This document shows positions 1 to 62,445 of a stretch of 62,445 nucleotides of DNA, one piece after another. The translations under genes and the position numbers were made by a program. The notes under the pieces were generated by a model, which saw only the letters and a program-made list of their open reading frames with translations, made no database searches and was not told the DNA's origin. Position 1 is the stretch's first letter. The number at the start of each line of letters is the position of its first letter. Source of the stretch: Candidatus Nomurabacteria bacterium (GTDB taxonomy: Bacteria > Patescibacteriota > Minisyncoccia > Phycocordibacterales > UBA9973); NCBI GenBank assembly GCA_031425235.1, contig JANPIZ010000003.1:1-62445 (forward strand), in the 5' to 3' direction.

Positions 1-2
1 TC

Positions 3-137
3 AGAGATTTGCAAAAAGGATTAAAAAAGTGGAACATATATTACAACAACCTAGAGCATTGCGGTTTAAACGGCAAAACACCAAATGAATTTCTTGCCAA
101 TTACAAATTAATTAAACCGCCATATGTCCGTACCTAG
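3..137 (+). CDS. C-terminal fragment of an rve-type (IS3/IS481-like) DDE transposase/integrase, cut by the window edge
   Basis: Frame 3 reads RDLQKGLKKWNIYYNNLEHCGLNGKTPNEFLANYKLIKPPYVRT*, with TAG at 135-137. The W..YN......L.G.TP.EF tail is typical of integrase-core transposases. Too short for the ORF track. Confidence 0.5.
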   Translation, partial: RDLQKGLKKWNIYYNNLEHCGLNGKTPNEFLANYKLIKPPYVRT

Positions 138-160
138 AACAGTATTAATATAGACAAAAA

Positions 161-186
161 CACCTCGCATAAGCGAGGTGTTTTTT
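161..186. terminator. Rho-independent terminator hairpin
   Basis: cacctcgc-ataa-gcgaggtg stem-loop followed by tttttt and preceded by aaaaa. Lies just after the transposase stop. Confidence 0.7.
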
Positions 187-214
187 AGTGTCGTTAGGTC
201 TTGCCTAACGATTT

Positions 215-240
215 GCTGTTGTTTGTTTTGTTTCGTTCTT
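215..240. repeat. 3'-flank half of the 16S processing stem
   Basis: gctgttgtttgttttgtttcgttctt is the reverse complement, with 1 mismatch, of 1973-1998. Confidence 0.7.
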
Positions 241-395
241 TAACTTTGGGTCTTTGCCTCATGTCAAATAGTTTTTAAGATGTTCTATTATTATCTATTG
301 TGTAGTCAATTGAGCTACACAATACCGACTCAATAAATCCGATCGGAACGGGTCCGATACATAATTCTGATAAATCAAAATTAGGATAGTTTTCA

Positions 396-1950
<1,555 letters not shown>

Positions 1951-1972
1951 AGTTAGTTCACATTAAAGTGAT

Positions 1973-1998
1973 AAGAACGAAACAAAACAAAAAACAGC
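1973..1998. repeat. 5'-flank half of the 16S processing stem
   Basis: aagaacgaaacaaaacaaaaaacagc pairs with 215-240 (25 of 26). Confidence 0.7.
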
Positions 1999-2244
1999 AA
2001 CTTGCCCCGCCATGCGCGGGGTGAACTTTTTTTGTCAATTCGATCCTAGCTCTCAAAATTATTACTCAAAAAACTCTTGAGACTTGCTTCCCGGCTCCCG
2101 GCCGGGGTTCTCAATTTTATTCTATTATCAAAGAGTTTTTGCCAAGAAAGCCGAGATAAATCAAGGCCTTTTCAAACAAAAACGCCCTATCCCATCCAAG
2201 GAAAGACGCTTAGGCAAGTATATATGAACAGCCATGCCATGTCA

Positions 2245-2282
2245 AGCACTAAAATACCCCAGGAATGGGGTATTTTAGTGCT
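2245..2282. other. Perfect 16-bp stem hairpin between the DUF5679 gene and the rRNA leader
   Basis: agcactaaaatacccc-aggaat-ggggtattttagtgct. Probable terminator or insulator. Confidence 0.5.
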
Positions 2283-2378
2283 TGTATTATTTCTTGATTT
2301 TCTTTGGTTTCTTTTTCTCTTTTCTCATCCCGGTACCTTTTGCCATAAAATTTTTTTATTGTATGTGCTAATTGATAA

Positions 2379-2564
2379 TTACATCATTGGCTTTGCGTCT
2401 GCCTCTGACATGAATTTGAACATATTTCCTCCGCACACAGCACACTGACCCTTTGCAGAATACCGATTTTTCTCGTTCTTTGTGACAACTGGGTTAACCA
2501 TGTCTCTCATAGTAGGCTTATTGTTAGTCCTACATTTCATACACAATGCTTTTAGTTCTGCCAT
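2379..2564 (-). CDS. DUF5679-like small zinc-ribbon protein
   Basis: 61 aa with CMKC...CAVCG (two CxxC pairs) in the layout typical of DUF5679 mini-proteins. Confidence 0.6.
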   Translation of the reverse strand: MAELKALCMKCRTNNKPTMRDMVNPVVTKNEKNRYSAKGQCAVCGGNMFKFMSEADAKPMM

Positions 2565-2634
2565 ATAATTATTATATAGTTACTTAGTAATATGGTTATA
2601 AGTATAGCATATATATGCAAATGTATAGTAAACT

Positions 2635-3282
2635 ATGGTTATGTCAAAAAAACTCATCTATTTTGTAAGACACGGGGAAACGATATTAAATGCAAAGAAT
2701 ATCCGTCAAGGACCTGATGGATCTTTGAGTGATAAAGGTAGAATACAGGCACAAGCTACAGCAAAAAGGTTCCCAAGCCACAAAGGAAAACCAGAAGTCA
2801 TCATTGCAAGTCCTTATCAACGGACCAAAGAAACTGCAGAAATTATCTCGAAAGAACTCGGCATGGAAATCGAGTACTGTGACCTCTTAGTAGAGAGACG
2901 GAACCCATCGGAAATTATCGGACACGAAGGGAGTGAACGCGAAGTCCGTAGAATAGTCGATCAAATTGATAAAAGCTTTCACGACGACGACTTACGCTAC
3001 TCAGACGAAGAAAACTTCATTGACTTAAAAGAACGAGCCAAGAAATTATTAAATTATATCGCTTATAGAAAAGAAAAGAAGCTCATTATGGTAACTCATG
3101 GAATTTTTCTCAAAATGGTTATCGCGTATATGATCGAAGGTGAACAACTCACTGCTTCAGAATACAATAAGCTAAGCTATTTTAACCCACTTAATAACGC
3201 AAGCATGACGATCGTCTCATATGAAACTCATTGGCTCCGAGAAAATGAATGGAAAGTGTTGGTGTGGAATGATATAGCCTAA
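2635..3282 (+). CDS. Histidine phosphatase (phosphoglycerate-mutase-like) family protein
   Basis: N-terminal FVRHGET (RHG motif) and a downstream VTHG. Confidence 0.85.
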   Translation: MVMSKKLIYFVRHGETILNAKNIRQGPDGSLSDKGRIQAQATAKRFPSHKGKPEVIIASPYQRTKETAEIISKELGMEIEYCDLLVERRNPSEIIGHEGSEREVRRIVDQIDKSFHDDDLRYSDEENFIDLKERAKKLLNYIAYRKEKKLIMVTHGIFLKMVIAYMIEGEQLTASEYNKLSYFNPLNNASMTIVSYETHWLRENEWKVLVWNDIA

Positions 3283-3311
3283 ATATTTTCTTGAAATTAA
3301 CATAAAACGAA

Positions 3312-3364
3312 GTTAGCCTCGATATTAATGACCAGAATAAATCCTGACTTCAATCGAGGCTAAC
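3312..3364. other. 12-bp stem hairpin downstream of the phosphatase gene
   Basis: gttagcctcgat ... atcgaggctaac with a 29-nt loop. Confidence 0.4.
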
Positions 3365-3421
3365 ATATTATATTGACGACTGAATAAAACATTTATTACA
3401 ATCGTTTTTTGTTTTAGTATT

Positions 3422-3574
3422 TTATACTACGGGATGTCGGCCCTGAATTACTCGCACTAGAAATAGAATGATAGCTATAACTAGAAGAACGTGAATAAAT
3501 GACCCTAATGCGGGAAATCCAACAAGACCTAAAAGCCAAAGTACTACCAACACTGCTGCGATTGTTGTAAGCAT
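3422..3574 (-). CDS. lmo0937-family small membrane protein (50 aa), absent from the ORF track
   Basis: My own translation: MLTTIAAVLVVLWLLGLVGFPALGSFIHVLLVIAIILFLVRVIQGRHPVV*. Paralog at 11269-11421. Confidence 0.7.
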   Translation of the reverse strand: MLTTIAAVLVVLWLLGLVGFPALGSFIHVLLVIAIILFLVRVIQGRHPVV

Positions 3575-3620
3575 ATAAGTTTCAGTTAATACTAATAATA
3601 AATTTAAGTTCTATAAATTA

Positions 3621-3893
3621 TTAAGGTGCTGTAGGTATATTCTCTGGGACTGGAGTTGGATCGGTTACTGGGTTAGGATTTGAACCAGTATTATTGTTGT
3701 TTTCTGGTAATTTTACATCTACGTTTATATTACCTCGATCTGATGCTCCAGAGTTACGAATCATTGGAAGTCCGTACACAAAGAAAAGCACTATGATCAG
3801 TAACGCAATGATAGTACCCATGATAAGACCTGCGCCGCCCGAATCTTCTTGAGTTCCGCCGCCGCCCTTATAGTTGTTTATTACATCTGCCAT
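3621..3893 (-). CDS. Hypothetical single-pass membrane protein
   Basis: 90 aa: G-rich N-terminus, one hydrophobic helix, N/P-rich tail. Confidence 0.5.
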   Translation of the reverse strand: MADVINNYKGGGGTQEDSGGAGLIMGTIIALLIIVLFFVYGLPMIRNSGASDRGNINVDVKLPENNNNTGSNPNPVTDPTPVPENIPTAP

Positions 3894-4006
3894 ATATTTT
3901 TTGATTAATGAGTTTATAATAATTAATAATGACCTTTAATTTAAACACGCACATATGTTATGACGTATCCTCCTTAAAAAAATTACATTATACAATCTAG
4001 AAATTT

Positions 4007-4570
4007 CTAAATTCCCACTACGCCAAAAATTTTACCGACGAGAAATGTAATTACCATTGCAAGTATACCTCCGCATAATACGCGCATTGTCGCTTTTACT
4101 TTATTGGCACCCCCTGCGTGTGCGCTCAATATGCCGGTGATGATAAGCGCAATGACTACAGAAATAAAGGTAGTGATAATTTGGATGGATGGAGGAGAAA
4201 TTAATATAGCAAAAATTGGTATCATGGCTCCACATAAAAATGAGAGTCCAGATGCATATGCCGCATGAAAAGGATTTGTAAGTTCGGTGCCTTCTTTTTT
4301 AAAGAGAGCTTTTTCGGTATCTCGCTGTGTACTTACGGATACATACTCACCTACTGCCATCGATAGAGCTCCTGCTACCATCGCCGCGACTCCTGCTGTA
4401 ATGACAAAACTTCTAGCATTTGTCGCTCCAGCTACCCCGACAATAATAGACGCCACAGACACGATGCCGTCGTTAGCACCGAGCACTGCAGCTCGAAGCC
4501 AGTTTAATTTTGAGTGGATAGGAGGAGTTTGAACTTCAGTATGTGCTATTGGGTCTCGTAATAATGTCAT
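4007..4570 (-). CDS. VIT1/CCC1-family iron/manganese transporter
   Basis: LRAAVLGANDGIVSVASIIVGVAGA plus C-terminal TM helices. An extended -10 (tggtataat) lies 7 nt upstream of the ATG. Confidence 0.8.
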   Translation of the reverse strand: MTLLRDPIAHTEVQTPPIHSKLNWLRAAVLGANDGIVSVASIIVGVAGATNARSFVITAGVAAMVAGALSMAVGEYVSVSTQRDTEKALFKKEGTELTNPFHAAYASGLSFLCGAMIPIFAILISPPSIQIITTFISVVIALIITGILSAHAGGANKVKATMRVLCGGILAMVITFLVGKIFGVVGI

Positions 4571-4578
4571 TATTTATA

Positions 4579-4794
4579 TTATACCAGTTTTTTGAGTTCT
4601 ACTTCGTGTTTTTTCATGACTTCTATCCCCGCATCCATTTCACTCATACCCCCTTTGACTTTTTCTTGTATTTCGGTAGCGATAGTTTTAAAAAGCTCAG
4701 GATTCTTTTCCATCATGGTTACGAACATTTGTATTTGCGCCTCAGGCACACCTTTGGTGCGAAGCATTTTTTTAAGTAAAAAATTTTGAAACAT
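4579..4794 (-). CDS. Hypothetical small helical protein
   Basis: 71-aa ORF tightly spaced with its neighbours. No recognisable motif. Confidence 0.4.
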   Translation of the reverse strand: MFQNFLLKKMLRTKGVPEAQIQMFVTMMEKNPELFKTIATEIQEKVKGGMSEMDAGIEVMKKHEVELKKLV

Positions 4795-4797
4795 AGG

Positions 4798-5352
4798 CTA
4801 TATTTTAGACTTTATTTTTGAAAATGCAATCCTACTCCAAATTATGAGCAACAGTCCGTAATTTACGATCATATACCATTGATTACTCCACTGTATTCCG
4901 TACGGAAACTTATAATCAGATAACGGAAAAAGAAAAGGCGTCGGAAAAAATGTGAGTACATGAGAAGGTATGTCGATCAATATGTGAAGCGCCCAACCCA
5001 ATAACTCGTATCGAGGGCGTTTAAAAATTATCCAAACTAGTAAAAACACTATACACCATATGACCAAGGAGTGGCTATATTGATATAAATTATGGGCTAA
5101 ACCAAAACCTTGAGGAATTGCCCCTTCAACCATATCGGGGCGAACAAAGACAGTTGAAAATGTTTTACCATCAAAAAATACTGAATAAAAACGAACAATA
5201 AATGGAATACTGAAGGCAAAGAAGTCTGGGAAAACACCAAAAAAGGCTGTCCATCCAGGGCTTATATGTAATTTTTTATTTTTCTTTTCAGCGACAGCAT
5301 TTGCGGCTCGTGCGCCAGCGTTCGCCCAAAGTGTATGTGCAAGTATGTCCAT
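4798..5352 (-). CDS. Polytopic membrane protein, possibly a DUF457/YdjM-like metal-dependent hydrolase
   Basis: 184 aa with several TM segments and conserved-looking His residues. Weak call. Confidence 0.35.
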   Translation of the reverse strand: MDILAHTLWANAGARAANAVAEKKNKKLHISPGWTAFFGVFPDFFAFSIPFIVRFYSVFFDGKTFSTVFVRPDMVEGAIPQGFGLAHNLYQYSHSLVIWCIVFLLVWIIFKRPRYELLGWALHILIDIPSHVLTFFPTPFLFPLSDYKFPYGIQWSNQWYMIVNYGLLLIIWSRIAFSKIKSKI

Positions 5353-5378
5353 TTGATTATTGTAACATTATATATAAT

Positions 5379-5891
5379 TTACATGTTTCTGCTATCATAT
5401 GCCCAGTGAAGCAAAGCTTGTCGCTGACGTGGGCGACAAAATACATCTCCTTTGCGGCAATTCTTCACTAAGGCTCCAATGTGTCGACGAATCGCTTTCC
5501 ATCTTTTGATTTGCCTCTCGTCTTCTTTGCCAAGTCTGCGCCCAAGATAATACCGGCAATACCATTCAAACCACCCTCTTGGATCGTGTATGCTGATCCA
5601 ATTGTTATGACGCCACACGGCAAGTGGCTGGCTCGCATTAACTTGAAAAAAATTAAGCTCTCTGTGTCGCTTGCCGTCTTTGGAAACCTTTGCTCGCGTA
5701 AACCATGCGCGAGGATATTCTTTCGGTTTATCTCCAAAATAAAGTCCGCCAAAAATGCCAAGTTCAAGCATTTTTTTTGGAGTAAGATCTGGTTTAAAGT
5801 CAGGGTCAAAATTTTTCCCTACTTTTTCCGTAAGAACATACACATAATTCTTCTGCATTATATTATTTACAACTATCTTTTTGTTCATCAT
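5379..5891 (-). CDS. Conserved hypothetical protein
   Basis: 170 aa with a PRGWFEWYCRYYLGRR motif. 4-nt overlap with the upstream gene. Confidence 0.5.
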   Translation of the reverse strand: MMNKKIVVNNIMQKNYVYVLTEKVGKNFDPDFKPDLTPKKMLELGIFGGLYFGDKPKEYPRAWFTRAKVSKDGKRHRELNFFQVNASQPLAVWRHNNWISIHDPRGWFEWYCRYYLGRRLGKEDERQIKRWKAIRRHIGALVKNCRKGDVFCRPRQRQALLHWAYDSRNM

Positions 5892-6517
5892 CCAGAAATA
5901 ATTGGCAACTTGCCTATGTACGTTTTGTTATTAATTAAATCCACCAGGACGTGTGCTACTTTTTTTCGAGATGTATGCAACTCTGCAGGACCACCGTCAG
6001 TAAGTTTATAATTTTTACACTCTTTATCACTCTTACTTAATGTAAGTACTCGTACAACAGTAAAATCTAACCGAGAATTTTGTAAGACTTTTACATGTTC
6101 TACTCCATCATGCATACGATCTGGATCAACACGTGTAACGACAAAGTTTAGAAACATATCGATCAATGATGGTGTATCTCCTTCTGTGCGTGCTCCTGTG
6201 CCAGTCAAACTCAGCACTCTTTGTATACCCAAATTTTTCATCGCCTGTACTATGTTAGTTATACCTTTCGTTTGCATCAAAGGATCAGAGTTCTTAATAT
6301 GACCAAGTACACTTATGACAGCGTCGGTGGCTTTCAGGGCTTCCTCTACATTGCCATAATTCATTACATTACCTTGTTTGATACTCACATTTTTGGGAAA
6401 ATATATATTTGAATTATTCGTATATACAAAAGCCACGACATCAAAACTTTGCTCCACGGCATAGTTTACAACCTCTACTCCTGTCCTACCATCAGCTCCA
6501 AAGACGCAAATTTTCAT
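5888..6517 (-). CDS. NAD(P)H-binding (NmrA/atypical SDR-like) oxidoreductase
   Basis: N-terminal MKICVFGADGRTG Rossmann motif. 209 aa. Confidence 0.8.
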   Translation of the reverse strand: MKICVFGADGRTGVEVVNYAVEQSFDVVAFVYTNNSNIYFPKNVSIKQGNVMNYGNVEEALKATDAVISVLGHIKNSDPLMQTKGITNIVQAMKNLGIQRVLSLTGTGARTEGDTPSLIDMFLNFVVTRVDPDRMHDGVEHVKVLQNSRLDFTVVRVLTLSKSDKECKNYKLTDGGPAELHTSRKKVAHVLVDLINNKTYIGKLPIISG

Positions 6518-6534
6518 AAATTATTTTATTGATA

Positions 6535-7404
6535 TCAAAACGATATGACATAGTTTTCAAACTCGACCAATGATAAAATTCGCTTAACTGAATTTTTGTC
6601 TGCAATCGCAAGCTCAGCCCTACTCCAACCTCGACCAGACAAAATTAAATTAATTTTTCGCTTCTTTGTTAAAGTGATTAATTTTTTAAGATAGGTCATA
6701 TTATCAAGTGCACTATAGGTATTCGAAATAAATAATAACTTGATGTGTTTATCTTTCTGTATCACTTTTTGTAACTCCTTTAAAGAAATATTGATTCCGA
6801 GTACTTCTCTTTTAAAACCGTATTTTTTAAAAATGATGTCTCCCATAAACATAGGCAAAATATGATTATTGCCAGGGGCGCAGGCTAAAACTACTTCTCG
6901 AGATTTTAGCTTTTTTGTTTCTTGGATAAAATTTCCTAGTTCACTTAGATGTTGAGATACTTGAAAGCTCATACGATGCTCCATATGTATTTCTAACCTG
7001 TCTCTTTGCCATTCTCTTCCTATGTGCTCTAACGTAGGGTTAAGTATCGTATCGAAAATTTCACCCAAACTATACCCTTGTATATAAAGCAGTCTTAACA
7101 TTCCAATTGCTTTTATGTTGTCATTGTTATGTAAATGTTGATAATATTCTCGCCATCTCTCGGTTGTATGTTGCTTCTGTTCTAGTAAGCGCTTCAACAC
7201 GTACGACGACGATACGTGCTCATGGTACTTTGATAAAAATCCATTCATTTGAGTTTTAGAAACTCTGTAGTGACCTCCGACGGTTTGATCGGCAGGTAGC
7301 TTGCCAGATTGGATCCAGCGTTTAATAGTGCTTTCATGTACGGTGAAATATTTGGCTATTTGTGGTGGGGTAAAATGCATGGTTTGCATGATTTTATTAT
7401 ACAC
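6535..7404 (-). CDS. HTH plus B12-binding-domain regulator (CarH/LitR-like)
   Basis: N-terminal excisionase/MerR-type HTH (IAKYFTVHESTIKRWIQSGKLPA), then W-QRDRLEIHM-EH (Wx9EH) and a Rossmann-like part with NNHILP. The likely true start is the ATG at 7389, with TATAAT 6 nt upstream. Confidence 0.6.
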   Translation of the reverse strand: MYNKIMQTMHFTPPQIAKYFTVHESTIKRWIQSGKLPADQTVGGHYRVSKTQMNGFLSKYHEHVSSSYVLKRLLEQKQHTTERWREYYQHLHNNDNIKAIGMLRLLYIQGYSLGEIFDTILNPTLEHIGREWQRDRLEIHMEHRMSFQVSQHLSELGNFIQETKKLKSREVVLACAPGNNHILPMFMGDIIFKKYGFKREVLGINISLKELQKVIQKDKHIKLLFISNTYSALDNMTYLKKLITLTKKRKINLILSGRGWSRAELAIADKNSVKRILSLVEFENYVISF

Positions 7405-7472
7405 AGTATACTATACTGTATCAAGCTATAGGTCGAATTAATAATATTAATATATTAAATAAGAACAAAAAC

Positions 7473-7679
7473 ATGAACAAACTTAGCGCAGTAGATTTTG
7501 GAGCTCTCGTGTTGGTAATTGTAGGAGGACTCAACTGGGGCCTCGTAGGAATTTTGAATTTTAACCTCGTGTCAACTCTTTTTGGAGACATGTCTGCCCT
7601 TTCACGAATCGTGTTCGCATTAGTTGGAGTCTCAGCTATATACGTAGCGAGTCAACTCATGAACCTTACAAAGAAATAA
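7473..7679 (+). CDS. DUF378 small membrane protein
   Basis: GGLNWGLVGI...FNLV..LFG...LSRIVFALVGVSAIY pattern. Confidence 0.8.
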   Translation: MNKLSAVDFGALVLVIVGGLNWGLVGILNFNLVSTLFGDMSALSRIVFALVGVSAIYVASQLMNLTKK

Positions 7680-7700
7680 TTTTTTGTAAAAAATAAAATT

Positions 7701-7730
7701 AAAAAACTACTGGTTCACCAGTAGTTTTTT
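7701..7730. terminator. Bidirectional rho-independent terminator
   Basis: aaaaaa-ctactgg-ttca-ccagtag-tttttt between convergent genes. Confidence 0.8.
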
Positions 7731-7733
7731 AAT

Positions 7734-8141
7734 TTATCTATTTAAATAGGTGATAGTTAGCTGCAACATGGTGGCAAATGAAACCCACAGAAGATAAGGA
7801 ATATTTACATATACTACCCATCGCAAGCTTGGCGCTGCATACCACAAAGAAACAAGTGCCCAAATAAGGGTTCCTAACACAAAAACGATATCAATAGCTG
7901 CGAGTAAATTGTTTTTAAGTCCAAACTGTAGAGGTGTAAAAATAAAATTAAAAAAAAGATTGAGTACGAAAGGTAATGCCACTACCCATGATATTTGCTT
8001 GGTTATAGTTTTATAGAAAACTGTTCCAAAAGAAACAAATATGATGGCATAGAGAATAGTCCACACAGGGCCAAACAGCCATGAGGGCGGCGCCCAGCTC
8101 GGCCGGATAAGTGTTGAATACCAATTGTATGCTTGATTCAT
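7734..8141 (-). CDS. tspO: TspO/MBR family tryptophan-rich sensory protein
   Basis: WYSTLIRPSWAPPSWLFGPVWTILY and five hydrophobic helices. Confidence 0.85.
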   Translation of the reverse strand: MNQAYNWYSTLIRPSWAPPSWLFGPVWTILYAIIFVSFGTVFYKTITKQISWVVALPFVLNLFFNFIFTPLQFGLKNNLLAAIDIVFVLGTLIWALVSLWYAAPSLRWVVYVNIPYLLWVSFATMLQLTITYLNR

Positions 8142-8148
8142 AAAATTA

Positions 8149-8841
8149 TTAATTTATTTTTAAACTCACTACCTTTTGTGCACCATCCGTAGTATAGGTA
8201 AAGTTCCTCTTTTCTTGGATATGTCCGTCCTCATATACTACAACTCCAGAATTTTTACTTGTGTTAATCGAACTACCGATATAGTACCATGTGCCGCCAA
8301 GTACTGGTTTAACCGGTGAAAGCGTGGCTATATTTGTGCGTAGATAATTTTCTATATTGTCACGGAGCACTAAATCAGAACATGCGACGTCACTCAGTGA
8401 AAGTCCAAAACTATCAATATTTGCTGTACCCTCACCAAATGTAAACTGTAATTTTTCCTGAGCTTCAACACCTTCCCCGAAAGTATTCCATGTGGCGTCG
8501 ACCTTTCGAGCCATCATTATTTTATCTACTGGACTTACTGTACCCTCAAACTTTCCTACCTTGCTGTCTTTTTCAGCTGGCAAAAATTTCAATTCTCCGC
8601 TTACTTTTTCTTGTTCGAGAAGCATACGTAATGTGAATTTATCAGAAAAGCCACGTTCGTTTGGCGTACCAAAATGGGCAAAACAAAGTTCGATAGGGTT
8701 TTTATTTTCAGGTGCGATCACAACTCCGCTTTCTTCTGTAGTATCTTTTGGATTTATATTCTTATTTGAGTATATAAATAAGAGCACTGCAAGCGATAAT
8801 GCGAGTATAGATACACTTGCTATTAGTATTTTTTTGTTCAT
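8149..8841 (-). CDS. Hypothetical secreted or membrane-anchored protein
   Basis: Signal-anchor MNKKILIASVSILALSLAVLLF. The ORF-track start at 8877 is probably an upstream extension. Confidence 0.5.
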   Translation of the reverse strand: MNKKILIASVSILALSLAVLLFIYSNKNINPKDTTEESGVVIAPENKNPIELCFAHFGTPNERGFSDKFTLRMLLEQEKVSGELKFLPAEKDSKVGKFEGTVSPVDKIMMARKVDATWNTFGEGVEAQEKLQFTFGEGTANIDSFGLSLSDVACSDLVLRDNIENYLRTNIATLSPVKPVLGGTWYYIGSSINTSKNSGVVVYEDGHIQEKRNFTYTTDGAQKVVSLKIN

Positions 8842-8906
8842 ATGTCTATTATAGCAACAAGTAAGGAGTATGAACAATATTGTTTATTTAATTCCATGTA
8901 CATATT

Positions 8907-9299
8907 CTACCTATATAAATGCGAAGTCTTACGAAGCTCAGCTCGAATGTCTTTATGGTTTGGCGTCACCTTAGCTACTAGGTTCCAGAAATCGGCAGAA
9001 TGGTTGAATTCTTTCAAGTGACACAATTCATGCACTATTATGTAGTCAGCAATATGTGGTGGTAAAAATAAAATCTTGTAATTGAAATTTAAATTGCCTT
9101 GTTTGGAACAACTTCCCCATCGGGACTTCGTATTTCGGATAGCGACTTTGCGTATAGGGAAACCATAGTGCATATTCAGCTGTGTTATCTTTTCATGCAC
9201 CAATACACGAGCCTCTTCTTTATGCCTCTTATAATCCCACCTATTAAATTTTTTGCTTTGCTTCCTTTGTAGTAAATTTAAAATTTCATTCACGAGCAT
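8907..9299 (-). CDS. YgjP/DUF45-family zinc metallopeptidase, N-terminally truncated paralog of 43335-43904
   Basis: RWGSCSKQGNLNFNYKILFLPPHIADYIIVHELCHLKEFNH (HExxH). 130 aa versus 189 aa for the island copy. Confidence 0.7.
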   Translation of the reverse strand: MLVNEILNLLQRKQSKKFNRWDYKRHKEEARVLVHEKITQLNMHYGFPIRKVAIRNTKSRWGSCSKQGNLNFNYKILFLPPHIADYIIVHELCHLKEFNHSADFWNLVAKVTPNHKDIRAELRKTSHLYR

Positions 9300-9453
9300 T
9301 GGTGAATTTTAACACAAGATACATAGTGATGGGTTCTTTTTTATCTACAATAGGAAAAACTCCTTGCATCATTTCTTGGATATCATGAAGCATCGCTCCT
9401 TCTATATGCCCCATGTCATATTCTCCTTTTGTTCGCACGTCTATGATTTTCAT
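9286..9453 (-). pseudogene. Rhodanese-domain N-terminal fragment
   Basis: My own translation: MKIIDVRTKGEYDMGHIEGAMLHDIQEMMQGVFPIVDKKEPITMYLVLKFTNARE*. The IDVR..EY..GHI.GA start is present but the active-site Cys loop is missing. The ORF overlaps the start of 8907-9299. Confidence 0.4.
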
Positions 9454-9456
9454 AAA

Positions 9457-9687
9457 TTATTTCTTTAAATTTTCTATTTCTTTTTTTAATTCGTCAAATC
9501 TACTCATAACTTCTCTATCAAATATTATCTGCTTATTGGCAAAGAAAATTAATTTTATGGATACAAGTAAAACCCCTGCTTCAAGAAGTAAATCCTTAGT
9601 AAACCCCTTCAGAAAAATCGCTACTATGAATAGTATTATCGTCAAAACTACAACTATTAAATTCCCTGTATCTAATAATTTTTTCAT
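9457..9687 (-). CDS. Hypothetical small membrane protein
   Basis: 76 aa with one or two hydrophobic helices. 4-nt overlap with the GIY-YIG gene. Confidence 0.45.
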   Translation of the reverse strand: MKKLLDTGNLIVVVLTIILFIVAIFLKGFTKDLLLEAGVLLVSIKLIFFANKQIIFDREVMSRFDELKKEIENLKK

Positions 9688-9935
9688 TTCTCTATTATAG
9701 CTAATTTCTCAGCACGAGTCAGTTTTTTAATTCTCACTTCTTCTTTTGAGGCATCTGACCTATTTTTGAATTTCCGAGAATAAACCACTTTTACCGGCCG
9801 CCGAGCCGAAGTATACCGAGCACCAAGTTTTGTACCCGCGACCCCATTATGCTCCCCCACTCGCCGTCTCAAATCAGTAGTAATACCAGTATATAAAGTT
9901 TGATCCGAGCATTTTAGAATGTAGAGGTGATACAT
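9684..9935 (-). CDS. GIY-YIG nuclease family protein
   Basis: MYHLYILKCSDQTLYTGITTDLRRRVGEHN. Confidence 0.85.
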   Translation of the reverse strand: MYHLYILKCSDQTLYTGITTDLRRRVGEHNGVAGTKLGARYTSARRPVKVVYSRKFKNRSDASKEEVRIKKLTRAEKLAIIEK

Positions 9936-9952
9936 CGCTAAATTGTAGCAAA

Positions 9953-11212
9953 TTACTCAGAAATGCGAGAAATTTTATAAATCACTCCAGTTAGATCATC
10001 AGAGATATACATAGTTCCGCCTGGCATTATTTTTACGTCCGCTGGTCGGCCGTGTTTTTTTCCATCAGCTGTGAGCCAGCCCGTGATAAAATCTTCAGTA
10101 CCTAAATAGTTACCTTTGGCATCCATTTTAATCCGTACGAGTTTGTATCCTGTAGCAACTGACCTGTTCCATGAGCCATGATATGCCACAACTAAGTTGT
10201 ACCAATGATCTTCGGGCCAGCCTTCCTCAGGAATAAAATTAAGGCCAAGTGGAGCCGAGTGTGCTTGGAGGTCGACAAATGACGGAACAGTAGATGACTC
10301 AGTACATGGATTTCGAAGGTATTCACTTTTATCAAATTTATTGTCATGAACATTTTTCCCATAACAAAATGGCCAACCATAATTTTTACCTTTCTCTATG
10401 ATATTTATCTCGTCCGGAGGAATGTTGTCACCGAGACCATCACGTCCCATCTCAGTTGCGAAAACTTTGCCACTCACAGGATCAAGTGTCATAAAAGGAG
10501 CATTGCGGAGCCCTCGGGCATACACAGCCTTCTCTTTTGTTTTGATATTATAAGAAATCACAGACGCATAGTCGGGGGATTTTTCTTCGCATGCATCACA
10601 AGAAGAACCTACCGAGATAAGGAGTGTGTCTTCGTCGGGAGTTGGCAAGAACAAAAGCGAACGACTCGTATGTCTGTCGGTAAGTGATGAAGATATATCT
10701 ATAAGCTTTCTTTTATTCGTCAAACTCCATCCAGCCGAATCAGTACTTTCGTAATCATACACAGAGACTTGATGTACCTCAGCGACATAAAGCTCGCACT
10801 CACCTTTTGCACACTGCAACCCTCCACTATCATGATTGAGGCGTCTCGTGGCAATACCATGAGGCTTTTTTAAGCCGGATAAAACAGTGACAACCTTATC
10901 CGCTACGCCATTATTATCACGATCAGGAATTGCTACAATTTTACCTTCTGAGGGTAGGCTCACCAACATATCGCCCACTTCATCAAAAGCAATGACTCTG
11001 GCACCTGGTACATCTTTGGCAAATACTGTAGCTTTAAAACCTTCAGGAACTTTTAAATACGGTACCTCGACCCCACTCGTTTGTTCTGGCGAAGTGGCAG
11101 TCGACGGAACATTGATAACTCCTATGTTTTTCTTGAATAGAGTATAGCCGATCATAGCAAGGATAATCACTAGGCCAAGAATTCCAAAAATAATTTTAGT
11201 TTTTTTATTCAT
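9953..11212 (-). CDS. PQQ-dependent sugar (sorbosone/glucose) dehydrogenase-like beta-propeller
   Basis: Signal anchor plus GLRNAPFMTLDP...EMGRDGLGDNIPPDEINIIEKGKNYGWPFCYG. Confidence 0.75.
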   Translation of the reverse strand: MNKKTKIIFGILGLVIILAMIGYTLFKKNIGVINVPSTATSPEQTSGVEVPYLKVPEGFKATVFAKDVPGARVIAFDEVGDMLVSLPSEGKIVAIPDRDNNGVADKVVTVLSGLKKPHGIATRRLNHDSGGLQCAKGECELYVAEVHQVSVYDYESTDSAGWSLTNKRKLIDISSSLTDRHTSRSLLFLPTPDEDTLLISVGSSCDACEEKSPDYASVISYNIKTKEKAVYARGLRNAPFMTLDPVSGKVFATEMGRDGLGDNIPPDEINIIEKGKNYGWPFCYGKNVHDNKFDKSEYLRNPCTESSTVPSFVDLQAHSAPLGLNFIPEEGWPEDHWYNLVVAYHGSWNRSVATGYKLVRIKMDAKGNYLGTEDFITGWLTADGKKHGRPADVKIMPGGTMYISDDLTGVIYKISRISE

Positions 11213-11268
11213 AAAGTATGTGTTACGTATTAACTAGTGACGTACACTATGTTAGAAAAATTACACCT

Positions 11269-11421
11269 CTACTTGAAAGGGTTTTCGCCACGTATTACAC
11301 GGATAAGTATAAGTATAATAGCTACAATAAGTAGGAAATGTATAAAACTTCCAAGAATATTAAACCCAACAAAACCTAAAAGCCATAATACTATTAACAC
11401 TGCTGCAATTGTTGTAAGCAT
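11269..11421 (-). CDS. lmo0937-family small membrane protein (50 aa), absent from the ORF track
   Basis: My own translation: MLTTIAAVLIVLWLLGFVGFNILGSFIHFLLIVAIILILIRVIRGENPFK*. The first 8 codons are nearly identical to 3422-3574. Confidence 0.7.
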   Translation of the reverse strand: MLTTIAAVLIVLWLLGFVGFNILGSFIHFLLIVAIILILIRVIRGENPFK

Positions 11422-11539
11422 TGATTTTGTCAAAATCACATCGCGCAACTGTCCATTAAGGCGCGATGCACTTTGTAATTAAATATTAATACATTTATTA
11501 TAACTAAAAATCAAAGAAAAGCCACGCGTTTTTAAATAA

Positions 11540-12535
11540 TTATTGTGCTCCGCATTTTGATTTAAGGGCAGCAAGGTCAGCATCTGTCAACAAAAGGCTG
11601 TTGCCTTGGTTTAATTTATACATTATGGCCTTTGCGTCTTCCACATGGTCAAGGCCGAGCGCATGTCCGAGTTCGTGAGCAAGTACACGCACGAGCTTGT
11701 CGCGATCACTAAATTCATAAATATCTATTTCACTCGTCGAGCCATCACTTGTATACACACCCTCCTCGAAACTCTCGCCGCGAGATCCACTTGTCGTATT
11801 GTATGTATCAACGGAAAGATTGAGCGAGCCAATAAGCCGATTCACTGCGACCACAAGAGCGTTGATTTCATCTACTTTATTATTTAATTTATTTTGTGAA
11901 TTTTGTATTTGCTTTGATTCAGTTTTGAGCGCCGCTTGGCGAACCTGCAATTTATCAAATTCATCTTTAGGAGCACCGCCTCGAGCATTCCAATAATCTA
12001 CATCTTTTTCGTAGGTTTCCTGTTTTTGATTAAAAGCACTTACCCGGGTATTGAAAGCCTGCTTTTCTTGGTCATATTCCCTTTTTAGATTATCAAGTTT
12101 AAGCTTGAGTGCTTCGTATGAAGCTTTAGTATTATCTACAGCAATACCAAGGCTTTTTAATTTGGTGGTGGCTTGCTGGCGATAGTCGTACACTAAATTT
12201 ATTTTAAGTGTGTCACTACTTGAGTCAGACGCAGCATAATCAAATAAATTCTTGCCATATGGTTTTTCCCAAATAGCTTCAGCTTCAGAAAGTGCACTCA
12301 AAAAATATGTTTCTGAAATACCAAACTTAGTATCAAAATTACCGAGAGTATATGGGAGCGGTTCAATACACGGATTAATACCGAGAAGCCCCAGCTTATC
12401 CTTGATACTATGTATATATGGTTCGAATTTCTGATGAAGTTCAAATCGAAAATGAAACGCGATAGCAAACAGTCCCACAATAAAAATAATTTTTAAAATG
12501 TTTCTCATGACCCATATATTGTACAACATAAACAA
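11540..12535 (-). CDS. Matrixin-type zinc metalloprotease with a coiled-coil region
   Basis: C-terminal HELGHALGLDHVEDAKAIMY. N-terminal TM anchor. The true start may be the Met at about 12508. Confidence 0.8.
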   Translation of the reverse strand: MFMLYNIWVMRNILKIIFIVGLFAIAFHFRFELHQKFEPYIHSIKDKLGLLGINPCIEPLPYTLGNFDTKFGISETYFLSALSEAEAIWEKPYGKNLFDYAASDSSSDTLKINLVYDYRQQATTKLKSLGIAVDNTKASYEALKLKLDNLKREYDQEKQAFNTRVSAFNQKQETYEKDVDYWNARGGAPKDEFDKLQVRQAALKTESKQIQNSQNKLNNKVDEINALVVAVNRLIGSLNLSVDTYNTTSGSRGESFEEGVYTSDGSTSEIDIYEFSDRDKLVRVLAHELGHALGLDHVEDAKAIMYKLNQGNSLLLTDADLAALKSKCGAQ

Positions 12536-12610
12536 GAAAATCCGCCACTACGAATTCTCTCGTTGGTTGCGGATTGTTTTTTTATTCACTGCTAGTGGAC
12601 AATGAAATTT

Positions 12611-12835
12611 TTATTTAGTTTTAATTTCGATGATTTCCTTTTCGGCTAGATATACAATTTCTATCCAGAATTCTGCACTAGATTTCCCCCTATTACTAGG
12701 AGTATTAATAATCTTCCAGTCTTCTGGTCTCAATTCGCCACTATTAAGAAAATCACAAAGTTCGTTTGAATATAAGCCCTTCTTGAACCATTTTTTTGCG
12801 TACATAACTAATTGCCTCCATTCTCTATATAACAC
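12611..12835 (-). CDS. Hypothetical protein
   Basis: 74-aa ORF with no motif recognised. Confidence 0.35.
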   Translation of the reverse strand: MLYREWRQLVMYAKKWFKKGLYSNELCDFLNSGELRPEDWKIINTPSNRGKSSAEFWIEIVYLAEKEIIEIKTK

Positions 12836-12840
12836 ATATC

Positions 12841-12871
12841 AAAAAAACCTCAAGTAATCTTGAGTTTTTTT
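12841..12871. terminator. Rho-independent terminator
   Basis: aaaaaaac-ctcaag-taat-cttgag-ttttttt. Confidence 0.75.
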
Positions 12872-12880
12872 GATTACTAT

Positions 12881-13885
12881 TTATTTCTCGGTCAATGTAT
12901 ACCGATCAAGTATAGCTTCGAAAATAAGTGGAGCGACGATAGTCGCGTCGGATTCGATCACAAACATTGGAGTGTCTTTCGTAAGTTTATCCCAGGTAAT
13001 TTTTTCATTTGGAGTCGCACCTGAATATGAACCATACGAAGTCGTACTATCTGAAATTTGGCAGAAATATCCCCAAGGGCGAACAGGTTGTTTTAAATCG
13101 TACTTGATTGAAGGCACCACGCAGATAGGGAAATCGCCCGAAATACCTCCCCCGATCTGAAAGAATCCAAGTCCAGGACCATCCTTGGAAAGCTCTTGAT
13201 ATGAATCATACAATGACATCATGTATTCAATACCTGATTTCATGACAGTTGTTTTCACTTCCTCGCTTTTACAGTATCCAGTAAATATGTTTCCGAGCGT
13301 TGAGTCTTCCCAACCTGGGACAACCATTGGCAAATTCTTCTTTGCAGCTTCGAGAAGCCAGCAATGTTCTGGGTTACCCTCATACTTCCCTTTCAATTCA
13401 TCAGACAATAATATTTGATAAAAATATTCATGGGGGAAATATCTCTCACCTTTTGCTTCGGCATCTTTCCACCTTTTTAAAATAATAGGCTCTACGACAC
13501 GAAATGCTTCCTCTTCTGGGATAGATGTGTCAGTAACCCTGCGCTCACCTCTTTCAAGTATTTTTTCATCATCCTCTTTCGTGAAATATCTATAATCTGG
13601 GTAATCTTTGTAGCTATCGTGAGCGACCAACCGAAACACGGATTCTTCTAAATTCGCACCTGTGCAAGAAATAGCGTGAATTTTACCCTCTTTGATCATT
13701 GAAGCTAATGTTACTCCCATCTGTGCGGAAGACATAGCTCCGCCCATGGCAAGCATCATTTTGCCCCCTTCGTCTAAATGCTTCTTGAAGGCGATAGTGG
13801 CGTCCTTCATAGCCCGGGAGTTAAAATTGTGAAATAATTTTTGAAACAAACCTAGTATTGAAAGCTCTTTGTTGTCATTATTCAT
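12881..13885 (-). CDS. Deoxyhypusine synthase-like family protein
   Basis: 334 aa with GGAMSSAQMG, ISCTGANLEE and a C-terminal ...EKITWDK region resembling DHS-family proteins. Confidence 0.65.
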   Translation of the reverse strand: MNNDNKELSILGLFQKLFHNFNSRAMKDATIAFKKHLDEGGKMMLAMGGAMSSAQMGVTLASMIKEGKIHAISCTGANLEESVFRLVAHDSYKDYPDYRYFTKEDDEKILERGERRVTDTSIPEEEAFRVVEPIILKRWKDAEAKGERYFPHEYFYQILLSDELKGKYEGNPEHCWLLEAAKKNLPMVVPGWEDSTLGNIFTGYCKSEEVKTTVMKSGIEYMMSLYDSYQELSKDGPGLGFFQIGGGISGDFPICVVPSIKYDLKQPVRPWGYFCQISDSTTSYGSYSGATPNEKITWDKLTKDTPMFVIESDATIVAPLIFEAILDRYTLTEK

Positions 13886-14010
13886 ATATTATAGTATACC
13901 CCGTAGTGAAACTTTTTTCAAAGTTCTACTACAGGGTATACAAAATTATTTACAAAAAATATAGTAGACTTGGTTGCCTTTTTGGGTCCATTATGCAATA
14001 ATAAGCCTAT

Positions 14011-14250
14011 ATGAATCTAGTAGTGCAAATTCTGCCGTATGCGCAGATTATCCTTTCAGTAATATTGGTAACAGCGATCCTACTTCAGCAATCTGGAGCA
14101 GGGTTAGGAGGTGCTCTAGGCGGCGGCGATACAGGCAGTTTTCACAGTACTCGCCGTGGTTTTGAAAAGTTTCTTTTTTACTTGTCTATAGTGTGTAGTA
14201 TTCTTTTTGCTTTGTTAGCATTTTTATCTATACTTGTGAAAGCAGCATAG
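14011..14250 (+). CDS. secG: Preprotein translocase subunit SecG
   Basis: Two TM helices flanking LLQQSGAGLGGALGGG...RRG. Confidence 0.8.
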   Translation: MNLVVQILPYAQIILSVILVTAILLQQSGAGLGGALGGGDTGSFHSTRRGFEKFLFYLSIVCSILFALLAFLSILVKAA

Positions 14251-14302
14251 CGCTCCTTTGTATCTCGTATACTTCTAGATATCTTTTTAAATTTTAAGTT
14301 TT

Positions 14303-16108
14303 ATGGAAAACCCCTATACCCGTGTCCGCCAGTTGAAAACTGCGCTTGGATTACCAACAAAATCTAAAATAAACGCTGCGCTTTTCTCTTTTTCGAAACG
14401 AGAACGAGTTATCTTCTCTGCGCTCGTGCTCGTACTCCTTGTGAGCACGTTACTTATATTAAACAGTATTAACAGATACTTTATGGTCACTAAACCCACG
14501 TATGGTGGATCTATATCAGAAGGTGTAATAGGTACGCCCCGATTTATAAATCCCGTACTCGCCTTCACCGATGCTGACAAAGATTTGGTTTCGCTCATAT
14601 ACTCGGGACTTATGCGTAAAGACACAGCTGGCAACCTGATCCCTGATCTGGCAAAAACATATACTATATCAAACGATGGTCTGTCCTATACCTTTGTATT
14701 GAAAGACGAAATTTATTTCCATGATGGAAAACCTGTCACTGTCGACGACGTGATATTTACGATAGACACAGTACAGGATTCTATTATAAAAAGTCCACAT
14801 AAATCAAATTGGGATGGAGTGACTGTGTTAAAAATAGATGACAAGACTATCGAATTTAGGCTCAAGCAACCGTATGCATTGTTCTTAGAAAATGTAACTC
14901 TCGGTATTATGCCAGCGCACTTATGGAGTGATACTCCAGTAGAATTAAGCGCGGTAAATATCCATCCTATTGGATCAGGCCCTTACATGATTACCAAGGT
15001 AAACAAGTTGTCGTCAGGATCCATTGATTCTTATGATTTAACAACATTTAAAAAATTTGCTCTTGGTAAGCCGTACCTAAAAAACATTAGTATCCATTTT
15101 TATTCCAATGAAGATGCTATGATTAAAGCTCTTCAAAACAATGAAGTGAAACAAATCAGCTCAATCACTCCCTTAAACGCAGAACTTCTGAAGAAGGATG
15201 GATACCGAGTGGAATCAGCAACGCTCCCGAGAGTGTTCGGACTTTTCTTCAATCAAAACAACAATCGAATTTTTATTGATAAGACAATAGTCAAAGCAAT
15301 TAACGATGCGATCGATAAAGATAGATTAGTCAGCGAGGTGCTCGGTGGATATGGAGTGACTATAGATCAACCGATACCGCCAACTTTCGTACAGTATCAA
15401 AAATTAACAAATGATACTCCTCTCGGTCGCGTCGAAATATTACAAAAAGTACAAAAAAGTTTAAGCGACGCGGGGTGGACGAAAAATGTTGATGGGTTTT
15501 TAGAAAAAAGTACACAAGAGAAAAAAGTAGTAAAGCAAGGCACAAAAACTGTCACAGTAAGTGGCAAAACAACCACGACTCCCCTTGAATTTACTATTTC
15601 TACGAGCAATGCGCCAGAACTTGTAAAAGCTGCAGATATCATAAAACAAAATTTAGCCGATATTGGAATAAAGGTTGATGTACAAACTTTTGATGTGAAT
15701 AGTCTCAACCAAGACATCATCCGCCCAAGGCAATATGATGCGCTCTTATTCGGACAAATTATAAATAATGAATCTGACCTATTTGCCTTCTGGCATTCTT
15801 CGCAACGAAAAGACCCGGGACTCAATATAGCAATGTATACAAATTCGAATGTAGATAAAATTCTAGAAGATGCATTTATAACGGTAGATAAAGATGAACG
15901 AATTAAAAAGTATGTTAAGTTTGAGAGTGAAATAGAAAAAGATATGCCCGCAATCTTTCTCTACAGTCCAGATTATATATATATAGTGTCAAATGACATA
16001 CTCGGATTATCTATGAACCATATTACGTATCCCTCAAACCGCTTTGTGGATGTACATGCATGGTATACGGAAAAGTATGGGGTATGGAAAGTATTTACAA
16101 AATATTAA
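14303..16108 (+). CDS. ABC transporter substrate-binding protein, family 5 (peptide/nickel type)
   Basis: 601 aa with an N-terminal anchor. Family-5 SBP-like regions: DGLSYTFVLKDEIYFHDGKPVTVDDVIFT and GSGPY. Confidence 0.75.
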   Translation: MENPYTRVRQLKTALGLPTKSKINAALFSFSKRERVIFSALVLVLLVSTLLILNSINRYFMVTKPTYGGSISEGVIGTPRFINPVLAFTDADKDLVSLIYSGLMRKDTAGNLIPDLAKTYTISNDGLSYTFVLKDEIYFHDGKPVTVDDVIFTIDTVQDSIIKSPHKSNWDGVTVLKIDDKTIEFRLKQPYALFLENVTLGIMPAHLWSDTPVELSAVNIHPIGSGPYMITKVNKLSSGSIDSYDLTTFKKFALGKPYLKNISIHFYSNEDAMIKALQNNEVKQISSITPLNAELLKKDGYRVESATLPRVFGLFFNQNNNRIFIDKTIVKAINDAIDKDRLVSEVLGGYGVTIDQPIPPTFVQYQKLTNDTPLGRVEILQKVQKSLSDAGWTKNVDGFLEKSTQEKKVVKQGTKTVTVSGKTTTTPLEFTISTSNAPELVKAADIIKQNLADIGIKVDVQTFDVNSLNQDIIRPRQYDALLFGQIINNESDLFAFWHSSQRKDPGLNIAMYTNSNVDKILEDAFITVDKDERIKKYVKFESEIEKDMPAIFLYSPDYIYIVSNDILGLSMNHITYPSNRFVDVHAWYTEKYGVWKVFTKY

Positions 16109-16187
16109 TTACTAAAACATTAACAATTAACATCAATGTAGGGTTCGAACCCGACTATAAAGCATTGATATAAGAATAAATATAAGA

Positions 16188-18125
16188 ATGAAAAAAACAC
16201 GATTACCATTTAGTTCTCTCAGTATTGAGGAGGGAAAAAAATCAAAACCGACGGCACATACTCCCACACACTCAAGTGTAGAAGGAGGACATCGGCCAAC
16301 ACGCACAAATGACAAACCGAGGGGAGCGAATAAAACCAAGTCATCAAAAAGCTCAACCTATCAGTATTCCAAAGGTGGACGTGGTGGTGGACGACCCCCA
16401 GCAAAAAGGGATAACAAGCCCAATGAAAGCAAAATCCCAGCAGTAGAAAAAGGTACTATTCGGGTTATCGTGCTTGGTGGTGTCGAAGAAGTAGGTAGAA
16501 ATATGATGCTCATCGAGTCAGAGCACGATATTGTCGTGCTCGATGTCGGATTTCACTTTATAGACGAAGAAGCAACCATGGGTGCTGACTTCACGTTGCC
16601 AAACTTCAAATATCTTGAAGAGCGGAAAGAAAAAATTAGAGCTGTAGCTATCACCCACGGACACTTGGACCACATCGGCGGTATTCCTTTTATCATGGAA
16701 CGTATCGGCAACCCACCAATCTTTGCGCAGTATTTGACGACACTCATGATAAAAAAAAGACAAGAAGAATTTCCTACACAGAAACCACTCACGTTGAACG
16801 TCGTTGATCCAGATACAGTGGTAAGATTTAACGAACTCAGTCTCGGGTTTTTCCCTGTATTCCACTCCATCCCAGATTCTATGGGCATCAAAGTCATGAC
16901 TCCATTTGGTAATATTCTCGTTTCTGGTGATATGAAACTAGAACACGAAAATAACCGCCCTACACCAAAAGAAGAGAAAAAATGGACTACACTCGGGAAA
17001 GAAAAACCTTTACTTATGATCGCCGACTCTACAAGTGCGGAACTTCCTGGATTTTCAATTTCTGAAAAGGAAGTTCAGAAAAATATTGAAGAAATTATTC
17101 GGACAACAAGTGGACGACTCATCATCGGTACCTTTGCATCACAATTCGATCGCTTGATCAAAATCGTGGAAATTTGTGAACATTTTAATAAGAAAATAAT
17201 CCCAGAAGGACGAAGCATTAAAAATAACTTGGAGATAGCAAAACTCGCAGGGCTTTTGAAGCCAAAGGATGACACCTTCATAAATGCACAGGATGTAGAC
17301 AACTACCCACCAAATAAAATCGTAATCATTGCCACAGGTGCCCAAGGTGAAGAATTCGCCGCCCTCATGCGTATGGCTACAAATCAGCATAAATATTTGC
17401 GTCTCGGAACCACAGACACTGTAATGCTTTCATCTTCAGCAATCCCCGGAAATGAAGTAAATATACAAAAATTAAAAGATAAACTCTATAGACATGACCT
17501 CACGCTTATTCACTATGGAACAGCAGAAGTGCATTCAGGTGGACATGGGCGACAAGAAGATCTTGTACTCATCAACAAGATGGTAAGTCCAAAATTCTTT
17601 ATGCCAGGCTACGGTAGTCATTTCATGCTTCGCATTCATGCCCAGCTCATTCATGAACGAAACAATGTTCCAAAAGAAAATATAGTTGTACCAGATAATG
17701 GAATGATCATAGAACTTCGAGACGAAGGAACTAAACTAACTGTACGTAAAGAAAAAGCGCCAGCTAGCCTCATGGTGGTGGACGGACTCTCTATCGGCGA
17801 TGTACAGGAAGTAGTTATGCGCGATCGATCGATGCTTGCTCAAGATGGGATGTTCGTAATCATTGCCCTCCTCGATCAAAAAACGGGTAAACTCAAAAAG
17901 TCCCCCGACCTTATTTCACGTGGATTTGTATACCTCAAAGAAAATCAAGAGCTCTTGCGTCAGGTACGAATTGTTATTAAAAAATTAGTAGAAACTCAAA
18001 CAAGTAAATCAACTCTCGTAGACTTTGACAAAATCAAAATGGAACTCGGTGAAAACGTTTCTAAATTCTTATACCAAAAAACAGAGAAAAGGCCTTTGGT
18101 TATACCAGTAATATTAAGTGTATAA
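16188..18125 (+). CDS. rnj: Ribonuclease J with a ~90-aa basic Gly/Lys/Arg/Pro-rich N-terminal extension
   Basis: The metallo-beta-lactamase motif ITHGHLDHIGG and the beta-CASP and C-terminal domain lengths fit RNase J. Confidence 0.9.
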   Translation: MKKTRLPFSSLSIEEGKKSKPTAHTPTHSSVEGGHRPTRTNDKPRGANKTKSSKSSTYQYSKGGRGGGRPPAKRDNKPNESKIPAVEKGTIRVIVLGGVEEVGRNMMLIESEHDIVVLDVGFHFIDEEATMGADFTLPNFKYLEERKEKIRAVAITHGHLDHIGGIPFIMERIGNPPIFAQYLTTLMIKKRQEEFPTQKPLTLNVVDPDTVVRFNELSLGFFPVFHSIPDSMGIKVMTPFGNILVSGDMKLEHENNRPTPKEEKKWTTLGKEKPLLMIADSTSAELPGFSISEKEVQKNIEEIIRTTSGRLIIGTFASQFDRLIKIVEICEHFNKKIIPEGRSIKNNLEIAKLAGLLKPKDDTFINAQDVDNYPPNKIVIIATGAQGEEFAALMRMATNQHKYLRLGTTDTVMLSSSAIPGNEVNIQKLKDKLYRHDLTLIHYGTAEVHSGGHGRQEDLVLINKMVSPKFFMPGYGSHFMLRIHAQLIHERNNVPKENIVVPDNGMIIELRDEGTKLTVRKEKAPASLMVVDGLSIGDVQEVVMRDRSMLAQDGMFVIIALLDQKTGKLKKSPDLISRGFVYLKENQELLRQVRIVIKKLVETQTSKSTLVDFDKIKMELGENVSKFLYQKTEKRPLVIPVILSV

Positions 18126-18126
18126 A

Positions 18127-19287
18127 ATGTTCAAAGATAGCCCAAAACTTAAAAAAATCTTCCTGGCGGGATTTTTATTATCTTTTCACGTTGCTTTAAC
18201 AGCTTATATTAACTCGAGCTTTCTGTCTTCTTTTGTTGGTGAAAGTTGGGTTAGTGTAATTTATATATTTGGAGCGGCTTTTTCAATTTCTGCGTTACTA
18301 TTCATACCTAGAATATTGAGCATGGTAGGTAATCATAAATTTTTACTATGGTCAGTTGGGCTAGGAGCGGCGGCTCTTATATCTTTGTCTATGTTTTCGA
18401 GTCCTTGGATAATATTGCCTGTATTCGTTATATATCTTACATTAAATAGTATAACGTTCTTTCTACTTGATGAGCTCGTAGAAATATTTTCTAAAAACTC
18501 CGGAATTGGAAAAACTCGAGGATTTTATCTCGCTATTGTATCACTTGCCTGGGTGATAGCTCAGAGTATTTTTGGAAAGATACTTAACAGTTCTTCGTTT
18601 AATACTCTTTACTTTGCAGCTTTTTGCGTAATGGCTGCTTTATGGATGATTGTTTTTTTCTACTTAAAAGAAATACCTGACCCAAAATATGATAAAGAAA
18701 AAATTTTGCCAACACTGAAAAAATTCTTTAAAAATAAAAATTTATTCCGTGCTTATAAAATAAACTTTCTTTTGCAGTTTTTCTATACATGGATGGTTAT
18801 TTATACGCCAATATATCTACATGCCCACCTCGGCTTTTCTTGGGGTGAAATAGGAACGATATTTACCATAATGCTTACTCCTTTTGTTTTTATGCCATTA
18901 CCTCTAGGAAAATATTCCGACAAAATAGGTGAAAGAACCATATTGATACTTGGTTTTCTTTTAATATCATTTGCAACATTGTTTTTATTTTTTATACAAC
19001 AACATGAACTTTGGATTTGGGCACTCGCCTTATTCGCGACTAGAGTAGGTGCGGCAACAGTCGAAACCATGAGTGATGTTTATTTTTTTAAACATATAAA
19101 TCCAGAGAATGCTGAATTTATAGGGATTTATCGAAACACTGTTCCAGTCGCATATGCGATCGGGCCTCTCGTTGCATTTAGCGTTTTGTTGTTTGTTCCC
19201 TCTTTTAACTATTTGTATATTATATTGGGAACTTTTATGCTATTTGGTATCTACCTTGCTTCAACTATTGAAAAAAATGATATTTAA
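18127..19287 (+). CDS. MFS transporter
   Basis: About 12 hydrophobic segments and a GKYSDKIGER loop motif. ATG at 18127 preferred over the GTG at 18118. Confidence 0.75.
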   Translation: MFKDSPKLKKIFLAGFLLSFHVALTAYINSSFLSSFVGESWVSVIYIFGAAFSISALLFIPRILSMVGNHKFLLWSVGLGAAALISLSMFSSPWIILPVFVIYLTLNSITFFLLDELVEIFSKNSGIGKTRGFYLAIVSLAWVIAQSIFGKILNSSSFNTLYFAAFCVMAALWMIVFFYLKEIPDPKYDKEKILPTLKKFFKNKNLFRAYKINFLLQFFYTWMVIYTPIYLHAHLGFSWGEIGTIFTIMLTPFVFMPLPLGKYSDKIGERTILILGFLLISFATLFLFFIQQHELWIWALALFATRVGAATVETMSDVYFFKHINPENAEFIGIYRNTVPVAYAIGPLVAFSVLLFVPSFNYLYIILGTFMLFGIYLASTIEKNDI

Positions 19288-19773
19288 CTATTTCTTTAAT
19301 AAACTATTTTTATATATTTTTTCTTTATATGGTTTAAGTCGTACTACTTTCACGGTGAGGCCGTTATCCTTCAAATTTTGTTTTAAATTTTTTACATACT
19401 CTTTTTGGTCATAACCGAGTGCAATGATATCAGGGCGTTGCTTAAGAATATGAGGAACATGCTCAGAAACACCAGATAAAACGACTTTGTCGACCATGCC
19501 GCAATCTTTCACTAACTCCATACGTTCCTTTTCATTGAAAACGGGTAACTTCCCTTTTATTTTTAGAACATTTTTGTCTCGAGCTATAGAAACAATCAGA
19601 AAAGTTTTTGTTGCAAGCTTTTTCGCTTGTTCAAATAAATTCAAATGCCCCTTGTGGAGCCCATCAAAGGTTCCAAAAATCATTATTTTTAGCCGCTCAG
19701 ATGGCGGGTTCTTTTCCACAGGCTGTTTTGACATAATGTAGAGTAAGTATACCCGGTTAGTAGATTTTGGCAA
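19288..19773 (-). CDS. Cytidylyltransferase-like (HxGH) nucleotidyltransferase
   Basis: FGTFDGLHKGHLNLF motif. The true start is probably an internal Met (MSKQ... or MIFGTF...). Confidence 0.7.
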   Translation of the reverse strand: MPKSTNRVYLLYIMSKQPVEKNPPSERLKIMIFGTFDGLHKGHLNLFEQAKKLATKTFLIVSIARDKNVLKIKGKLPVFNEKERMELVKDCGMVDKVVLSGVSEHVPHILKQRPDIIALGYDQKEYVKNLKQNLKDNGLTVKVVRLKPYKEKIYKNSLLKK

Positions 19774-19802
19774 AGCTTATAAAACAAGCGTGCTTTTGCA
19801 CA

Positions 19803-19831
19803 TTGCCAAAATTCACTACCGGGTATATACT
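19803..19831 (+). promoter_or_regulatory. Sigma-70-type promoter for the riboswitch transcript
   Basis: TTGCCA, 17-nt spacer, TATACT. Confidence 0.5.
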
Positions 19832-19852
19832 ATATTAGTTCATTGGAAAATT

Positions 19853-19960
19853 TAGAGAATTGATTGGGGAAACTGGTTAGATTCCAGTACAGTGCCGCTA
19901 CGGTAAGTCCCGATACGCTCACAAGCATATCGAGGAACAAGTCCGAATACCAATCATTTG
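19853..19960 (+). promoter_or_regulatory. Cobalamin (B12) riboswitch aptamer
   Basis: GGGGAAACTGGTTAGATTCCAGTACAGTGCCGCTACGGTAAG core plus a B12-box-like AAGTCCGAATACC. The P1 stem pairs tgattgg with ccaatca. Confidence 0.8.
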
Positions 19961-20017
19961 ATGTGTTTATTTAGTCCCGAGCAGGATAGGTTCTCATTTT
20001 TTTGAGGCCCTTATAAA

Positions 20018-20042
20018 TTCTGCCCGAGCAGAATTTTTTTTG
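20018..20042 (+). terminator. Riboswitch expression-platform terminator
   Basis: ttctgc-ccga-gcagaa followed by a run of 9 T. Confidence 0.7.
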
Positions 20043-20059
20043 TGCCTAATTTATATATC

Positions 20060-20560
20060 ATGCCTAAAAGAGAAAAAATCAAACTTATATCAGCTATAGT
20101 CATAATTTTCCTAATATTATTGGGCGGGTATTTTTCATACTCATATAAATTAACTGAAGAAAAATCACCTCCAAAAAATCTAATTGAAGAATCAGGAACT
20201 ACTGCAGATAAAAGCTATAATCAAGAAAAGACACTAGAGACACCAAAGCCGCAGACTAAAGCACAAACTGACCAAGCAACCTTAGAAATAAACGGCGCAC
20301 CATTCACAGCCCAGATCGAAAAAAATATGAGCGTGTATGATTTTATGATAAAAGTAAAAGATCAAAAAAAAATAACTTTTACAGAGAAAACATATATCGG
20401 CCTTGGAAAATTCATTGATGAAATAAATGGGTTACGGGGTGATGGATCCAGGTTTTGGATTTATTATGTAAATGGACAAAAAGCAAAAATAGGTGTTTCA
20501 AATTATAAGATTAATCCAGGAGATGTCGTATCTTGGAAATATGAAAAAGATATAGATTAA
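20060..20560 (+). CDS. DUF4430 domain protein (transcobalamin beta-domain-like), membrane anchored
   Basis: GLGKFIDEINGLRGDGSRFWIYYVNGQKAKIGVSNYKINPGDVVSWKY. ATG at 20060 preferred over the GTG at 20042, which lies inside the terminator T-run. Confidence 0.75.
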   Translation: MPKREKIKLISAIVIIFLILLGGYFSYSYKLTEEKSPPKNLIEESGTTADKSYNQEKTLETPKPQTKAQTDQATLEINGAPFTAQIEKNMSVYDFMIKVKDQKKITFTEKTYIGLGKFIDEINGLRGDGSRFWIYYVNGQKAKIGVSNYKINPGDVVSWKYEKDID

Positions 20561-20579
20561 AAATTAACTAATTAAAAAT

Positions 20580-22421
20580 ATGCAACATATCAAAAAATTT
20601 ATTACAAATATAACCGGAACTTCTTTAATGCTAGTAATGCTCTTTGGAGCAAGCCATTTAGCTCGAGCGGAAGAACCAGAAAATCCTGAACCAGAGCCAA
20701 CAATAGTAGGGTTAACAGTACGAAGTGGTGAAACTATCATCTTTAACGATGAAGTTGCCTTGCAGGCTGCAGGAACTATCGATATCGATGGACATGATGT
20801 TGACGCCCATAGCGTGCTTTCTCTGCTACGTGACGCTGACACGAGCGATGATAGCTGGGACATAACAGATTTGCAATATTTTGATTCATTTGGTGCATTT
20901 TATTTAAAATGCCTAGAAAGCTCTGTCGGTGAAAATTGCGACAACTGGCAATACGCAGTCGATGGTTCATACTCTTTTTCGAGTATTGATCAATATATCT
21001 TACATGGTGGAGAAAATGTATATATTTACTTTGGACCACAAAATAAAATCACCTTGAGTTCAAATTCTATCACTACAAATGGTAGTGTCACCTTGACTAC
21101 CCAAAATTACGACTATAAAAACAATGATTGGGTAGTTCGTAGTGGGGTAACTGCGGGAGTAACCCAACCAGACCCAAATGACCCATTTACTCCTATAGAA
21201 ATAACAACAACTGAAGTGGACGGAAACGGACAAGCAGTATTTAGCAACCTAGCTACTGGATCTTACAATCTTGGAATTAAAGAAGATTTTTATTTTCCTA
21301 CCGAACCACTTACAGTAACTACAGCCTCAAATGGTGGTGGGGGTGGAAGTAGGACCACAACCACAAAAGACGCAAAAGTTCTTGGGGCCACAACAAAAGC
21401 CGAGTTTAACTTAGAAAAAGCTTTCGATTTCCTTATTTCACAACAAAAAGAGAATGGTTCATTTGGGGAAGAAATTTACACTGACTGGGCAGGCATAGCT
21501 TTAGCAACAGGCGCTCGCCAAGAACAAACTATAAAATTGGTTAAATACCTAGTAACTACAAAAACTGCAGGTACCCTTCTCACTGATTATGAGAGACACG
21601 CCATGACTCTCCTTTCTCTCGGACTCAATCCTTATAACACAAACGGTGAAAACTATATTGGAAAAATAGTAGCCAGGTTCGATGGAAAACAATTTGGAGA
21701 TGCAAACGAAGATAATGATGACATCTTTGCACTCATAGTATTACAAAATGCAGGATACAAAACAAATGAAAAAATACTTACCGACAGTGTTGAATTTGTT
21801 CTAGGAAGGCAAAAAGAAAATGGTTCCTGGGATGAAAGTGTGGACATGACTGGCGCAGGAATGGCGGCGCTGTCCCCTTTTAATCAAAATGAAAAAGTAA
21901 GCGTTGCGATAGGAAAAGCAAAAGAATTCTTGAAGCAAAGCCAGAAAGAAACTGGTGGCTGGGCTAATGTATCGGCTACCGCCTGGGCTATCCAAGGCAT
22001 ATTAGCACTCAAAGAAAATCCAGTTGATTGGAAAAAAGGTGACAATACACCATTTGATTATTTCGCTACAAATCAAGATACTGACGGAGGAATAAAAAAT
22101 GAGAACCTGCAAAGTAAACTTTGGGAAACCGCATACACCATAACAGCTTACTCAGGAAAAACATGGAACGAACTCATGCAAACATACGAAAAACCACAAA
22201 ATGCTTCGGTGCTCGGAGCGTCGACAGAAGTTAAAACACAAACCACTATTGTTCCAGTTAAAAAAATAGCGATAAAACCCAAAATAGCTATTGCGAAAGA
22301 TATAAATCTCGACGCACCAGTAGCCCCTATCCCAATGGAAACTCCCGAAGCTCCAGCCGTAGCGCCTCAAGAACAAAGTTGGATCAAGAAATTATTTAGG
22401 AGCATCTGGAGTGCTTTATAG
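20580..22421 (+). CDS. Secreted protein with prenyltransferase/terpene-cyclase-like alpha/alpha-toroid repeats
   Basis: Signal peptide plus repeated Q-x-x-x-G-(S/G)-(F/W) units (SQQKENGSFG, GRQKENGSWDE, QKETGGWA, NQDTDGGI). Confidence 0.6.
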   Translation: MQHIKKFITNITGTSLMLVMLFGASHLARAEEPENPEPEPTIVGLTVRSGETIIFNDEVALQAAGTIDIDGHDVDAHSVLSLLRDADTSDDSWDITDLQYFDSFGAFYLKCLESSVGENCDNWQYAVDGSYSFSSIDQYILHGGENVYIYFGPQNKITLSSNSITTNGSVTLTTQNYDYKNNDWVVRSGVTAGVTQPDPNDPFTPIEITTTEVDGNGQAVFSNLATGSYNLGIKEDFYFPTEPLTVTTASNGGGGGSRTTTTKDAKVLGATTKAEFNLEKAFDFLISQQKENGSFGEEIYTDWAGIALATGARQEQTIKLVKYLVTTKTAGTLLTDYERHAMTLLSLGLNPYNTNGENYIGKIVARFDGKQFGDANEDNDDIFALIVLQNAGYKTNEKILTDSVEFVLGRQKENGSWDESVDMTGAGMAALSPFNQNEKVSVAIGKAKEFLKQSQKETGGWANVSATAWAIQGILALKENPVDWKKGDNTPFDYFATNQDTDGGIKNENLQSKLWETAYTITAYSGKTWNELMQTYEKPQNASVLGASTEVKTQTTIVPVKKIAIKPKIAIAKDINLDAPVAPIPMETPEAPAVAPQEQSWIKKLFRSIWSAL

Positions 22422-22437
22422 AATATAATAACGTCTT

Positions 22438-22475
22438 GAAACTAAAAAACTCCCGATCGGGAGTTTTTTAGTTTC
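22438..22475. terminator. Bidirectional terminator
   Basis: gaaactaaaaaactcccg-at-cgggagttttttagtttc. Confidence 0.8.
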
Positions 22476-22492
22476 AAATTATCAAAATACAA

Positions 22493-22885
22493 TTACACCA
22501 TAAAAGATAGTATCCAAGGAGTCGGTATAGCAAGAAGCATAAGCACAGCACCGAGCAAAGCTAAATTCTTTTTAAAATTTATTTCTTCACCCATTCGTCC
22601 TGCATCACTATGAGGCATTTTCCAAAATTGATGCATTTGTAATGTAGTAACTGCTAAGAAAAGAGCGAGCAGGAACACAGAAAATTCTACGTAAATGCCT
22701 AAAAGGATTCCGAGACCACCAAGTATGAGCATAACACCAGTCAGCATAGTAGCCTCACGTGGCATTGGCACACCTTTTGATTTAGCGTAGCCAGTATACA
22801 TGGTAATATGCTTAAAATGGTTTGCACCACTCATAATAAAATAACCTCCTAGTAAAATCCTCCCTAGCACAAATAAGTATTCCAT
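22493..22885 (-). CDS. DoxX family membrane protein
   Basis: LGRILLGGYFIMSGANHF and four TM helices. Confidence 0.75.
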   Translation of the reverse strand: MEYLFVLGRILLGGYFIMSGANHFKHITMYTGYAKSKGVPMPREATMLTGVMLILGGLGILLGIYVEFSVFLLALFLAVTTLQMHQFWKMPHSDAGRMGEEINFKKNLALLGAVLMLLAIPTPWILSFMV

Positions 22886-22947
22886 AGGTTTATAATTAAA
22901 TAATAATGAATATATTATAACATAAATTGCAAAATTTCGAATCCAGT

Positions 22948-23562
22948 TTATTTTTTGTATTCTACTATCTTTCCTGCTTTTATTTCAATATTATCAGCCT
23001 TACGTAAATGCTTAATATACGACTGTGGCACTATGTCGTAATACTTTACATGGTCGAGCCGAGTATCTACATGCCATAAATCTTTTTCATCTATAACCCA
23101 ACCAGTTCCTAATCTATTCATATTTAATAATGATGAATATGAGCGGAGGGTTTTGTGTCCATTATTTAAAAAATATTCGTGAAAATATGACATACATAAT
23201 TCTCGAATATTTTTGTACACTGGTTCACGATACCGCAGAACTGCATGATTCGTTTTTGACAATGCTCCCCATAAGCCACCTATTTTAAATGGAGCGATTA
23301 CATGATGGTTGTCACCCTTTCCTTCCACCACCTTAAGGCACAGCACGTACGGTACCTGCCCCTGAAGCGACAATAAGTATGCCCCTAGTAATGCACCTTC
23401 CATGCAGTGTGCATTTTTTTTTCGTAATACCATAATAGGTGACTTCACCGTCTCACCATTTTTTTCAAAATTAAATGGGATAGCATTCAAAAAATCTTGC
23501 ACCTTCGTTGGAGTGTTTAACTTTTTAATTAGCATTTTTTCTTTTTTAGTAAATGCGAGCAC
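22948..23562 (-). CDS. Hypothetical protein, possibly a transglutaminase-like Cys/His fold
   Basis: NAHCMEGALLGAYLL ... DNHHVIAPF spacing. Weak call. Confidence 0.35.
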   Translation of the reverse strand: MLAFTKKEKMLIKKLNTPTKVQDFLNAIPFNFEKNGETVKSPIMVLRKKNAHCMEGALLGAYLLSLQGQVPYVLCLKVVEGKGDNHHVIAPFKIGGLWGALSKTNHAVLRYREPVYKNIRELCMSYFHEYFLNNGHKTLRSYSSLLNMNRLGTGWVIDEKDLWHVDTRLDHVKYYDIVPQSYIKHLRKADNIEIKAGKIVEYKK

Positions 23563-23582
23563 AGTTTATTGTTTTTAATTTA

Positions 23583-24062
23583 CTAGTTAAAAACTGTAAC
23601 TGTCACGGTTGTTTCAGTAGCTGCTTGCAAAGTGAGCCTGTAAGGAGCCCCATCTATCGTATTGTTTCTATTTGTTACAGTTCCTAAACGAACTTCTCGT
23701 TCAGAATTCAGTTTACCACCTGAAGCTATTAATACAGCTCCGAGCTCTCCCGCCCAAACACACTGTGCATCCTTTGGACACCTAGAATCATTTATTTGCT
23801 TTAGAGTTACGACGAGTCCGTCAGAAAAAGTAATTGATGAATTTATTCTTAATGTAAAAGAAGTGCCAAAATTATGGACATTTGGAGTTGGAGCAGTCTC
23901 TGTGGGTATAGGATTACTCTCCGTTTGGATAGTTGTTGCAGTTCCTTCAGGTGGCTTAGTCGATTGCTCTGTTATTTTATTATGTGAATAGGTAGCTAAA
24001 AAACCGAAGAAAAATACAAAGATAAGGACTATAACAAAGAAAAGTATTTTGTGCTTGTTCAT
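23583..24062 (-). CDS. Hypothetical secreted protein
   Basis: Signal anchor, T/P-rich linker, and a Cys pair (CPKDAQC). Confidence 0.45.
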   Translation of the reverse strand: MNKHKILFFVIVLIFVFFFGFLATYSHNKITEQSTKPPEGTATTIQTESNPIPTETAPTPNVHNFGTSFTLRINSSITFSDGLVVTLKQINDSRCPKDAQCVWAGELGAVLIASGGKLNSEREVRLGTVTNRNNTIDGAPYRLTLQAATETTVTVTVFN

Positions 24063-24071
24063 ATTTTGTAG

Positions 24072-24350
24072 TTATTCACTATCTCCCTTTTTTAAGTCTG
24101 CCATTTGGATGGGGCTTGAGATTGAAGGTGGTGTCATGTCTATCTCACCAAATGCTTTTTCGTAATTCTCAATTTGTTTACCCATCCACGTCGAAATGCT
24201 TTTCATTACTTGTGGAGTTGAAGCAAACGAGTCGAGGTTATTGCCTGACGTAAACGCAAAGAAAAAAGCTTCTTTTGCATAGGAACCGATGGCTCCGTCG
24301 CAAAACTTCTTTGGCAATTGATTCATGTCTATTTTTTTTGGGTCAATCAT
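24072..24350 (-). CDS. Hypothetical protein (DUF3467-like)
   Basis: 92 aa. The pattern ...EAFFFAF......STPQVMKSI...IENYEKAFGEI resembles DUF3467. Confidence 0.4.
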   Translation of the reverse strand: MIDPKKIDMNQLPKKFCDGAIGSYAKEAFFFAFTSGNNLDSFASTPQVMKSISTWMGKQIENYEKAFGEIDMTPPSISSPIQMADLKKGDSE

Positions 24351-24421
24351 TTGTTTCTTTTATGTATCTATTAACCTATCTATTATATCATATCTAGACA
24401 AGCGATTCAATAAACCTAAAT

Positions 24422-24447
24422 AAAAATCTCCATTTCTGGAGATTTTT
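24422..24447. terminator. Bidirectional terminator
   Basis: aaaa-atctcca-tttc-tggagat-tttt. Confidence 0.7.
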
Positions 24448-24449
24448 AT

Positions 24450-25148
24450 TTATTGTATTTTAATACTTTCGATCATAACAGGACTAAGAGGTTTGTCGCC
24501 TGGTCCAGTTTTAACAAGGGCTATCTTGTCTACCACGTCTTGCCCAATCACCACCTTACCAAAAATAGTATAAAGAGGCGGCAATGGATAATCTTCATGC
24601 ATTATGAAAAATTGACTCCCATTTGTATTTGGACCCGAATTCGCCATTGCGACGACCCCTTTCTTGTAACCTCCTTTCACGTATAGATCGCTCTCTGCAT
24701 TTATTTCATCATCAAACTTGTACCCTGGGCCACCTGTGCCCCACACAGCTGCCTTAGAATCATCTTTGGTGAGCGGATCACCACCTTGAATCATAAAACC
24801 TTTGATGACTCGATGAAACTTCACTTTGTCATAAAAATTACTCTCAGCAAGCTTTACAAAGTTTGCCACTGTTTTTGGCGCAGCTTCGTCGTAAAATTCA
24901 ATTTTGATGCTGCCCATATTTGTATTGATTGTTGCGTTCATGCTTTTTTTGTTATCGTTGGTAATATTTTCTGCATCTGTTTGAGTATTTGCCTCGTTGG
25001 CATTTTCTGGAGGAAGTGAAGTTTCTGTATTTTCAGCGATAGTACTCGAATACGTGTCTATGTTTTTATTCTTGTATGATGTAAATACTATAAAAGCAAT
25101 TACGGCTAATACGACTATTCCACATATGATACTGATATATTTTTTCAT
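24450..25148 (-). CDS. Cyclophilin-type peptidyl-prolyl isomerase, membrane anchored
   Basis: FHRVIKGFMIQGGDP and SGPNTNGSQFFI. Confidence 0.9.
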   Translation of the reverse strand: MKKYISIICGIVVLAVIAFIVFTSYKNKNIDTYSSTIAENTETSLPPENANEANTQTDAENITNDNKKSMNATINTNMGSIKIEFYDEAAPKTVANFVKLAESNFYDKVKFHRVIKGFMIQGGDPLTKDDSKAAVWGTGGPGYKFDDEINAESDLYVKGGYKKGVVAMANSGPNTNGSQFFIMHEDYPLPPLYTIFGKVVIGQDVVDKIALVKTGPGDKPLSPVMIESIKIQ

Positions 25149-25156
25149 AATATTAT

Positions 25157-25693
25157 TTAATCTTGTTTTTTATAAAAGTGAGCTACTAATGAGATGGTGA
25201 TAAGTGTAAAAAAAGCGGTGAGGGCGAGCATTGGTATAGAGATGTATCCACCGAACTCACTGACGTATTGTTTGACACAAGAAGCGCCAGAGGCATCACA
25301 GGGTGCATCAAAGTTGCTGAAATAGTAAAGATAGTTTAAATAAATTGCGTCTATAATTCCAAACACGAGTAGCGGCAATGAATAAAAAACAACATTCTTA
25401 TCTTTTCTCATATAGGCCACAGCAAACAGTAATGCTTGAGGAAACATAAATATTCTCTGCACCCAGCAGTGAAAACATGGAATAAATCCCATTATTTCTG
25501 AATACACAAGTGCGAGCAAAGGTAAAACTGAAAATAACAGTCCGAGAGAAAGAAAATGGTTTTTTATAAATCCTAAAAACTTATTTTCCTTTGTAAGCAA
25601 AAGCAAGAAAAGTGCCATCACAGAGAGGATCTGTAAAAGTATTGCTCCCGTTCCCAAGAACATATTTAGATAATGTACATTTTCTGGGTTCAT
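25157..25693 (-). CDS. DsbB/BdbC-like disulfide bond formation protein
   Basis: Polytopic membrane protein with CFHC in the first loop and a second Cys pair (C..ASGASC). Confidence 0.7.
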   Translation of the reverse strand: MNPENVHYLNMFLGTGAILLQILSVMALFLLLLTKENKFLGFIKNHFLSLGLLFSVLPLLALVYSEIMGFIPCFHCWVQRIFMFPQALLFAVAYMRKDKNVVFYSLPLLVFGIIDAIYLNYLYYFSNFDAPCDASGASCVKQYVSEFGGYISIPMLALTAFFTLITISLVAHFYKKQD

Positions 25694-25697
25694 ATAA

Positions 25698-26102
25698 TTA
25701 TTGTGGTAATACGCAAGAAGTTTTTTCGGCTAATTGAGTAAGGGGAATTTCTCCGGTAAGACGCGACATGTCAGCAAATTCCCATGTTGGATAACTTTTA
25801 ATGCCTTTGTCTATACATATCTGTGTTTGTGCATTTCCGTCTGGAGTAGAACATTCAACATATGGAAGTAATTTTTGAGATGTCCCAAAAAGTTTCTTTT
25901 CAGCCTGACAGTGAGGGCACCAAAATGCACCATAAAATACAGCACCTTTTTCTTTTAAGCACATAGCGAATTCGTCATATTTACCAGGGCCAGAAGGAGC
26001 TGCAGCGCCAGAACGTAGTACTATAGTAGCAATCAAACCCAACACCAAAACACCGATTACAATTAAGAATATTTTTACGTTATTTTTATTATCCATGCCC
26101 AA
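25698..26102 (-). CDS. Thioredoxin-fold protein (WCPHC), membrane anchored
   Basis: GAVFYGAFWCPHCQAEKKLFG. Confidence 0.75.
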   Translation of the reverse strand: MGMDNKNNVKIFLIVIGVLVLGLIATIVLRSGAAAPSGPGKYDEFAMCLKEKGAVFYGAFWCPHCQAEKKLFGTSQKLLPYVECSTPDGNAQTQICIDKGIKSYPTWEFADMSRLTGEIPLTQLAEKTSCVLPQ

Positions 26103-26113
26103 ATTTTAGCAAT

Positions 26114-26494
26114 TTATAGAATCTTTGGCAAGAAAATAATGAGGCCTATTATCGCAGCAGCGAAGGCAGCAATGAGTACTGCTCCGGCTGCTACGTCTTT
26201 TGTATCTCTTGCGTATGGATGATATTCGGGAGATGTTAAATCTATATCTATCTCGATAGCGGTATTCATGGCTTCGGTTACCACAACCAAGCCAATAGCG
26301 AGTACCACTAACACCCATTCAGTACTTGAAATATGTAAAATACATCCAAGGTATACAGCAAGTATCCCAAAAAATGCGAGGCCTAAACTGTTTGGGCTAT
26401 TTTTAAACAACACCAAAACTCCCCGCCATGCATGATTTGAATTTTTAATGCGTGGTAATATTGAAGAATTTTTTTTATCTTTTAATTCTTCCAT
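26114..26494 (-). CDS. dgkA: Diacylglycerol/undecaprenol kinase (DgkA family)
   Basis: VTEAMNTAIE motif and three TM helices. 126 aa. Confidence 0.8.
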   Translation of the reverse strand: MEELKDKKNSSILPRIKNSNHAWRGVLVLFKNSPNSLGLAFFGILAVYLGCILHISSTEWVLVVLAIGLVVVTEAMNTAIEIDIDLTSPEYHPYARDTKDVAAGAVLIAAFAAAIIGLIIFLPKIL

Positions 26495-26564
26495 CCCAGT
26501 ACTAAAATTTTAAACTGTTAAAATAATGGTCATGTGTTTTAATCAAAATTTAGTACGGGACACG

Positions 26565-27047
26565 TTACTCAACTTTTAAAGTTCCCTTCATTCCCATAGC
26601 TCTATGTGAGCCGACAGAGCAGTAATATTCAAAGCTACCGGTCTTTGTCGCAGTAAATTCTATAGTTTTCTGTTCCCCTGCTTTTATAATACCTGAGTCG
26701 ACTCCAAGCTCATCAATCTTTAAGTCATGATTCCCTTCTATGTTTTTGAAGGTAATTCTAACTTTGTCCCCTTTTTTAACCGTCATGGTACTTGGTGAAA
26801 ATGAAAAATTATCGCCAGACACTGTGAACTCTTTTACTAAACCTAGATTTATATTTGCATCTACCTGAGCGTTTGGGCTCACGGTCTCAACTGGAGCTGG
26901 TGTTTCTGAATCTCCTGTTGTAGGGTTTTGACTGTCTACGGTAATATCATAATTAGTAGGTGCTTCTGAGTTTCTACTACTTAATCCAAAAAACAATGCG
27001 ATCGCTGCTAAAACCAAAACTATTATTACTATATATGTATTTTTCAT
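26565..27047 (-). CDS. Cupredoxin (plastocyanin/azurin-like) copper protein, membrane anchored
   Basis: NHDLKID ... YYCSVGSHRAMGMKG (His, Cys, His, Met ligands). Start at the internal MKNTYIVIIV preferred. Confidence 0.75.
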   Translation of the reverse strand: MKNTYIVIIVLVLAAIALFFGLSSRNSEAPTNYDITVDSQNPTTGDSETPAPVETVSPNAQVDANINLGLVKEFTVSGDNFSFSPSTMTVKKGDKVRITFKNIEGNHDLKIDELGVDSGIIKAGEQKTIEFTATKTGSFEYYCSVGSHRAMGMKGTLKVE

Positions 27048-27131
27048 ATTATTTTTTATTGAATTTAATAAATAAACAGTCAAATGTTCACTCATATATT
27101 ATACCATGAAACAACCCTTAGAACATGTGGA

Positions 27132-28286
27132 TTATTGATATTGTATATAGATAGGCTGAGGGTTTAATTTTAATATTTCACCTGGAGTCAGCAAGGCTGT
27201 GCTCGGAGGCCAGAGATCGTTTTTATAAAAGAGTTTAAAACCTGTAAATTGAACTGGTTCGGCGTACACGAAGTTTCTATAGGTACCTATTTTTTTTGCT
27301 CCCCCACCCCATCCATCCATATGCATTATTATCTGTACTTCAGGTAATGCTTTTATTTGCTTGTAATTTGTCACCATCTTCCCTGTATAACGATGCACAA
27401 TGAGAATTTTTGGAGGAAGATTATTTTCTTTTACAATTTTTGCAAGATAATTCGCAGCGAAATTTATATCAGCTGCGTCTAGAGTGCCGACTACTTTTCC
27501 TGGCCGTATGCCATTTTTCATTGAAAATTCCGGATCTACACCCACATGTACATTTGGTAATTTTAAATATTTTTCAAAATAAGGAACCTCTGCTTCCAAG
27601 GTAGAAAATCCAACTTGGATATCCAAGAAAACAATTGCGTTTATTTTTTCTGCCATGACGAGCACTTTATCTATCTCGGAATCAGGCATACGAGCTCTGT
27701 ATTTTCCATCTTTACCAGCACTGCCTTGGGCGACGACAGCTATGTAATGAAGCGCAGGGATGACGGGAGTAGCCGGATCAGCTTCTTCCCACTTTTTTAC
27801 TTCCGTTTTTAATTTTGCAAACATTTGATCTTCTGGATACTGCCCTAGTACTCCCATTTTTGTTGAATATAAATTCCCATAGTAAGCTATGATGCGATTA
27901 AATGGCAAGAGCGCACCGTCATTCGGATACACAGATTTAACTGGCCATATAGTAGGCTTTGCTACTGGCGCTGGAATAGTAACAGTGGTGACTTTGCCTG
28001 TTTTTTTATCTGTAGTGGTTTTAGTAGTAGGACCTTTGGGTGCTGGGTTATTTGCGAGCTCAAGCATCTTTTTGTCGTATGCTGCCGGATCGAGCTTGGC
28101 TACCTCCCTTTCTGTAGTGTCAAAAAAGCTTCCAATTGAATCAGTGATGCTTGGTTTTTCATTTACCGCAAGTTCCGCCTGAGGAGGATACAACTCAGTG
28201 CTACTAAACAATCTTGGCACTATGAAAAATAGCACGGAAATAAGAGCGACTACAACTAAAAAAAGTAAAATAATATTTTTCTTCAT
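27132..28286 (-). CDS. Hypothetical secreted protein
   Basis: 384 aa with a signal anchor. No motif recognised. Confidence 0.45.
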   Translation of the reverse strand: MKKNIILLFLVVVALISVLFFIVPRLFSSTELYPPQAELAVNEKPSITDSIGSFFDTTEREVAKLDPAAYDKKMLELANNPAPKGPTTKTTTDKKTGKVTTVTIPAPVAKPTIWPVKSVYPNDGALLPFNRIIAYYGNLYSTKMGVLGQYPEDQMFAKLKTEVKKWEEADPATPVIPALHYIAVVAQGSAGKDGKYRARMPDSEIDKVLVMAEKINAIVFLDIQVGFSTLEAEVPYFEKYLKLPNVHVGVDPEFSMKNGIRPGKVVGTLDAADINFAANYLAKIVKENNLPPKILIVHRYTGKMVTNYKQIKALPEVQIIMHMDGWGGGAKKIGTYRNFVYAEPVQFTGFKLFYKNDLWPPSTALLTPGEILKLNPQPIYIQYQ

Positions 28287-28329
28287 TATAGTAATAGTAT
28301 ATCAAACCAAGCAAACAAAAGCTTGTACA

Positions 28330-30072
28330 CTACAACCTTTCACCTATCTGTTGTCGCCACATAGCTGAATATAATCCTTGGGTGGCAAGGAGCTCATCAT
28401 GAGAACCTGATTCAGTAATCACGCCTTTCTCAAGTACATATATTGTATCCGCATGCATAATAGTAGAGAGACGATGAGCAATAATAATAGTCACACGAGA
28501 TTCACTCATGGAAACATCCCGAATTGTTTTAGTGATTTCTTCTTCCGTTAAAGAATCAAGTGCCGATGTTGCTTCATCAAAAATTAAAATATGTGGATTG
28601 CGTAATAGTGCCCGAGCGATCGACAAGCGCTGACGTTCACCGCCTGAAACTTTCACTCCCCCTTCGCCTATTAGTGTATCAAGCCCCTTTCCACCTCGAG
28701 TAAGCAAGTTTTGACACTGAGCTTTGTTGAGAGCCTCTAAAGATTCTTCATCCGTTGCATGTGGTTGCACAAAAAGAAGATTCTCGCGTATAGTACCGGC
28801 AAAAAGCTGGGTATCCTGAGTTACAAATCCAGTTTGCCGGCGCACATCTTCTTTATTAATATTTTCAAATGAAACATGATTGTAGGAAATCACACCTCTC
28901 GTAGGCACATATAATCCAACGAGCAACTTAACCAGAGATGTTTTACCGGAGCCTGATGGACCCACGAAGGCAATGGTTTTACCACGAGAGGTGGCAAACG
29001 AAATATTAAAGAGGGCATCTTGTTCACTCGATTTATATTTAAATGACACGTCTTTAAATGACAATGTTTCGATACTCCCGAGCTGAGCTGGAGTTTCCAC
29101 TACTCGCTCGATTGGCGTCTGCATTAAACTTTCAAAGTTCGCAAGCGATGCTTCTGCTTCTCGATATGTACCTATTGTGGCACCTATTTCTTGAAGTGGA
29201 TTAAATATAAAGAATGAGTAAATAAATAGTGAGAAAAATTCACCAAAAGTAATCGTATGCGTAAATATCAAATACAACATAAAGAAGAGCAGGCTGGTGC
29301 GAATGAAATTAATCACTGTTCCTTGAATAAATGAAAGAGACCGTAAATGGCGAAGTTTTTTCAACTCAAGTTCAAGTATTTTATTCGTTGTTGTGTTTAA
29401 GCGTTCGACTTCTTGATCCGAAAGCCCAAGGGCTTTTACCAACTCAATATTACGAAGTGACTCAGTCGTCGAGCCAGCAAGTGCAGTCGTTTCGGCTACG
29501 ATAACGCTTTGAATGTCTTTTATTTTTCTTGATAACAATAAGCTCATCCCAACAATGATCGGGATCGTTCCAAAAAATGCAACAGCAACACCCCAATAGA
29601 TACTCGTCGCATAGACCGCTACGAAAATAAATCCGATCAAGGAAACAAAAAGCACATTCACAAGGGCAGCTATCAGCTTTTCTGTATCCCCGCGAACTTT
29701 TTGAAGTTTTCCGAGCGTTTCTCCGCTTCGTTCGTCTTCAAAAACACTATATGGTAAAGCAAGTGAATGCGCCACACCATCTCGATATAAATCAGCTCCG
29801 ACACGTTGACTGACACCATTTAAAAAATAATCTTGAAAATTCTTTGCTGTCCGCGACACAAACGCAGTACCGATAATAGCAAGGAGAAGGAGCCCGACTC
29901 CTTGGAAAAACTCTGCCCTCGTATATAAGTCTGGTTTAGTGGCATAGTTATCAATCACATGCCTGAAAATGTATGGATCAAGTAGAGAAAAAATCTGGTT
30001 GATACTTGCAAGCACGAGTGTCAGAGCACACAGCTTCCAATATTTTCGCAAGTAATGGTAAAAAGTTTTCAT
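28330..30072 (-). CDS. ABC exporter, fused permease/ATPase (MsbA-like)
   Basis: Six TM helices, then GPSGSGKTS (Walker A), VSGGERQRLSIARAL (signature) and ILIFDEATSALD (Walker B). Confidence 0.9.
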   Translation of the reverse strand: MKTFYHYLRKYWKLCALTLVLASINQIFSLLDPYIFRHVIDNYATKPDLYTRAEFFQGVGLLLLAIIGTAFVSRTAKNFQDYFLNGVSQRVGADLYRDGVAHSLALPYSVFEDERSGETLGKLQKVRGDTEKLIAALVNVLFVSLIGFIFVAVYATSIYWGVAVAFFGTIPIIVGMSLLLSRKIKDIQSVIVAETTALAGSTTESLRNIELVKALGLSDQEVERLNTTTNKILELELKKLRHLRSLSFIQGTVINFIRTSLLFFMLYLIFTHTITFGEFFSLFIYSFFIFNPLQEIGATIGTYREAEASLANFESLMQTPIERVVETPAQLGSIETLSFKDVSFKYKSSEQDALFNISFATSRGKTIAFVGPSGSGKTSLVKLLVGLYVPTRGVISYNHVSFENINKEDVRRQTGFVTQDTQLFAGTIRENLLFVQPHATDEESLEALNKAQCQNLLTRGGKGLDTLIGEGGVKVSGGERQRLSIARALLRNPHILIFDEATSALDSLTEEEITKTIRDVSMSESRVTIIIAHRLSTIMHADTIYVLEKGVITESGSHDELLATQGLYSAMWRQQIGERL

Positions 30073-30082
30073 TAAACCCTTT

Positions 30083-30286
30083 TTATTTCTTTTCTTCCGT
30101 AGTTATAGTGGGAGCACTAGTGAATATAAGAGGATTCTTGAATTTCACTCCTATGTAGTATGGCCAAATAACTATTGCAAGTACTCCCTTCCAAAAAGTG
30201 AGTTGCAGATACCCAATAGTAAAAAGCCAACCTATCATCCATAGCGCCCCAAAGAAATCTTGGTGATTAATTATTACATGTTTCAT
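30083..30286 (-). CDS. Hypothetical small membrane protein
   Basis: 67 aa with two hydrophobic helices. Confidence 0.4.
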   Translation of the reverse strand: MKHVIINHQDFFGALWMIGWLFTIGYLQLTFWKGVLAIVIWPYYIGVKFKNPLIFTSAPTITTEEKK

Positions 30287-30340
30287 ATGTTCATAATACT
30301 ACCATTACAAATTCCAATCAAGCGTTGGAATTTAAGCTGT

Positions 30341-31339
30341 CTATTTGTTTTTACCATCTAGACTTAGCCCAAGGTTTAAGAAAATACTTGCTGATTTTGC
30401 AGCACTTTCCGAATCCAATAACTTTTGATGTGCGTTTTGTGAGTTTCCCTTTTTATCTTCATCTTCTACTTCTTTTAGAAGTGCTCGAGCGTGGTCAAGT
30501 GTTTTGTGAGTATTTGTAATAATATTCTGTTTCTGCTTTGATGGGTTGGTACTTTGAGCTTCAATATCAAGGTTGGTCTTATCTATAAGTGCTTGAATAG
30601 CATCTTTAGTTTTTTTACTTTTTACATTATTTTTTTGATCCTCGTTTTTCAAATCATTTCTAACTTGAACTGCATTATCTCGGGCTGTTTGTGAAATTTT
30701 TATATTTTGTATTTTAAGAGGGTCATGTTGCTGTTCGTATATAACATCGAAAACTTGAGCATGAGCATTCATGTGGGCTTCAAAATTAATAATTATATCG
30801 TCCTCCGTATCAGCGTCTATGACATTCGTTTTACGAAGTGTTATTACCCCTTCTGTAAAAGCTTTTGTATGATTTTTAATTAAGGAAGTAATCTCTTGCT
30901 CCTTAGCTTCGTCGAGGCTATCGGTACTTGCAAGTGTCTCGGCTTCCACAAGTCGTTTTGTTATGAGATGGGTTTCGTATGCAACTTTATCTTCATGAGA
31001 GAAAATGAACGCTCCCTGTAACGGTTCTACCACTTTTACTTTGAGTGGATATAGTATATTTCCTGGTAAACTTTGATCAGAAGCAAATACCGCTCCCCCA
31101 CTCAACATAACCACAAGAGCTAGTACTGTACTACCATAGAATAAATTCCTTTTACTAAACATCGAAACAAACGAATATTTTACATATGGGCTTTCGATAG
31201 GGCACTCTACAAAAGTAGACCCTTTGAGAATATGTTCTAACATGTTTACTTTTTCTTCAGCGGTCAGAGAAATTTCTCGAATTTCTTCTACCCCCACTGT
31301 AAACTGTTTATTTAATTTTTTATTTTCTATATTATTCAT
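30341..31339 (-). CDS. Putative anti-sigma factor or DUF5667-like membrane protein
   Basis: 4-nt overlap with the ECF sigma gene, one central TM helix, and a helical extracytoplasmic part. Confidence 0.5.
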   Translation of the reverse strand: MNNIENKKLNKQFTVGVEEIREISLTAEEKVNMLEHILKGSTFVECPIESPYVKYSFVSMFSKRNLFYGSTVLALVVMLSGGAVFASDQSLPGNILYPLKVKVVEPLQGAFIFSHEDKVAYETHLITKRLVEAETLASTDSLDEAKEQEITSLIKNHTKAFTEGVITLRKTNVIDADTEDDIIINFEAHMNAHAQVFDVIYEQQHDPLKIQNIKISQTARDNAVQVRNDLKNEDQKNNVKSKKTKDAIQALIDKTNLDIEAQSTNPSKQKQNIITNTHKTLDHARALLKEVEDEDKKGNSQNAHQKLLDSESAAKSASIFLNLGLSLDGKNK

Positions 31340-31881
31340 ATTTTATTTTCATATCCTGTCTTTTTACGTAGCTCCATAAGACCCCTATTGATACGAACCG
31401 ATGTCGCGTTTGCTGATATACCTAAAATGTCACCGATCTCTTTTGGCGACAAACCTTCCACAAAAGACAAGTAAATAGGGTCCCGAGATGTCGCTGATAA
31501 ATCATGTATCTTGTCTAAGAGATACCTCCCTTCTGCTTTTAAGCTACTGCTGTGGATTGTTTTTTCATCCATTGGTTCGTAATCTAGCTCCCCATCTTTG
31601 TACATAATGCTCTCTAAAGAAATACTCTTCTTCTTTCGATACCAGTCGATCACCAGCCGATGAGTCACTGTAAAGAGAAAGGCTCTCGTATTCTTTATCT
31701 CGTCACCTTTTTGCAGTGTCTGCCATAGCCGTAAAAAGGCTTCCTGCGTTATATCACGGGCTTGCTCGCGATTGGAGACACGAATAAGACAGAATCGGAA
31801 GATACCGTCTGATTCCTCCCCATATATTTTTTCAAATTTACACGCAATATCAACTTTCATATTATTTTGACGCATCAGCAA
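31336..31881 (-). CDS. ECF-type RNA polymerase sigma-70 factor
   Basis: Region 2 (ITQEAFLRLWQ) and region 4 HTH (LSPKEIGDILGISANATSVRINRG). Confidence 0.85.
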   Translation of the reverse strand: MLMRQNNMKVDIACKFEKIYGEESDGIFRFCLIRVSNREQARDITQEAFLRLWQTLQKGDEIKNTRAFLFTVTHRLVIDWYRKKKSISLESIMYKDGELDYEPMDEKTIHSSSLKAEGRYLLDKIHDLSATSRDPIYLSFVEGLSPKEIGDILGISANATSVRINRGLMELRKKTGYENKI

Positions 31882-32052
31882 GTAATTTCTTACTTCGCTA
31901 ACGCCTGTACATAAAATACAACATTACGCCCTACATGTCTATCACGAAGAATAGATAATGCCTACTATGCCAGAATGAAATATCTCTAGCGATAGTTCAT
32001 TCTGGGTGATGTTTTTATTATCTTTTTTAGTATTATCGGTGTCGCTATAATA

Positions 32053-32538
32053 TTAGCTACAACTTTCTGATTTAATGAAAGTTAAATTTTGATCATACTC
32101 GACTGTGGAAACATCTTTAAATACTTCTTTGTCTCCTTCTACAGCAACTTCACCAAATCCTTGGATAAAGCTATTACCAACTTTTTTAAATATTACTTGT
32201 CGATTTGATTGCATACCCTCTGAATTAAACAGATAGTCCCCTAAAAGTATATCGTCCTTGAAGCTACCAGTAAGCGTACCTGAAGAACTATCTTTTTCAT
32301 AATTCTTATAGGCAAGTGTGCCCTTCACGACACCACCATCTTCGGAGTCTATCTTGATCGTATATACGTCTTTACTAAGCTTTGCTACGTAACATCCTTT
32401 AATGTTATTAGAATTCTGGGTGGAAGCTACTGGAGGAGTTATCGTGGTTGATTCATCTTTTTTATAAAGATACAACCCAACACACAACATGATACCGACA
32501 ATAACCAACCAAACTACTATTTTTGTGTTTTTATTCAT
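32053..32538 (-). CDS. Hypothetical membrane-anchored protein
   Basis: 161 aa with an N-terminal anchor. Confidence 0.45.
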   Translation of the reverse strand: MNKNTKIVVWLVIVGIMLCVGLYLYKKDESTTITPPVASTQNSNNIKGCYVAKLSKDVYTIKIDSEDGGVVKGTLAYKNYEKDSSSGTLTGSFKDDILLGDYLFNSEGMQSNRQVIFKKVGNSFIQGFGEVAVEGDKEVFKDVSTVEYDQNLTFIKSESCS

Positions 32539-32778
32539 AATTTCTTATATTAAATTTATAATATACACCTCAAAAGCCTATCATATGTGTGACGAAATAC
32601 GAAGACTTCTATTACTTCGATCTGCCAGTATTATTTTGCTTCATAAGCTAATATGAGGTTCACTACTTTTGGCACCCATGTTGCTCGGGTAACAAGTAAA
32701 TAGATACCGAGAATTATCAAGACGAGTAAAAATATGCGAACAAATTTCATTATCATGGATGTAGTATATCAAAAAATG

Positions 32779-33441
32779 TTAAATAAATCTTTCGAATTTT
32801 AAATTATTTTTATTGATACCGAGCTCAAGTACATGCTTTGTCATATCATCGATAAAATTGTCGGGCCCTGAGATATAACATACTGTGTTTTTATCAGAAG
32901 CCAAATTTCCTGTAGTTTTTTTTAGAAACTGAAGGTCAATTCTCCCCTCTATGTTTGTAAACCTGGTGATCAAAATTTCTTTCAGTGATTCAAAGTTCAT
33001 AATGCGAGACGCATCTTTAGCACTCATGATAAACACACACTTACCTTCCGGATATGTTTTCATATACGAATTGTATATCGATATAAGTGGAGTGATCCCT
33101 GCTCCGGCTCCGATCAATATAATGGAGTTCGCATTGGAAGGATCCCAATTAAAATAGGTACCGATAGGCCCGCGTACCTCAATCTCGTCACCGGGCTTGA
33201 GCTTCCATAGGTCGGGCGACAAAGCACCGCCTTCGATAAGCTGCACTCCTAATTCAAGTTCGTCCTTCGCATATATATCAGAAACTACCGAATATTTTCG
33301 AATAATATTCTTACCAGAAAAACAAAGTTCGTAATGTTGCCCTGCTTGAAACGGTGAAAAAAATTCTGGTTTAAGAACAAGAGACTTTATATCAGAAGTT
33401 GCGAGGGTATTTTTGATAACTTTTGCATTTTGCCAATTCAT
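32779..33441 (-). CDS. Ferredoxin-NADP reductase-like FAD/NAD(P)-binding oxidoreductase
   Basis: RKYSVVS (RxYS) and GAGAGITPL motifs. Confidence 0.75.
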   Translation of the reverse strand: MNWQNAKVIKNTLATSDIKSLVLKPEFFSPFQAGQHYELCFSGKNIIRKYSVVSDIYAKDELELGVQLIEGGALSPDLWKLKPGDEIEVRGPIGTYFNWDPSNANSIILIGAGAGITPLISIYNSYMKTYPEGKCVFIMSAKDASRIMNFESLKEILITRFTNIEGRIDLQFLKKTTGNLASDKNTVCYISGPDNFIDDMTKHVLELGINKNNLKFERFI

Positions 33442-33564
33442 ATACGCTGATTATAGCAATAAGTAAAGCCTCTGAACAAATCATTAGATGAACTATTTTA
33501 TGTTACAATTAAGAAAGAGGATAACGTTATCCGTAGTAAATTCAAATTTAAGGGAGTATTTAAG

Positions 33565-34026
33565 ATGAAAAAAATATTTTTATTTCTGGTAATACTATTA
33601 ATACCAGTTTTTGCGTTTGGGCAAAACAAAACCAAACAAATTACTGAATCTCAGCGAGAGATTCAAAGAAAAAGTGCAGCAATAGAGTTAGGTCTATCAA
33701 GAACAAGCTTGTGGCAAGAGATTGCCCAAGCCCGCATTGAAAAAACACGTCAGGCTATTATTGAAGATTTAAAACTTCCAAAAGATGCAAGTTGGGAAGA
33801 AATAAATTTCATACTGGAATCAAATAAGACGCTATACATCCCCATCGGAATGAAGGAAAGTAGTCGTCAAAAAGTTGCAGAGAATTTGCAACTTCCCAGC
33901 GATATTACGTGGGAAAAAATGTATTTTCTTGTGAGAGCAAACTTTTATTGCTCTTATCGAAAAGAATTAGTTTTAACCAAAAAACCTATAATCAAAAATT
34001 CAAAAAGAAAAACTAAAAAAAATTAA
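33565..34026 (+). CDS. Hypothetical secreted protein with three internal repeats
   Basis: Signal peptide plus three repeats of L-x-L-(S/P)-x-x-x-(S/T)-W-(Q/E)-(E/K)-(I/M). One of the few genes with an SD-like aagggag upstream. Confidence 0.5.
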   Translation: MKKIFLFLVILLIPVFAFGQNKTKQITESQREIQRKSAAIELGLSRTSLWQEIAQARIEKTRQAIIEDLKLPKDASWEEINFILESNKTLYIPIGMKESSRQKVAENLQLPSDITWEKMYFLVRANFYCSYRKELVLTKKPIIKNSKRKTKKN

Positions 34027-34109
34027 ACTTTTTGAACTAAAAATAGACTGCAAGGAAGACAACTCCTGCGGTCTTTCTTGTTTCTGGCCAATATGTAATT
34101 AATTAGACA

Positions 34110-35012
34110 CTATTCTTCATACGCTGCCTGTAATGCAGCGATATCAAATTTTTTCATTTTAAGAAATGCTTGAGTGACTTTATTTATTTTTTCCGCATCA
34201 CCATGTGCCATCATGTCGCCCATCACTGTCGGCACTATCTGCCAGGACAGGCCATACTTGTCTTTCAGCCAACCACATTGTTCAGCTTCTGGAACAGCTG
34301 AAAGCTTATCCCAGTAATAATCAATTTCTTCTTGAGTATCGCAATTCACAATAAACGATAATGCTTCAGTAAATGCAAAATCGTGCATGCGACCACTATC
34401 CATAGCTGCAAACCATTGCCCTAAGAGATTAAAATCGGTAAACATAACTGTACTCTCTTTATCGGGCTCCATGCCAGCCGGATAACGAGCGAGTGCGCCA
34501 CGCTTTGAGTCTTTAAAGACAGAAAGATAAAAATCAGTTGCTTCTTCGGCTTTGCCTGTAATATCTCCGGTAAACATTATTGATGGAATTATAGATGGTC
34601 TTTCTTCCCCTTCTGGATTTGTGAGTATGAGCTGCCAAGAAAGTCCGTACTTATCTTGAACCCAGCCATACCGTTCACTAAAAGGATACTTGTCGATAGG
34701 CATGAGAGCCTTGCCACCTTCCACAAGCTTCGCCCAAATTTCATCGATTTGTTTCTCGGCCTCTTGGTTTTTTGATGGATCAAAATTGACCATAAAAGAC
34801 ACAGAAGGATTAAATTTAAAATAGGGACCCGCACTGATAGCCTGAAATGATGTACCCATAATTTCGAACGACACAATGTCACAGTCGCCGGACGGTGTAC
34901 CTGTAATGCGCCTCACATTATTAACTTTGGAATCAGGGAAAACTGAAGCATAGAAAGCAATAGCTTCTACAGCTTCTTTGTCGAACCACAAATGGGGAGT
35001 TATTTTTTGCAT
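34110..35012 (-). CDS. Tandem VOC/PhnB-like (3-demethylubiquinone methyltransferase-domain) protein
   Basis: Two copies of the ITPHLWF...AEEA..FY..VF pattern. Start at MQKITPHLWF preferred over 35072. Confidence 0.7.
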   Translation of the reverse strand: MQKITPHLWFDKEAVEAIAFYASVFPDSKVNNVRRITGTPSGDCDIVSFEIMGTSFQAISAGPYFKFNPSVSFMVNFDPSKNQEAEKQIDEIWAKLVEGGKALMPIDKYPFSERYGWVQDKYGLSWQLILTNPEGEERPSIIPSIMFTGDITGKAEEATDFYLSVFKDSKRGALARYPAGMEPDKESTVMFTDFNLLGQWFAAMDSGRMHDFAFTEALSFIVNCDTQEEIDYYWDKLSAVPEAEQCGWLKDKYGLSWQIVPTVMGDMMAHGDAEKINKVTQAFLKMKKFDIAALQAAYEE

Positions 35013-35311
35013 ACTTATATTATACCACAGATTACGTAGAGATATTTTCAGCAATCCAGACGAAGAACGCAATTAATAAAAAGGAAAGATTGAGCGGCAT
35101 ACTACGACGAGTATGGGTGACCGTAAAATATACCGTCACCTTCCAGAAAAAAATAAAAAATTCTTTCATGGAAAATAATTATTATAACTACGCTATCTCA
35201 AGAATTGAATCAAAGCTAGAAATTATTTTATAAGGTTTCCCTTTTTGAGGAGTTCTCTTGAGTGAGTAAGGCACCGGAAAATTCATTTACTTTTTCATGG
35301 GTTTGTATTAA

Positions 35312-35809
35312 TTAATTCGAAACTTGAAAATATTTTGGTGATCCATTCCAGCCAGCTGTTGATGCTGAAAAAACTCCTGTTCCACCACCTGGGGTTGGAG
35401 ATGAAATACTTTGCAATGTTATTGCCTCATTTTCATTTTCCAAATTTGCATACAAAGCACACTTGCCGCTTGTGTTCACCGTATACATATATAACGAGTT
35501 AGGTGCAGAGGCTGGTAAAGAGGGGTCCTTTGGAATTTGAGACACGTAGCTTGCGTACTGAGGGTACGTTGCCGCAAGTTCTGTCACTAAGTCGGTGATA
35601 TCATATTCCCCAGCTCCAGTGCTTGGAAGATAACATGAACCCGTTATCAACCTGCCGATACTTGAAATTTCTGCTTTTCTTTTAACATCTCGTGCCTTCG
35701 TGCGTGCTGAATTCACTGCAGATAAAACAATCGAACTCAAAATGCCTATTATAGCTATCACCACTAAAAGTTCTATAAGCGAAAACCCTGATTGTTGCTT
35801 TCTGTACAT
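35312..35809 (-). CDS. Type IV pilin-like protein (prepilin N-terminal methylation domain)
   Basis: QSGFSLIELLVVIAIIGILSSIVL. Confidence 0.9.
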   Translation of the reverse strand: MYRKQQSGFSLIELLVVIAIIGILSSIVLSAVNSARTKARDVKRKAEISSIGRLITGSCYLPSTGAGEYDITDLVTELAATYPQYASYVSQIPKDPSLPASAPNSLYMYTVNTSGKCALYANLENENEAITLQSISSPTPGGGTGVFSASTAGWNGSPKYFQVSN

Positions 35810-36045
35810 AGGTAAATAATATCATTACTCATGTTTTTTATCTATAAAATTTAATTACTAGCCATATCGGGTGAAGTAGGAACCTATTTCTCTGCAGTAA
35901 AATGAAATACATGCCAATGTTTAAGTACGCCAGATGCTGTTTTTCTATCTGCTTCTTCCGCCCGTCTGCGAAGTGCTGAGCTCCTCGAGCTAGAACCGTG
36001 GTTCGGTCAAGCCCTGGTTGGCTTTTCTAAATGATTTTTATCATA

Positions 36046-36552
36046 TCAGATCGACGCGTCTCGAGCGGCGCTTGAGTTGGAATGGAATAGCTTTTGGCAC
36101 TCTTCTCTCATAAATCCTTCCACAAGGATAAGCTGAGGATTACCTTTTTCCAAAACTTGTGCTGCGGTAATATTAATAGTGCGCCAAGTCCATTCTCGAG
36201 TTCCATTTGATTCTCGAAAGTTGATCATGTCCTGAAGTGTAGCGCCGAACACAATGCCTTCCATACGAGCCCATATAGCAGCAGAAGCGCACATGGGGCA
36301 AGGTTCGTGAGTTGTATAAAGTATGCAACCTTGTAGAAATCGGGAACCCAATTTTTTTGATGCTTCTCGGATAACAACCATCTCTGCATGTTGAGTTGAA
36401 TCCTGATCAATCTTCGCATGATTTGAATCGCATACGATTATTGTTTCATCTTTAACCACGAGAGCACCAATTGCATAGTCTCCAGCAGATCTTCCACGCT
36501 TCGCCTCATTAATTGCCATTTGCATTAGCACTGTATCAGGAGTTATTTTCAT
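36046..36552 (-). CDS. CMP/dCMP-type zinc deaminase (TadA/guanine deaminase-like)
   Basis: HAEMVVI and PCPMCASA motifs. The last ~12 codons (SNSSAARDASI) run into GC-rich repeat-like DNA. Confidence 0.8.
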   Translation of the reverse strand: MKITPDTVLMQMAINEAKRGRSAGDYAIGALVVKDETIIVCDSNHAKIDQDSTQHAEMVVIREASKKLGSRFLQGCILYTTHEPCPMCASAAIWARMEGIVFGATLQDMINFRESNGTREWTWRTINITAAQVLEKGNPQLILVEGFMREECQKLFHSNSSAARDASI

Positions 36553-36625
36553 GTCTGAATTATATCACGATGGAAATTCTTTGCTAAGCTATGGACCTCG
36601 TGCGCCCGGGCCGCATACGCTCCTC

Positions 36626-36733
36626 GGGCTAGTCCGAGCTGGCTGAATGACTCAGTCTAGAACCTTACCCTGTGAGACCCCACAAGCGTTCTTTGACGAC
36701 TTTTAATATACCAAATTGAGGTGTCTCAGTCAT
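36626..36733. repeat. GC-rich ~108-bp repeat, copy A, carrying a 22-codon ORF on the minus strand at 36665-36733
   Basis: About 93% identical to 38747-38854. The ORF reads MTETPQFGILKVVKERLWGLTG*. Confidence 0.85.
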
Positions 36734-36849
36734 GCTGTCTATAAGCAAGAACCGTTCTTGCTTAAGGTTATATAGTGCTGTGAGTATAGCATTTATTGAT
36801 AAATTATGTGTGATAGATAAAAAATCTTGCTGGTCATTTGATCTAGAAA

Positions 36850-38073
36850 CTACGGCAACTTCCCGACAAAGAATTTATTCTTTGAGCTCACCACCCATAT
36901 TTTCTGTTCAATATTCAAAGATAGAGAATTGTATACATTGATTTCTAATTCTTTAAGTACTGACTCTGCACCGGTCTTGAAATTTAGTTTGATTAGCGCA
37001 GTATTATCTATCGTTTGAGTTGGGCTCAAATGTTTGCGTATGTAAATAACAGAGTCCTGATCTACTATATGTAAGTTTTCTCGAATATATTTTGAAGGAA
37101 TAATTGCTGAAGTAGTTTTATCAAGGCCTCTATAAACACTAGCAGTAATAGTGCTGTCTAAATCTCCGTATCCCCTGACAAGAGCAAAAAGGTCCATTCT
37201 AGGCTCGTCTTTCATCCCACCCATTAACGAGCTAGAAGTATCTCCTAGATCTACAATTTCTCCTGTTTTTATATTCAATAAATAATCGTGCGAACTATCG
37301 TCCCATCCAGTGTTTATCCGAGCGACAGTATCAGGAATTACCCATGTGACATTTCGAATCGTACCTACAGGAATCGTATTTGGCATAAGTGGAGAGAAGG
37401 TTTTGGAATTAATATCCCAAATACCCAATTCTCTCCCGTTTCCTGCATCAAATATTTTTTTACCATTATCTTTAAAGCCCAACACGCGGTTACTATCCTC
37501 AAGCCATGCAGTTGCTCCGTCGTACTGAGTGGTAGAAATCGCTACAGTTTTTTTAGTATTCCGATCATAGAGCATTACCCCCTCCAAAGTGTTAAAAACA
37601 TATTTAGTACCGTCAGGTGAGAGAGCGCCTGCAAAAATATTACCATCGGTCGCAATGTTGTCGCTTTCGCCCGTAGCTATGTTATATAACACTAAATCTT
37701 TAGCCTTAAATAAAACCACTAAGCGCGAATCCTCGAACCCACGCAGTAAAACCCCCGGCAACTTTACTACTTCCCCCGTAGAAAGTTTTACTAGATATGT
37801 TTTCGCGGGGATCAAATCAGAATCTTTTATGCCAGTGAAAACAAAATATTTGCCGTCTGGAGAAAATGAGTGATACCCAATCTCATCAAGTTCTATTCCT
37901 TGTGTAATTAATCCATTAGTAAAAATTGGAAGTGTTGAAATATCTTGAGATTTCACCGCCGTCTCGTCATTTAAAAGAGGGCTTATGTTGTTGTCTTTTA
38001 AAACTTGCACAAACAGCAAAATTGCCACACCCAAGAACACGACAATTATTAAAATTTTGATTGAAATTTTCAT
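36850..38073 (-). CDS. Secreted TolB-like beta-propeller repeat protein
   Basis: Signal anchor MKISIKILIIVVFLGVAILLF and repeated FSPDGKYFVF / LSPDGTKYVF units. The ORF-track N-terminus (to 38163) reads through the 23-bp repeat and is probably spurious. Confidence 0.65.
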   Translation of the reverse strand: MKISIKILIIVVFLGVAILLFVQVLKDNNISPLLNDETAVKSQDISTLPIFTNGLITQGIELDEIGYHSFSPDGKYFVFTGIKDSDLIPAKTYLVKLSTGEVVKLPGVLLRGFEDSRLVVLFKAKDLVLYNIATGESDNIATDGNIFAGALSPDGTKYVFNTLEGVMLYDRNTKKTVAISTTQYDGATAWLEDSNRVLGFKDNGKKIFDAGNGRELGIWDINSKTFSPLMPNTIPVGTIRNVTWVIPDTVARINTGWDDSSHDYLLNIKTGEIVDLGDTSSSLMGGMKDEPRMDLFALVRGYGDLDSTITASVYRGLDKTTSAIIPSKYIRENLHIVDQDSVIYIRKHLSPTQTIDNTALIKLNFKTGAESVLKELEINVYNSLSLNIEQKIWVVSSKNKFFVGKLP

Positions 38074-38119
38074 TAGGTTTATAGTATACATTGCTTTCAA
38101 TAAATCCAAGTATGACCTG

Positions 38120-38142
38120 TCAGTCACCTGACTTAGCATATG
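38120..38142. repeat. 23-bp exact direct repeat, left copy (candidate att site)
   Basis: tcagtcacctgacttagcatatg is identical to 51895-51917. It contains the imperfect palindrome TCAGTCA-CC-TGACTTA. Confidence 0.85.
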
Positions 38143-38356
38143 GCTGCTGGCGTCCTTGAGCAAGAACCGTCATCAGGATTGCCCTATAAGGCTTTCGTAG
38201 CTAGTTTTATAATAGCATTTCGACGGTACTTGAGCACTATAAAATGAGATAGTGCATTACTGAATTTTTCTAATCTTCGATCTGAGAAATAATTCTTGAT
38301 AAACACCTCCCATGTTGGAGAATTTAAATGATCAAGTTGTATAACCTTCCAAGTTG

Positions 38357-38680
38357 CTAAATATTAATCCCAGCTTCTTTGAGTTCTTTAGTAACTTTTT
38401 GGCGTATATGATTATCACGATCTGCAAAACCATTAGTGAACCACACTACAAGACCACCTTCATAGTCTCTTTCTACTCTTATCCCTTGCATCCCGTCTTC
38501 TACAATAGGACAAGCTTGATCATTTTTAAAACTATCTTCCCACATTTCATCGGTATATCTCTCTATAACATCAAGGCCATTTTTTTTAAGCACGTCTTTA
38601 ATTATTCCTAGTTCTGTAAATTCTCTACGATACTTCTCTTTATTTATATCATGATTGGAAAAATTTTGCTCAATTGACAT
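38357..38680 (-). CDS. Hypothetical protein (107 aa)
   Basis: ORF only. No motif recognised. Confidence 0.45.
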   Translation of the reverse strand: MSIEQNFSNHDINKEKYRREFTELGIIKDVLKKNGLDVIERYTDEMWEDSFKNDQACPIVEDGMQGIRVERDYEGGLVVWFTNGFADRDNHIRQKVTKELKEAGINI

Positions 38681-38746
38681 ATTGTTTTACTCTTAACGTT
38701 TTTGAATAATTATTTAGATGTTTTTTCTTCGAACTAGCTATCTTTG

Positions 38747-38854
38747 AGCTAGCCCGAGGTGGCTGACTGACTCAGTCTAGAACCTTACCCTGTGAGACCC
38801 CACAAGCGTTCTTTGACGACTTTCAGTATACCAAATTGAGGCGTCTCAGTCATA
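38747..38854. repeat. GC-rich ~108-bp repeat, copy B, with the same 22-codon ORF at 38785-38853 (minus)
   Basis: See copy A. All 3 nucleotide differences inside the ORF are synonymous. Confidence 0.85.
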
Positions 38855-38911
38855 CTCATTCCAACCCCCACAAGCCTTATTTCACGTCAAAATGAGACAA
38901 ATAAGACAGGT

Positions 38912-40186
38912 TTAGGGCTTTTCAGGTGGTGTCTCATTCTTGGGGACATCAACCCATTTAAGCTGATCCATGATCTTGTAATCTTTCACCTTTTCTCTAG
39001 CTCCAGCAAACCTATACCAAGGAAAGATGGAACGATTTTCTTTACCGTCTATTATTTCCACACCCTGTTGTGATTCGGTAAGTTTCTTAGGAGGCAAGAT
39101 ATCTTTGTTGTCTTCAAGCATAAAAATCTGACAATGTTCACCCTTACCGTAACGAGTAATAATTCTGGGTTTAATAATCCCTTTTCTTACCCACTTGTAA
39201 AAAGTAGGACCCTTAATATTAAATCTGCTTTCAATATCATATTTTGAATACCAGCTATCTTCGTCTTTTGCGACAGATGCAGGTATTTCTCCTTCATCAA
39301 TAGCTTTCTGGCAGACCAGACATTTGATGCCCCATTCGTCATACCAATTATCGCCTTCGGGAGTACCGTCGCCACATATAGCACAGCGATAACCCGCACC
39401 TTCAAGATGGAATCCTTTCGGATTTGCTTTTAGTTTTTCTGCACGAGCTTTATCCTTTTCTTTCATCTCGTCTACAAATTTTCCAAGTTGTTCCAATCTC
39501 CATTTTTCTTCCTGCCATTTTTTACCAGCTTCTTCTGTCAGACAAAAACGATCTCTATCTTCTGCAAATTTTTCATCAAACTCTTCCTCGTGTGCGGAAG
39601 TTTTTTCTATCTCACTCTTTTTAACATATCCGCATTCTGAATTTGTGCAGATATATTCTGTAATAAATTTTTCTTTAGTACTTGCATCCTTGCAATCAAG
39701 TTTTCCTTTGCAATTCGGACAAGGGTTCGGTTTCGATCTCCATTCTTCACCGTCTGAGAAAAATGCTCTTCTTGGTAGGCACTGATTAGGACAATCGTAC
39801 ATAAAAAACATTCTGTCTTCTTTTCCTTCTTCGGACCATAGATTTTTGAATGTTGGTTTTAGAAGATTGCGACAGGTTAGACAGCGTATATTTTCTGGTG
39901 CTTGTACTGTTTCATACAATTCGTCTTTTCTTTGGTCAGCATCCATCCATTTTTGGATTGTTTCCTCTTTATTTAAATATCTTTCGCCTGTTTGAAACAT
40001 CATACTCCAATCAAGAGCCATTTTTGACATAGCGTCAAGCATTTTCTGTGTTGGTTTTTTACCCTCAATCAATGGAGGATTTTTGATTGGCTCTGAATGA
40101 AGGCGTTCTAGGTCTCGGCATCGTTCAACGGTATGGCGGTCGTAGAGATCGATGTAATGTTGCTTGTCTTTAAGATGCTTTTCCAT
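38912..40186 (-). CDS. Hypothetical multi-zinc-ribbon protein with a C-terminal excisionase-like HTH
   Basis: CxxC pairs: CLTCRN, CPNQC, CPNCKGKLDC, CTNSECG, CAICGDG...CLVCQ. C-terminal FYKWVRKGIIKP. Confidence 0.5.
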   Translation of the reverse strand: MEKHLKDKQHYIDLYDRHTVERCRDLERLHSEPIKNPPLIEGKKPTQKMLDAMSKMALDWSMMFQTGERYLNKEETIQKWMDADQRKDELYETVQAPENIRCLTCRNLLKPTFKNLWSEEGKEDRMFFMYDCPNQCLPRRAFFSDGEEWRSKPNPCPNCKGKLDCKDASTKEKFITEYICTNSECGYVKKSEIEKTSAHEEEFDEKFAEDRDRFCLTEEAGKKWQEEKWRLEQLGKFVDEMKEKDKARAEKLKANPKGFHLEGAGYRCAICGDGTPEGDNWYDEWGIKCLVCQKAIDEGEIPASVAKDEDSWYSKYDIESRFNIKGPTFYKWVRKGIIKPRIITRYGKGEHCQIFMLEDNKDILPPKKLTESQQGVEIIDGKENRSIFPWYRFAGAREKVKDYKIMDQLKWVDVPKNETPPEKP

Positions 40187-40230
40187 AGGTTAATTATAGA
40201 AAATTTATTAAAGTTTTCCACCCCTCCACA

Positions 40231-40258
40231 TTGCACGCATATTGACGTTTGATATAAT
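40231..40258 (+). promoter_or_regulatory. Strong sigma-70 promoter with an extended -10
   Basis: TTGCAC, 16-nt spacer, TGaTATAAT. Confidence 0.55.
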
Positions 40259-40595
40259 GCGATTAGTTCTTTGAAGTTTTGTTGTTAACCTTTTGCGAAG
40301 GGACCCTTTATCATTAAAGAAGTCTGATTGTATTTGGTCCAACGAATGCTAATAAATCCTTGTTTTTGAAAGTAATGACTTAATACCGCCCTCAGAAGCG
40401 GGATGCCCTATAGTTCGGGCTTAAAACTGAATTAAAAGATCACCTACCCATTCAGGTATACGAATGTCACGCCCTATAGTTCTGGCAGATGAATTATCTA
40501 AAACCTAACCAAGGAGATTAGTGTGGAGTTGGTAAATCGGTAGTCGCTTTTTGCGTCTAGCTATTTGCCAATTCTACATTAGGTAACTAGAAAAG

Positions 40596-40616
40596 GCGGC
40601 TACCAAGCCGTTTTTT
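40596..40616 (+). terminator. Short intrinsic terminator/attenuator 36 nt upstream of the methyltransferase ATG
   Basis: cggct-acca-agccg followed by tttttt. An alternative 9-bp pairing is possible with ggtagtcgc at 40539-40547. Confidence 0.5.
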
Positions 40617-40651
40617 GTTTGCGCCTATTACTAGTTTAACTAAATAAAGTT

Positions 40652-41977
40652 ATGTCAGAAAAAATACAAATTGTGCATGTATCTGTTAGTGAGTTGCGAG
40701 CTTCTGAATATAATCCTCGTAAGTGGGATAAAGAAGCAGAGAGTCAGTTGAAAGAAAGTATTAAAAGGTTTGGGATAGTCGATCCGTTGCTTGTGAACTC
40801 AGCGGAAGAAAGAAAAAATATTGTTATCGGTGGGCATTTCAGATTGTCGGTGATAAAAGAGTTAGATATAGAAGAAGTTCCCGTTGTATATATTAACATT
40901 CCCGACATTGAAAAAGAAAAAGAGTTGAACATCAGACTTAATAAAAACACTGGAGAATTTGATTGGGACATCCTCAAAACATTCGACGAAACATTCTTGT
41001 CAGATATTGGTTTTACTTCCGAGGATATCGATAGCATCTTTGAAGAAGATAAAGTCGAGGAGCAATTCGATCTAAACAAAGAGCTAGCGAAATTAAACAT
41101 CGAAAAGATCACTGTCGAAAAGGGCGATGTGTATGATTTAGATGGTTCACGAATTATGTGTGGCGATAGTACAGTAGAAGCAGATATGTTGAAGCTATGC
41201 GGTGAACATAAAATAGACATGGTCATGACTGACCCGCCTTATATTTTGGACTATCTCCATGGAAAAAGTCGCCAAGGCAAAGCGACTGAGGGATTTGGTG
41301 CGAAGAAAAATCGTCGCTACCTTGAAACAGATATCTTGCCTGATAATTTTACAGAATTATGGATGGCAAATGTCCATAAAGTACAAGCCGATAACTTTTC
41401 CATTATTTGCTACGAGAACTGGAAGAACATCAGAATTATCTGGAACGAGATGGATAAATATTGGAAAGTGAAGAATATGCTCGTGTGGCATTTAGCCAAT
41501 CGAAACCAAGGATATGCGGGTAAGCATAAATTCTTTTCCAAATATGATATCGCCATGGTAGCAACCAGTAACCCACATGACGGTTTAAAGACTGAGCCAG
41601 AAGAAGAACTACTTGAGAATGAATACAACACCGCTTTGTTTGCTATCTCTGGTTCTCCGCAATGGGAAAGCTATGGCAAAGGCAAGAAGTACTGTCCCAC
41701 TGACCACATAGAGCATTTAGCGGCTGACGAAAAATCCTCAGGTCAAGCAATTATCTTCGGTACTAAACCACTTGAAATATTGATCCCATATATCAAAGTT
41801 CTAACTACTAGGGATCAACTCGTTCTTGAGCCATTTGGTGGGTCAGGTTCAACCTTGATTGCATCCATAAAGCTAAAACGTCGATGCTTTATTATGGAAA
41901 AATCTCCTGTTTATACAGAAGTTATTCTTAATCGTTGGGAGAAATTTACTGGTAAGAAAAGAGTTAAGTTATCTTAA
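40652..41977 (+). CDS. ParB-like nuclease domain fused to an N6/N4 DNA methyltransferase
   Basis: N-terminal ...YNPRKWDKEAESQLKESIKRFGIVDPLLVN...GGHFR (ParB/Srx fold), then MTDPPY and EPFGGSGSTLIA motifs. Confidence 0.85.
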   Translation: MSEKIQIVHVSVSELRASEYNPRKWDKEAESQLKESIKRFGIVDPLLVNSAEERKNIVIGGHFRLSVIKELDIEEVPVVYINIPDIEKEKELNIRLNKNTGEFDWDILKTFDETFLSDIGFTSEDIDSIFEEDKVEEQFDLNKELAKLNIEKITVEKGDVYDLDGSRIMCGDSTVEADMLKLCGEHKIDMVMTDPPYILDYLHGKSRQGKATEGFGAKKNRRYLETDILPDNFTELWMANVHKVQADNFSIICYENWKNIRIIWNEMDKYWKVKNMLVWHLANRNQGYAGKHKFFSKYDIAMVATSNPHDGLKTEPEEELLENEYNTALFAISGSPQWESYGKGKKYCPTDHIEHLAADEKSSGQAIIFGTKPLEILIPYIKVLTTRDQLVLEPFGGSGSTLIASIKLKRRCFIMEKSPVYTEVILNRWEKFTGKKRVKLS

Positions 41978-42523
41978 ATGAAGCATAATTATGAAAAATC
42001 AAAATTTCTTGAGGCTCTTCGTGAGTCTCCAGTTGTCGCGCGCGCCGCCAAAAAGGCAGGTATTTCCAAAGCCACCATTTACCGATGGATGAAGGATGTA
42101 CCTGACTTTAGGCGTGCAGTTAATTCGGCAATAAGAGAAGGCAATGCACATACTGGCGAAATGGTAGAGATGGTATTGGTAAAGAGAGCAATGGAGGGAA
42201 ATTTCAACGCAATGAAATTTTACTTAATTAACAACAATCCTAAATATGCCCCTAAGCGTACGATTGACCCCACTCCAATCTTCGTGCATAAACATGATGA
42301 TGAGTCAGAACCTTGCCAACTTTGTATTCGTGTAGAAGTTGAGCAACGATTTAAGAATAAAGTAATGCTACGAGAAATAAATCAAGAGATTGAAAGATTA
42401 GCAAATCCAAAAACAGAAGCGGATAGAAAGGAAGCCAAAGAATTTATGGACAAGGTTCTGGAAATGAGTAAAGAACAACGAAGGAGAGAGCAAGTAGATA
42501 AAGGGCTTGAAAGTATTATTTGA
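41978..42523 (+). CDS. HTH DNA-binding protein (phage terminase-small-subunit-like / homeodomain-like)
   Basis: VARAAKKAGISKATIYRWMKDVPDFRRAV. Its start abuts the methyltransferase stop. Confidence 0.55.
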   Translation: MKHNYEKSKFLEALRESPVVARAAKKAGISKATIYRWMKDVPDFRRAVNSAIREGNAHTGEMVEMVLVKRAMEGNFNAMKFYLINNNPKYAPKRTIDPTPIFVHKHDDESEPCQLCIRVEVEQRFKNKVMLREINQEIERLANPKTEADRKEAKEFMDKVLEMSKEQRRREQVDKGLESII

Positions 42524-43049
42524 TTTCAAAATCCCAATTGTCTTCGTATTCCTCAGCGAGGGGTGTCTTTATGTTATATTTTTCGCTCTTTAATCCTACA
42601 CGAAAGTTTCTCATAGTAACTGTCTTTACTTTTTTAGCTTCTTTCTTTTTTTCCTCGTGCCAGAATTTATTCTCTAGTGTTAGATAGTCTGCAACAACCC
42701 GTGCAGGGATTATGTAGAATTTGAATTGCTTGGTGTTTTGGCTTATGTTTACGAAACAATAAAATAAGTTAGCATCTTTTTTCTCGTCATACTTTTCATT
42801 CTTTTCATCTAATATCCAAGAGCTTAAGTAGTTTCCAAAAAGTTTTGATTTAACGATTTCTATGCGATTACTATAATTAGTTTTCACTTCCAACTTTAAC
42901 ATCCTGCCTGTATCTGGATCGGACACCAAGATATCGACTCCTTTTGTATTACCAAGAGTCATGTTTGCGTCTTTCCCACGCAAGGCTAGTTGTGATAGGA
43001 CTGCGAATTCTCCTGCGAGGGATACTCGTGATTTATTTATTTTTTCCAT
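42516..43049 (-). CDS. PD-(D/E)xK-type nuclease-fold protein (DUF4365-like)
   Basis: GEFAVLSQLALRG ... GVDILVSD ... LKLEVKT (D...ExK arrangement). Convergent with, and overlapping by 8 nt, the HTH gene. Confidence 0.5.
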   Translation of the reverse strand: MEKINKSRVSLAGEFAVLSQLALRGKDANMTLGNTKGVDILVSDPDTGRMLKLEVKTNYSNRIEIVKSKLFGNYLSSWILDEKNEKYDEKKDANLFYCFVNISQNTKQFKFYIIPARVVADYLTLENKFWHEEKKKEAKKVKTVTMRNFRVGLKSEKYNIKTPLAEEYEDNWDFEIK

Positions 43050-43145
43050 AGATTGTAGCGAGTTTTTAAAGTCTCAGTCAGATAGACAAAGAGCCCTCCG
43101 CCCGAGCGATGATCCGAAGACCATCCATACCAGTTTCCCGATATG

Positions 43146-43192
43146 ACTCGCTACAAGTACCCTGACGAAGGGTTCTTTATCTTGTAGCGAGT
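43146..43192. other. 12-bp stem hairpin; the arm sequence recurs at 43053-43066
   Basis: actcgctacaag ... cttgtagcgagt. ttgtagcgagtttt is also found directly upstream of the 42516-43049 start. Confidence 0.6.
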
Positions 43193-43334
43193 TTTATGAC
43201 CATATCCTTAGAGATTCTAAAGGGGTTAGGTCTCAACTTATTAATTTGTAATGAGATTATACCTCCTTTTTAGAGGCTTTGCCATACTACCTTAGATCAT
43301 GTGGGTTGTGTAGTCGAGTTACCAACAGGCGGTA

Positions 43335-43904
43335 TTAGTAAAAACTAACCCCGCTTTTCTTTAAACTGTTTCTAATCTCTAAGTAATCAGGCATTATTTT
43401 GGCAACTAAATTCCAAAATTTCCTTGAATGATTAAATTCTTTTAAATGGCATAGTTCGTGGACGATAATATAGTCAGCCAATCTTGGGGGCAATAAAGCT
43501 ATTTTATAATTAAAGTTTAAATTACCTTTTCTTGAACAACTACCCCAACGAGTTTTTTGATTCTTTATATTTATTTTATTAAATTTAAAACCACAAATTT
43601 GATTGTAATATTCAATACGTTGCTGGGCTAGGAACAATGCTCGATCTTTGTATTCCATGTATTCTTTTTTAGTGCTTTTCTTAAATACTTGTCCTGAAAT
43701 ACTTTTAAAGTATGCCATTTGATCAATAACCCATTGTGATTTTCGTATAATAAATTGCTCAATAATGTTATTAGTGATATTCCGTGGTGCTGTTACTATA
43801 AAATTTCCATCACAATAGATCGCAAGTCTCATTCGTTTTGCACGTTTGCTAATCTTAAGAGTGTAATCAATTTTCTGTTTATGAAGTTCTATATGTTTTT
43901 TCAT
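43335..43904 (-). CDS. YgjP/DUF45-family zinc metallopeptidase
   Basis: RWGSCSRKGNLNFNYKIALLPPRLADYIIVHELCHLKEFNH. Starts 2 nt after the hsdR stop. Confidence 0.8.
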   Translation of the reverse strand: MKKHIELHKQKIDYTLKISKRAKRMRLAIYCDGNFIVTAPRNITNNIIEQFIIRKSQWVIDQMAYFKSISGQVFKKSTKKEYMEYKDRALFLAQQRIEYYNQICGFKFNKINIKNQKTRWGSCSRKGNLNFNYKIALLPPRLADYIIVHELCHLKEFNHSRKFWNLVAKIMPDYLEIRNSLKKSGVSFY

Positions 43905-43906
43905 AC

Positions 43907-46819
43907 TTAGAATTTTTTAATTACCACATCAATAAGACGGTTGAGATATTTGTGGAAATCAGAAATCTTAATTTTATTCTTATAGTCTTTTAAAATAAGC
44001 TCTTGCAAGGTACGCTTTGCCTCCTTAATAAATTCTTCTCTTTTAGAAGAATCTTGCCATCCTTCGTCTAGGACATTTTCTAAACGTGAGGTCATTTCTT
44101 TAATGAATTCTTTTACAACATCTTTATCAGATTCGGTTAAAAATTCTTCTGAAATTACATAGAGGCCATATTCATGGAGTGTGTAGCCAAGTTCTTTTGC
44201 TTCTTCTGTCTTTGTCTTAATATCGTTAAGGAGTTCGTAATATCTTTTAATGCGTTCAGCAAGGTCAATTTGATGCTTCTCAAACTCTGCTCGGATAGCA
44301 ATCAATCGCTCCCCAAACCCCTTAAATGCTGGATGTGTATCAATGTTTATTGATATCTCACGCTTCAGCATTTTCTCAAGATTTAGTGCTTTTTCTTCTT
44401 CTGGAAGTTTATCTAGTTTATTTAGTGTCGCTAGATCATGAATATTTAACTCTCTGAAATTCTTGGTTATACCCTCATAGTCAATTTTGTCTTGAATAAG
44501 ACTTTTTATTTTTACACCATATTCAGCGAGTGAAAAAGCATCAATCCCTTCAGCTTGGAATTCCTTACTAAATGCAAGATAAAAACTAGTAACCCATTCA
44601 AACTTTCTAAGGTAATCAATCAAGAATGGATCAGGAGAAAGGATTTCAAATAACATCTTAAGGCGACCGTATTTATCTTTAAAGAATTGCTGTTTACTTT
44701 GATTATCAATAAATATTTTCAAGCATCTACGCAGATTATCGATTGAGGGATCTTCAATATTAACTCCCTCAAAAAGACTCATAACTTCGCTAAGTACTGT
44801 TATAAAGTCTTGTTTTAGTCGATCAATATTAATCATTGCACTATCGACAACACTTTCATCAAAATTGAGAGCATCGTACAGATTTTTAGTTACGCCATAG
44901 TAGTCGATAATCTTTCCACACCCTTTGTTCGGATATACTCGGTTTGTACGAGCAATAGCCTGAAGGAGATTGTGGTCTCTTAGTGGTTTGTCTAAATACA
45001 TAACTTGTTCAACTGGTGCATCAAAACCAGTTAAAAGCATATCGCAAACGAGCAGAAACTTTAGAGGGTGGTTGGGGTCTTTGAATTGTTCAATAACTTT
45101 CTCTCTTTTTTGTTTATTTGTATTATATTTTTTAAGGTCATCACTTTCACTATTAGGATCACCAGGAGAATAGACTACCTCTGACCATTCAGGCGGTACA
45201 AGTTTATCAAGTAAATCTTTATACTTTGCTGTTGCTTCTCGGTCATAGCAGACAATTTGTGCCTTGAAACCATTTGGAAGCACATAAAGCTTGTAATGTT
45301 CAACAATGTCTTGAATTACAGCTTCCATACGCTTGTCGAGTTTTACTAGTGCTTCTTTCTTTCCATATTTTTTAGTTAGAACTTCTTTTTGGGCAGTATT
45401 TAGATCATTTGTTAACTCATTAAATTGTTTGTCTACCTGTTCTTCGTCAATAAAAAACTTAGATAGTCGTGCCTCATAAGTTACTGGGAGAGTGGCACCG
45501 TCATCTATAGCTTGTTGAATAGAATAGTAATCTAAATATCTTTCACCATCTTCTCCGAAGTTTCTATGAGTATTAAGGGTTAACTTGTCGATCGGTGTTC
45601 CTGTGAATCCAAAGAAGAAAGCATCTCTGAATGCATTACGCATCTTGATAGCAGAAATTCCTTCATTATCTCGATGAGCTTCATCAGATAAAACTATGAC
45701 GTTACCTTCGATTTCTTCTATTTCTTCAAGCTCGCTGAATTTCTGAATAGTGGATATGAAGATACCTCTGTCTGCACCTTTAATCTTTTTCTCAAGGTCT
45801 TTGCGAGATTCAACACGAATCAAATTTTGTCCACCCCATGCGTCAAACTCTTCAAAAACTTGATCATCAAGATCAATGCGATCTATTAGAATAAATACTT
45901 TAGGATTTTTAAGTTCAGGATCGTAGCGAAGTTTCCACGCAGTAAAAAACATTGTAAGTGTTTTTCCAGATCCTTGTGTGTGCCAGATGAGTCCTTTTTT
46001 ATGATCACCACCCTTTACTCTATCAACCATCTTATTAGTAGCGTAAAATTGCTGATATCTAGTGATCTTTTTTGTGATACCGTCTTTTTTCTTTTCAAAT
46101 ACAATAAAGTTTTTGATGATATCAAGTAATTGTTCTTTACTTAATAGATAATGCAGAGTTGAATCTAGCTCATTTTCAAACAGTTTAGTTTCGATATGCG
46201 GATCTTCTCGCCAAGTAAGGAAATATTGTTTGGGAGCAAATGTAGTTCCATAAACAGTTTTAAGTCCATCGGTTGCAATATTGAAACAATTAGTCAGAAA
46301 CAACTTGGGTGCAACTCTTTCGTATCGCTTGATTTGATCGATAGCATTTTCAAAATTAACAGAACTAGAGGCAGTTGGGCTTTTTGCTTCAATATCGGAT
46401 ACAGGTAATCCATTAAGAAATACCAATACATCAGTTCTAATGTTTTCAGTAACTCCTTCAAAATAAAATTGATTAGTGATAACGAAGCGATTGTTCTCAT
46501 GATTATCAAAGTCCACTAGCTTATAATCACGACTTTTGCCAGTTTCTGGATCTTTTATATTTACTCCATTTCGTAATGCTAAAAGGAAAGCTTCATTGGT
46601 ATCAAGTTTCTTTACTTCTCGAACAATAGTCGAAGCGACATCTTCATTCACTTTGTTTATTGTTTGAACTGCCTCTAGTAAATGAGGGACAATGATATAT
46701 TCATTTTCAAATGAACGAAGTTTGGAAAATGCTTCAGCGGTAATATACTCATATCCAAGCTTTCCTTGCATGAATTTTATAATGTGATTTTCAATTGTGT
46801 ATTGTTCGTTGAATTTCAT
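43907..46819 (-). CDS. hsdR: Type I restriction enzyme R subunit
   Basis: 970 aa with helicase motif I (HTQGSGKTLTMFF), motif II (VLSDEAHR) and an HsdR-type N-terminal nuclease region. Confidence 0.9.
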   Translation of the reverse strand: MKFNEQYTIENHIIKFMQGKLGYEYITAEAFSKLRSFENEYIIVPHLLEAVQTINKVNEDVASTIVREVKKLDTNEAFLLALRNGVNIKDPETGKSRDYKLVDFDNHENNRFVITNQFYFEGVTENIRTDVLVFLNGLPVSDIEAKSPTASSSVNFENAIDQIKRYERVAPKLFLTNCFNIATDGLKTVYGTTFAPKQYFLTWREDPHIETKLFENELDSTLHYLLSKEQLLDIIKNFIVFEKKKDGITKKITRYQQFYATNKMVDRVKGGDHKKGLIWHTQGSGKTLTMFFTAWKLRYDPELKNPKVFILIDRIDLDDQVFEEFDAWGGQNLIRVESRKDLEKKIKGADRGIFISTIQKFSELEEIEEIEGNVIVLSDEAHRDNEGISAIKMRNAFRDAFFFGFTGTPIDKLTLNTHRNFGEDGERYLDYYSIQQAIDDGATLPVTYEARLSKFFIDEEQVDKQFNELTNDLNTAQKEVLTKKYGKKEALVKLDKRMEAVIQDIVEHYKLYVLPNGFKAQIVCYDREATAKYKDLLDKLVPPEWSEVVYSPGDPNSESDDLKKYNTNKQKREKVIEQFKDPNHPLKFLLVCDMLLTGFDAPVEQVMYLDKPLRDHNLLQAIARTNRVYPNKGCGKIIDYYGVTKNLYDALNFDESVVDSAMINIDRLKQDFITVLSEVMSLFEGVNIEDPSIDNLRRCLKIFIDNQSKQQFFKDKYGRLKMLFEILSPDPFLIDYLRKFEWVTSFYLAFSKEFQAEGIDAFSLAEYGVKIKSLIQDKIDYEGITKNFRELNIHDLATLNKLDKLPEEEKALNLEKMLKREISINIDTHPAFKGFGERLIAIRAEFEKHQIDLAERIKRYYELLNDIKTKTEEAKELGYTLHEYGLYVISEEFLTESDKDVVKEFIKEMTSRLENVLDEGWQDSSKREEFIKEAKRTLQELILKDYKNKIKISDFHKYLNRLIDVVIKKF

Positions 46820-46820
46820 A

Positions 46821-48095
46821 TTATTTCTTTGATGTCTTTTTCTTCTTGGCTTTATCCTTCTTTTTTGTAAACTGATTTAAAAGTATTTTTGCTTTTACTA
46901 GTACTTCGTCAAAACATATTATTTCTATATTTCTAAGATTCTGTCTAAATAAATCGAAATTTTTTCTTGAGTCCTTGGGGATATCACCAATCTTTCCAGC
47001 AACAATAATACATCTCGGTTCAAATACTTCGAAATCGCCCGTAGCCACATTTGAGTAATTTCTTAAAAGAGTATGTTTTTGATCAAGCACTTGGTTAATT
47101 GCACCAGAAATACCAGAAGAAATTGGATATATTTTCCCAGCTTTTCTGTATGCAGTTTTATGTAAAAGTGGTGCTTTATGAGTTTTAATCTCTATAATCG
47201 TGGCATTGTCAGTTAAATTATTTTTATAAATAAAGTCAGCATATCGTGCCCCCTTATCATTGCCTTTTTGACCACCAACATAGTATTCATCTTGAAATAA
47301 AAAATGAGGAGCGGCGAAAAGATAGGAGAATATCCAAGAGTTATCTTTAAAGAATTTATGCCATTCTCCCTCGAGATTTTTACCAGTCTTTTTTGATAGA
47401 ATTTTTTCAAATTGAGCAAGCACTTTATCAATATAGACTTGATCTATTTTTTCCTTGGTTCGAATTAATGCAACAGCATTCATGTCATAGTTTTGAATTT
47501 GATTTTGAGTAAAATCTAAAATTGAGGCAGAATCATTGTCTGATAGTTTTGCTCCAGAAGATTTAACTTCTTGTAAAATTCCCTTAATTGTCCCAGATAC
47601 ATACGGAATCTTTTGAGATTTAAGCTTAAGCTCTTTAGAATCAGCTAAAAGGTTATTAATTGTTATTTTTAGATCTTTAGAGTGTGTAAGATTCTTAGGT
47701 CTGAGAGTGCTATAGATTTTTTTATAATCATCATCATTCAAAATAAACTCTCCCTTTTTAAGCTTAAGACTTGTTAGTTTTTTAGAAATAACAATTTTTG
47801 TAACTTGAGGAAATTTATCGTTAACAACTGAAAGGAGAGAGGAGGTGTCATAGGTAAAACCGTAACCACGAGTCATTGCTCTTAGGCCTTTTAAGTCAGC
47901 ACGAGCGACTCCATCAAAATGAATTTCTGAAATGAGAGTATATTTTTGCTTACCAAATCGGTCAAATGGATAAACAATCTCATAAAGTTTTTTCTTAAAG
48001 ACTTCTCTCGATTTAACCTCGAAATCAGCCTCAGTGTTTTTTGCAAAGTAAATCTCTTTTGTTTTTAAGTTTTCTTTGATAATTTCAGTAGTCAT
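46821..48095 (-). CDS. DUF4263 (Shedu SduA-like) PD-(D/E)xK nuclease with an unrecognised ~240-aa N-terminal domain
   Basis: C-terminal half: WHKFFKDNSWIF...GARYADFIY...ATIIEIKTHKAPLL...GAINQVLDQ...PRCIIVAGK...NIEIICFDEVL. Sits 1 nt from the hsdR start and 7 nt from the hsdMS stop. Confidence 0.7.
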   Translation of the reverse strand: MTTEIIKENLKTKEIYFAKNTEADFEVKSREVFKKKLYEIVYPFDRFGKQKYTLISEIHFDGVARADLKGLRAMTRGYGFTYDTSSLLSVVNDKFPQVTKIVISKKLTSLKLKKGEFILNDDDYKKIYSTLRPKNLTHSKDLKITINNLLADSKELKLKSQKIPYVSGTIKGILQEVKSSGAKLSDNDSASILDFTQNQIQNYDMNAVALIRTKEKIDQVYIDKVLAQFEKILSKKTGKNLEGEWHKFFKDNSWIFSYLFAAPHFLFQDEYYVGGQKGNDKGARYADFIYKNNLTDNATIIEIKTHKAPLLHKTAYRKAGKIYPISSGISGAINQVLDQKHTLLRNYSNVATGDFEVFEPRCIIVAGKIGDIPKDSRKNFDLFRQNLRNIEIICFDEVLVKAKILLNQFTKKKDKAKKKKTSKK

Positions 48096-48102
48096 GTAAC
48101 TA

Positions 48103-50373
48103 TTATTTTTTAGTCATAATATCTTGCATCAGTGCTTTTTTCAGAGTCTCAGCCTTTTGAGTAATATCTTTAATATTTTTTAAATAAGAATCCATTGTAG
48201 AAAATAGCCTAGCTATATCTTTCTGTTCTTTTAGAGGCGGAATTGAGATGGGCATAGAGTATATGATAGGCAATCGAAGAGATTTTACAGTACTTCCAAC
48301 AGCATTATCTGCGAAGAAATTTCTGTTAGCAAAAATAAAATAAAAAAGATACAAAGGGTCTACATCTTTATTTTTTGTGGAAATTGCGTAAGCTCGTTGA
48401 TGTAAATCAAACTTACCACTGTAATAGCGAGGGATAAATTCTGCCCCTTCTCCAGGTAATATTATGGCTGTTTTATCAAACAAATATTTATTACTTCTTT
48501 TTATTATTATAGATCTATCAAAAAGAGGATATTCTCCATTATCCACAGCGTCTTGAGAATTAGTTTTTCCATTTTTTATGTCAGCAATTTCTCCAAGAGT
48601 TGTCTTTGTCCATCCCTTTCTATTAGTTAAATCTACCAATATGTCGTTAAATACTTCCCAATTATTTTTTAAGGCATTTGTATATAAATTTTCTGATTTA
48701 TTTAAGTCTTTCTTTGACTGTGAAATATCAAGAATTTGATCTTCAATGTCTGAACTAATATAAAGTTTTGTCTTTAGGATGTAGTCTTTGTCTTTAATTT
48801 CAGTAAGGTGAACTACTTTTGCATAATTTGCTTTGTCGGTATAAGTATCATACGTTTTAATAATTTTCTGTATGTCTTGGGTTCTTAATGAGTTTTGATT
48901 TTTTCCTTCAGAAAAATCTTTTTCTGCATCAATTATTAATATTTTTCCTTTATGATTTTCTGGTTTATTTGTATTTAAAATAAGAATAACCGCTGGAATT
49001 GTTGTTCCATAGAAAAGTTTTGATGGGAGTGCGATGACTGCATCAATTAAATCATTTTTTAGAATCTGTTCACGAATACGACCTTCGGCACCCCCACGAA
49101 ACAACACACCGTGCGGAAGTACTATTCCAGCTCTTCCATTCTGATTCATCGATTTAATAATATGAAGTACAAAAGCATAGTCTGCATTTTTATCTGGCGG
49201 AGCATCATATCCTTCAAGGCGACCAAACTTTGTTTTGAATGCTTCATATTCCCAGTCTTTTATTGAGTAAGGTGGGTTAGCTACTACTATGTCAAAAGTT
49301 TGTAAATTCCCTTGTTGATTAAGAAATTGAGGATTTGCGAGCGTGTCACCTCTACGGATATCAGCGCTATCGAGTCCATGAAGAAACATGTTAATTTTTG
49401 CAATCGCAAAAGTAGCAAGATTCTGTTCTTGTCCATAAAGATAAAGTGTCTTTGCAATTTTTTCTCCAGACTTTTGTTTAAGATAATCATAAGCTTCTAA
49501 AAGAAAACCGCCTGATCCAACAGTAGGGTCGTAGATATGATCTTTCTGATGGGGTTTAAGAATCCCCATGATAACTCTTTCAACTTCTCGAGGAGTATAA
49601 AACTCGCCACCTTTCTTACCCGCATCGGCTGCGAATTGTTTTATAAGATATTCATATGCATCACCCAATAAGTCTGAACTAATATAAGTATTACCGAAAT
49701 TGTATTGTGAAAAGTGGTTAATAAGACGTTGAAGTGTTTCGTTGGGAAAACGATCTTTATTGGCGAAATCAAGATCTTCAAAAATCTTATCGAGTTTGGG
49801 ACTATTTGCATTTGCTAACTTATCAAAAATATCATTTAGCTTCTGTCCGATGTTTTCAGCTTGTTCAGTAATCTTTTCCCATCGACAATCTTTTGGTATC
49901 TGAAAACGGTGATTGTAGTCAGCACGAGCAATCGTTACATCGTTATATTCTTTCATGACGGTATTGTATTCTTCATCCCACACGTCACTCATTCGTTTAT
50001 AGAACAAAAGACCAAAAATATATTTTTTATAATCAGAGCTGTCAATTTTCCCTCGGAGAATGTCAGCACTCTTCCAAAGGAATGATTCAAGTTGGGGTAG
50101 AGTGAGCTTACTACCCATTTTATCGACGATAGCTTCTATGTCTTGAGGGCGATATTTACGATCACCTCGCTTCCCAGCTCGAAGTGGCACAAGAGTACCG
50201 TCCTTTTCCCAGTTGCGGAGAGTGTCTGGGTGAATGGAGAAAATATCTGCTACTTGGCTGATAGAGAGTAGTTCTGGCATTCCTTTAAGTTTTGCTTGTA
50301 TATCTTTCCTCATTTGTATAAATAGGAGTCTATCAGACTCTAAATACAAAGTCAAGTGTTCATAGGTTTTCAT
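48103..50373 (-). CDS. hsdM: Fusion of an excisionase/MerR-type HTH, type I N6-adenine methyltransferase (HsdM) and a single-TRD half HsdS
   Basis: LSISQVADIFSIHPDTLRNWEKDG (HTH). FYTPREV, DPTVGSGGFL and VANPPYS (methylase). C-terminal TRD plus the conserved LPPLKEQKDIARLFSTMD helix (HsdS). Confidence 0.85.
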   Translation of the reverse strand: MKTYEHLTLYLESDRLLFIQMRKDIQAKLKGMPELLSISQVADIFSIHPDTLRNWEKDGTLVPLRAGKRGDRKYRPQDIEAIVDKMGSKLTLPQLESFLWKSADILRGKIDSSDYKKYIFGLLFYKRMSDVWDEEYNTVMKEYNDVTIARADYNHRFQIPKDCRWEKITEQAENIGQKLNDIFDKLANANSPKLDKIFEDLDFANKDRFPNETLQRLINHFSQYNFGNTYISSDLLGDAYEYLIKQFAADAGKKGGEFYTPREVERVIMGILKPHQKDHIYDPTVGSGGFLLEAYDYLKQKSGEKIAKTLYLYGQEQNLATFAIAKINMFLHGLDSADIRRGDTLANPQFLNQQGNLQTFDIVVANPPYSIKDWEYEAFKTKFGRLEGYDAPPDKNADYAFVLHIIKSMNQNGRAGIVLPHGVLFRGGAEGRIREQILKNDLIDAVIALPSKLFYGTTIPAVILILNTNKPENHKGKILIIDAEKDFSEGKNQNSLRTQDIQKIIKTYDTYTDKANYAKVVHLTEIKDKDYILKTKLYISSDIEDQILDISQSKKDLNKSENLYTNALKNNWEVFNDILVDLTNRKGWTKTTLGEIADIKNGKTNSQDAVDNGEYPLFDRSIIIKRSNKYLFDKTAIILPGEGAEFIPRYYSGKFDLHQRAYAISTKNKDVDPLYLFYFIFANRNFFADNAVGSTVKSLRLPIIYSMPISIPPLKEQKDIARLFSTMDSYLKNIKDITQKAETLKKALMQDIMTKK

Positions 50374-50503
50374 AGGTCTGCATACTAACTCACCTTGTAA
50401 AATAAGGGTAATTAGTTATCAACAAATGCATCCTAGACTCCTAAGAGCCGTTGCGTCATTCCTTAGGTGTAGGTCAATTATCAACCAAACACAAGGAATA
50501 TAT

Positions 50504-51799
50504 ATGAAACATAAGCAAGTAGAGCAAGCCCCCACGGCACCCCTTAAATACTGTCTGTATTCTAGGAAATCCACAGAGGCTGAGGATAAGCAGGCTCTCT
50601 CAATAGAATCTCAGGTAAAGGAGATGCAAGCTCTAGCAGAGCGAGACCATCTCCATATAGTAGAGATAAAGCGAGAGGCACACTCGTCGAAAGAAGTTGG
50701 GCAAAGACCTGTATACAATGAAATGCTAGCAGAGATCAAACAAGGCAAGTTCAACGCCATCCTTACTTGGGCACCTGACAGATTAAGTAGAAATGCAGGA
50801 GACTTAGGGTCAGTGGTGGATTTGATGGATCAGGGAAAGTTAATTGAGATAAAAACATATGGGCAGAAATTTACAAACAATCCAAACGAGAAGTTCCTCC
50901 TGATGATTCTAGGATCACAAGCGAAACTGGAGAATGATAATAAGGCAGTGAATGTACAGCGAGGTCTACGAACAAGGTGCGAGATGGGATGGAGACCAGG
51001 AGTTGCACCGACTGGCTACCTGAATGAAAAGCATGTAGATAAAAAGTGCCAATGCAGGATTGATCCAAAACGAGCACCAGTTATTAAGCAGATGTTTGAG
51101 AAAGTCGCATCTGAACAATGGAGTGGAAGAAAAGTATATCGATGGCTAAGAGAAATTAATTTCAAAACGCATAGAGGAAAGCCATTAGTGTTAGCAAATA
51201 TTTATATCATCTTAAGAAATCCATTTTATTATGGTGACTTTGAATATCCAAAAGGTGGCGGTCAATGGTATACAGGAAAGCAGACACCGATTATAGATAA
51301 AACACTTTACGATAGAGTGCAGATGACTCTTAATCAGAATTATATTCCCAAAACTGAGAGTAAAGAATTCGCATTTACTAAACTCATACACTGTGGCTAC
51401 TGCGGATCAGGCATATCGGCTGATGAGAAATTTAAGAAACTTAAAGATGGTGGAGTGAATCGCCATGTCTACTATTTCTGTACGAAAGCAAGGAACATAG
51501 ACTGCAAAAATCCAGCTATCAATGAGCCAAACTTAATAACAGAACTTATTGAATTGATGGATAAGGTAGACTTAGATGAGCTTGGAATTAAAACAAGAAT
51601 CGAGGATGAGATAAGTAGGTTTAATAAATTTAGAACTGGAGTATTAGGGCATAAGCAAGAAAAAGTATCACTGGATATAGATGTCCGAAACTACACGAAG
51701 TACTTACTCAAAGATGGAACACTAATGGAGAAAAGAGAACTACTATCTTGTATGAAAAGTAAACTAATTATAAAAGAAAAGAAAGTCTGTTTCGCATAA
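50504..51799 (+). CDS. Large serine recombinase
   Basis: YCLYSRKSTEAEDKQALSIESQ (catalytic Ser region), DRLSRN, a recombinase domain and a CGYCGSG...YYFC zinc ribbon. ATG at 50504 preferred over 50426. Confidence 0.85.
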   Translation: MKHKQVEQAPTAPLKYCLYSRKSTEAEDKQALSIESQVKEMQALAERDHLHIVEIKREAHSSKEVGQRPVYNEMLAEIKQGKFNAILTWAPDRLSRNAGDLGSVVDLMDQGKLIEIKTYGQKFTNNPNEKFLLMILGSQAKLENDNKAVNVQRGLRTRCEMGWRPGVAPTGYLNEKHVDKKCQCRIDPKRAPVIKQMFEKVASEQWSGRKVYRWLREINFKTHRGKPLVLANIYIILRNPFYYGDFEYPKGGGQWYTGKQTPIIDKTLYDRVQMTLNQNYIPKTESKEFAFTKLIHCGYCGSGISADEKFKKLKDGGVNRHVYYFCTKARNIDCKNPAINEPNLITELIELMDKVDLDELGIKTRIEDEISRFNKFRTGVLGHKQEKVSLDIDVRNYTKYLLKDGTLMEKRELLSCMKSKLIIKEKKVCFA

Positions 51800-51812
51800 A
51801 TAAAAGATAAAC

Positions 51813-51838
51813 AAAAAGCACCCAGTTGGGTGCTTTTT
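51813..51838. terminator. Bidirectional terminator
   Basis: aaaaa-gcaccc-agtt-gggtgc-ttttt. Confidence 0.8.
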
Positions 51839-51894
51839 GTTCTGAATACTGCGCTCAGCAGGTATGCAATGACGGGATAGTGCTCGTATGCGTA

Positions 51895-51917
51895 TCAGTC
51901 ACCTGACTTAGCATATG
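51895..51917. repeat. 23-bp exact direct repeat, right copy (candidate att site), 4 nt from the tRNA-Gln 3' end
   Basis: Identical to 38120-38142. Flanking similarity extends to about 38110-38150 and 51885-51927, with indels. Confidence 0.85.
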
Positions 51918-51921
51918 ACGG

Positions 51922-51992
51922 CTGGGAGACTAGGACTCGAACCTAGATAACGTCCTCCAGAGGGACGTGTCCTACCATTAGACGATCTCCCA
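51922..51992 (-). tRNA. tRNA-Gln (anticodon CUG)
   Basis: Folds by hand into a cloverleaf: acceptor tgggaga/tctccca, anticodon stem cgtcc/ggacg with loop ctCTGga, T arm ctagg-ttcgagt-cctag. No encoded CCA. Confidence 0.9.
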
Positions 51993-52035
51993 ATCCTCTT
52001 ACAATATTACAAATTTAGGTTTTAATCAAATGCGT

Positions 52036-52590
52036 TTAATATTCAACAGTAATGGGAAACGAAATAGATGCATCATTTTCAGGCAAGCCAGACGCATTAT
52101 CTTTTTTGAGAACAAGTGTCGCAGGGCCCATATATGATTCAGGGGCTTTTATAGTCCCTTTAAATGGTACAAACTCTTCAGTCATCCATTCTCCCTCTGC
52201 TTGGGCATACCCAGTAGCAATAACGTTACCTAATTGATCCAAGAGCTCTAAAGGAAATGAAGCTTCGAAAAACCATGTCCCTCTCGCCTTTCCGATAACA
52301 CTGAACTCTTTACCCGTAACTGCGCCAGGAAATGGCAATTCAACAACAATCAAATCTGTAGATGCCTTAGTATATGTTATCGTCTCAATTTTTTCTTCTG
52401 CAAACGTCCTCCCGTCTGGAGTCATACATTGACGAGGGTCACTTTCCATCACGAGCAAGCCAGCAGCAGCACAATCTTCAAATGATAAAATCTGAGGCAA
52501 GGCGACCTGTTTATTTTTTGAACTAACCCACGCCAAAGAACCGACTACGAGAATAAGCACAATAAGTATAATTATATTTTTTGTATTCAT
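52036..52590 (-). CDS. Gmad2 immunoglobulin-like domain protein, membrane anchored
   Basis: GKARGTWFFEASFPLELLDQLGNVIATGYAQAEGEWMTEEFVPFKGTI. Confidence 0.7.
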   Translation of the reverse strand: MNTKNIIILIVLILVVGSLAWVSSKNKQVALPQILSFEDCAAAGLLVMESDPRQCMTPDGRTFAEEKIETITYTKASTDLIVVELPFPGAVTGKEFSVIGKARGTWFFEASFPLELLDQLGNVIATGYAQAEGEWMTEEFVPFKGTIKAPESYMGPATLVLKKDNASGLPENDASISFPITVEY

Positions 52591-52895
52591 GTATTGTATT
52601 ATATCATTTATATGAAATACATAAAATATTTGTTACAATTAAAATAATAGCGACACATCCCTATTTATAAATTAACTCTACAGGAGAAAAAGAGTTTGAA
52701 TTAATAAAACAACAATATATTTGAGAAATGTATGATACGTTATTAGGAGCAACACCAAAAGCTCAATCGATCCCCGCTCATCACCATATCCATCTACTCG
52801 TCTGGAAAAAGGTTTAAATAATCTTTACCCTATTATATATGTTATAATAGGGTGGTATTAATATTAATTTAGAAGTCTCGGTTAATCAAAATTTT

Positions 52896-53441
52896 ATGCA
52901 AAAAACAATAATTTCTGTGGTGGTGTTGGTAGCTGTAGTGGTAGGAGCTTATTTTATTATCACAAAAAATAAACCGGAAGTATCTAATGAAGCCATTGTA
53001 AATACAGACGCGATGACACAAGAAACACAGACAGGAGAAACAAGTAGCAAGAAAATGGCTTTTAGTGAATTCGTAAAGCAAGACGATAGGCCATATAAAT
53101 GCGAAGTCAAACAAGCAATGAGCGACTTCGAAAATAGCGGCACCGTATACCTTGATAAGGGTAACGTTCGTGGGGAATTTACTACAATCGCTGAAGGCCG
53201 GACGCTCGACACTATGTTCATCGCACGAGATGGATATACATATATATGGTCATCGGCGCTTCCAAACACAGGATTCAAGACAAAGCTCGCAGCAAAAACC
53301 GATACAACTGGCACTGACGTATCAGGAACATACAGCTGGAATGCCGACCAAATTGGTGATTATGATTGTATGTTATGGACACCTGATCAATCAAAATTCA
53401 TTGTACCGACCAATATATCATTTAAAGTGATTGGTGAATAA
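52896..53441 (+). CDS. Hypothetical membrane-anchored protein
   Basis: 181 aa with an N-terminal anchor. Confidence 0.5.
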   Translation: MQKTIISVVVLVAVVVGAYFIITKNKPEVSNEAIVNTDAMTQETQTGETSSKKMAFSEFVKQDDRPYKCEVKQAMSDFENSGTVYLDKGNVRGEFTTIAEGRTLDTMFIARDGYTYIWSSALPNTGFKTKLAAKTDTTGTDVSGTYSWNADQIGDYDCMLWTPDQSKFIVPTNISFKVIGE

Positions 53442-53444
53442 AGA

Positions 53445-54200
53445 ATGAAAAAAAGTACTAAAAAAAATGCAGTTTTTTATGTAGTCATACTCCTTGTTTT
53501 AATAGCACTTGGATTATTTTTGAAATATAAAAAAACGATTATTCCAGTTGTGCCCGAAAACCCGAAGGAGCAAATACCGACCGAAATAGCACCAGACCCG
53601 ATAACTATAAAGACTACAAAAATACAGGAAGAAAATTTTAGCGGCACAAAACCAGTTATTTCTGGTGAGAGTAAACTTGCTCTCACTGCCCAAGCCTATG
53701 TCGACACATCGGTGGATGAATTTCGAAAACAAGCAAATATGGATGTGCCGGACATGCGCGCAAAATTTGGTGCGGATGCCCCGATGGCAAACTACACACT
53801 CGACATAGAAGCAAAAGAAGTAAAAGGCACTGAAACAAGTTCAATCGTAATAAGTGAATATGCCTACACTGGTGGTGCTAATGGAAACAATACGTACAAA
53901 GTCATAACTGCTGCGACAGATACGGGAGAAATTTTATCGTTGGCAGATATAATAAAAAAGGACAAGCAAACAGCTTTCACAGCTTTAATTAAAAAAGAAT
54001 TACTTGCATCGAAATCATTGGGCGTGTTTCCAGAAGAAGTTAAGAACCTCACCTTTGGTAGTTTTTCAAATTGGTCTCTTAGTAGTAAAAATGTAACCAT
54101 TTACTTCAGTAAATACGAAATTGCACCAGGGGCAGTGGGTCCAGTAGCATTCTCTCTACCTCTTACAAAAATCAAAGATTTCTTAAGTTCTACGTATTAG
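53445..54200 (+). CDS. DUF3298/DUF4163 (RsiV/PdaC-like) domain protein
   Basis: YAYTGGANGNNTYKVITAATDTGEILSLADI. Confidence 0.65.
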   Translation: MKKSTKKNAVFYVVILLVLIALGLFLKYKKTIIPVVPENPKEQIPTEIAPDPITIKTTKIQEENFSGTKPVISGESKLALTAQAYVDTSVDEFRKQANMDVPDMRAKFGADAPMANYTLDIEAKEVKGTETSSIVISEYAYTGGANGNNTYKVITAATDTGEILSLADIIKKDKQTAFTALIKKELLASKSLGVFPEEVKNLTFGSFSNWSLSSKNVTIYFSKYEIAPGAVGPVAFSLPLTKIKDFLSSTY

Positions 54201-54203
54201 AGA

Positions 54204-55895
54204 TTATTTTTTTCTCTGTTCTCCACAGGCTTTTATAAAGCTAGAGAAAAGCGGATGTGGGTTTAACGGATGAGCTAAAAATTCGGGATGGAATTGAGTA
54301 CCGAGGAAAAATGGATGTTCGGTTTTTGGCAATTCCGCAATCTCCATCAACAGTCCGTCAGGAGACTTACCTGAGAATACAAGTCCCGCCGCTTCTAACT
54401 TTTCAATAAATAATGGATTTACTTCGTAGCGATGCCTATGCCTTTCGATGACCTCCCCGCCTGCACCAGCTATGCTGGAAGCATTGCGGGCAGGTTTTTT
54501 GCCATAAGCTTCTGAAGCAACACTACCTTTCTTTAGCACTGCTTTGTACTCTCCGAGACGCATACTTCCCCCGTACGAATTATTTTTTAAAATTTCCTTT
54601 TGAGATTCCATAATATCAATCACGATATTATTAGATTTAGGGTTTACTTCGCGAGTATTAGCATCCTTCAGTCCGAGCACATTACGAGCGTATTCAATAA
54701 CCATCATCTGCATACCATAACACAGTCCGAGATATGGTATTTTATGTGTGCGAGCAAATTGAACGGCTGCGAGTTTGCCTTCCACGCCTCGGGTACCGAA
54801 ACCCCCTGGCACAATAATACCATCGTATTTTTTCAAATCTTTTAATTTCACTGGTTGTTTTTCAAAATCTACCGAGTTCAACCACGAAATAACTGGCTTT
54901 TTGCCTTGAGCATAAGAAGAATATTTGATCGACTCGATAACTGACAAATATGAATCTGATAAGATAAAGTCGCCTGTTTCAAAGTATTTACCAATCATGG
55001 CAATTTTAACCACATTTTTATCGTTGTGGGCTTGCTTTGCAAAATTCTTCCATGAATTCCAAGCTTTCGGGTCGGGTTTTTTGCAGACAACATCAATCAA
55101 TTCACATAATTTATCGGAAAGTTTTTCTTTTTCAAAATTAAGCGGTATATCATACACACTTTTGACGTCCGGGGCTGAAATAATACGATCAGTTGGGATA
55201 CTACAAAACATTGCGATCTTTTCCTTACGGAGACTATCGAGCGGAGTCGCACTACGAGCAATGATAAAATCTGCTTGAATGCCTGAATTGTTTAGTAGTC
55301 TCGCCGCATGCTGGGTTGGTTTGGTTTTCATTTCCCCAATAGTCGAAGGTGTCGGTAAATATGACACCATTACAAAAAAAACATCTTTTGGGGATTTTGT
55401 TTTCATCATGCGAGCCGCCTCAAGGAACAAAATATTTTCATATTCACCAATAGTCCCACCCACTTCGATAATCACCACGTCAGCACTCGCTTTAACACCT
55501 GCTTTTTCAATACGATCAATTACTTCGAGTGGTATCGCCGGCACAACCTGCACGCATTTGCCATTGTATTCGAGATTTCGCTCTTTTTCGATGACAGTCT
55601 TATATACTCGGCCGGTCGTCATGTAGTTGAGACGAGTTAATTTTAAATCAAGGAAGCGTTCGTAGTTACCCATGTCTTGGTCAGTTTCATCGCCGTCACC
55701 AAGCACAAAGACCTCTCCGTGCTCAATAGGATTCATCGTTCCTGCGTCAACGTTTACATAAGGGTCAATTTTTATTGCGGTAACATTCAGTCCTCGGTTC
55801 TTCAAAATAAGTCCTAGTGAGGAGGTAGTAATCCCTTTCCCTACTCCGGAAATTACCCCACCAACTACAAAGATATATTTTGTTGATTTTTTCAT
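54204..55895 (-). CDS. pyrG: CTP synthase
   Basis: KYIFVVGGVISGVGKGITTSSLG, a glutamine amidotransferase domain (GLCYGMQ) and HRHRYEVN. Confidence 0.95.
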   Translation of the reverse strand: MKKSTKYIFVVGGVISGVGKGITTSSLGLILKNRGLNVTAIKIDPYVNVDAGTMNPIEHGEVFVLGDGDETDQDMGNYERFLDLKLTRLNYMTTGRVYKTVIEKERNLEYNGKCVQVVPAIPLEVIDRIEKAGVKASADVVIIEVGGTIGEYENILFLEAARMMKTKSPKDVFFVMVSYLPTPSTIGEMKTKPTQHAARLLNNSGIQADFIIARSATPLDSLRKEKIAMFCSIPTDRIISAPDVKSVYDIPLNFEKEKLSDKLCELIDVVCKKPDPKAWNSWKNFAKQAHNDKNVVKIAMIGKYFETGDFILSDSYLSVIESIKYSSYAQGKKPVISWLNSVDFEKQPVKLKDLKKYDGIIVPGGFGTRGVEGKLAAVQFARTHKIPYLGLCYGMQMMVIEYARNVLGLKDANTREVNPKSNNIVIDIMESQKEILKNNSYGGSMRLGEYKAVLKKGSVASEAYGKKPARNASSIAGAGGEVIERHRHRYEVNPLFIEKLEAAGLVFSGKSPDGLLMEIAELPKTEHPFFLGTQFHPEFLAHPLNPHPLFSSFIKACGEQRKK

Positions 55896-55909
55896 GCGAG
55901 CAAACCTCC

Positions 55910-56827
55910 TTACTTGTTCAAATATTTTCTAACTGCTAAAGAAGCCGAAGCAATACCGAGGAATACGCCGAACAATAAATTGATAATAAAGATTTGCAAT
56001 ATATTGGAAGTATAATAATTAAATATATTAAATCCAAAAAAATCAGTCATATTATGCCCTAACCAGAAGGTTATTGGTAAAAATAACAGAATAGTAATAA
56101 TTGTAGCGATAATACCATATATTACCCCTTCTACCATAAATGGTCCCCGAACGTACATTTTTGATGCCCCTACAAGGCGCATAACGCTTATTTCCTCTTT
56201 GGAAATGTATATAGCGAGCCTTATGGTGTTGAAAGTAATAATAATAGACACAAGCACTAAAATAAGGGTAATAATCAGCCCAAGTTTGTGCGCACCAGAA
56301 ATAAGATAATTCAACCTATCGATGACTACTTTGTTTTGATGATAATTTATTTTGTCGATGACGGAAGCGTACGAGGTCATCTCAGGGTTGTCAGATTTGA
56401 GAAAATTTGAAATACCTTCGTATTGTGAAATATCTTTCGCTTTCACGTTTAAGTATCCGCCAAGTGGATTAGTACCTATTTCCTCGAGAGCAGCAAGCGT
56501 GGGATAATCATTTTCGTGGCGTGCACGGAATAATGCTAACGCTTCTTTGTCGCTTGTATATGTCACGTCAGCTACTTCTGGTAACTGCATAAGTGAATCT
56601 TTCAAAGAAAGAATCCGGTCTTCGGGTGCGCCAACGTTGAAGTAAATCGTTACATCTACTTTATCTTTTATATTATTTAATGAGAAATACAAAACTGATT
56701 GGAGCAAAATGATAGACGTGACAAAGGCAAGAGTGATAGTCACGACGAGCACCGCAGCAAAAGACACAAGTCCATTGCGTTTAAAACTTAAAAATCCAGC
56801 TTTTATAATTCTTTTTAATTCTGTCAT
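55910..56827 (-). CDS. ftsX: Cell-division ABC transporter permease-like protein FtsX
   Basis: 305 aa with four TM helices and a large first extracytoplasmic loop. Follows ftsE. Confidence 0.85.
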   Translation of the reverse strand: MTELKRIIKAGFLSFKRNGLVSFAAVLVVTITLAFVTSIILLQSVLYFSLNNIKDKVDVTIYFNVGAPEDRILSLKDSLMQLPEVADVTYTSDKEALALFRARHENDYPTLAALEEIGTNPLGGYLNVKAKDISQYEGISNFLKSDNPEMTSYASVIDKINYHQNKVVIDRLNYLISGAHKLGLIITLILVLVSIIITFNTIRLAIYISKEEISVMRLVGASKMYVRGPFMVEGVIYGIIATIITILLFLPITFWLGHNMTDFFGFNIFNYYTSNILQIFIINLLFGVFLGIASASLAVRKYLNK

Positions 56828-56849
56828 AAAATTTTTATTGTATCACAAA

Positions 56850-57518
56850 CTAAATCTTACCTTTAGTATCTTTGATAATTCGGCCATTCTCCATAGTTAT
56901 AACACGCTTGTTTACTGATTCCACAACCCCGTGATTGTGTGTGGTCATGATGATAGTAGTACCAAGGTCGTTGATTTTCTTCAAAATTTGGACTACTTCG
57001 TGGGTATTTACAGGGTCGAGGTTGCCTGTAGGCTCGTCGGCAATAATAAGCTCTGGCTGATTGATGATAGCGCGAGCGATAGCAAGCCGCTGCTGCTCAC
57101 CACCCGAGAGTTGATGTGGGAAGTGATGTATCTTGTCGAGCATATTCACCAGTTCGAGCACATGTGGAACGTCATTTTGTATTTCTTCGTCTGTTTTACC
57201 GAGAGCTTCCATAGCAAAGGCTATGTTTTCATATGTAGTTCTGTTTTGTAATAGTTTAAAGTCTTGAAAAACTACCCCGATTCGTTGACGCAGTTTTGTA
57301 AGGTCTTTACTATTTAATTGATGTAGGTCAGTTGATTCAAAAAAAACTGTGCCGAGGCTCGGCTTTTCGTCTACGAGAATTAATTTTGCTAATGTTGTTT
57401 TCCCAGCGCCAGAGTGTCCGACTACTGACACAAACTCACCTGGAGTAATTGTTAAAGTGACATCATCTAACGCCACTGAATCCTTATAAAGTTTTGAAAC
57501 ATTGTTGAAGTAAATCAC
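56850..57518 (-). CDS. ftsE: Cell-division ATP-binding protein FtsE
   Basis: GHSGAGKTT, LSGGEQQRLAIARA, IIADEPTGNLD. GTG start. Confidence 0.9.
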   Translation of the reverse strand: MIYFNNVSKLYKDSVALDDVTLTITPGEFVSVVGHSGAGKTTLAKLILVDEKPSLGTVFFESTDLHQLNSKDLTKLRQRIGVVFQDFKLLQNRTTYENIAFAMEALGKTDEEIQNDVPHVLELVNMLDKIHHFPHQLSGGEQQRLAIARAIINQPELIIADEPTGNLDPVNTHEVVQILKKINDLGTTIIMTTHNHGVVESVNKRVITMENGRIIKDTKGKI

Positions 57519-57540
57519 CTATGTATTCTAACATAATAGT

Positions 57541-57876
57541 TTATTGAAGCAAAACCAAACCCCTCGCCAAAATTTCATTTATCTCTGAATCCTTCAGTTT
57601 GCCGTCTTTCTTTTTTACTCTATCCTTATCTATAGACCTTATTTGGTCGCTCAAAACAAAAGACTTGCCTTTTGGACCTTGTATAGCAACTTCCATAAAA
57701 TAACCTTTACTTTTTGAGGTCATGGGGCAAGCAAGAATTAGCCCAGAAATAATATTGTATTTAGAAGGTGATAAAACGACTGCTGGGCGGAGACCCGACT
57801 GCTCGTGCCCCTTTGTCGGGCTGAAATCAATCCACACTACGTCACCTCTTTCTAAAATTAGAGATTTTTTTACCAT
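57541..57876 (-). CDS. mazF: MazF/PemK-family type II toxin endoribonuclease
   Basis: RGDVVWIDFSPTKGHEQSGLRPAVVLSP. Confidence 0.9.
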   Translation of the reverse strand: MVKKSLILERGDVVWIDFSPTKGHEQSGLRPAVVLSPSKYNIISGLILACPMTSKSKGYFMEVAIQGPKGKSFVLSDQIRSIDKDRVKKKDGKLKDSEINEILARGLVLLQ

Positions 57877-58112
57877 ATTTCTTTACCTCTTTTTTTATCA
57901 TCCGGCCAGACAAGTTTGTGTATATTTTTCTTTGTTATACCTTTGACCAACTTTTCTAAAGTATAAACAGGCTTACTTGAACTAATTATAATTTTATCTC
58001 CAGTTTGTTTGAAATTAACAAAAGAACCATCTTTTAAATCGAGGTTTTGCGCAAATTCATCTGGAATTCGCACCGCCAAACTATTGCCCCATTTTCGAAT
58101 TTTTGTAGTCAT
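57870..58112 (-). CDS. mazE: MazE/AbrB-SpoVT-family antitoxin
   Basis: KIRKWGNSLAVRIP. 7-nt overlap with mazF. Confidence 0.85.
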   Translation of the reverse strand: MTTKIRKWGNSLAVRIPDEFAQNLDLKDGSFVNFKQTGDKIIISSSKPVYTLEKLVKGITKKNIHKLVWPDDKKRGKEIW

Positions 58113-58157
58113 AATTTAAGTATATACAATGTATCTACATAAGTCAATTTGTAAAAA

Positions 58158-58583
58158 TTAATTTTCGTTAGTCATTTCTCCAGTTTGAAGCATTAATTCA
58201 ATAGATCGCAGTTGTTTTACCATAATATCTTTTTCATCTTTAAGATTTATTTTATCACTGTAAATTCTATCGATTAATTCCACGATTTCTGGAATCGTAA
58301 TGTTGCACTTAATTTCGTCAGTCAGCCCGCTTTCATTAGAAACAGCCGAAGGTCTGCCATTTTTTAGGAAACTTTGTATCATCGACAGCCTTGGTATTAA
58401 TTTTTCCAGGGTATCTTTTTTTATATTTCCATAAAAGCCCAGATTTATCCCGCTGACAAGTCCAGACAACATACCTATTGCAACACTGCGCCTCGTTGAA
58501 TAGCTTTTCTCTCGTTCTGATAAACTATGATGTCCGTCTTTACTAGCACCATTGTTTTCTAATTTAAGCATTCCATTTTCCAT
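58158..58583 (-). CDS. Hypothetical protein
   Basis: 141-aa ORF with no motif recognised. Confidence 0.4.
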   Translation of the reverse strand: MENGMLKLENNGASKDGHHSLSEREKSYSTRRSVAIGMLSGLVSGINLGFYGNIKKDTLEKLIPRLSMIQSFLKNGRPSAVSNESGLTDEIKCNITIPEIVELIDRIYSDKINLKDEKDIMVKQLRSIELMLQTGEMTNEN

Positions 58584-58627
58584 ATAATTTTATTATAAAC
58601 TATAATGCTATATAATCAATTATTTAA

Positions 58628-59521
58628 TTACGAATTCTTCTCTGTAATAATAAACATGTCTAAGTCTCCCTCTAAAACAGCATCGATATTTGACGTCTCC
58701 TGTCCTGTCCTATGATCTTTGACCATTTTATAAGGGTGCAAGACATACGAGCGGATCTGGCTCCCCCACTCTATTTCGGTATTCTTCATTTTCATGGCTT
58801 CTTCTACGCTTTTTTTATCTTCTTGGGATTTTTTGAATATTTTAGCTCGTAAAATACTGAGAGCTTGTTCTCTGTTTTGTTCTTGAGAGCGTTCATTTGA
58901 TGCTGACACAGCTATCCCGGTCGGGATGTGAACGATTCTTACGGCGGTTTCCCTTTTGTTCACATTTTGTCCGCCAGGGCCACCTGAGCGGGTAAACTCT
59001 ATTTTTAAATCTTCAGGCTTCAGTGTAATATCGCGCTCCTCAAGCTTGCCGAACTTTGGCAGCACTTCGACTAATGAAAATGAAGTATGTCTCAGCTTTT
59101 TTGCATTAAAAGGTGAAATGCGAACGAGGCGATGGACACCACTTTCATGTTTTAAATTTCCATAGGCATTTTTTCCACTAATTTCTATTGTTATATTGCG
59201 ATATCCTCCATGATCATTTTTGTGTTCGTGGATCAAAGAAATTTCGAATCCAGATTTTTTTGCATATTTTCCATACATTTCTAAAAGCATAGAAGAAAAA
59301 TCTTCAGCATCATCCCCGCCAGCACCTGAAATAATAGTAAGGATTGCATTCCCTTTGTTATACTTTTGCCCGCCGAGGAGTTCGTCTCGAAGTTCGCCGA
59401 GTTTTTTTAAGGTCGCCTGGGCCTTCACTTTGTCAGTCCAAAAATCTGCCTCTGTCATTTCCTCTTCCAGAATAGCTATTTCTTTTTTAATTTCATTGGT
59501 ATCTTTACCCATGTAGTTCAC
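58628..59521 (-). CDS. prfB: Peptide chain release factor 2 with a shortened domain 1
   Basis: The SPF tripeptide (RISPFNA) and GGQ (SGGPGGQNVNK). Only 297 aa. GTG at 59521 or ATG three codons later. Confidence 0.9.
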   Translation of the reverse strand: MNYMGKDTNEIKKEIAILEEEMTEADFWTDKVKAQATLKKLGELRDELLGGQKYNKGNAILTIISGAGGDDAEDFSSMLLEMYGKYAKKSGFEISLIHEHKNDHGGYRNITIEISGKNAYGNLKHESGVHRLVRISPFNAKKLRHTSFSLVEVLPKFGKLEERDITLKPEDLKIEFTRSGGPGGQNVNKRETAVRIVHIPTGIAVSASNERSQEQNREQALSILRAKIFKKSQEDKKSVEEAMKMKNTEIEWGSQIRSYVLHPYKMVKDHRTGQETSNIDAVLEGDLDMFIITEKNS

Positions 59522-59530
59522 TGTAACAAA

Positions 59531-60817
59531 TTAAACGCCTACCTTCAAACTTTCGCGGAGTTCTTGCATATAAGCACTGTGGTCATGAGTAAAAGCACTT
59601 TTAGCAAAACCAATGCAATTCATTTTGTATTTTTCATACAGATATATATCGTTTACGAGTTTCTTTATTGCCACAGCAAAGCTGTTGCTATGTCTACCGA
59701 CATGAGTAAACTCTTCAAAGCCAGAATTAAATAGAATTATTTTACTATACTCATCTCCCGACGAAATAACTGGGCAGCCAGAAATAAGGGAATAAAACAC
59801 AGGGTCATAGGCAATATGGGGAGCATCAAAATACAGCATAAGTCGAGCGGTGTGAAATAAAGAGATAGATTCCTTATCTTCTTTGACTATAGTACCTGGA
59901 AGCATACATAAAAACCGAAGTATTTTTGCATATATATAGTGTCCTCTTTTGACCACGATTGTGAACTCAAATTTTTTAATAGAGTGCGACAGTTCTCGGC
60001 CGATATTTTTAAGTTTGAAAAAAGAAACCAGGTTTGCTTGTCGTGGAAATACGATCATGTTAAATGTATTGTTTCGCGAATTTGCTTCTTCTACAATACG
60101 TTTTTCGTCAAAAATAACTTCGAGTTCTGGTATCTCAACATATTCATTTAATATTTTTATGTTTGTGTATTTTGCCTTATAACCATAGTTATTTTCAATA
60201 GCTTTTTTAACGTATTCATTTGGTACAATTATTTTTTGCGGGTAAAGTCTCGTGAGCGTCGTCATTGAAATACTTCCTTTGCCGAGCACTTTCATGTATG
60301 AATAAAAGACGTACAACGGCCGACTGTATTTTCTCGCAAACAATTTCGCGAGGACAACCTGATCACCAATGCTAAGTACTACAGTCGGCACAAAACGTCG
60401 TTTCCATACCACTTCTGATAAAATAACTTTGTACACCGTCAAAAAACTGAGGAACGGAATATACGGAGCAATGTATATAAATGTATTATCTCCAAACGTA
60501 TTTGATATTTCCTTTTTTCTACCAATATAAATAATATGGAGCTCGGGAACTATAGATGATATGTCGCCGATAAGTTTCCCCGCGGGTCGAGTGGAATTAA
60601 AGATACTTGAGTCTCGAGTAATGACGAGAAAAATATCTTTTTTTGGAAGTACAGACTTTTCATTTTCTTCCTGTGCTTTTTTTTCTTTTAATTCATGAAG
60701 TTCTTTGAGAACATCTTGCGCATACGGAGAAACCAAAAAGTCAGGTGCTTGGGTTTCCTTTTCAAGTGCGTCGATCTTTTGCGATATATCCTTTTGTTCG
60801 TCTATCTCATCAGCCAT
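59531..60817 (-). CDS. Putative GT-B (GT4-like) glycosyltransferase with an RF2-N-terminus-like first ~50 aa
   Basis: 428 aa. The C-terminal half has a GT-B-like pattern (...GCPVISSGDE...). The N-terminus ALEKETQAPDFLVSPYAQDVLKELHELKEK resembles the prfB N-terminus. Confidence 0.45.
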   Translation of the reverse strand: MADEIDEQKDISQKIDALEKETQAPDFLVSPYAQDVLKELHELKEKKAQEENEKSVLPKKDIFLVITRDSSIFNSTRPAGKLIGDISSIVPELHIIYIGRKKEISNTFGDNTFIYIAPYIPFLSFLTVYKVILSEVVWKRRFVPTVVLSIGDQVVLAKLFARKYSRPLYVFYSYMKVLGKGSISMTTLTRLYPQKIIVPNEYVKKAIENNYGYKAKYTNIKILNEYVEIPELEVIFDEKRIVEEANSRNNTFNMIVFPRQANLVSFFKLKNIGRELSHSIKKFEFTIVVKRGHYIYAKILRFLCMLPGTIVKEDKESISLFHTARLMLYFDAPHIAYDPVFYSLISGCPVISSGDEYSKIILFNSGFEEFTHVGRHSNSFAVAIKKLVNDIYLYEKYKMNCIGFAKSAFTHDHSAYMQELRESLKVGV

Positions 60818-60870
60818 CTGTTAAGTATAACAAATTTAAAGCCGGTTCCAATTAACATTGGTTTACCGGC

Positions 60871-61065
60871 TTATTTAAGGAATATAATATCTATAGAACT
60901 CTCGCTTCTTTTAAGGTGAAAATAATTATAATCACATAACCACTCTAAAGTTTTAAGAAACCATGGGTTATTTTTATTCACTAGAACCTTGAAGCGGCGA
61001 GCGATCATTTCAAATTGTTCTTGAGTTAATTCAGGCAACAACTCAAGACCTTTTTCTTCTTCCAT
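60871..61065 (-). CDS. Hypothetical small protein
   Basis: 64-aa ORF. Confidence 0.35.
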   Translation of the reverse strand: MEEEKGLELLPELTQEQFEMIARRFKVLVNKNNPWFLKTLEWLCDYNYFHLKRSESSIDIIFLK

Positions 61066-61162
61066 AATTTTTCTCCAAAGGCAGCAATTTTAAAACCGGC
61101 AAGCATCACATCCACAAGGACGACACTTACCGGTTTTGTTTTGAGAGCGAACTCTCGATTTT

Positions 61163-61411
61163 TTAATGACCACGGAAGACTCCTTCTGTAGTCAGTTTTT
61201 TTGCCATCGGAGAATTTTCCGACAATTTAATTCTCTGGAGGATGACCTTATCACCATCCAAAAAAATACAAGGAACAAACCAGCTGCCATCTTCCCACTT
61301 GGCGGCAGACCAAGCTTTCAAAAGACCGCCTAAACCTGTTTTTTTCAAAAAAACCTCTTTCCCGCCAGTTAAAACTTCTCTAAGTTCTTTTCCTGTAATA
61401 TTTTCCGCCAT
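61163..61411 (-). CDS. Hypothetical small protein
   Basis: 82-aa ORF. A hairpin plus T-run downstream at about 61095-61140. Confidence 0.4.
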   Translation of the reverse strand: MAENITGKELREVLTGGKEVFLKKTGLGGLLKAWSAAKWEDGSWFVPCIFLDGDKVILQRIKLSENSPMAKKLTTEGVFRGH

Positions 61412-61569
61412 AATTTCTCCCTCTTAAGCTAATTAAAGCCTAAAATAATTTTTAAATAACAAAATTTTAGTAGCTAAATAAAGAATACCTGGATTAGCAA
61501 TTAAAGTTAAATTTTTTAACATTGATCTTGTATTTTACACAATTTGTTAAATCTGTTAGAATTCTAAAT

Positions 61570-62228
61570 ATGATCAAAATTCAACCTATCGTGCGAGATA
61601 TTGTGCTGAGCGAGGTAGAAGCCTGCTTCGCGCTAACAAATGGCTACATGAATATGAGCTCTTACGCTCACAGAATACGACCGAAAGTGAAAGAACTCAC
61701 CAAAAAAGATGTGACGATCGCAAGCCTTGTCGTTTCCCTATCTCGTCTCCGCAAAGAACTCAAAAAAGAAAAGCCTCTTGTGCATGATGTGGTCATTAAA
61801 AACATAACTACCAAGCTTCCTATATCAGAAATAATTTATGAAAATAATGCAGAATTTATAAAAGACCTAGAATCACTCCATAAAAAAATAAAGGTTTCAC
61901 AGGATGATTTATTTACCACTACCATTGGTACCGCCGAGCTCGACATTATTTGCTCATCAAACATAGAAAAGAAAATCCTAGAACATTTTAGATCAAAGCC
62001 GATTGTTGTGAGTCGCAACCTGGCAGCTATTGGTGTTTCTTTTGGAAAAGAGGTTTTTAATACACCGAATGTATTCTTCTCGTTGCTTGCTGTCACCGCA
62101 AGAGCTCGAATAAACTTAGAAGAGCTTATATCTACTCCGACTGAGCTTATATTCATCGTGGCTGAAAAAGATTTCGGTAAAACAGTAGCGTTGTTTTCTG
62201 AACTACATAGAAAAGGAAATAAAGATTG

Positions 62229-62229
<1 letters not shown>
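61570..62229 (+). CDS. Hypothetical protein with an ACT-domain-like C-terminus
   Basis: ATG at 61570 preferred over the TTG at 61522. The C-terminal ...INLEELISTPTELIFIVAEKDFGKTVALF resembles ACT folds. Weak call. Confidence 0.35.
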
Positions 62230-62301
<72 letters not shown>

Positions 62302-62445
62302 TTTGGAGTACCTTTTAAACAAGACTCGAACCTACTTTAGTAAAAATTCGTAAACGGTGCGAGCCAACTGAACTAATGCTCACGCTCCACGTTCTTACTG
62401 ATTTTTAACTAATTTCTACGCCCCACAAAAAGTGTTCCTTCAATG

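Follow-up and report, generated by a model that had tools for sequence, protein, structure and literature searches.

A repeated 94-nt module as a candidate attachment-site arm of tRNA-Gln-targeting prophage-like islands in Patescibacteria

Introduction

In genomic islands inserted at tRNA genes, the recombinase stands beside the tRNA, and the direct repeats at the borders contain the tRNA 3' end or a likeness of it; such islands classically use tyrosine integrases. In the course of island accretion, older remnants are pushed outward and att-derived repeats become interleaved with cargo genes. Large serine recombinases (LSR) of the phiC31, Bxb1 and TP901-1 type normally need only sites of about 40-50 bp without arm sites. 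Integrons build arrays of ORFs and repeats in one orientation beside a site-specific recombinase. The promoter-stem-loop (PeSL) cassettes of T4-type phages and the phage morons are short conserved intergenic promoter modules that stand between small variable genes and mediate modular exchange.

The DNA analysed here, referred to as the window, is a stretch of 62,445 nt from Candidatus Nomurabacteria bacterium (GCA_031425235.1, JANPIZ010000003.1). It contains a repeated, conserved unit of about 94 nt (93-94 nt), called Y, which is shared with other genomes as positions 38760-38852 and 36640-36732. L-numbers (L001, L014, L029 and so on) denote homologous loci in other genomes; run X1 is the source run of the window, from freshwater sediment, and run X9 another metagenome run, both distinct from the X1 and X2 repeats described below. 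No description of Y or of the islands that carry it was found in the literature.

The Y islands are similar to tRNA-gene islands in having the recombinase beside a tRNA and direct repeats in which the tRNA 3' end is contained or mimicked (X1/X2 of the window, L029, L014, L025 and L041), as well as in the apparent outward displacement of older remnants with att-derived repeats between cargo genes. They differ in using a large serine recombinase, in possessing a 94-bp module more than 90% conserved between genomes, of which the identity segment is just the last 25-45 nt, and in a crossover word that is outside the tRNA, immediately downstream. This word, X (AAGTCA-nn-TGACT), forms an imperfect palindrome whose size and symmetry fit attP/attB sites of the phiC31, Bxb1 and TP901-1 type, and the window recombinase has the Resolvase, Recombinase and zinc-ribbon domains of that class. 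Unlike the att sites of large serine recombinases, Y has a further conserved stretch of about 70 bp with two co-varying direct words, and the att repeats of the Y islands share 11-45 nt instead of a 2-bp core plus little else.

Integron cassette arrays are resembled by the one-orientation order ORF, repeat, ORF, repeat next to a site-specific recombinase, and Vibrio VCRs by the similarity of the repeats within one array. However, Y lacks the R''/R' consensus, the hairpin symmetry and an IntI-type tyrosine integrase, and its arrays are short (2-4 copies). Compared with PeSL cassettes and morons, Y is likewise a short conserved module with a candidate promoter, repeated between small variable genes of a phage-like element and able in principle to mediate modular exchange, but it is longer, is tied to an att end and to one target tRNA, and has no promoter motif in many members. 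With MITEs it shares small size, unrelated flanks and, in part of its copies, imperfect inverted termini, and differs in lacking target-site duplications, dispersal and a transposase and in its fixed genomic context.

Y copies and neighbouring genes in the window

The original prediction described two GC-rich repeats of about 108 bp and some 93% identity, and these proved to be real. Copy A (36626-36733) and copy B (38747-38854) are 93.6% identical. In the self-comparison of the window by blastn, 36628-36736 aligned with 38748-38856 (93.6% over 109 nt, E 6e-41), and the repeat search of the window paired 36621-36736 with 38741-38856 (91% over 116 nt). A core 32-mer has two exact occurrences in the window versus 0 expected, and GC content is 0.51-0.60 in the copies versus about 0.26-0.43 in the flanks. 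Logan contigs from the source run back both copies, each with its own flanks, so the repeat is no assembly artefact.

Both copies lie on the minus strand and are classified as type 1. The Y core of copy B (38760-38852) was found with an nhmmer E-value of 3.5e-26, and three other genomes have copies of 92-96% identity to it with unrelated flanks; the E-value for copy A (36640-36732) was 1e-24. The cores agree at 89 of 93 positions. About 14 nt more are common to A and B on the 3' side, and the similarity of the two copies spans 36626-36736 and 38747-38856. In Logan contigs of other metagenomes, the similarity to copy B stops at 38762 and 38853. The sequences upstream of the ATG in the two copies are unrelated and about 40 nt past the stop hold four differences, as had been claimed.

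Two diverged copies of type 2 are also present on the minus strand. Y3 (35974-36068, nhmmer E 1.6e-10) overlaps the last 22 nt of a deaminase ORF. Y4 (38145-38236) reached E 1.8e-5 when 2.7 Mb were searched; it shares 61% identity with B and 68% with Y3, and its 3' end (...CAGCAGCC) lies immediately against the att-like repeat X2. All four copies are thus confined to 35.97-38.85 kb, less than 3 kb, where they alternate with minus-strand genes. Neither the 32-mer count nor nhmmer found further copies elsewhere in the 62-kb window.

The genes between the copies are a cytidine/tRNA-adenosine-type deaminase recognized by Pfam (36046-36552, between A and Y3), a PD40/beta-propeller protein, also with a Pfam match (36850-38163, between X2 and A), and a 107-aa cargo ORF matching no Pfam or PHROG family (38357-38680, between B and Y4), all on the minus strand. 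The distance from the ATG in each copy to the start of the next minus-strand gene, predicted as about 170-180 nt, was measured as 181 and 173 nt. The listed N-terminus MLSQVTD... of the beta-propeller protein is a read-through of X2, the likely true start being the methionine of MKISIKIL... near 38073; the same artefact occurs in L001.

The island gene preceding Y encodes a 424-aa zinc-finger-rich protein (38912-40186, minus strand) that has no match in Pfam or PHROGs. Its homologues stand directly before Y in L036 (63% identity) and L085 (48%). Between this gene and copy B lies an upstream module, CTGTCTTATTTGTCTCATTT, with tandem GTCTYAT words (38890-38909, minus strand) and an inverted partner at 38929-38938. 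The module is common to L014, L008, L044, L085, L040, L052, L034 and L029, and in L043 and L081 the GTCTYAT word is altered to GTTCCGT with the inverted partner changing along.

The Y family in other genomes

Thirty or more Y homologues come from other genomes of Patescibacteria (CPR), a group of tiny bacteria. The Y profile matched in at least 20 of the loci gathered via the ParB-N/DNA methyltransferase, which in the window occupies 40652-41977 on the plus strand (Pfam, PHROGs), serves as the marker of the island family and has 211 relatives among the species genomes. In these loci (at least 20) Y is always on the strand opposite to the methyltransferase and 0.5-4 kb upstream of it. There are often 2-3 copies per locus with 1-2 ORFs between them, and the array ORF, Y, ORF, Y is found in the window and in L014, L015, L029, L033 and L034.

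Near-identical copies are rare among assembled genomes. Exact-pattern scans of 185,579 species genomes found them in only three other species, and the scans of the genome, metagenome and viral collections together yielded just these three additional copies. The metagenome matches to Y are the same contigs as the genome matches. Near-identical Y is also present in at least 20 soil, groundwater and drinking-water runs. Y copies have 92-96% identity in genomes whose tRNA-Gln genes share only 82%, which is taken as a sign of horizontal spread. The copies are mosaic: SNPs in the 5' part place A with L001 and B with L014/L008, and the 3' flank places A with B and L001 with L014. Within the DNA compared, neither a methyltransferase nor a recombinase was found near Y in L001 and L008; island decay would account for this.

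Some other identities of the repeat were considered and rejected. A 10-mer, GAACCTTACC, is common to Y and 16S rRNA and was treated as chance, self-BLAST giving no Y/16S repeat. A template/variable repeat pair of a diversity-generating retroelement (DGR) was dismissed because A and B differ at few positions, and not at adenines alone. Domain V of a group II intron was considered for the GC-rich stretch following copy A, and the sequence as read forms no proper hairpin.

The island and its att-like repeats

The recombinase of the window is a large serine recombinase of 457 aa (50426-51799, plus strand; Pfam Resolvase, Recombinase and Zn_ribbon_recom; PHROG 95, integrase). It is convergent with a tRNA-Gln gene with the anticodon CTG (51920-51992, minus strand; ARAGORN and Rfam), the proposed integration target. 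The small-terminase-like HTH protein (41978-42523, plus strand; Pfam, PHROG 4044) follows the methyltransferase, and the defence cargo comprises a type I restriction system and Shedu. At least 45 loci have a recombinase homologue downstream of the methyltransferase and, after it, a convergent tRNA; at least 16 loci with a tRNA in view show the window's arrangement of recombinase and tRNA.

The X1 repeat (51886-51925, minus strand) is the tRNA-Gln-proximal att-like repeat between the tRNA and the recombinase gene. X2 (38110-38150, minus strand) duplicates the tRNA-Gln 3' flank and is interpreted as the att site at the distal end of the resident island. The two are 88% identical over 41 nt with an exact stretch of 23 nt, and X2 is an imperfect palindrome, AAGTCA-GG-TGACT. 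The pair flanking the resident island is X1/X2 and not A/B. Copy B is located 600 nt inside the island end, with the cargo gene and Y4 between. The X word was also compared with the 5' end of Y as its possible diverged form; the resemblance was not significant (-0.7 bits).

Y is restricted to islands of the tRNA-Gln type. It is present in five of seven such loci as against none of nine of the tRNA-Ser or tRNA-Met type, and its position in tRNA-Gln-type islands is always the end far from the recombinase. Direct repeats that include or adjoin Y flank these islands. In L029 the island from recombinase to methyltransferase is bounded by two copies of the final 45 nt of Y (17960-18004 and 6686-6730, 91% identical); in L014 the 11-nt CCAGCCAACAT ends both the tRNA-Gln and the terminal Y copy; and in the window Y4 stands beside the 41-nt X2, A and B not being a flanking pair. 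At L025 and L041, of the tRNA-Ser type, 18-19 nt of the tRNA-Ser 3' end recur on both sides, which identifies the two as integrated islands whose far junction lies on the Y side.

The remaining junctions are of several kinds. In L049 and L085, Y is directly convergent with the recombinase gene and takes the place held elsewhere by the tRNA, an attP-like arrangement. In run X9, a type 1 Y 3' end is followed by AGTGC and the X word, matching the junction tRNA-Gln, AGTGC, X of L001. When the last 24 nt of Y were compared with 68 tRNAs, the window's own tRNA-Gln was the best match (17/24); for the 3' end of Y4, tRNA-Gln was not top-ranked among tRNAs. Y resembles the tRNA-Gln 3' end only modestly, and this likeness was noted post hoc. 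Finally, a minor contig in the source run (depth 3 versus 14) joins the upstream flank of B to the downstream flank of A via about one Y length, without the 2.1 kb between them.

Y as a putative end module of the islands

The fixed position and orientation of Y, together with the flanking repeats, suggest that it is an attachment-site arm or end module of tRNA-Gln islands and that A and B stem from two successive insertions at one hotspot. We regard this as moderately probable. Prophage-like islands with the LSR, the ParB-methyltransferase and the small terminase would insert just 3' of tRNA-Gln in Patescibacteria. The integrated order would then be tRNA-Gln, crossover word X, recombinase, variable defence and phage genes, small terminase with ParB-methyltransferase, a few leftward genes, Y and the junction. 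The last 25-45 nt or so of Y appear to imitate the tRNA-Gln 3' end (GGTTC...CAGCC), and with the palindromic X word AAGTCA-nn-TGACT just downstream they may constitute the recombination site. The recombinase would thus use the Y 3' end. If so, a new island could land at the Y that an older one left behind, and repeated insertion and decay would build an array of alternating Y copies and genes.

Applied to the window, this scheme would assign B and Y4 to the resident 13.8-kb island (38.1-51.9 kb). Copy A would close an older, decayed insertion composed of X2, the beta-propeller gene and A, a layout like that of L001 (tRNA-Gln, X, ORF, Y), and Y3 would close a still older one. The scheme gives no reason for the conservation of 94 bp.

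Promoter-like motifs and direct words

Copies A and B both contain a -35-like ATGACT, a 17-nt spacer and TGgTATACT. The extended -10-type motif occurs in A, B, Y3 and Y4, and in 12 of 28 non-redundant members TAnnnT is found at the aligned -10, usually after TG. In the attachment-arm reading, this part of Y is a putative promoter that points outwards, present in roughly half of the family. Y could also be seen as a mobile promoter or regulatory cassette, whose promoter and leader of about 60 nt drive the downstream cargo, the repeats giving homology for cargo swapping by ordinary recombination, in a manner close to that of the PeSL cassettes. A co-directional ORF downstream of about two thirds of the copies agrees with this, as do the arrays of alternating ORFs and Y in the six loci named above and the source-run contig without the A-B DNA. 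However, the -10 motif is missing in more than half of the family, promoter-like sites in the region are not above the shuffled expectation, and about one third of the copies point at a convergent gene, so that there is nothing to drive (L001, L036, L049, L081, L085, L029). Such a cassette would also leave the restriction to tRNA-Gln-type islands and the tRNA-like 3' end unexplained, and we consider it doubtful though worth keeping in view. It overlaps with the attachment-arm reading, and the two do not exclude each other.

Y also contains two GACYGAG(AC) words 74 bp apart, which change together: their identity is 5.48/7 within a copy versus 4.73/7 between copies (permutation p 0.00025, relatedness uncorrected). 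These words are candidate binding sites for an island-encoded protein.

RNA and fold analyses

The proposal that the repeat is a cis-regulatory or otherwise structured RNA found no support. Rfam gave no match at the gathering score or at E up to 10 for the whole window, the region or the element alone. RNAalifold on the Y homologues returned no consensus structure, only a 4-bp hairpin without compensatory change, and the mean pair probability of Y is below 0.2 on either strand (0.19 at the highest). The inverted termini and the other candidate stems pair in 50-57% of cells; for the candidate helices, of which three were tested explicitly, the figures are 50-69%. The all-against-all column-pair scan of the alignment showed noise only, with no convincing covariation. 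ARAGORN found nothing in Y at default or with -ps80, and lower thresholds led to inconsistent calls only. An identity as tRNA or tmRNA was rejected, there being no Rfam match and the constrained cloverleaf fold being no better than the free fold; the likeness to tRNA-Gln is limited to the 3' 24 nt.

Y might still be a true small RNA gene that has little stable structure or works through base-pairing, perhaps with a tRNA-like 3' end, at which islands would land while carrying a replacement copy; Y is here likened to the tRNA and tmRNA genes at which other islands land. The two ends of copy B form a perfect 7-bp stem, after which G-CCA follows, promoter-like TATAAT and GACCCC lie upstream in L043 and L034, clean terminators follow Y in L034, L036, L081, L029 and L091, and Y takes the place of the tRNA beside the recombinase in L029, L049 and L085. 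Yet the terminal stem, which pairs in 56% of cells, is not intact in A, L001, L011 and the majority of diverged members, terminators follow only 7 of 33 copies and several are bidirectional, no RNA run containing the Y sequence was found, and the empty Rfam, tRNA and tmRNA searches and the absent consensus fold point the same way. A small RNA gene is therefore unlikely.

Mobile-element readings

Y can also be viewed as a miniature integrative element, that is, two attachment arms fused with nothing between them. The recombinase would move such an element in trans and each copy would be a new landing site, giving a serine-recombinase gene-capture array with a logic like that of the integron and different parts. 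The GACYGAG words would then be arm-type accessory-protein sites, which are not known for large serine recombinases. This seems quite improbable. An integron attC site was rejected, Y having no RYYYAAC/GTTRRRY pair and no hairpin and the neighbouring recombinase being of the serine type.

A recombination or mobile module had been among the explanations first offered, with a MITE as one form of it. The former stands insofar as Y is tied to the ends of serine-recombinase islands, and the latter does not. A plain MITE would be a small transposon that cannot move by itself, bears terminal inverted repeats and owes its dispersal to a transposase. The imperfect inverted termini (TGACTGA...TCAGTCA) and the sharp similarity ends with unrelated flanks in several genomes and metagenomes are in keeping with one. 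The termini first described, ATGACTGAG...CTGAGTCAT, were found in copy A, but copy B ends in ...CAG; the shorter pair TGACTGA/TCAGTCA matches fully in B and imperfectly in A, L001 and L011, and pairs in 53-56% of cells family-wide. Against transposition, none of the five near-identical copies has a target-site duplication, no transposase is nearby, the four window copies are clustered within 3 kb with near-identical relatives in so few of the scanned genomes, and position and orientation relative to the ParB-methyltransferase are fixed. A MITE is thus highly unlikely.

The 22-codon frame

The minus-strand ORFs 36665-36748 and 38785-38871 each include an ATG-started version of 22 codons, 36665-36733 in copy A and 38785-38853 in copy B, and both are judged spurious. 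The frame itself was correctly reported, as was the silence of its three differences (ACA/ACG and TTA/CTG), two of them within one codon. In the five near-identical copies the start codon is ATG, ATG, CTG (L001), GTG and ATG, with the non-synonymous changes T>I, V>S and R>C. In many diverged homologues CCx or ACC stands at the start position, i.e., there is no start codon, and in 18 homologues in-frame stops fall at about codon 10, 14, 15, 18, 23 or 28 or are absent. Column identity at codon positions 1/2/3 is 0.52/0.58/0.52 (0.61/0.63/0.61 in the six strongest members), which is nearly equal and means that there is no wobble signal. Conservation extends about 28 nt past the stop, and no consistent ribosome-binding site is present ahead of the frame.

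Disruption of the frame in additional copies is what the original prediction itself had named as speaking against a peptide, and the homologues show it. A conserved 22-residue micropeptide or leader peptide, MTETPQFGILKVVKERLWGLTG, is hardly credible in the face of it, although the loosely similar translation xTETxQFxILKxxKEPLxGLT is readable in several homologues and the A/B differences are silent, three changes being too few to weigh.

Significance

The analysis removes a false small-protein candidate and illustrates that a few silent differences between two copies can mislead. It also defines a widespread family of Patescibacteria prophage-like islands that integrate at tRNA genes, combine a serine recombinase with a ParB-methyltransferase and a small terminase, and have defence genes as cargo. 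Y provides a sequence marker for the far boundary of the tRNA-Gln-targeting subfamily, which helps to delimit mobile DNA in genomes that are hard to annotate. Large serine recombinases are genome-engineering tools, and if the 94-bp module is needed for recombination, it would extend what the site of such a recombinase can look like.

Repeats A and B and Their Homologues

The repeats A (36626-36733) and B (38747-38854) were recovered by a repeat search as 36621-36736 and 38741-38856, with 93.6% identity over 109 nt in BLAST, and a core 32-mer occurs exactly twice in the window against none expected. As the original prediction described, both copies are GC-rich (0.51-0.60 versus 0.26-0.43 in the surroundings) and carry on the minus strand a 22-codon frame with three silent A/B differences inside it and four differences after the stop codon; their upstream sequences are mutually unrelated. 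Both copies, each with its own flanks, are supported by contigs of the sole public run containing the region.

A and B represent one subtype (89 of 93 positions identical) of a conserved unit of about 94 nt, designated Y. When 185,579 species genomes and the JGI metagenome collection were scanned for exact patterns, only three further near-identical copies came up, from Nomurabacteria (L001), Minisyncoccia (L008) and Paceibacterota (L011, the same as L012 and L014). The near-identical copies share 91-96% identity over 93-94 nt, from TGAYTGAGAC to CAGCMA, and have unrelated flanks. Y is better conserved than the tRNA gene, because the tRNA-Gln genes of L001 and the window are only 82% identical; this points to horizontal spread. 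The Logan index shows Y with hardly any change in at least 20 metagenomes from soil, groundwater, freshwater and drinking water, the similarity ending at 38762 and 38853, or at about 38900-38908 where an upstream module is also carried.

Diverged homologues were sought by profile in a set drawn via the ParB-methyltransferase (80 Patescibacteria loci and 80 viral contigs). At least 20 of the genome loci contain them, without exception on the opposite strand to the methyltransferase and 0.5-4 kb upstream of its gene, often in two or three copies separated by one or two ORFs. In the window, this search added Y4 (38145-38236, minus strand, E 1.8e-5) and Y3 (35974-36068, minus strand, E 1.6e-10), a second subtype about 60% identical to A/B and 68% between its two members. 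The order, all on the minus strand, is ORF424, B, ORF107, Y4, the att-like repeat X2, ORF437, A, deaminase, Y3 and pilin.

The sequence around the copies has peculiarities of its own. Copy A is followed at 36595-36640 by a very GC-rich stretch, GGACCTCGTGCGCCCGGGCCGCATACGCTCCTCGGGCTAGTCC, with a CCCGGG palindrome, which is absent after the other copies; its first ~14 nt are common to the sequence after B. Just upstream of B, 21 nt from the interior of Y are repeated at 38866-38886 with 86% identity (CCCCACAAGCCTTATTTCACG), and comparable Y-like fragments precede the Y copy of L014, which suggests partial duplications at the junction.

Resident Island and Other Features of the Window

The large serine recombinase gene (50426-51799) is convergent with the tRNA-Gln gene (51920-51992). 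The 41-nt repeat X1 after tRNA-Gln (51886-51925) recurs as X2 (38110-38150) with 88% identity and 23 nt exact; this direct repeat marks a 13.8-kb integrated island. The island (38.1-51.9 kb) contains the ParB-methyltransferase gene (40652-41977) with a small-terminase-like gene. It also carries defence cargo at 43335-50373, encoding a type I restriction system whose R subunit has 970 aa, a 424-aa Shedu SduA-C protein, a YgjP-like metallopeptidase and a 756-aa protein in which MerR-HTH and HsdM are fused to one HsdS target-recognition domain.

A LOOT RNA (Rfam RF03000, 77 bits, E 9e-13) lies within the island at 43108-43232 on the minus strand, flanked by a 177-aa ORF and the gene of the YgjP peptidase. 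The motif goes unmentioned in the main text of its presumed source, the 2017 paper on 224 candidate structured RNAs. The MLSQVTD... N-termini of the 437-aa ORF (38110-38163) and of the 228-aa ORF of L001 (2809-2830) are a translated att-like X word and probably not true protein starts. Elsewhere, the 16S rRNA gene (396-1950, minus strand) is complete and without insertions, bracketed by a 36-nt inverted repeat (92%; 213-247 and 1965-2000) that is probably a processing stem. The two copies of a 60-nt direct repeat (3515-3574 and 11362-11421, 88% identity) are about 7.8 kb apart, and a cobalamin riboswitch aptamer is found at 19818-19972 on the plus strand (37 bits versus the Rfam gathering score of 31.5).

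Association of Y with tRNA-Gln Islands

In at least 45 loci a recombinase homologue lies downstream of the methyltransferase. Contigs that extend far enough show a convergent tRNA beyond the recombinase: Gln (7 loci), Ser (8) or Met (1). Y occurs in five of the seven Gln loci and in no Ser or Met locus. The tRNA-Ser islands L025 and L041 are bounded by 18-19-nt repeats that copy the 3' end of tRNA-Ser, on the same side as Y in the Gln type. The direct repeat (91%) bracketing the recombinase-to-methyltransferase island of L029 consists of the final 45 nt of Y. In L014, whose island is the nearest relative of the one in the window (89% identity in the recombinase, 90% in the methyltransferase), tRNA-Gln and the terminal Y copy both end in the 11-mer CCAGCCAACAT. 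The 3' end of Y4 (...CAGCAGCC) abuts X2 just as tRNA-Gln (...CCCAGCC) abuts X1, and in a groundwater contig of run X9 a type-1 Y 3' end runs into AGTGC and then the X word, exactly as tRNA-Gln does in L001. The last 24 nt of Y match the window tRNA-Gln at 17 positions, the best among 68 tRNAs in all DNA fetched.

In L049 and L085, Y is directly convergent with the recombinase gene, the layout expected of a putative joined (attP) form. The short unit formed by X2, ORF437 and A in the window recurs in L001 (tRNA-Gln, X, ORF228, Y) and L029 (tRNA-Gln, ORF230, Y, island); all three may be read as decayed older insertions.

A GC-rich motif, GGGA(Y)TCGAAAG(M)CGGAGG, is found in L025 (region 3384-3520) and downstream of Y in L034, L070 and L088. 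In L025, an island of the tRNA-Ser type, the motif begins a ~130-nt stretch that terminates in the tRNA-Ser-like repeat and whose ends can pair; this may be what corresponds to Y in the tRNA-Ser type, or else a structured element in its own right.

Structured RNA, Peptide and MITE Readings

The inverted termini had raised the possibility of a structured RNA. Copy B has a perfect 7-bp end-to-end stem followed by G-CCA, and opposite-strand single-sequence folds are mildly better than shuffles. The inverted termini, an acceptor-like register and a central hairpin each pair in only 50-69% of cells, a marginal excess over controls, and A, L001, L011 and most relatives lack an intact version of the stem of B. 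Sense-strand folds are no better than shuffles (z 0.13 and -1.0), averaged pair probabilities do not exceed 0.19 on either strand, and RNAalifold on 18 homologues gave just a 4-bp hairpin without compensatory change. Rfam returned no match to Y, whether at the gathering score or with E relaxed to 10, and ARAGORN no tRNA at normal thresholds, nor on Y at -ps80. With neither a family match nor a consensus fold, this reading was rejected.

A 22-codon micropeptide or leader peptide was rejected as well. Among near-identical copies the start codon is ATG, ATG, CTG, GTG and ATG, the frame has T>I, V>S and R>C replacements, and no common ribosome-binding site precedes it. Diverged homologues have in-frame stops at differing codons or none, and often lack the start. 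Column conservation is flat over codon positions (0.52/0.58/0.52), and conservation of Y extends ~28 nt past the stop. The A/B differences within the frame number only three, two of which fall in the same codon; that all are silent is a coincidence of small sample size.

Of the proposal of a recombination or mobile module, the linkage of Y to recombinase islands stands, and a plain MITE is rejected, target duplications and dispersal both being against it.

Possible Exchange between Copies and Architecture of Y

A minor contig of the source run (depth 3 versus 14, 3 mismatches in 34 nt) joins the downstream flank of A (36612-36645) to the upstream flank of B (38888-38909) via 101 nt, so in a related strain a single Y stands in place of the Y, ORF107, Y4, X2, ORF437, Y of the window. 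Near-identical copies also show mosaic SNP and flank patterns, and both observations fit exchange at or within Y. In L014 (5990-6033), the terminal type 2 Y is directly followed by a partial second copy of its own 5' ~35 nt (GAGCTTGCTCATGATATGTCGTC...), which crossover between two Y-like sites would produce.

The 5' third of Y resembles an extended -10 promoter (ATGACT, 17 nt, TGgTATACT), with TAnnnT at the aligned -10 position in 12 of 28 non-redundant members. Y contains two direct copies of a GACYGAG word, 74 bp apart, that vary jointly (GACTGAG/GACTGAG, GACCGAG/GACCGAG, GCTCAAG/GCTCAAG, GCTCGAG/GCTCGAG); word identity is 5.48/7 within versus 4.73/7 across copies (permutation p 0.00025, not corrected for relatedness). 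A similar word lies in X after the tRNA (window, L014, L015, L087), but its profile score is not significant. Island-borne Y copies have tandem GTCTCAT words and an inverted partner upstream; in L043 and L081 the words become GTTCCGT and the partner switches too, which fits either a protein operator or a hairpin.

On balance, A and B appear to be copies of a non-coding module found at the end of serine-recombinase islands that target tRNA-Gln; successive insertions at a single hotspot would have multiplied it here, by a recombination mechanism that we infer from anatomy and comparison. Conservation of the full 94 bp could be due to an outward promoter, to accessory-protein sites or to both.

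What the first reader, a model, noticed from the sequence alone, without database searches (positions are those of the whole stretch)
38110..51992. ~13.8-kb island bounded by a 23-bp perfect direct repeat with a palindromic core, ending at a large serine recombinase next to tRNA-Gln
The sequence tcagtcacctgacttagcatatg occurs exactly twice, at 38120-38142 and 51895-51917, in the same orientation. Looser similarity extends about 10 nt on either side (gtatg...; ...gctgg).
- The repeat contains an imperfect palindrome, TCAGTCA-CC-TGACTTA. This has the form of a recombinase half-site pair around an asymmetric central dinucleotide.
- The right copy lies 4 nt from the 3' end of tRNA-Gln (51922-51992). 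It is about 95 nt downstream of the stop of a large serine recombinase gene (50504-51799).
- Everything between the repeats is accessory-type cargo: R-M, a Shedu-like nuclease, ParB-MTase, a phage-like HTH protein and a zinc-ribbon protein.
- The left copy is read through by the spurious N-terminal extension of ORF 36850-38163.
Inference: the repeats are attL and attR of an integrated element mobilised by the serine recombinase.
Basis: partly seen in the sequence, partly recalled or inferred. Interest (0 to 1): 0.7.

Follow-up and report, generated by a model that had tools for sequence, protein, structure and literature searches.

The report
Serine-recombinase defence island at tRNA-Gln
This is a 13.8-kb mobile island carrying phage-defence genes, inserted at the very end of a tRNA-Gln gene in a tiny uncultured (Parcubacteria/CPR) bacterium; the same recombinase and the same 23-base site recur across this whole bacterial group, so it is a widespread but ordinary kind of gene-shuttling element.

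Summary
The 23-mer occurs exactly twice (38120-38142 and 51895-51917). The right copy lies 2-4 nt from tRNA-Gln and 95 nt after an intact large serine recombinase (LSR) gene. Type I R-M, Shedu, a ParB-methylase, a TerS-like HTH protein and a LOOT RNA lie between the copies.

The attL/attR reading is supported by comparison with other genomes. The exact 23-mer is found in 75 metagenome contigs and 25 Patescibacteria species genomes, nearly always abutting tRNA-Gln. In 13 of 41 sites an LSR gene points at it, often about 100 nt away. A 96%-identical LSR sits at the same site in another Parcubacterium with different cargo. A sister-sample contig pair diverges exactly at the site.

Two points are revised:
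- The sequence linked to each arm switches at the invariant GCTG (tRNA nt 71-74), 4-7 nt right of the 23-mer. It does not switch at the palindrome's CC.
- The locus is a tandem array. The propeller gene with a 116-nt "D1" repeat looks like an older cassette without a recombinase.

No isogenic empty site and no circular junction were found, so current mobility is inferred. The closest analogues are SCC elements and tycheposons. I rate it a new member of a known kind.

The parts
36621..36736 (-). D1a. This is one copy of a conserved element of about 95-116 nt whose end mimics a tRNA 3' end. It marks the distal end of an older cassette without a recombinase (D1a + propeller gene).
   Evidence: It is 91% identical to 38741-38856. 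The same family occurs in the same orientation in at least 12 other loci. There it either directly follows the 23-mer or lies 0.6-2 kb from the tRNA-proximal site with unrelated genes between. The strand is inferred weakly from G-U-type one-sided changes.
36850..38073 (-). PD40 beta-propeller protein. It is probably cargo of an older cassette rather than core flank.
   Evidence: Pfam PD40. The best homologue is only 60% identical and the neighbourhoods are not syntenic. Its position between D1 and the site matches that of variable genes elsewhere.
38120..38142 (+). Left copy of the 23-mer (junction attL). On the favoured model it is the displaced original tRNA-distal half-site.
38146..38149 (+). 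Invariant GCTG. This is the inferred strand-exchange region at the left junction.
   Evidence: GCTG is near-invariant in 79 unique sites. Linkage to the arms switches here.
38143..38168 (+). Left end of the island (P' arm): gctGCTGgcgtccttgagcaagaacc. It is a degenerate mimic of the tRNA-Gln 3' end.
   Evidence: It aligns with the tRNA 3' end at attR. Other elements carry pseudo-tRNA or D1 at the same place.
38357..38680 (-). 107-aa ORF with no family match.
38741..38856 (-). D1b, the second copy of the D1 element. It probably marks the original left end of the LSR element proper. The 0.6 kb to its left would then be a fused remnant cassette.
38912..40186 (-). 424-aa protein rich in CxxC motifs, with a weak excisionase-type HTH at its C-terminus. 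Function unknown; it is a candidate accessory or directionality factor.
   Evidence: HTH_17 only at E=0.06. A 34%-identical homologue lies in a related island, L121.
40652..41977 (+). ParB-N-terminal / N6-N4 DNA methyltransferase fusion. It is a backbone gene of the element family.
   Evidence: Pfam, PADLOC and PHROG hits. It recurs at 61-68% identity next to the LSR in L043, L046, L050, L063, L076, L078, L082, L093 and L117.
41978..42523 (+). HTH protein resembling the N-terminus of a small terminase subunit. It is a backbone gene.
   Evidence: PHROG terminase-small-subunit families, best 5e-11. Pfam HTH_Tnp_1_2 / Sf6_terminase, both below cut-off. It recurs after the ParB-methylase gene in related islands.
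42516..43049 (-). 177-aa ORF of unknown function.
   Evidence: Only phrog_26985, a family of unknown function.
43108..43232 (-). LOOT RNA (Rfam RF03000). It is a recurrent non-coding component of these islands.
   Evidence: 77.1 bits against a gathering score of 46.4. It is also found in 8 of 13 related LSR loci scanned.
43335..50373 (-). Defence cargo operon: YgjP metallopeptidase (43335-43904), type I HsdR (43907-46819), Shedu SduA (46821-48095), and an HsdM-HsdS fusion with an N-terminal MerR-type HTH (48103-50373).
   Evidence: HsdR, HsdMS and YgjP recur at 88, 85 and 68% identity with a different LSR and without Shedu in L120.
50504..51799 (+). Large serine recombinase, 431 aa (alternative start at 50426).
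   Evidence: Resolvase, Recombinase and Zn_ribbon_recom domains. A Y-S-R-K-S-T catalytic motif is visible in the sequence. Best solved relative is the SPbeta integrase. Best named family is CcrB, far below its cut-off. It matches PHROG integrase phrog_95 at 6e-65.
51809..51842 (.). Bidirectional intrinsic terminator after the LSR gene.
51834..51894 (+). Conserved 'P arm' of the element. It includes a hairpin at 51844-51867 supported by covariation.
   Evidence: It is conserved in 40 of 79 unique sites. In the hairpin, 4 of 8 pairs show compensatory changes, 93% of cells are paired, and 0 of 500 shuffles reach the observed score.
51895..51917 (+). Right copy of the 23-mer (junction attR). On the favoured model it was supplied by the element.
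51921..51924 (+). Invariant GCTG, which corresponds to tRNA-Gln nucleotides 74-71. This is the inferred strand-exchange region at the right junction.
51920..51992 (-). tRNA-Gln(CTG), intact. It is the integration target.
   Evidence: ARAGORN; Rfam 60.8 bits.

Best explanation
**What it is.** Window 38.1-51.9 kb is an integrated genomic island. It belongs to a large, apparently undescribed family that circulates among Patescibacteria (Parcubacteria).

**The att site (inferred).** The island's large serine recombinase inserts the circular element at the extreme 3' end of tRNA-Gln. The site is about 40-50 bp long.
- The tRNA-distal half is the 23-mer, preceded by about 8 nt and followed by 3 nt.
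- The centre is the invariant GCTG (tRNA nt 71-74).
- The other half is the tRNA acceptor/T-arm. On the element, a mimic of that arm takes its place.

**Why the 23-mer appears twice.** Host and element sites share the 23-mer, so it ends up at both junctions.
- The tRNA-proximal copy comes with the element, together with its conserved P arm and hairpin.
- The distal copy is the displaced original.

**Tandem accretion.** Every junction keeps a usable site. New elements therefore stack next to the tRNA and push older ones outward. In this window the array reads:
1. D1a plus the propeller gene, an old cassette with no recombinase.
2. A 0.6-kb remnant.
3. The LSR element, which runs from D1b to the P arm.

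**Element content.** The backbone is the LSR, a ParB-methylase, a TerS-like HTH protein and LOOT RNA. The cargo here is a type I R-M operon with an embedded Shedu gene.

**Shown versus inferred.**
- Shown: the repeats, genes and RNAs; the family-wide conservation and geometry; the modular exchange of cargo; the site-exact polymorphism; the linkage switch at GCTG.
- Inferred: that the LSR is the catalyst; the exact crossover dinucleotide; current excision competence; the route of cell-to-cell transfer.
For: **Structure in the window**
- The repeat is exact and unique.
- The LSR is intact, with three domains and the catalytic motif.
- The tRNA is intact.
- The island's 4-mer distance from the host profile is 1.6-2.1, against 1.0-1.3 for most host windows. 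GC is 0.357 against 0.375.

**Distribution of the site**
- The exact 23-mer occurs in 75 metagenome contigs and 25 GTDB species genomes, all Patescibacteria.
- It abuts tRNA-Gln in most of them, or a pseudo-tRNA/D1 element otherwise.
- The LSR gene lies on the same strand and ends within 3 kb of the site in 13 of 41 unique sites with enough flank. Seven sites, this window's attR included, show a spacing of 92-101 nt.

**Horizontal movement**
- In L085, the LSR is 96% identical in protein (86% in DNA) and the P arm, site and tRNA are 85% identical. The matching host segments are only 64-72% identical in DNA, and the cargo differs.
- The R-M cargo recurs at 85-88% identity with a 55%-identical LSR in L120.

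**Recombination at the site**
- L017 and L039 are 99.8% identical over 7011 nt up to 9 nt past the 23-mer, then essentially unrelated.
- Identical P arms are joined to different tRNAs or to D1.

**Position of the crossover**
- Positions +1..+3 follow the left-arm class (Fisher p = 1.4e-8; p = 1e-4 within sites that have a tRNA on the right).
- Positions +8..+12 follow the right-arm class.
- GCTG in between is near-invariant.
- Identical tRNAs paired with different left arms differ at +1..+3.

**Tandem arrays.** L063, L011/L018 and L027 show them.
Against: - No isogenic empty site was found. The nearest relative of the flanking propeller protein is 60% identical, and L111 shares only the tRNA.
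- No circular attP junction was found. Every P-arm/non-tRNA junction seen is compatible with a tandem array.
- About half of the P-arm sites with enough flank have no LSR within 3 kb.
- No dyad symmetry is centred on GCTG, although LSR sites are usually pseudo-symmetric. The only clear palindrome is centred on CC.
- One internal duplication (L045) differs at 23-mer position 8 and at +1..+3. That pattern fits a crossover inside the 23-mer better.
- The 23-mer also lies next to tRNA-Glu (L038) and tRNA-Trp (L100).
- The sequences used for the linkage test are not phylogenetically independent.
Confidence: 0.72

Rival explanations
1. The 23-mer itself is the crossover core. An LSR dimer binds the inverted repeat TCAGTCA/TGACTTA and exchanges strands at the asymmetric CC.
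For: - This is the only strong dyad in the region. It extends outward to ATGC...GCAT.
- CC is non-palindromic, as an LSR central dinucleotide must be.
- Natural variant sites in arrays change exactly this dinucleotide (CC to TC or TT).
- The L045 duplicates are identical to the left of position 8 and differ at +1..+3.
Against: - Under this model, the three bases after the 23-mer should follow the right arm. They follow the left arm instead (A[TC]G in 4 of 40 P-arm sites against 28 of 39 other sites, p = 1.4e-8). The two parental-type classes (B+tRNA and P+non-tRNA) both contradict the model.
- Four recent pairs share sequence through +7..+9 before diverging.
- The ungapped dyad score at CC is 9 of 22, no better than at other centres.
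Confidence: 0.18
2. The island is a fixed relic. It arrived by site-specific integration, but the LSR no longer acts on these sites, or only acts in another role. The perfect repeats persist because the 23-mer is selected for something else. One candidate is a 3'-trailer hairpin needed for tRNA-Gln processing or termination.
For: - The 23-mer with its flanking ATGC forms a hairpin directly after the tRNA on the tRNA strand.
- It is 100% conserved even at sites with no LSR or P arm.
- Many P-arm islands have lost the LSR.
- No excision product was seen.
Against: - The LSR ORF is intact, and LSRs of 76-96% identity are abundant.
- A relative's tRNA-Gln(CTG) lacks the 23-mer, so it is not a general requirement of the tRNA.
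- A site-exact polymorphism between sister samples indicates ongoing exchange.
- The distal copy (attL) is not next to any tRNA and is still perfect.
Confidence: 0.15
3. Another mechanism generates the array, and the LSR is merely cargo or a resolvase. Candidates are a host tyrosine/Xer-type recombinase, an integron-like system that uses D1 plus the 23-mer as an attC-like site, or homologous recombination between repeated tRNA-like ends.
For: - Cassette-like units of 1-3 genes, each ending in D1 plus the 23-mer, occur without any recombinase (L011/L018, L015, L032, L065).
- Pseudo-tRNA remnants of variable length (9-23 nt) resemble the displaced fragments left by tyrosine integrases.
Against: - No tyrosine recombinase turned up in the window or among the ORF translations read in six recombinase-less P-arm loci. 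Those six loci were read by eye and not scanned against Pfam.
- The LSR shows a fixed orientation and a spacing of about 100 nt to the site in several distinct elements.
- The breakpoints are sharp, at +7..+9. That is not expected from homologous recombination across a 38-bp block.
Confidence: 0.08

Closest known systems
Staphylococcal cassette chromosome (SCCmec and relatives) with CcrAB/CcrC recombinases (comparison from established knowledge)
   Same: - The recombinase is a large serine recombinase. CcrB is the best-scoring named family for this LSR.
- Insertion is at one fixed chromosomal site, at the 3' end of a housekeeping gene.
- A short identical sequence is kept at every junction.
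- Tandem composites and recombinase-less pseudo-elements accumulate at the site.
- R-M and other accessory cargo are common.
   Different: - The target is tRNA-Gln, not rlmH.
- The host is Patescibacteria, not Staphylococcus.
- The LSR scores 136 bits against a CcrB cut-off of 900, so it is not a Ccr orthologue.
- There is a single recombinase gene rather than a ccrA/ccrB pair.
- The element has a conserved P-arm hairpin, a D1 element and LOOT RNA. I know of no SCC counterpart for these.
Tycheposons of Prochlorococcus (bioRxiv 10.1101/2020.12.28.424599)
   Same: - Cargo-carrying integrative elements sit next to tRNA genes.
- Successive insertions push older elements into the island.
- Partial tRNA copies mark the junctions.
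- Degraded remnants occur.
- Some types are PICI-like and carry terS.
- A minority use a large serine recombinase.
   Different: - Most tycheposons (910 of 937) use tyrosine recombinases, and many carry replication genes. No replication gene was found here.
- Here the duplicated block lies mostly downstream of the tRNA rather than inside it.
- The host phylum is different.
Phage and ICE serine integrases (phiC31, Bxb1, A118, TP901-1, SPbeta SprA) (comparison from established knowledge; SPbeta match)
   Same: - The domain architecture is the same, and the SPbeta integrase is the best solved relative.
- The recombinase gene sits at one end of the element, adjacent to its att site.
- The functional site is about 40-50 bp.
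   Different: - Classical attP and attB share little beyond the central dinucleotide. Here they share at least 30 bp.
- Classical sites are pseudo-symmetric about the crossover. Here the inferred crossover lies about 20 bp from the only clear dyad.
- There are no phage structural genes.
- No directionality factor has been identified.
tRNA-targeting genomic islands of the Islander/TIGER type (PMC4383910)
   Same: The island lies at a tRNA gene. The regenerated target and the displaced fragment mark the two ends. The integrase gene is at one end.
   Different: According to that paper's abstract, those islands are catalysed by tyrosine integrases and split the tRNA body. Here the enzyme is an LSR, and the exchange point is at the last 4 nt of the tRNA.

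Membership tests
Large serine recombinase (serine integrase) | N-terminal resolvase-type catalytic domain with the Y-x-R-x-S nucleophile motif | tested here: met
   PF00239 at 4.9e-20. The sequence YSRKST is visible in the alignment.
Large serine recombinase (serine integrase) | Recombinase domain (PF07508) followed by a zinc-ribbon domain (PF13408) | tested here: met
   2.8e-14 and 3.4e-7, both above their gathering scores.
Large serine recombinase (serine integrase) | Coiled-coil motif within the zinc-ribbon domain that controls directionality | not tested
   No structure was predicted. About 80 residues follow the second Cys pair and could form it.
Large serine recombinase (serine integrase) | Conservative recombination between about 40-50-bp sites with a 2-bp staggered cut at the site centre | not testable with these tools
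   This needs an in vivo or in vitro recombination assay. Comparative linkage only bounds the exchange point to GCTG.
Site-specific integrative genomic island | Direct repeats at both ends, one abutting the target gene, with an integrase gene at one end | tested here: met
Site-specific integrative genomic island | Unoccupied site in a close relative | tested here: inconclusive
   No close relative of the host is available. There are 15-16 unique sites in other genomes where tRNA-Gln plus the 23-mer has no P arm. They look like attB, but several have cassette-like neighbours.
Site-specific integrative genomic island | The same element in different hosts or contexts, and composition unlike the host | tested here: met
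Site-specific integrative genomic island | Circular excised form | not testable with these tools
No contig with a demonstrable circular junction was found.
SCC element (Ccr-mediated) | Recombinase is an orthologue of CcrA/CcrB/CcrC | tested here: not met
   CcrB 135.9 bits against a cut-off of 900. CcrA 60.6 against 700. CcrC 55.1 against 900.
SCC element (Ccr-mediated) | Integration at the 3' end of rlmH (orfX) | tested here: not met
   The target is tRNA-Gln.
SCC element (Ccr-mediated) | Identical short sequence at every junction; tandem composites and recombinase-less elements | tested here: met
Phage satellite (PICI-like) | Integrase plus a packaging-redirection gene (terS or capsid-remodelling) plus replication and regulation modules | tested here: inconclusive
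   Only the N-terminal HTH of the 181-aa protein matches TerS families (5e-11). No primase, replication or capsid gene was found. IMG/VR lists seven related loci on six contigs as viral contigs, and no matching structural genes were seen in them.
Integron | IntI tyrosine recombinase with attI, and cassettes ending in attC | tested here: not met
   No tyrosine recombinase is present. D1 plus the 23-mer resembles a cassette boundary only in arrangement.
LOOT RNA (Rfam RF03000) | Match to the covariance model above its gathering score | tested here: met
   77.1 bits against 46.4, covering the full-length model.
Shedu (SduA) defence | SduA C-terminal (DUF4263) nuclease domain | tested here: met
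   PF14082 at 5.7e-22. PADLOC SduA at 1.1e-65.

The most novel reading that the evidence does not exclude
This would be a gene-capture platform shared across the Patescibacteria phylum. One highly conserved serine recombinase family and one near-universal site of about 38 bp at tRNA-Gln would build tandem arrays of defence, metal-resistance and metabolic cassettes. The recombinase would act both on its own element and, in trans, on recombinase-less cassettes bounded by the 23-mer and a tRNA-like D1 element. Dedicated non-coding parts (P-arm hairpin, D1, LOOT RNA) would take part in recombination, regulation or transfer. That would make it a main route of gene flow in these reduced, conjugation-poor bacteria. 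It would also provide a ready-made integrase and landing-pad pair for their genetics.
Probability: 0.3. Interest if true: 0.7.

Novelty: new member of a known kind. Interest (0 to 1): 0.5.

Why it matters
- **Gene flow in CPR bacteria.** Patescibacteria (CPR) are a large share of bacterial diversity. They have tiny genomes and few recognised mobile elements, and they are hard to manipulate. This analysis points to a family of serine-recombinase islands with a near-universal attachment site at tRNA-Gln. That would explain how defence systems (R-M, Shedu), copper-resistance genes and other accessory genes move between distant CPR lineages.
- **A context for LOOT RNA.** It gives the orphan LOOT RNA a genomic context.
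- **A possible genetic tool.** It offers a natural recombinase and site pair that could be tested for integrating DNA into these organisms.
- **An unusual site layout.** The long block shared by attP and attB, with the exchange point apparently offset from the only palindrome, is unusual for serine integrases. A cleavage-mapping experiment would be worthwhile.

Tried and rejected
1. **Empty site through the flanking proteins.** Exact-protein look-ups of Gmad2, the LSR, the deaminase and the propeller protein returned only Logan contigs of one sample (SRR20217183), or nothing. Propeller homologues are at most 60% identical and not syntenic. L007 has tRNA-Gln(CTG) 0.7 kb from the propeller gene, but in the opposite orientation and without the 23-mer.
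2. **Filled and empty pairs among 100 loci.** I looked for pairs that share one flank. None was a clean filled/empty pair, although the search did show exchange exactly at the site.
3. **Paralogy of the two 424-437-aa ORFs that each lie next to a D1 copy.** Rejected; there is no similarity.
4. **D1 as a known RNA.** There is no Rfam hit even at E <= 1. Single-sequence folds are not better than shuffles. RNAalifold support is weak: -4.1 kcal/mol, with mostly one-sided changes.
5. **Extra degenerate att sites in the window.** None was found next to D1a, D1b or tRNA-Thr.
6. **A dyad centre for the att site.** No centre stands out.
7. **LOOT as a guide-like RNA complementary to att.** It shares only 7-mers with the att region. 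198 of 500 shuffles share an 8-mer, so this is at chance level.
8. **The 23-mer in viral contigs.** There are no exact matches.
9. **Literature.** No paper on this system was found in five searches. The supplement of the LOOT paper is not held.
10. **LSR as an hsdS phase-variation invertase.** Rejected. There is one specificity domain, no inverted repeats, and the sites are direct repeats.

Full report
**1. Observation**

The 23-mer TCAGTCACCTGACTTAGCATATG occurs exactly twice, at 38120-38142 and 51895-51917, in direct orientation. No other match appears at up to 3 mismatches, and none is expected by chance. Apart from one chance hit, none appears even at 7 mismatches. Similarity extends to 31 nt at 94%, through a shared GCTGG at +4..+8.

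ARAGORN places tRNA-Gln(CTG) at 51920-51992 on the minus strand, and Rfam places it at 51922-51992. The right copy therefore ends 2-4 nt from the tRNA 3' end.

The ORF 50426/50504-51799 carries Resolvase, Recombinase and Zn_ribbon_recom domains. It shows a YSRKST catalytic motif, and its best solved relative is the SPbeta integrase. Most homologues are 431 aa, which supports the 50504 start. A bidirectional terminator follows the gene.

Features between the repeats, in order:

| Coordinates | Strand | Feature |
|---|---|---|
| 38357-38680 | - | 107-aa ORF, no match |
| 38912-40186 | - | 424-aa Cys-rich ORF |
| 40652-41977 | + | ParB/N6-N4 methyltransferase |
| 41978-42523 | + | HTH protein matching terminase-small-subunit families |
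| 42516-43049 | - | 177-aa ORF |
| 43108-43232 | - | LOOT RNA |
| 43335-43904 | - | YgjP |
| 43907-46819 | - | Type I HsdR |
| 46821-48095 | - | Shedu SduA |
| 48103-50373 | - | HsdM-HsdS fusion |

**2. Organism and flanks**

The window carries a 16S rRNA gene. The names attached to the LSR homologues, and to all 25 genomes that hold the 23-mer, place the site and the recombinase in Patescibacteria/Parcubacteria. That is where I place the host.

On the right lie a Gmad2-domain protein and CTP synthase. On the left lie a PD40 propeller protein (true start about 38073) and a TadA-like deaminase. The island's tetranucleotide profile is farther from the host profile than most host windows (1.6-2.1 against 1.0-1.3), and its GC is 0.357 against 0.375.

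**3. The site is not private to this genome**

The exact 23-mer is present in 75 JGI/ENA metagenome contigs. It is also present in 25 GTDB species-representative genomes, all Patescibacteria, with one hit contig each. The lineages include Nomura-, Campbell-, Nealson-, Zambryskii- and Staskawicz-bacteria, Minisyncoccales and Paceibacterota. It is absent from IMG/VR.

I oriented all copies alike and looked at both flanks.
- **Right flank.** It is almost always NNN-GCTG followed by one of three things. The first is a real tRNA-Gln (CTG or TTG), or once each tRNA-Glu and tRNA-Trp. The second is a degenerate tRNA-3'-end-like stretch. The third is a conserved element of about 95 nt that I call D1.
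- **Left flank.** It is either a conserved 60-nt "P arm" (40 of 79 unique sites) or unrelated DNA. Only the last 8 nt or so of the unrelated type (aTGCgtN) are conserved.
- **Shared block.** The block common to all sites is therefore about 38 bp.

This rules out the "dispersed repeat" refutation. The sequence is site-specific.

**4. Link to the recombinase**

LSR homologues are extremely abundant.

Among 41 unique sites with at least 3 kb of left flank, 13 have an LSR gene on the same strand that ends within 3 kb of the site. That is 10 of 22 P-arm sites and 3 of 19 other sites. In seven sites, this window's attR included, the stop codon is 92-101 nt from the 23-mer.

The ParB-methylase and TerS-like HTH genes recur upstream of the LSR. 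LOOT RNA is found in 8 of 13 related loci. These genes and the RNA form the backbone of the element family.

**5. Evidence for horizontal movement and for recombination at the site**

- **Same recombinase, different host.** In Parcubacteria GW2011_GWC1_35_21 (L085), a 96%-identical LSR (86% in DNA) sits beside an 85%-identical P arm, 23-mer and tRNA-Gln. The matching host segments are only 64-72% identical in DNA, and the cargo is different.
- **Same cargo, different recombinase.** This window's HsdR, HsdMS and YgjP recur at 88, 85 and 68% identity beside a 55%-identical LSR, without Shedu, in L120.
- **Site-exact polymorphism.** L017 and L039 come from sister samples. They are 99.8% identical over 7011 nt up to 9 nt past the 23-mer, and essentially unrelated beyond that point.
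- **Shared arms, different partners.** Identical P arms are joined to different tRNA-Gln genes (L020/L042, L052/L099, L096/L107), or to a tRNA in one contig and to D1 in another (L057/L063).
- **What is missing.** I found no isogenic empty site. The closest propeller homologue is 60% identical and not syntenic, and L111 shares only the tRNA. I also found no demonstrable circular junction.

**6. Where the exchange happens**

I classed each of the 79 unique sites in two ways:
- the left arm as P or other, using only the distal part of the arm;
- the right arm as tRNA or other.

I then tested each position for association with each class.

| Positions (relative to the 23-mer) | Association |
|---|---|
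| -10..-1 | Follow the left-arm class |
| +1..+3 | Follow the left-arm class: A[TC]G in 4 of 40 P sites against 28 of 39 other sites (Fisher p = 1.4e-8; p = 1e-4 among tRNA-flanked sites alone) |
| +4..+7 (GCTG) | Near-invariant |
| +8..+12 | Follow the right-arm class |

A crossover at CC predicts the opposite behaviour for +1..+3. It is contradicted in both parental-type classes. Recent pairs agree with the linkage result:
- Shared left arms stay identical through +7..+9.
- Identical tRNAs with different left arms differ at +1..+3 (window against L111; L050 against L072).

GCTG corresponds to tRNA-Gln nucleotides 71-74 (window 51921-51924 and 38146-38149). I therefore place the exchange there. 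On this view the 23-mer is the conserved tRNA-distal half of both attB and attP.

Caveats:
- No dyad is centred on GCTG.
- One internal duplication (L045) fits a crossover inside the 23-mer.
- Variant sites in arrays change the CC.
- The sites are not phylogenetically independent.

The palindrome is real, and with the flanking ATGC it forms a hairpin. Its role is open. It could be an LSR or accessory-protein binding site, or a tRNA trailer structure.

**7. The locus is an array**

D1 (window 36621-36736 and 38741-38856, 91% identical) belongs to a family found in at least 12 other loci. It always has the same orientation relative to the 23-mer. It appears in two positions:
- directly after the 23-mer (L011, L018, L027, L063);
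- 0.6-2 kb from the tRNA-proximal site, with unrelated genes between. These include what read by eye as a type II methyltransferase and its partner, an aminotransferase, an NTPase-like protein and a DUF3298-like protein.

The window's propeller gene occupies exactly that second position. L063 is a complete 12.6-kb island: a neighbouring element's P arm, the 23-mer, D1, cargo, ParB-methylase, HTH protein, LSR, P arm, the 23-mer and tRNA-Gln.

P-arm islands without an LSR carry what read by eye as CopA/CsoR-like, Dsb-like, toxin-antitoxin or type I R-M genes.

I read the window as three stacked modules:
1. D1a plus the propeller gene, an old cassette.
2. A 0.6-kb remnant carrying the 107-aa ORF.
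3. D1b through the P arm, the LSR element.

**8. Non-coding parts**

- **P-arm hairpin (51844-51867).** It has compensatory changes at 4 of 8 pairs, 93% of cells paired, and 0 of 500 shuffles reaching the observed score.
- **D1.** Its end mimics the tRNA-Gln 3' end. Its predicted helix shows only G-U-type one-sided changes on the minus strand, so support for a structure is weak.
- **LOOT.** It shows no complementarity to the att region beyond chance.

The functions of all three are unknown.

**9. Comparison with known systems**

- **SCC elements.** They work most like this system: an LSR, one fixed chromosomal site, an identical short sequence at each junction, composites and recombinase-less elements. 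CcrB is the best named family for this LSR. However, the score (136 bits against a cut-off of 900) and the target exclude membership.
- **Tycheposons.** They share the tRNA-side tandem accretion, the partial-tRNA junctions, the TerS-bearing types and a minority of LSRs. They are mostly tyrosine-recombinase elements with replication genes.
- **Classical phage serine integrases.** They share the enzyme architecture. They lack the long block shared by attP and attB.

Five literature searches found no description of this family.

**10. Verdict**

| Item | Verdict |
|---|---|
| Observation | Confirmed |
| attL/attR-of-an-LSR-element reading | Supported at about 0.7 |
| Crossover position and "host flank" | Revised |
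| Novelty | New member, and probably a large unrecognised family, of a known kind of element |
| Interest | Moderate |

Interest rests mainly on the breadth across the phylum, the unusual site layout, the context it gives LOOT RNA, and possible use as a genetic tool.

Noticed in passing
window 43108-43232 (-); also L043, L050, L063, L073/L085, L082, L093, L117: LOOT RNA (Rfam RF03000, function unknown) lies inside the island and in 8 of 13 related LSR loci. It is usually about 0.4 kb upstream of the ParB-methylase gene and divergent from it; once it is 175 nt upstream of the LSR. It looks like a backbone component of this element family.
   Followed up: partly
window 36621-36736 and 38741-38856; L011, L015, L018, L019, L027, L032, L044, L063, L065, L067, L098: D1 is a conserved element of about 95-116 nt with no Rfam match. 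Its end mimics the tRNA-Gln 3' end (GGTTCTAGACTGAGTCAGTCAGCC). It starts with the palindrome GACTGA-C-TCAGTC and ends with TCTCAGTCA, motifs that also occur in the 23-mer. It marks cassette boundaries. Whether it acts as RNA or DNA is unresolved.
   Followed up: partly
window 51844-51867 (within P arm 51834-51894): This hairpin (GAATAC-YGCG-CTCA-GCRG-GTATGC) shows clear compensatory changes across 33 elements. It lies between the LSR terminator and the att site, outside the usual footprint of a serine integrase. Its function is unknown.
   Followed up: partly
window 46821-48095 within 43335-50373: A Shedu (SduA) gene sits between hsdR and a fused hsdM-hsdS gene that has an N-terminal MerR-type HTH and a single specificity domain. 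The otherwise 85-88%-identical operon in L120 has different DNA at that position.
   Followed up: partly
window 40405-40444 and 40471-40510: Two copies of a short GC-rich hairpin motif (GCCCTATAGTTCGGGC / GCCCTATAGTTCTGGC) lie in the 465-nt gap upstream of the ParB-methylase gene. Other islands carry LOOT at that place.
   Followed up: no
window 8922-9254: A second YgjP-like fragment (56% identical to residues 75-185 of the island's YgjP) lies elsewhere in the window. It may be a remnant of another R-M locus.
   Followed up: no
window 19818-19972 (+); 396-1950 (-); 62228-62301 (-): There is a cobalamin riboswitch just above its gathering score (37.2 against 31.5), a complete 16S rRNA gene, and tRNA-Thr(CGT). 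tRNA-Thr(CGT) lies 4-8 kb beyond tRNA-Gln in several related loci too, which suggests a conserved host backbone on that side.
   Followed up: no
L038 (tRNA-Glu) and L100 (tRNA-Trp): In two contigs the exact 23-mer abuts a tRNA other than Gln. These could be secondary targets, element-borne tRNAs or rearrangements.
   Followed up: no
L120 9929-11278 (+) and 11340-12599 (-); L118/L121 (same 25.5-kb contig): Pairs of LSR genes occur in one locus (convergent in L120). IMG/VR classifies six contigs holding seven such LSR loci as viral, although no matching phage structural genes were seen.
   Followed up: no
window about 36677 and about 39847 (Logan contigs of SRR20217183): An independent short-read assembly of the same sample breaks inside D1a and again inside the 424-aa ORF. 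The stretch around attL is therefore not independently confirmed by that assembly.
   Followed up: partly
three bases after the 23-mer in all loci: The trinucleotide after the 23-mer decides whether the tRNA's CCA end is genome-encoded. atg and gtg give CCA. acg, gct and aaa do not. Because the trinucleotide travels with the left arm, insertion of an element can change whether CCA is encoded.
   Followed up: no

Follow-up and report, generated by a model that had tools for sequence, protein, structure and literature searches.

What does a 465-bp gap without genes do between two divergent genes of a Candidatus Nomurabacteria genome? The gap (40187-40651) lies in a stretch of 62,445 nucleotides, hereafter the window. 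It separates a gene for a 424-aa protein (38912-40186, minus strand) from a gene for a protein that combines a ParB_N domain with an N6_N4 DNA methyltransferase, hereafter ParB-MTase (40652-41977, plus strand). Patescibacteria (CPR), to which this genome belongs, are not culturable alone, and their gene regulation and mobile elements are scarcely known. A preliminary description of the gap proposed a promoter-to-terminator RNA with alternative terminator and antiterminator pairings. Here we compare the gap with homologous loci and weigh the possible functions of such an RNA.

Promoters and extent of the leader RNA

The gap contains no open reading frame of at least 60 aa. Frames of at least 20 aa occur only at its left edge (40133-40252 on the plus strand, 40208-40342 on the minus strand), with none in any frame of 40343-40651, and no conserved ORF was found across the homologues of the leader. 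The gap is thus gene-free, as originally described.

Two promoters stand back to back in it. The rightward leader promoter (40231-40258, plus strand) consists of a TTGCAC -35 box (40231-40236), a 16-nt spacer and an extended -10 box, TGaTATAAT (40250-40258). The extended -10 box is perfect and the -35 box matches the consensus at three of six positions, so that the proposed promoter is present, with a weak upstream half. Because of this weak -35 box the promoter was not listed by our consensus scan. A sigma-70-type promoter is found at the equivalent position in all nine homologues, the window included, and this recurring promoter ends 6 nt before AGTTCTTTGA, the same distance as in the window. 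The leftward promoter of the 424-aa gene (40220-40193, minus strand) reads TGGAAA, 16 nt, TATAAT, with 10 of 12 consensus matches, and its GTGGAAAAC...TATAAT arrangement recurs in the homologous loci L290 and L202. Its -10 box ends 6 nt from the ATG at 40186, a distance at which the mRNA of the 424-aa gene is probably leaderless. No promoter-like site was found by the consensus scan in 40315-40651, including the interval between the terminator and the ParB-MTase ATG; the scan assumes sigma-70-type rules, which may not be those of Patescibacteria, so that a promoter of the methyltransferase could be hidden. An internal promoter using the conserved TTGCCA of the long hairpin described below was considered and rejected on reading the sequences, since the homologues have no consistent -10 box.

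The putative 5' end of the RNA is AGUUCUUUGA (40265-40274, plus strand), with +1 about 6-7 nt past the -10 box. This motif begins exactly 6 nt after the -10 box in five sequences (the window, L203, L001, L290 and L202) and also marks the RNA start in L033. It is the RNA start in seven of the nine homologues, AGUACA taking its place in L207 and L308. We infer from these signals that the RNA starts at about 40265 and ends at 40616. Such an RNA on the plus strand would be about 352 nt long, somewhat shorter than the 370 nt first suggested, and is consistent with its predicted fold, with DNA contigs of relatives and with a metatranscriptome contig. The plus strand has a predicted folding energy of -104.7 kcal/mol, with z = -4.6 relative to shuffled sequences; the minus strand reaches only z = -1.4. 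Related copies are present in many DNA runs, where the similarity extends from about 40265 to 40616, and the changes in these contigs fit the predicted pairs, for example A to T at 40536 together with T to A at 40564.

In the soil metatranscriptome X4, one 238-nt contig has three differences from the window over 40373-40502; beyond this match it runs on at both ends into diverged leader sequence, and the whole is equivalent to about 40290-40527. It is the sole contig on the 7.5 kb of 36500-44000. This single contig, at 2.3x depth and from a related organism, supports expression of the RNA and is not decisive, DNA carry-over being possible.

Conservation is concentrated at the 3' end of the RNA. 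The 5' two-thirds, including a pair of direct repeats, could not be aligned beyond close relatives: the 158-285 nt upstream of the 3' module vary in length and have an identity of 0.51 between homologues, compared to 0.49 for shuffled sequences. The mean identity of the 3' module, the terminator-proximal hairpin, is 0.66 across homologues. A few local structures can be followed among close relatives. Comparison of a few sequences suggests a small hairpin CUUUA-UCAU-UAAAG (40306-40319), which becomes CUUUA-UCUU-UAAAG in L202 and UUUUA-UCAC-UAAAA in L290, where a C-G pair is replaced by U-A. The GC hairpin CCGC-CCUCAGAA-GCGG (40386-40402) is common only to the window and L203. The two direct repeats (40405-40444 and 40471-40510) share 70% identity over 40 nt and open with the same 12 nt; the window has no further copies. 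The first copy, which opens with the hairpin GCCC-UAUAGUUC-GGGC, is present only in the window and its closest relative, L203; the other relatives retain only the second. The hairpin of the second copy (40471-40486) has a covarying stem (ACCU/AGGU), with ACCUUAUAGUUCGGGU in L290 and ACCUUAUCAUUCAGGU in L202. The GC hairpin and the two repeats of about 40 bp, both part of the preliminary description, therefore exist as lineage-specific elements and are not features of the family.

The conserved 3' module and its alternative pairings

The family comprises nine members (the window, L203, L001, L290, L202, L058, L206, L207 and L308), each with a promoter, the hairpin and a terminator. They were gathered by matching DNA patterns, by fetching contigs and by searching with R1, a covariance model of the 3' module. 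A sequence search of upstream regions matched the closest relatives only, and a first DNA pattern was too loose, with about 120 chance hits. The covariance model detected no new members in 80 other ParB-MTase loci or 7 viral loci, and none among chance pattern hits from non-CPR genomes. Pattern scans of viral sequences gave no matches, and a scan of metagenomes returned only the L001 contig.

The module begins with a long hairpin (40519-40581, plus strand), in which a 19-bp outer stem (40519-40537 with 40563-40581) encloses an apical stem-loop (40539-40561). The hairpin is present in all nine members as GUGUGGARUUGGUAA...UUGCCAAUUCUAC. In the model-fitted alignment of nine sequences used for all helix counts (A7), 95.3% of the cells of the outer stem are paired and five pairs are changed on both sides. 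All wobble positions of the hairpin are G-U on the plus strand. Seven stem pairs are invariant, and the sequence conservation exceeds the needs of pairing. Among the unpaired and short-stem elements, the apical stem-loop CGC-UUUUU-GCG is conserved best.

The terminator (40596-40616, plus strand) has the stem CGGCU (40597-40601) with AGCCG (40606-40610), the loop ACCA and a U6 tract (40611-40616). It ends 36 nt before the ParB-MTase ATG. One tool listed its hairpin for the minus strand only; our own scan lists it for the plus strand. Among the nine homologues 97.8% of its cells are paired, with two compensatory pairs, one of them in L202 (CGGCU/AGCCG to CAGCU/AGCUG), and the proposed terminator is thereby confirmed. 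More generally, a terminator-like hairpin lies within 150 nt upstream of ParB-MTase in 27% of 85 loci, compared to 2.5% of random windows.

The 5' arm of the terminator has a second potential partner. The strand GGUAGUCGC (40539-40547), hereafter X, can pair with X' within the apical stem-loop or with GCGGCUACC (40596-40604), hereafter T5, which overlaps the terminator 5' arm; T3 denotes the 3' arm. The X:T5 helix has 9 bp, including one G-U, and an energy of -18.0 kcal/mol. The apical hairpin (-9.0 kcal/mol) and the terminator (-12.6 kcal/mol) together come close to this value.

This antiterminator helix is also maintained in the homologues. It is 81.5% paired in the nine sequences, with its middle position often mismatched, and three pairs are changed on both sides; the pair 28-118, for instance, is GC in four sequences, AU in three and UA in one. 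No shuffle equals the observed score, and slid controls fall to 29-48% paired; as the nine homologues are few and in part close relatives, the numbers of covarying pairs are modest, and the outcome of the shuffles should not be read as a probability. A MAFFT alignment of seven sequences agrees with this picture of hairpin and antiterminator. In an alignment-free comparison over the approximately 300 nt of upstream RNA, the terminator 5' arm paired best with the hairpin apex in seven of eight homologues, at energies from -12 to -22 kcal/mol, and in L308 the apex matches the terminator arm at 11 of 12 positions. Altogether the alternative pairing, of 7-11 bp, is found in eight of the nine homologues, L202 being the exception. 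Compensatory changes thus occur in all three helices of the module, which bears out the mutually exclusive terminator and antiterminator originally read from a single sequence.

Genomic setting and family status

The genes around the gap point to an integrative mobile element. ParB-MTase, the first gene past the terminator, has 5176 relatives at E <= 1e-100, almost all from Patescibacteria MAGs, and relatives with 64-92% identity in MAGs of this group number in the hundreds, which identifies the window as CPR DNA. Next in the operon comes a gene (41978-42523, plus strand) for an HTH protein similar to the terminase small subunit (TerS-like); it follows the methyltransferase gene in 73 of 80 loci. 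With more than 5000 close relatives, the pair is among the most widespread in CPR. Fusions of ParB-CTPase and N6N4-MTase have been described as enriched in prophage regions (bioRxiv 10.1101/2025.10.10.680097).

Farther downstream, a gene for a large serine recombinase (50426-51799, plus strand) adjoins a tRNA-Gln gene (51920-51992, minus strand). Homologues of the recombinase (45-70% identical) are encoded on the same strand downstream of the MTase-TerS pair in 22 of 80 loci, within the 4-kb flank. Between the TerS-like and recombinase genes of the window, on the opposite strand, are a 177-aa gene, a LOOT RNA (Rfam RF03000, 43108-43232), YgjP, a type I restriction-modification system and Shedu. 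The related locus L291 carries a Gabija-like pair of OLD-ATPase and UvrD as island cargo. A 31-nt direct repeat (38120-38150 and 51895-51925), whose second copy abuts the tRNA 3' end, probably marks the ends of an island of about 13.7 kb. The gap is therefore the control region of an integrative mobile defence island, with the RNA at the head of its rightward operon. The preliminary description had missed this setting.

The leader was first presented in connection with ParB-MTase, a link that does not hold for the family as a whole. Six members precede ParB-MTase. In the other three, L206, L207 and L308, the RNA precedes other genes and then a same-strand large serine recombinase gene, with no methyltransferase; the genes after the RNA encode a 369-aa protein and an Xis-like HTH protein, a DUF5681 TerS-like protein, and 389-aa and 177-aa proteins. 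The module directly precedes the recombinase-containing operon in L207 and L308; L207 adjoins a tmRNA gene, and L206 a tRNA gene. Conversely, the close ParB-MTase relatives L289 (87% identity) and L291 (79%) are without the RNA. Because the recombinase-type members lack the methyltransferase and these two methyltransferase loci lack the RNA, the leader belongs to the head of the island operon and not to the methyltransferase as such.

Rfam 15 gave no match in 40187-40651 at the gathering threshold. At a permissive threshold (E <= 10) no riboswitch family was matched either, and the best sub-threshold hits were eukaryotic miRNA models of at most 23 bits. The earlier failure to place the RNA in a known family thus stands after a systematic scan. 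A 116-nt repeat had no detectable structure and no Rfam match. Comparative evidence describes the leader as an uncatalogued family of predicted structured RNAs, specific to CPR islands and so far rare, with nine copies. Its kind, the attenuator leader, is already known; the family itself is new.

The 424-aa neighbour was considered as a possible regulator and rejected, having no recognisable domain or fold. Pfam, PADLOC, PHROG and NCBIfam all gave no match, HTH_17 appearing only below the threshold, and its AF2 model (pLDDT 83) matched no PDB fold and no Nop fold. The protein also occurs without ParB-MTase. No protein was found that strictly co-occurs with the leader RNA.

Possible functions of the leader

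We consider it an even call that 40265-40616 is a leader RNA acting as a factor-controlled transcription attenuator of the rightward operon of the island. The locus has a promoter and leader on the strand of the operon, a terminator with no promoter-like site between it and the first gene, and a conserved helix that excludes this terminator. Attenuation is the natural reading because the methyltransferase gene has no promoter-like site of its own past the terminator. Transcription would start at about 40265, from the extended -10 promoter that stands back to back with that of the 424-aa gene, and would stop at the intrinsic terminator before ParB-MTase. With no promoter-like site seen after the terminator, expression of the MTase-TerS pair should depend on read-through.

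The strands would emerge in the order X, X', closure of the stem, T5 and T3. X:X' could therefore form first and favour termination, as X held in the apical stem-loop would leave T5:T3 free to form the terminator. The X:T5 helix would act as a pseudoknot-type antiterminator that blocks termination. Because the apical hairpin plus terminator differs little in energy from X:T5, binding or melting of the apical stem-loop by a factor could tip the balance. We infer from this arrangement that read-through is regulated, most likely by an island-encoded or host protein. The terminated leader may accumulate as a stable RNA. Of the preliminary description, which suggested an attenuator or a stand-alone non-coding RNA, the promoter, terminator and switch helix are real; its riboswitch-like option is disfavoured, conservation being the reverse of what a riboswitch would have.

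It is possible, if rather unlikely, that the RNA is instead a stand-alone, constitutively terminated non-coding RNA that acts in trans in immunity, in regulation or by protein sequestration, with X:T5 as a tertiary pseudoknot. Its promoter is its own and its terminator looks efficient, it is the only assembled part of 7.5 kb in the metatranscriptome, the downstream genes vary among homologues (MTase, 369-aa, DUF5681 or 389-aa proteins), and seven invariant stem pairs are typical of protein-binding RNA. Yet the RNA is always directed into the next gene, with the terminator mostly 36-50 nt from the start codon and no promoter visible between. Moreover, X:T5 competes with the terminator stem, and the two could not share one mature RNA because both use the same arm. 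Conserved complementarity to a target was not found; the only candidate was a pairing of the leader with the LOOT RNA (7 + 7 bp, 40296-40312), which shuffled LOOT sequences match in strength and which L001, L202 and L207 do not conserve.

A metabolite riboswitch, sensing for example SAM or SAH and using the terminator/antiterminator as its expression platform, would account for a long structured leader with such a switch upstream of an enzyme gene. We find it improbable because the 5' two-thirds, where the aptamer should be, are variable (158-285 nt at random identity), because it is the platform that is conserved, and because three homologues head recombinase operons without a methyltransferase; no riboswitch family of Rfam was matched even at E <= 10.

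The strongly conserved arms GAATTGG...CCAATTC raise the question whether the selected element is the DNA itself. The 59-bp near-palindrome might be recognised by the recombinase as an att site, by the TerS-like protein as a pac site, or by the ParB-fold protein as an operator or parS-like site; the island encodes all three proteins. Several features of the element make this very doubtful. The imperfect stem positions are G-U on the plus strand (A-C on the other) and switch between G-U, A-U and G-C; the arms are 25-37 nt apart, unlike the fixed geometry of att sites or operators; and the element always lies between promoter and terminator, with changes that covary with those of the terminator arm. 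The island itself probably ends at 38120-38150 and 51895-51925, away from the element. An att site of a large serine recombinase in particular, expected as an imperfect inverted repeat of about 40-50 bp at the boundary, was rejected on the variable spacing, the strand-specific G-U pairs and the position of the boundaries.

Attenuation by a leader peptide can be given hardly any credence. A 14-codon ORF (40457-40501, MSRPIVLADELSKT) stops 18 nt short of the long hairpin and has the same place and length in the window, L203, L290 and L202. It is absent in L001, L058, L206 and L207 (kept in four of eight), its substitutions fall at all codon positions and track the RNA hairpin, which is not a coding-type pattern, and no consistent Shine-Dalgarno sequence was seen upstream on reading the sequences. 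A second candidate peptide, M-W-S-W at the start of the hairpin, has a stop at codon 2 in L290.

Three further systems with repeats or paired hairpins were dismissed. Type III toxin-antitoxin loci have tandem repeats of about 34-36 nt and an endoribonuclease toxin; here two copies, 70% alike, are 66 nt apart, and ParB-MTase is downstream. ANTAR dual hairpins have hexanucleotide loops, the second hairpin overlapping the terminator; the loops here are of 8 nt and 85-190 nt upstream of it. TIGR-Tas systems have an array of 36-nt units with dual short repeats adjoining a Nop-domain Tas protein (PMC12045711); the locus has no periodic array, and neither a Nop fold nor any other could be recognised in the 424-aa neighbour.

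The attenuator reading is best compared with leaders controlled by protein-dependent antitermination, namely the bgl/sac RAT-LicT/SacY, PyrR and TRAP systems. These share with the present locus the order of promoter, leader, intrinsic terminator and first gene, and a short conserved stem-loop one strand of which overlaps an alternative pairing with the terminator 5' arm. The CPR leader differs in having no sequence or Rfam similarity to them and in its strand lying at the apex of a 19-bp hairpin, which results in a pseudoknot; it also far exceeds them in length (about 350 nt), and its 5' part varies.

Mobile elements offer a second parallel. The prgQ/IRS1 leader of pCF10 and the CI-RNA leader of satellite phage P4 are paired by antisense or processed small RNAs. 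As here, a leader of a few hundred nucleotides on a mobile element ends in a factor-independent terminator before the main operon and adjoins a regulator gene, and termination yields an RNA that is abundant in its own right. Here, however, no pairing small RNA was found, the promoters are back to back and not convergent, and the sequences are unrelated. Terminator-platform riboswitches likewise place a mutually exclusive terminator and antiterminator at the 3' end of a structured leader, but the CPR leader has a conserved platform without a conserved aptamer, and its downstream genes have mobile-element functions. The LOOT RNA is a structured RNA of the same island family, present in 10 of 18 related loci; it precedes a variable gene on the opposite strand. 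It is a different RNA of 121 nt, and the leader has no similarity to it and does not match the LOOT model.

We speculate further, and with considerable doubt, that the attenuator module could be the master switch of widespread integrative defence islands of Patescibacteria. An island or host factor, or a signal from a phage or helper, would bind the apical stem-loop; binding would release the MTase/TerS-like genes or, elsewhere, the recombinase operon, and RNA folding would so be coupled to island induction, excision or packaging. If this proposal is true, the leader and the LOOT RNA together would define RNA-regulated islands of a type undescribed in any bacterium.

At the level of the locus itself, the analysis yields a concrete candidate for a cis-regulatory RNA with a defined switch helix before a widespread CPR gene pair. 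It also places this MTase-TerS pair and the orphan LOOT RNA in islands beside tRNA or tmRNA genes, driven by a large serine recombinase, which shuttle defence systems (type I restriction-modification and Shedu here, Gabija-like genes in relatives). If the switch answers an island or phage protein, it would provide a handle on island induction. At 110 nt, the 3' module has a size that suits in vitro termination assays with a standard RNA polymerase.

Probable ends and cargo of the defence island

The mobile defence island, of about 13.7 kb, is probably delimited by a 31-nt direct repeat (94% identical copies at 38120-38150 and 51895-51925). Just beyond the large serine recombinase gene, the right-hand copy directly adjoins the 3' end of the tRNA-Gln gene. 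The segment between the two copies includes the genes for a 107-aa and a 424-aa protein, the predicted leader RNA, the ParB_N-domain methyltransferase (MTase), the terminase-small-subunit-like gene TerS, a LOOT RNA, YgjP, a type I restriction-modification system, Shedu and the recombinase. In the related loci L207 (2891-6696) and L291 (8551-12206), Gabija-like pairs of an OLD-family ATPase and a UvrD helicase occupy the cargo position taken in the window by the type I restriction-modification system and Shedu; defence systems are swapped among islands.

A second direct repeat, 116 nt long and 91% identical, is found in two intergenic spots, 36621-36736 and 38741-38856. Its relatives are present in L001 (1227-1321; 93-95% conserved), L031 (2687-2783) and L072 (2721-2791). 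The repeat has no match in Rfam, and a clear fold was not found (z = -1.8 and 0.0). Since short junction pieces are shared between 36737-55 and 38152-70, we suggest that the tRNA-Gln site took up tandem or nested insertions.

LOOT RNA as an island component

The LOOT RNA (RF03000) is a regular component of these islands: 10 of 18 related loci carry it. It was found on the minus strand of the window (43108-43232) and in L202 (5565-5689), L001 (6580-6712), L204 (5916-6036), L205 (5402-5527), L291 (8325-8453) and L207 (2688-2808). In every case the gene located 55-95 nt 3' of the RNA is variable and runs convergently towards MTase-TerS. In L207, LOOT and the leader RNA share a strand, with LOOT immediately 5' of the leader. 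CPR serine-recombinase islands thus provide a genomic context for LOOT RNA.

A cobalamin riboswitch match in this Patescibacteria genome (19818-19972, plus strand; 37 bits, just over the threshold) is located 5' of 20042-22421.

Regions upstream of the MTase and the divergent gene

Many other MTase loci have a gene-free upstream region of 380-520 nt with a promoter and a terminator-like hairpin ahead of the MTase, for instance L033 (3670-4000), L006 (3721-4000) and L012 (3772-4000). Such hairpins precede the MTase in 27% of loci versus 2.5% of random windows, and the AGUUCUUU start of the leader RNA sometimes recurs upstream of other MTase genes. The regions show no relationship in sequence. 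A leader followed by a terminator may be the general arrangement in islands of this family.

The leader RNA contains a 14-codon ORF, MSRPIVLADELSKT (40457-40501, plus strand), overlapping its second direct repeat copy. In L203, L290 and L202 an ORF of equal length occupies the equivalent position; it is missing from five other leader homologues, and its substitution pattern does not resemble that of coding sequence. In L206 (3745-3870), a 19-bp perfect inverted repeat, AATTCCCCTAAGTTTAGAG ... CTCTAAACTTAGGGGAATT, directly follows the leader terminator, with the next start codon just 3' of it.

The 424-aa protein (38912-40186, minus strand) contains a number of CxxC zinc-ribbon motifs, together with a stretch that weakly resembles HTH_17. 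Its AlphaFold model is confident (pLDDT 83) and has no fold match in the PDB. All 336 relatives are hypothetical proteins, restricted to CPR. The gene adjoins the MTase divergently in about 20 of 80 loci and is also found elsewhere.
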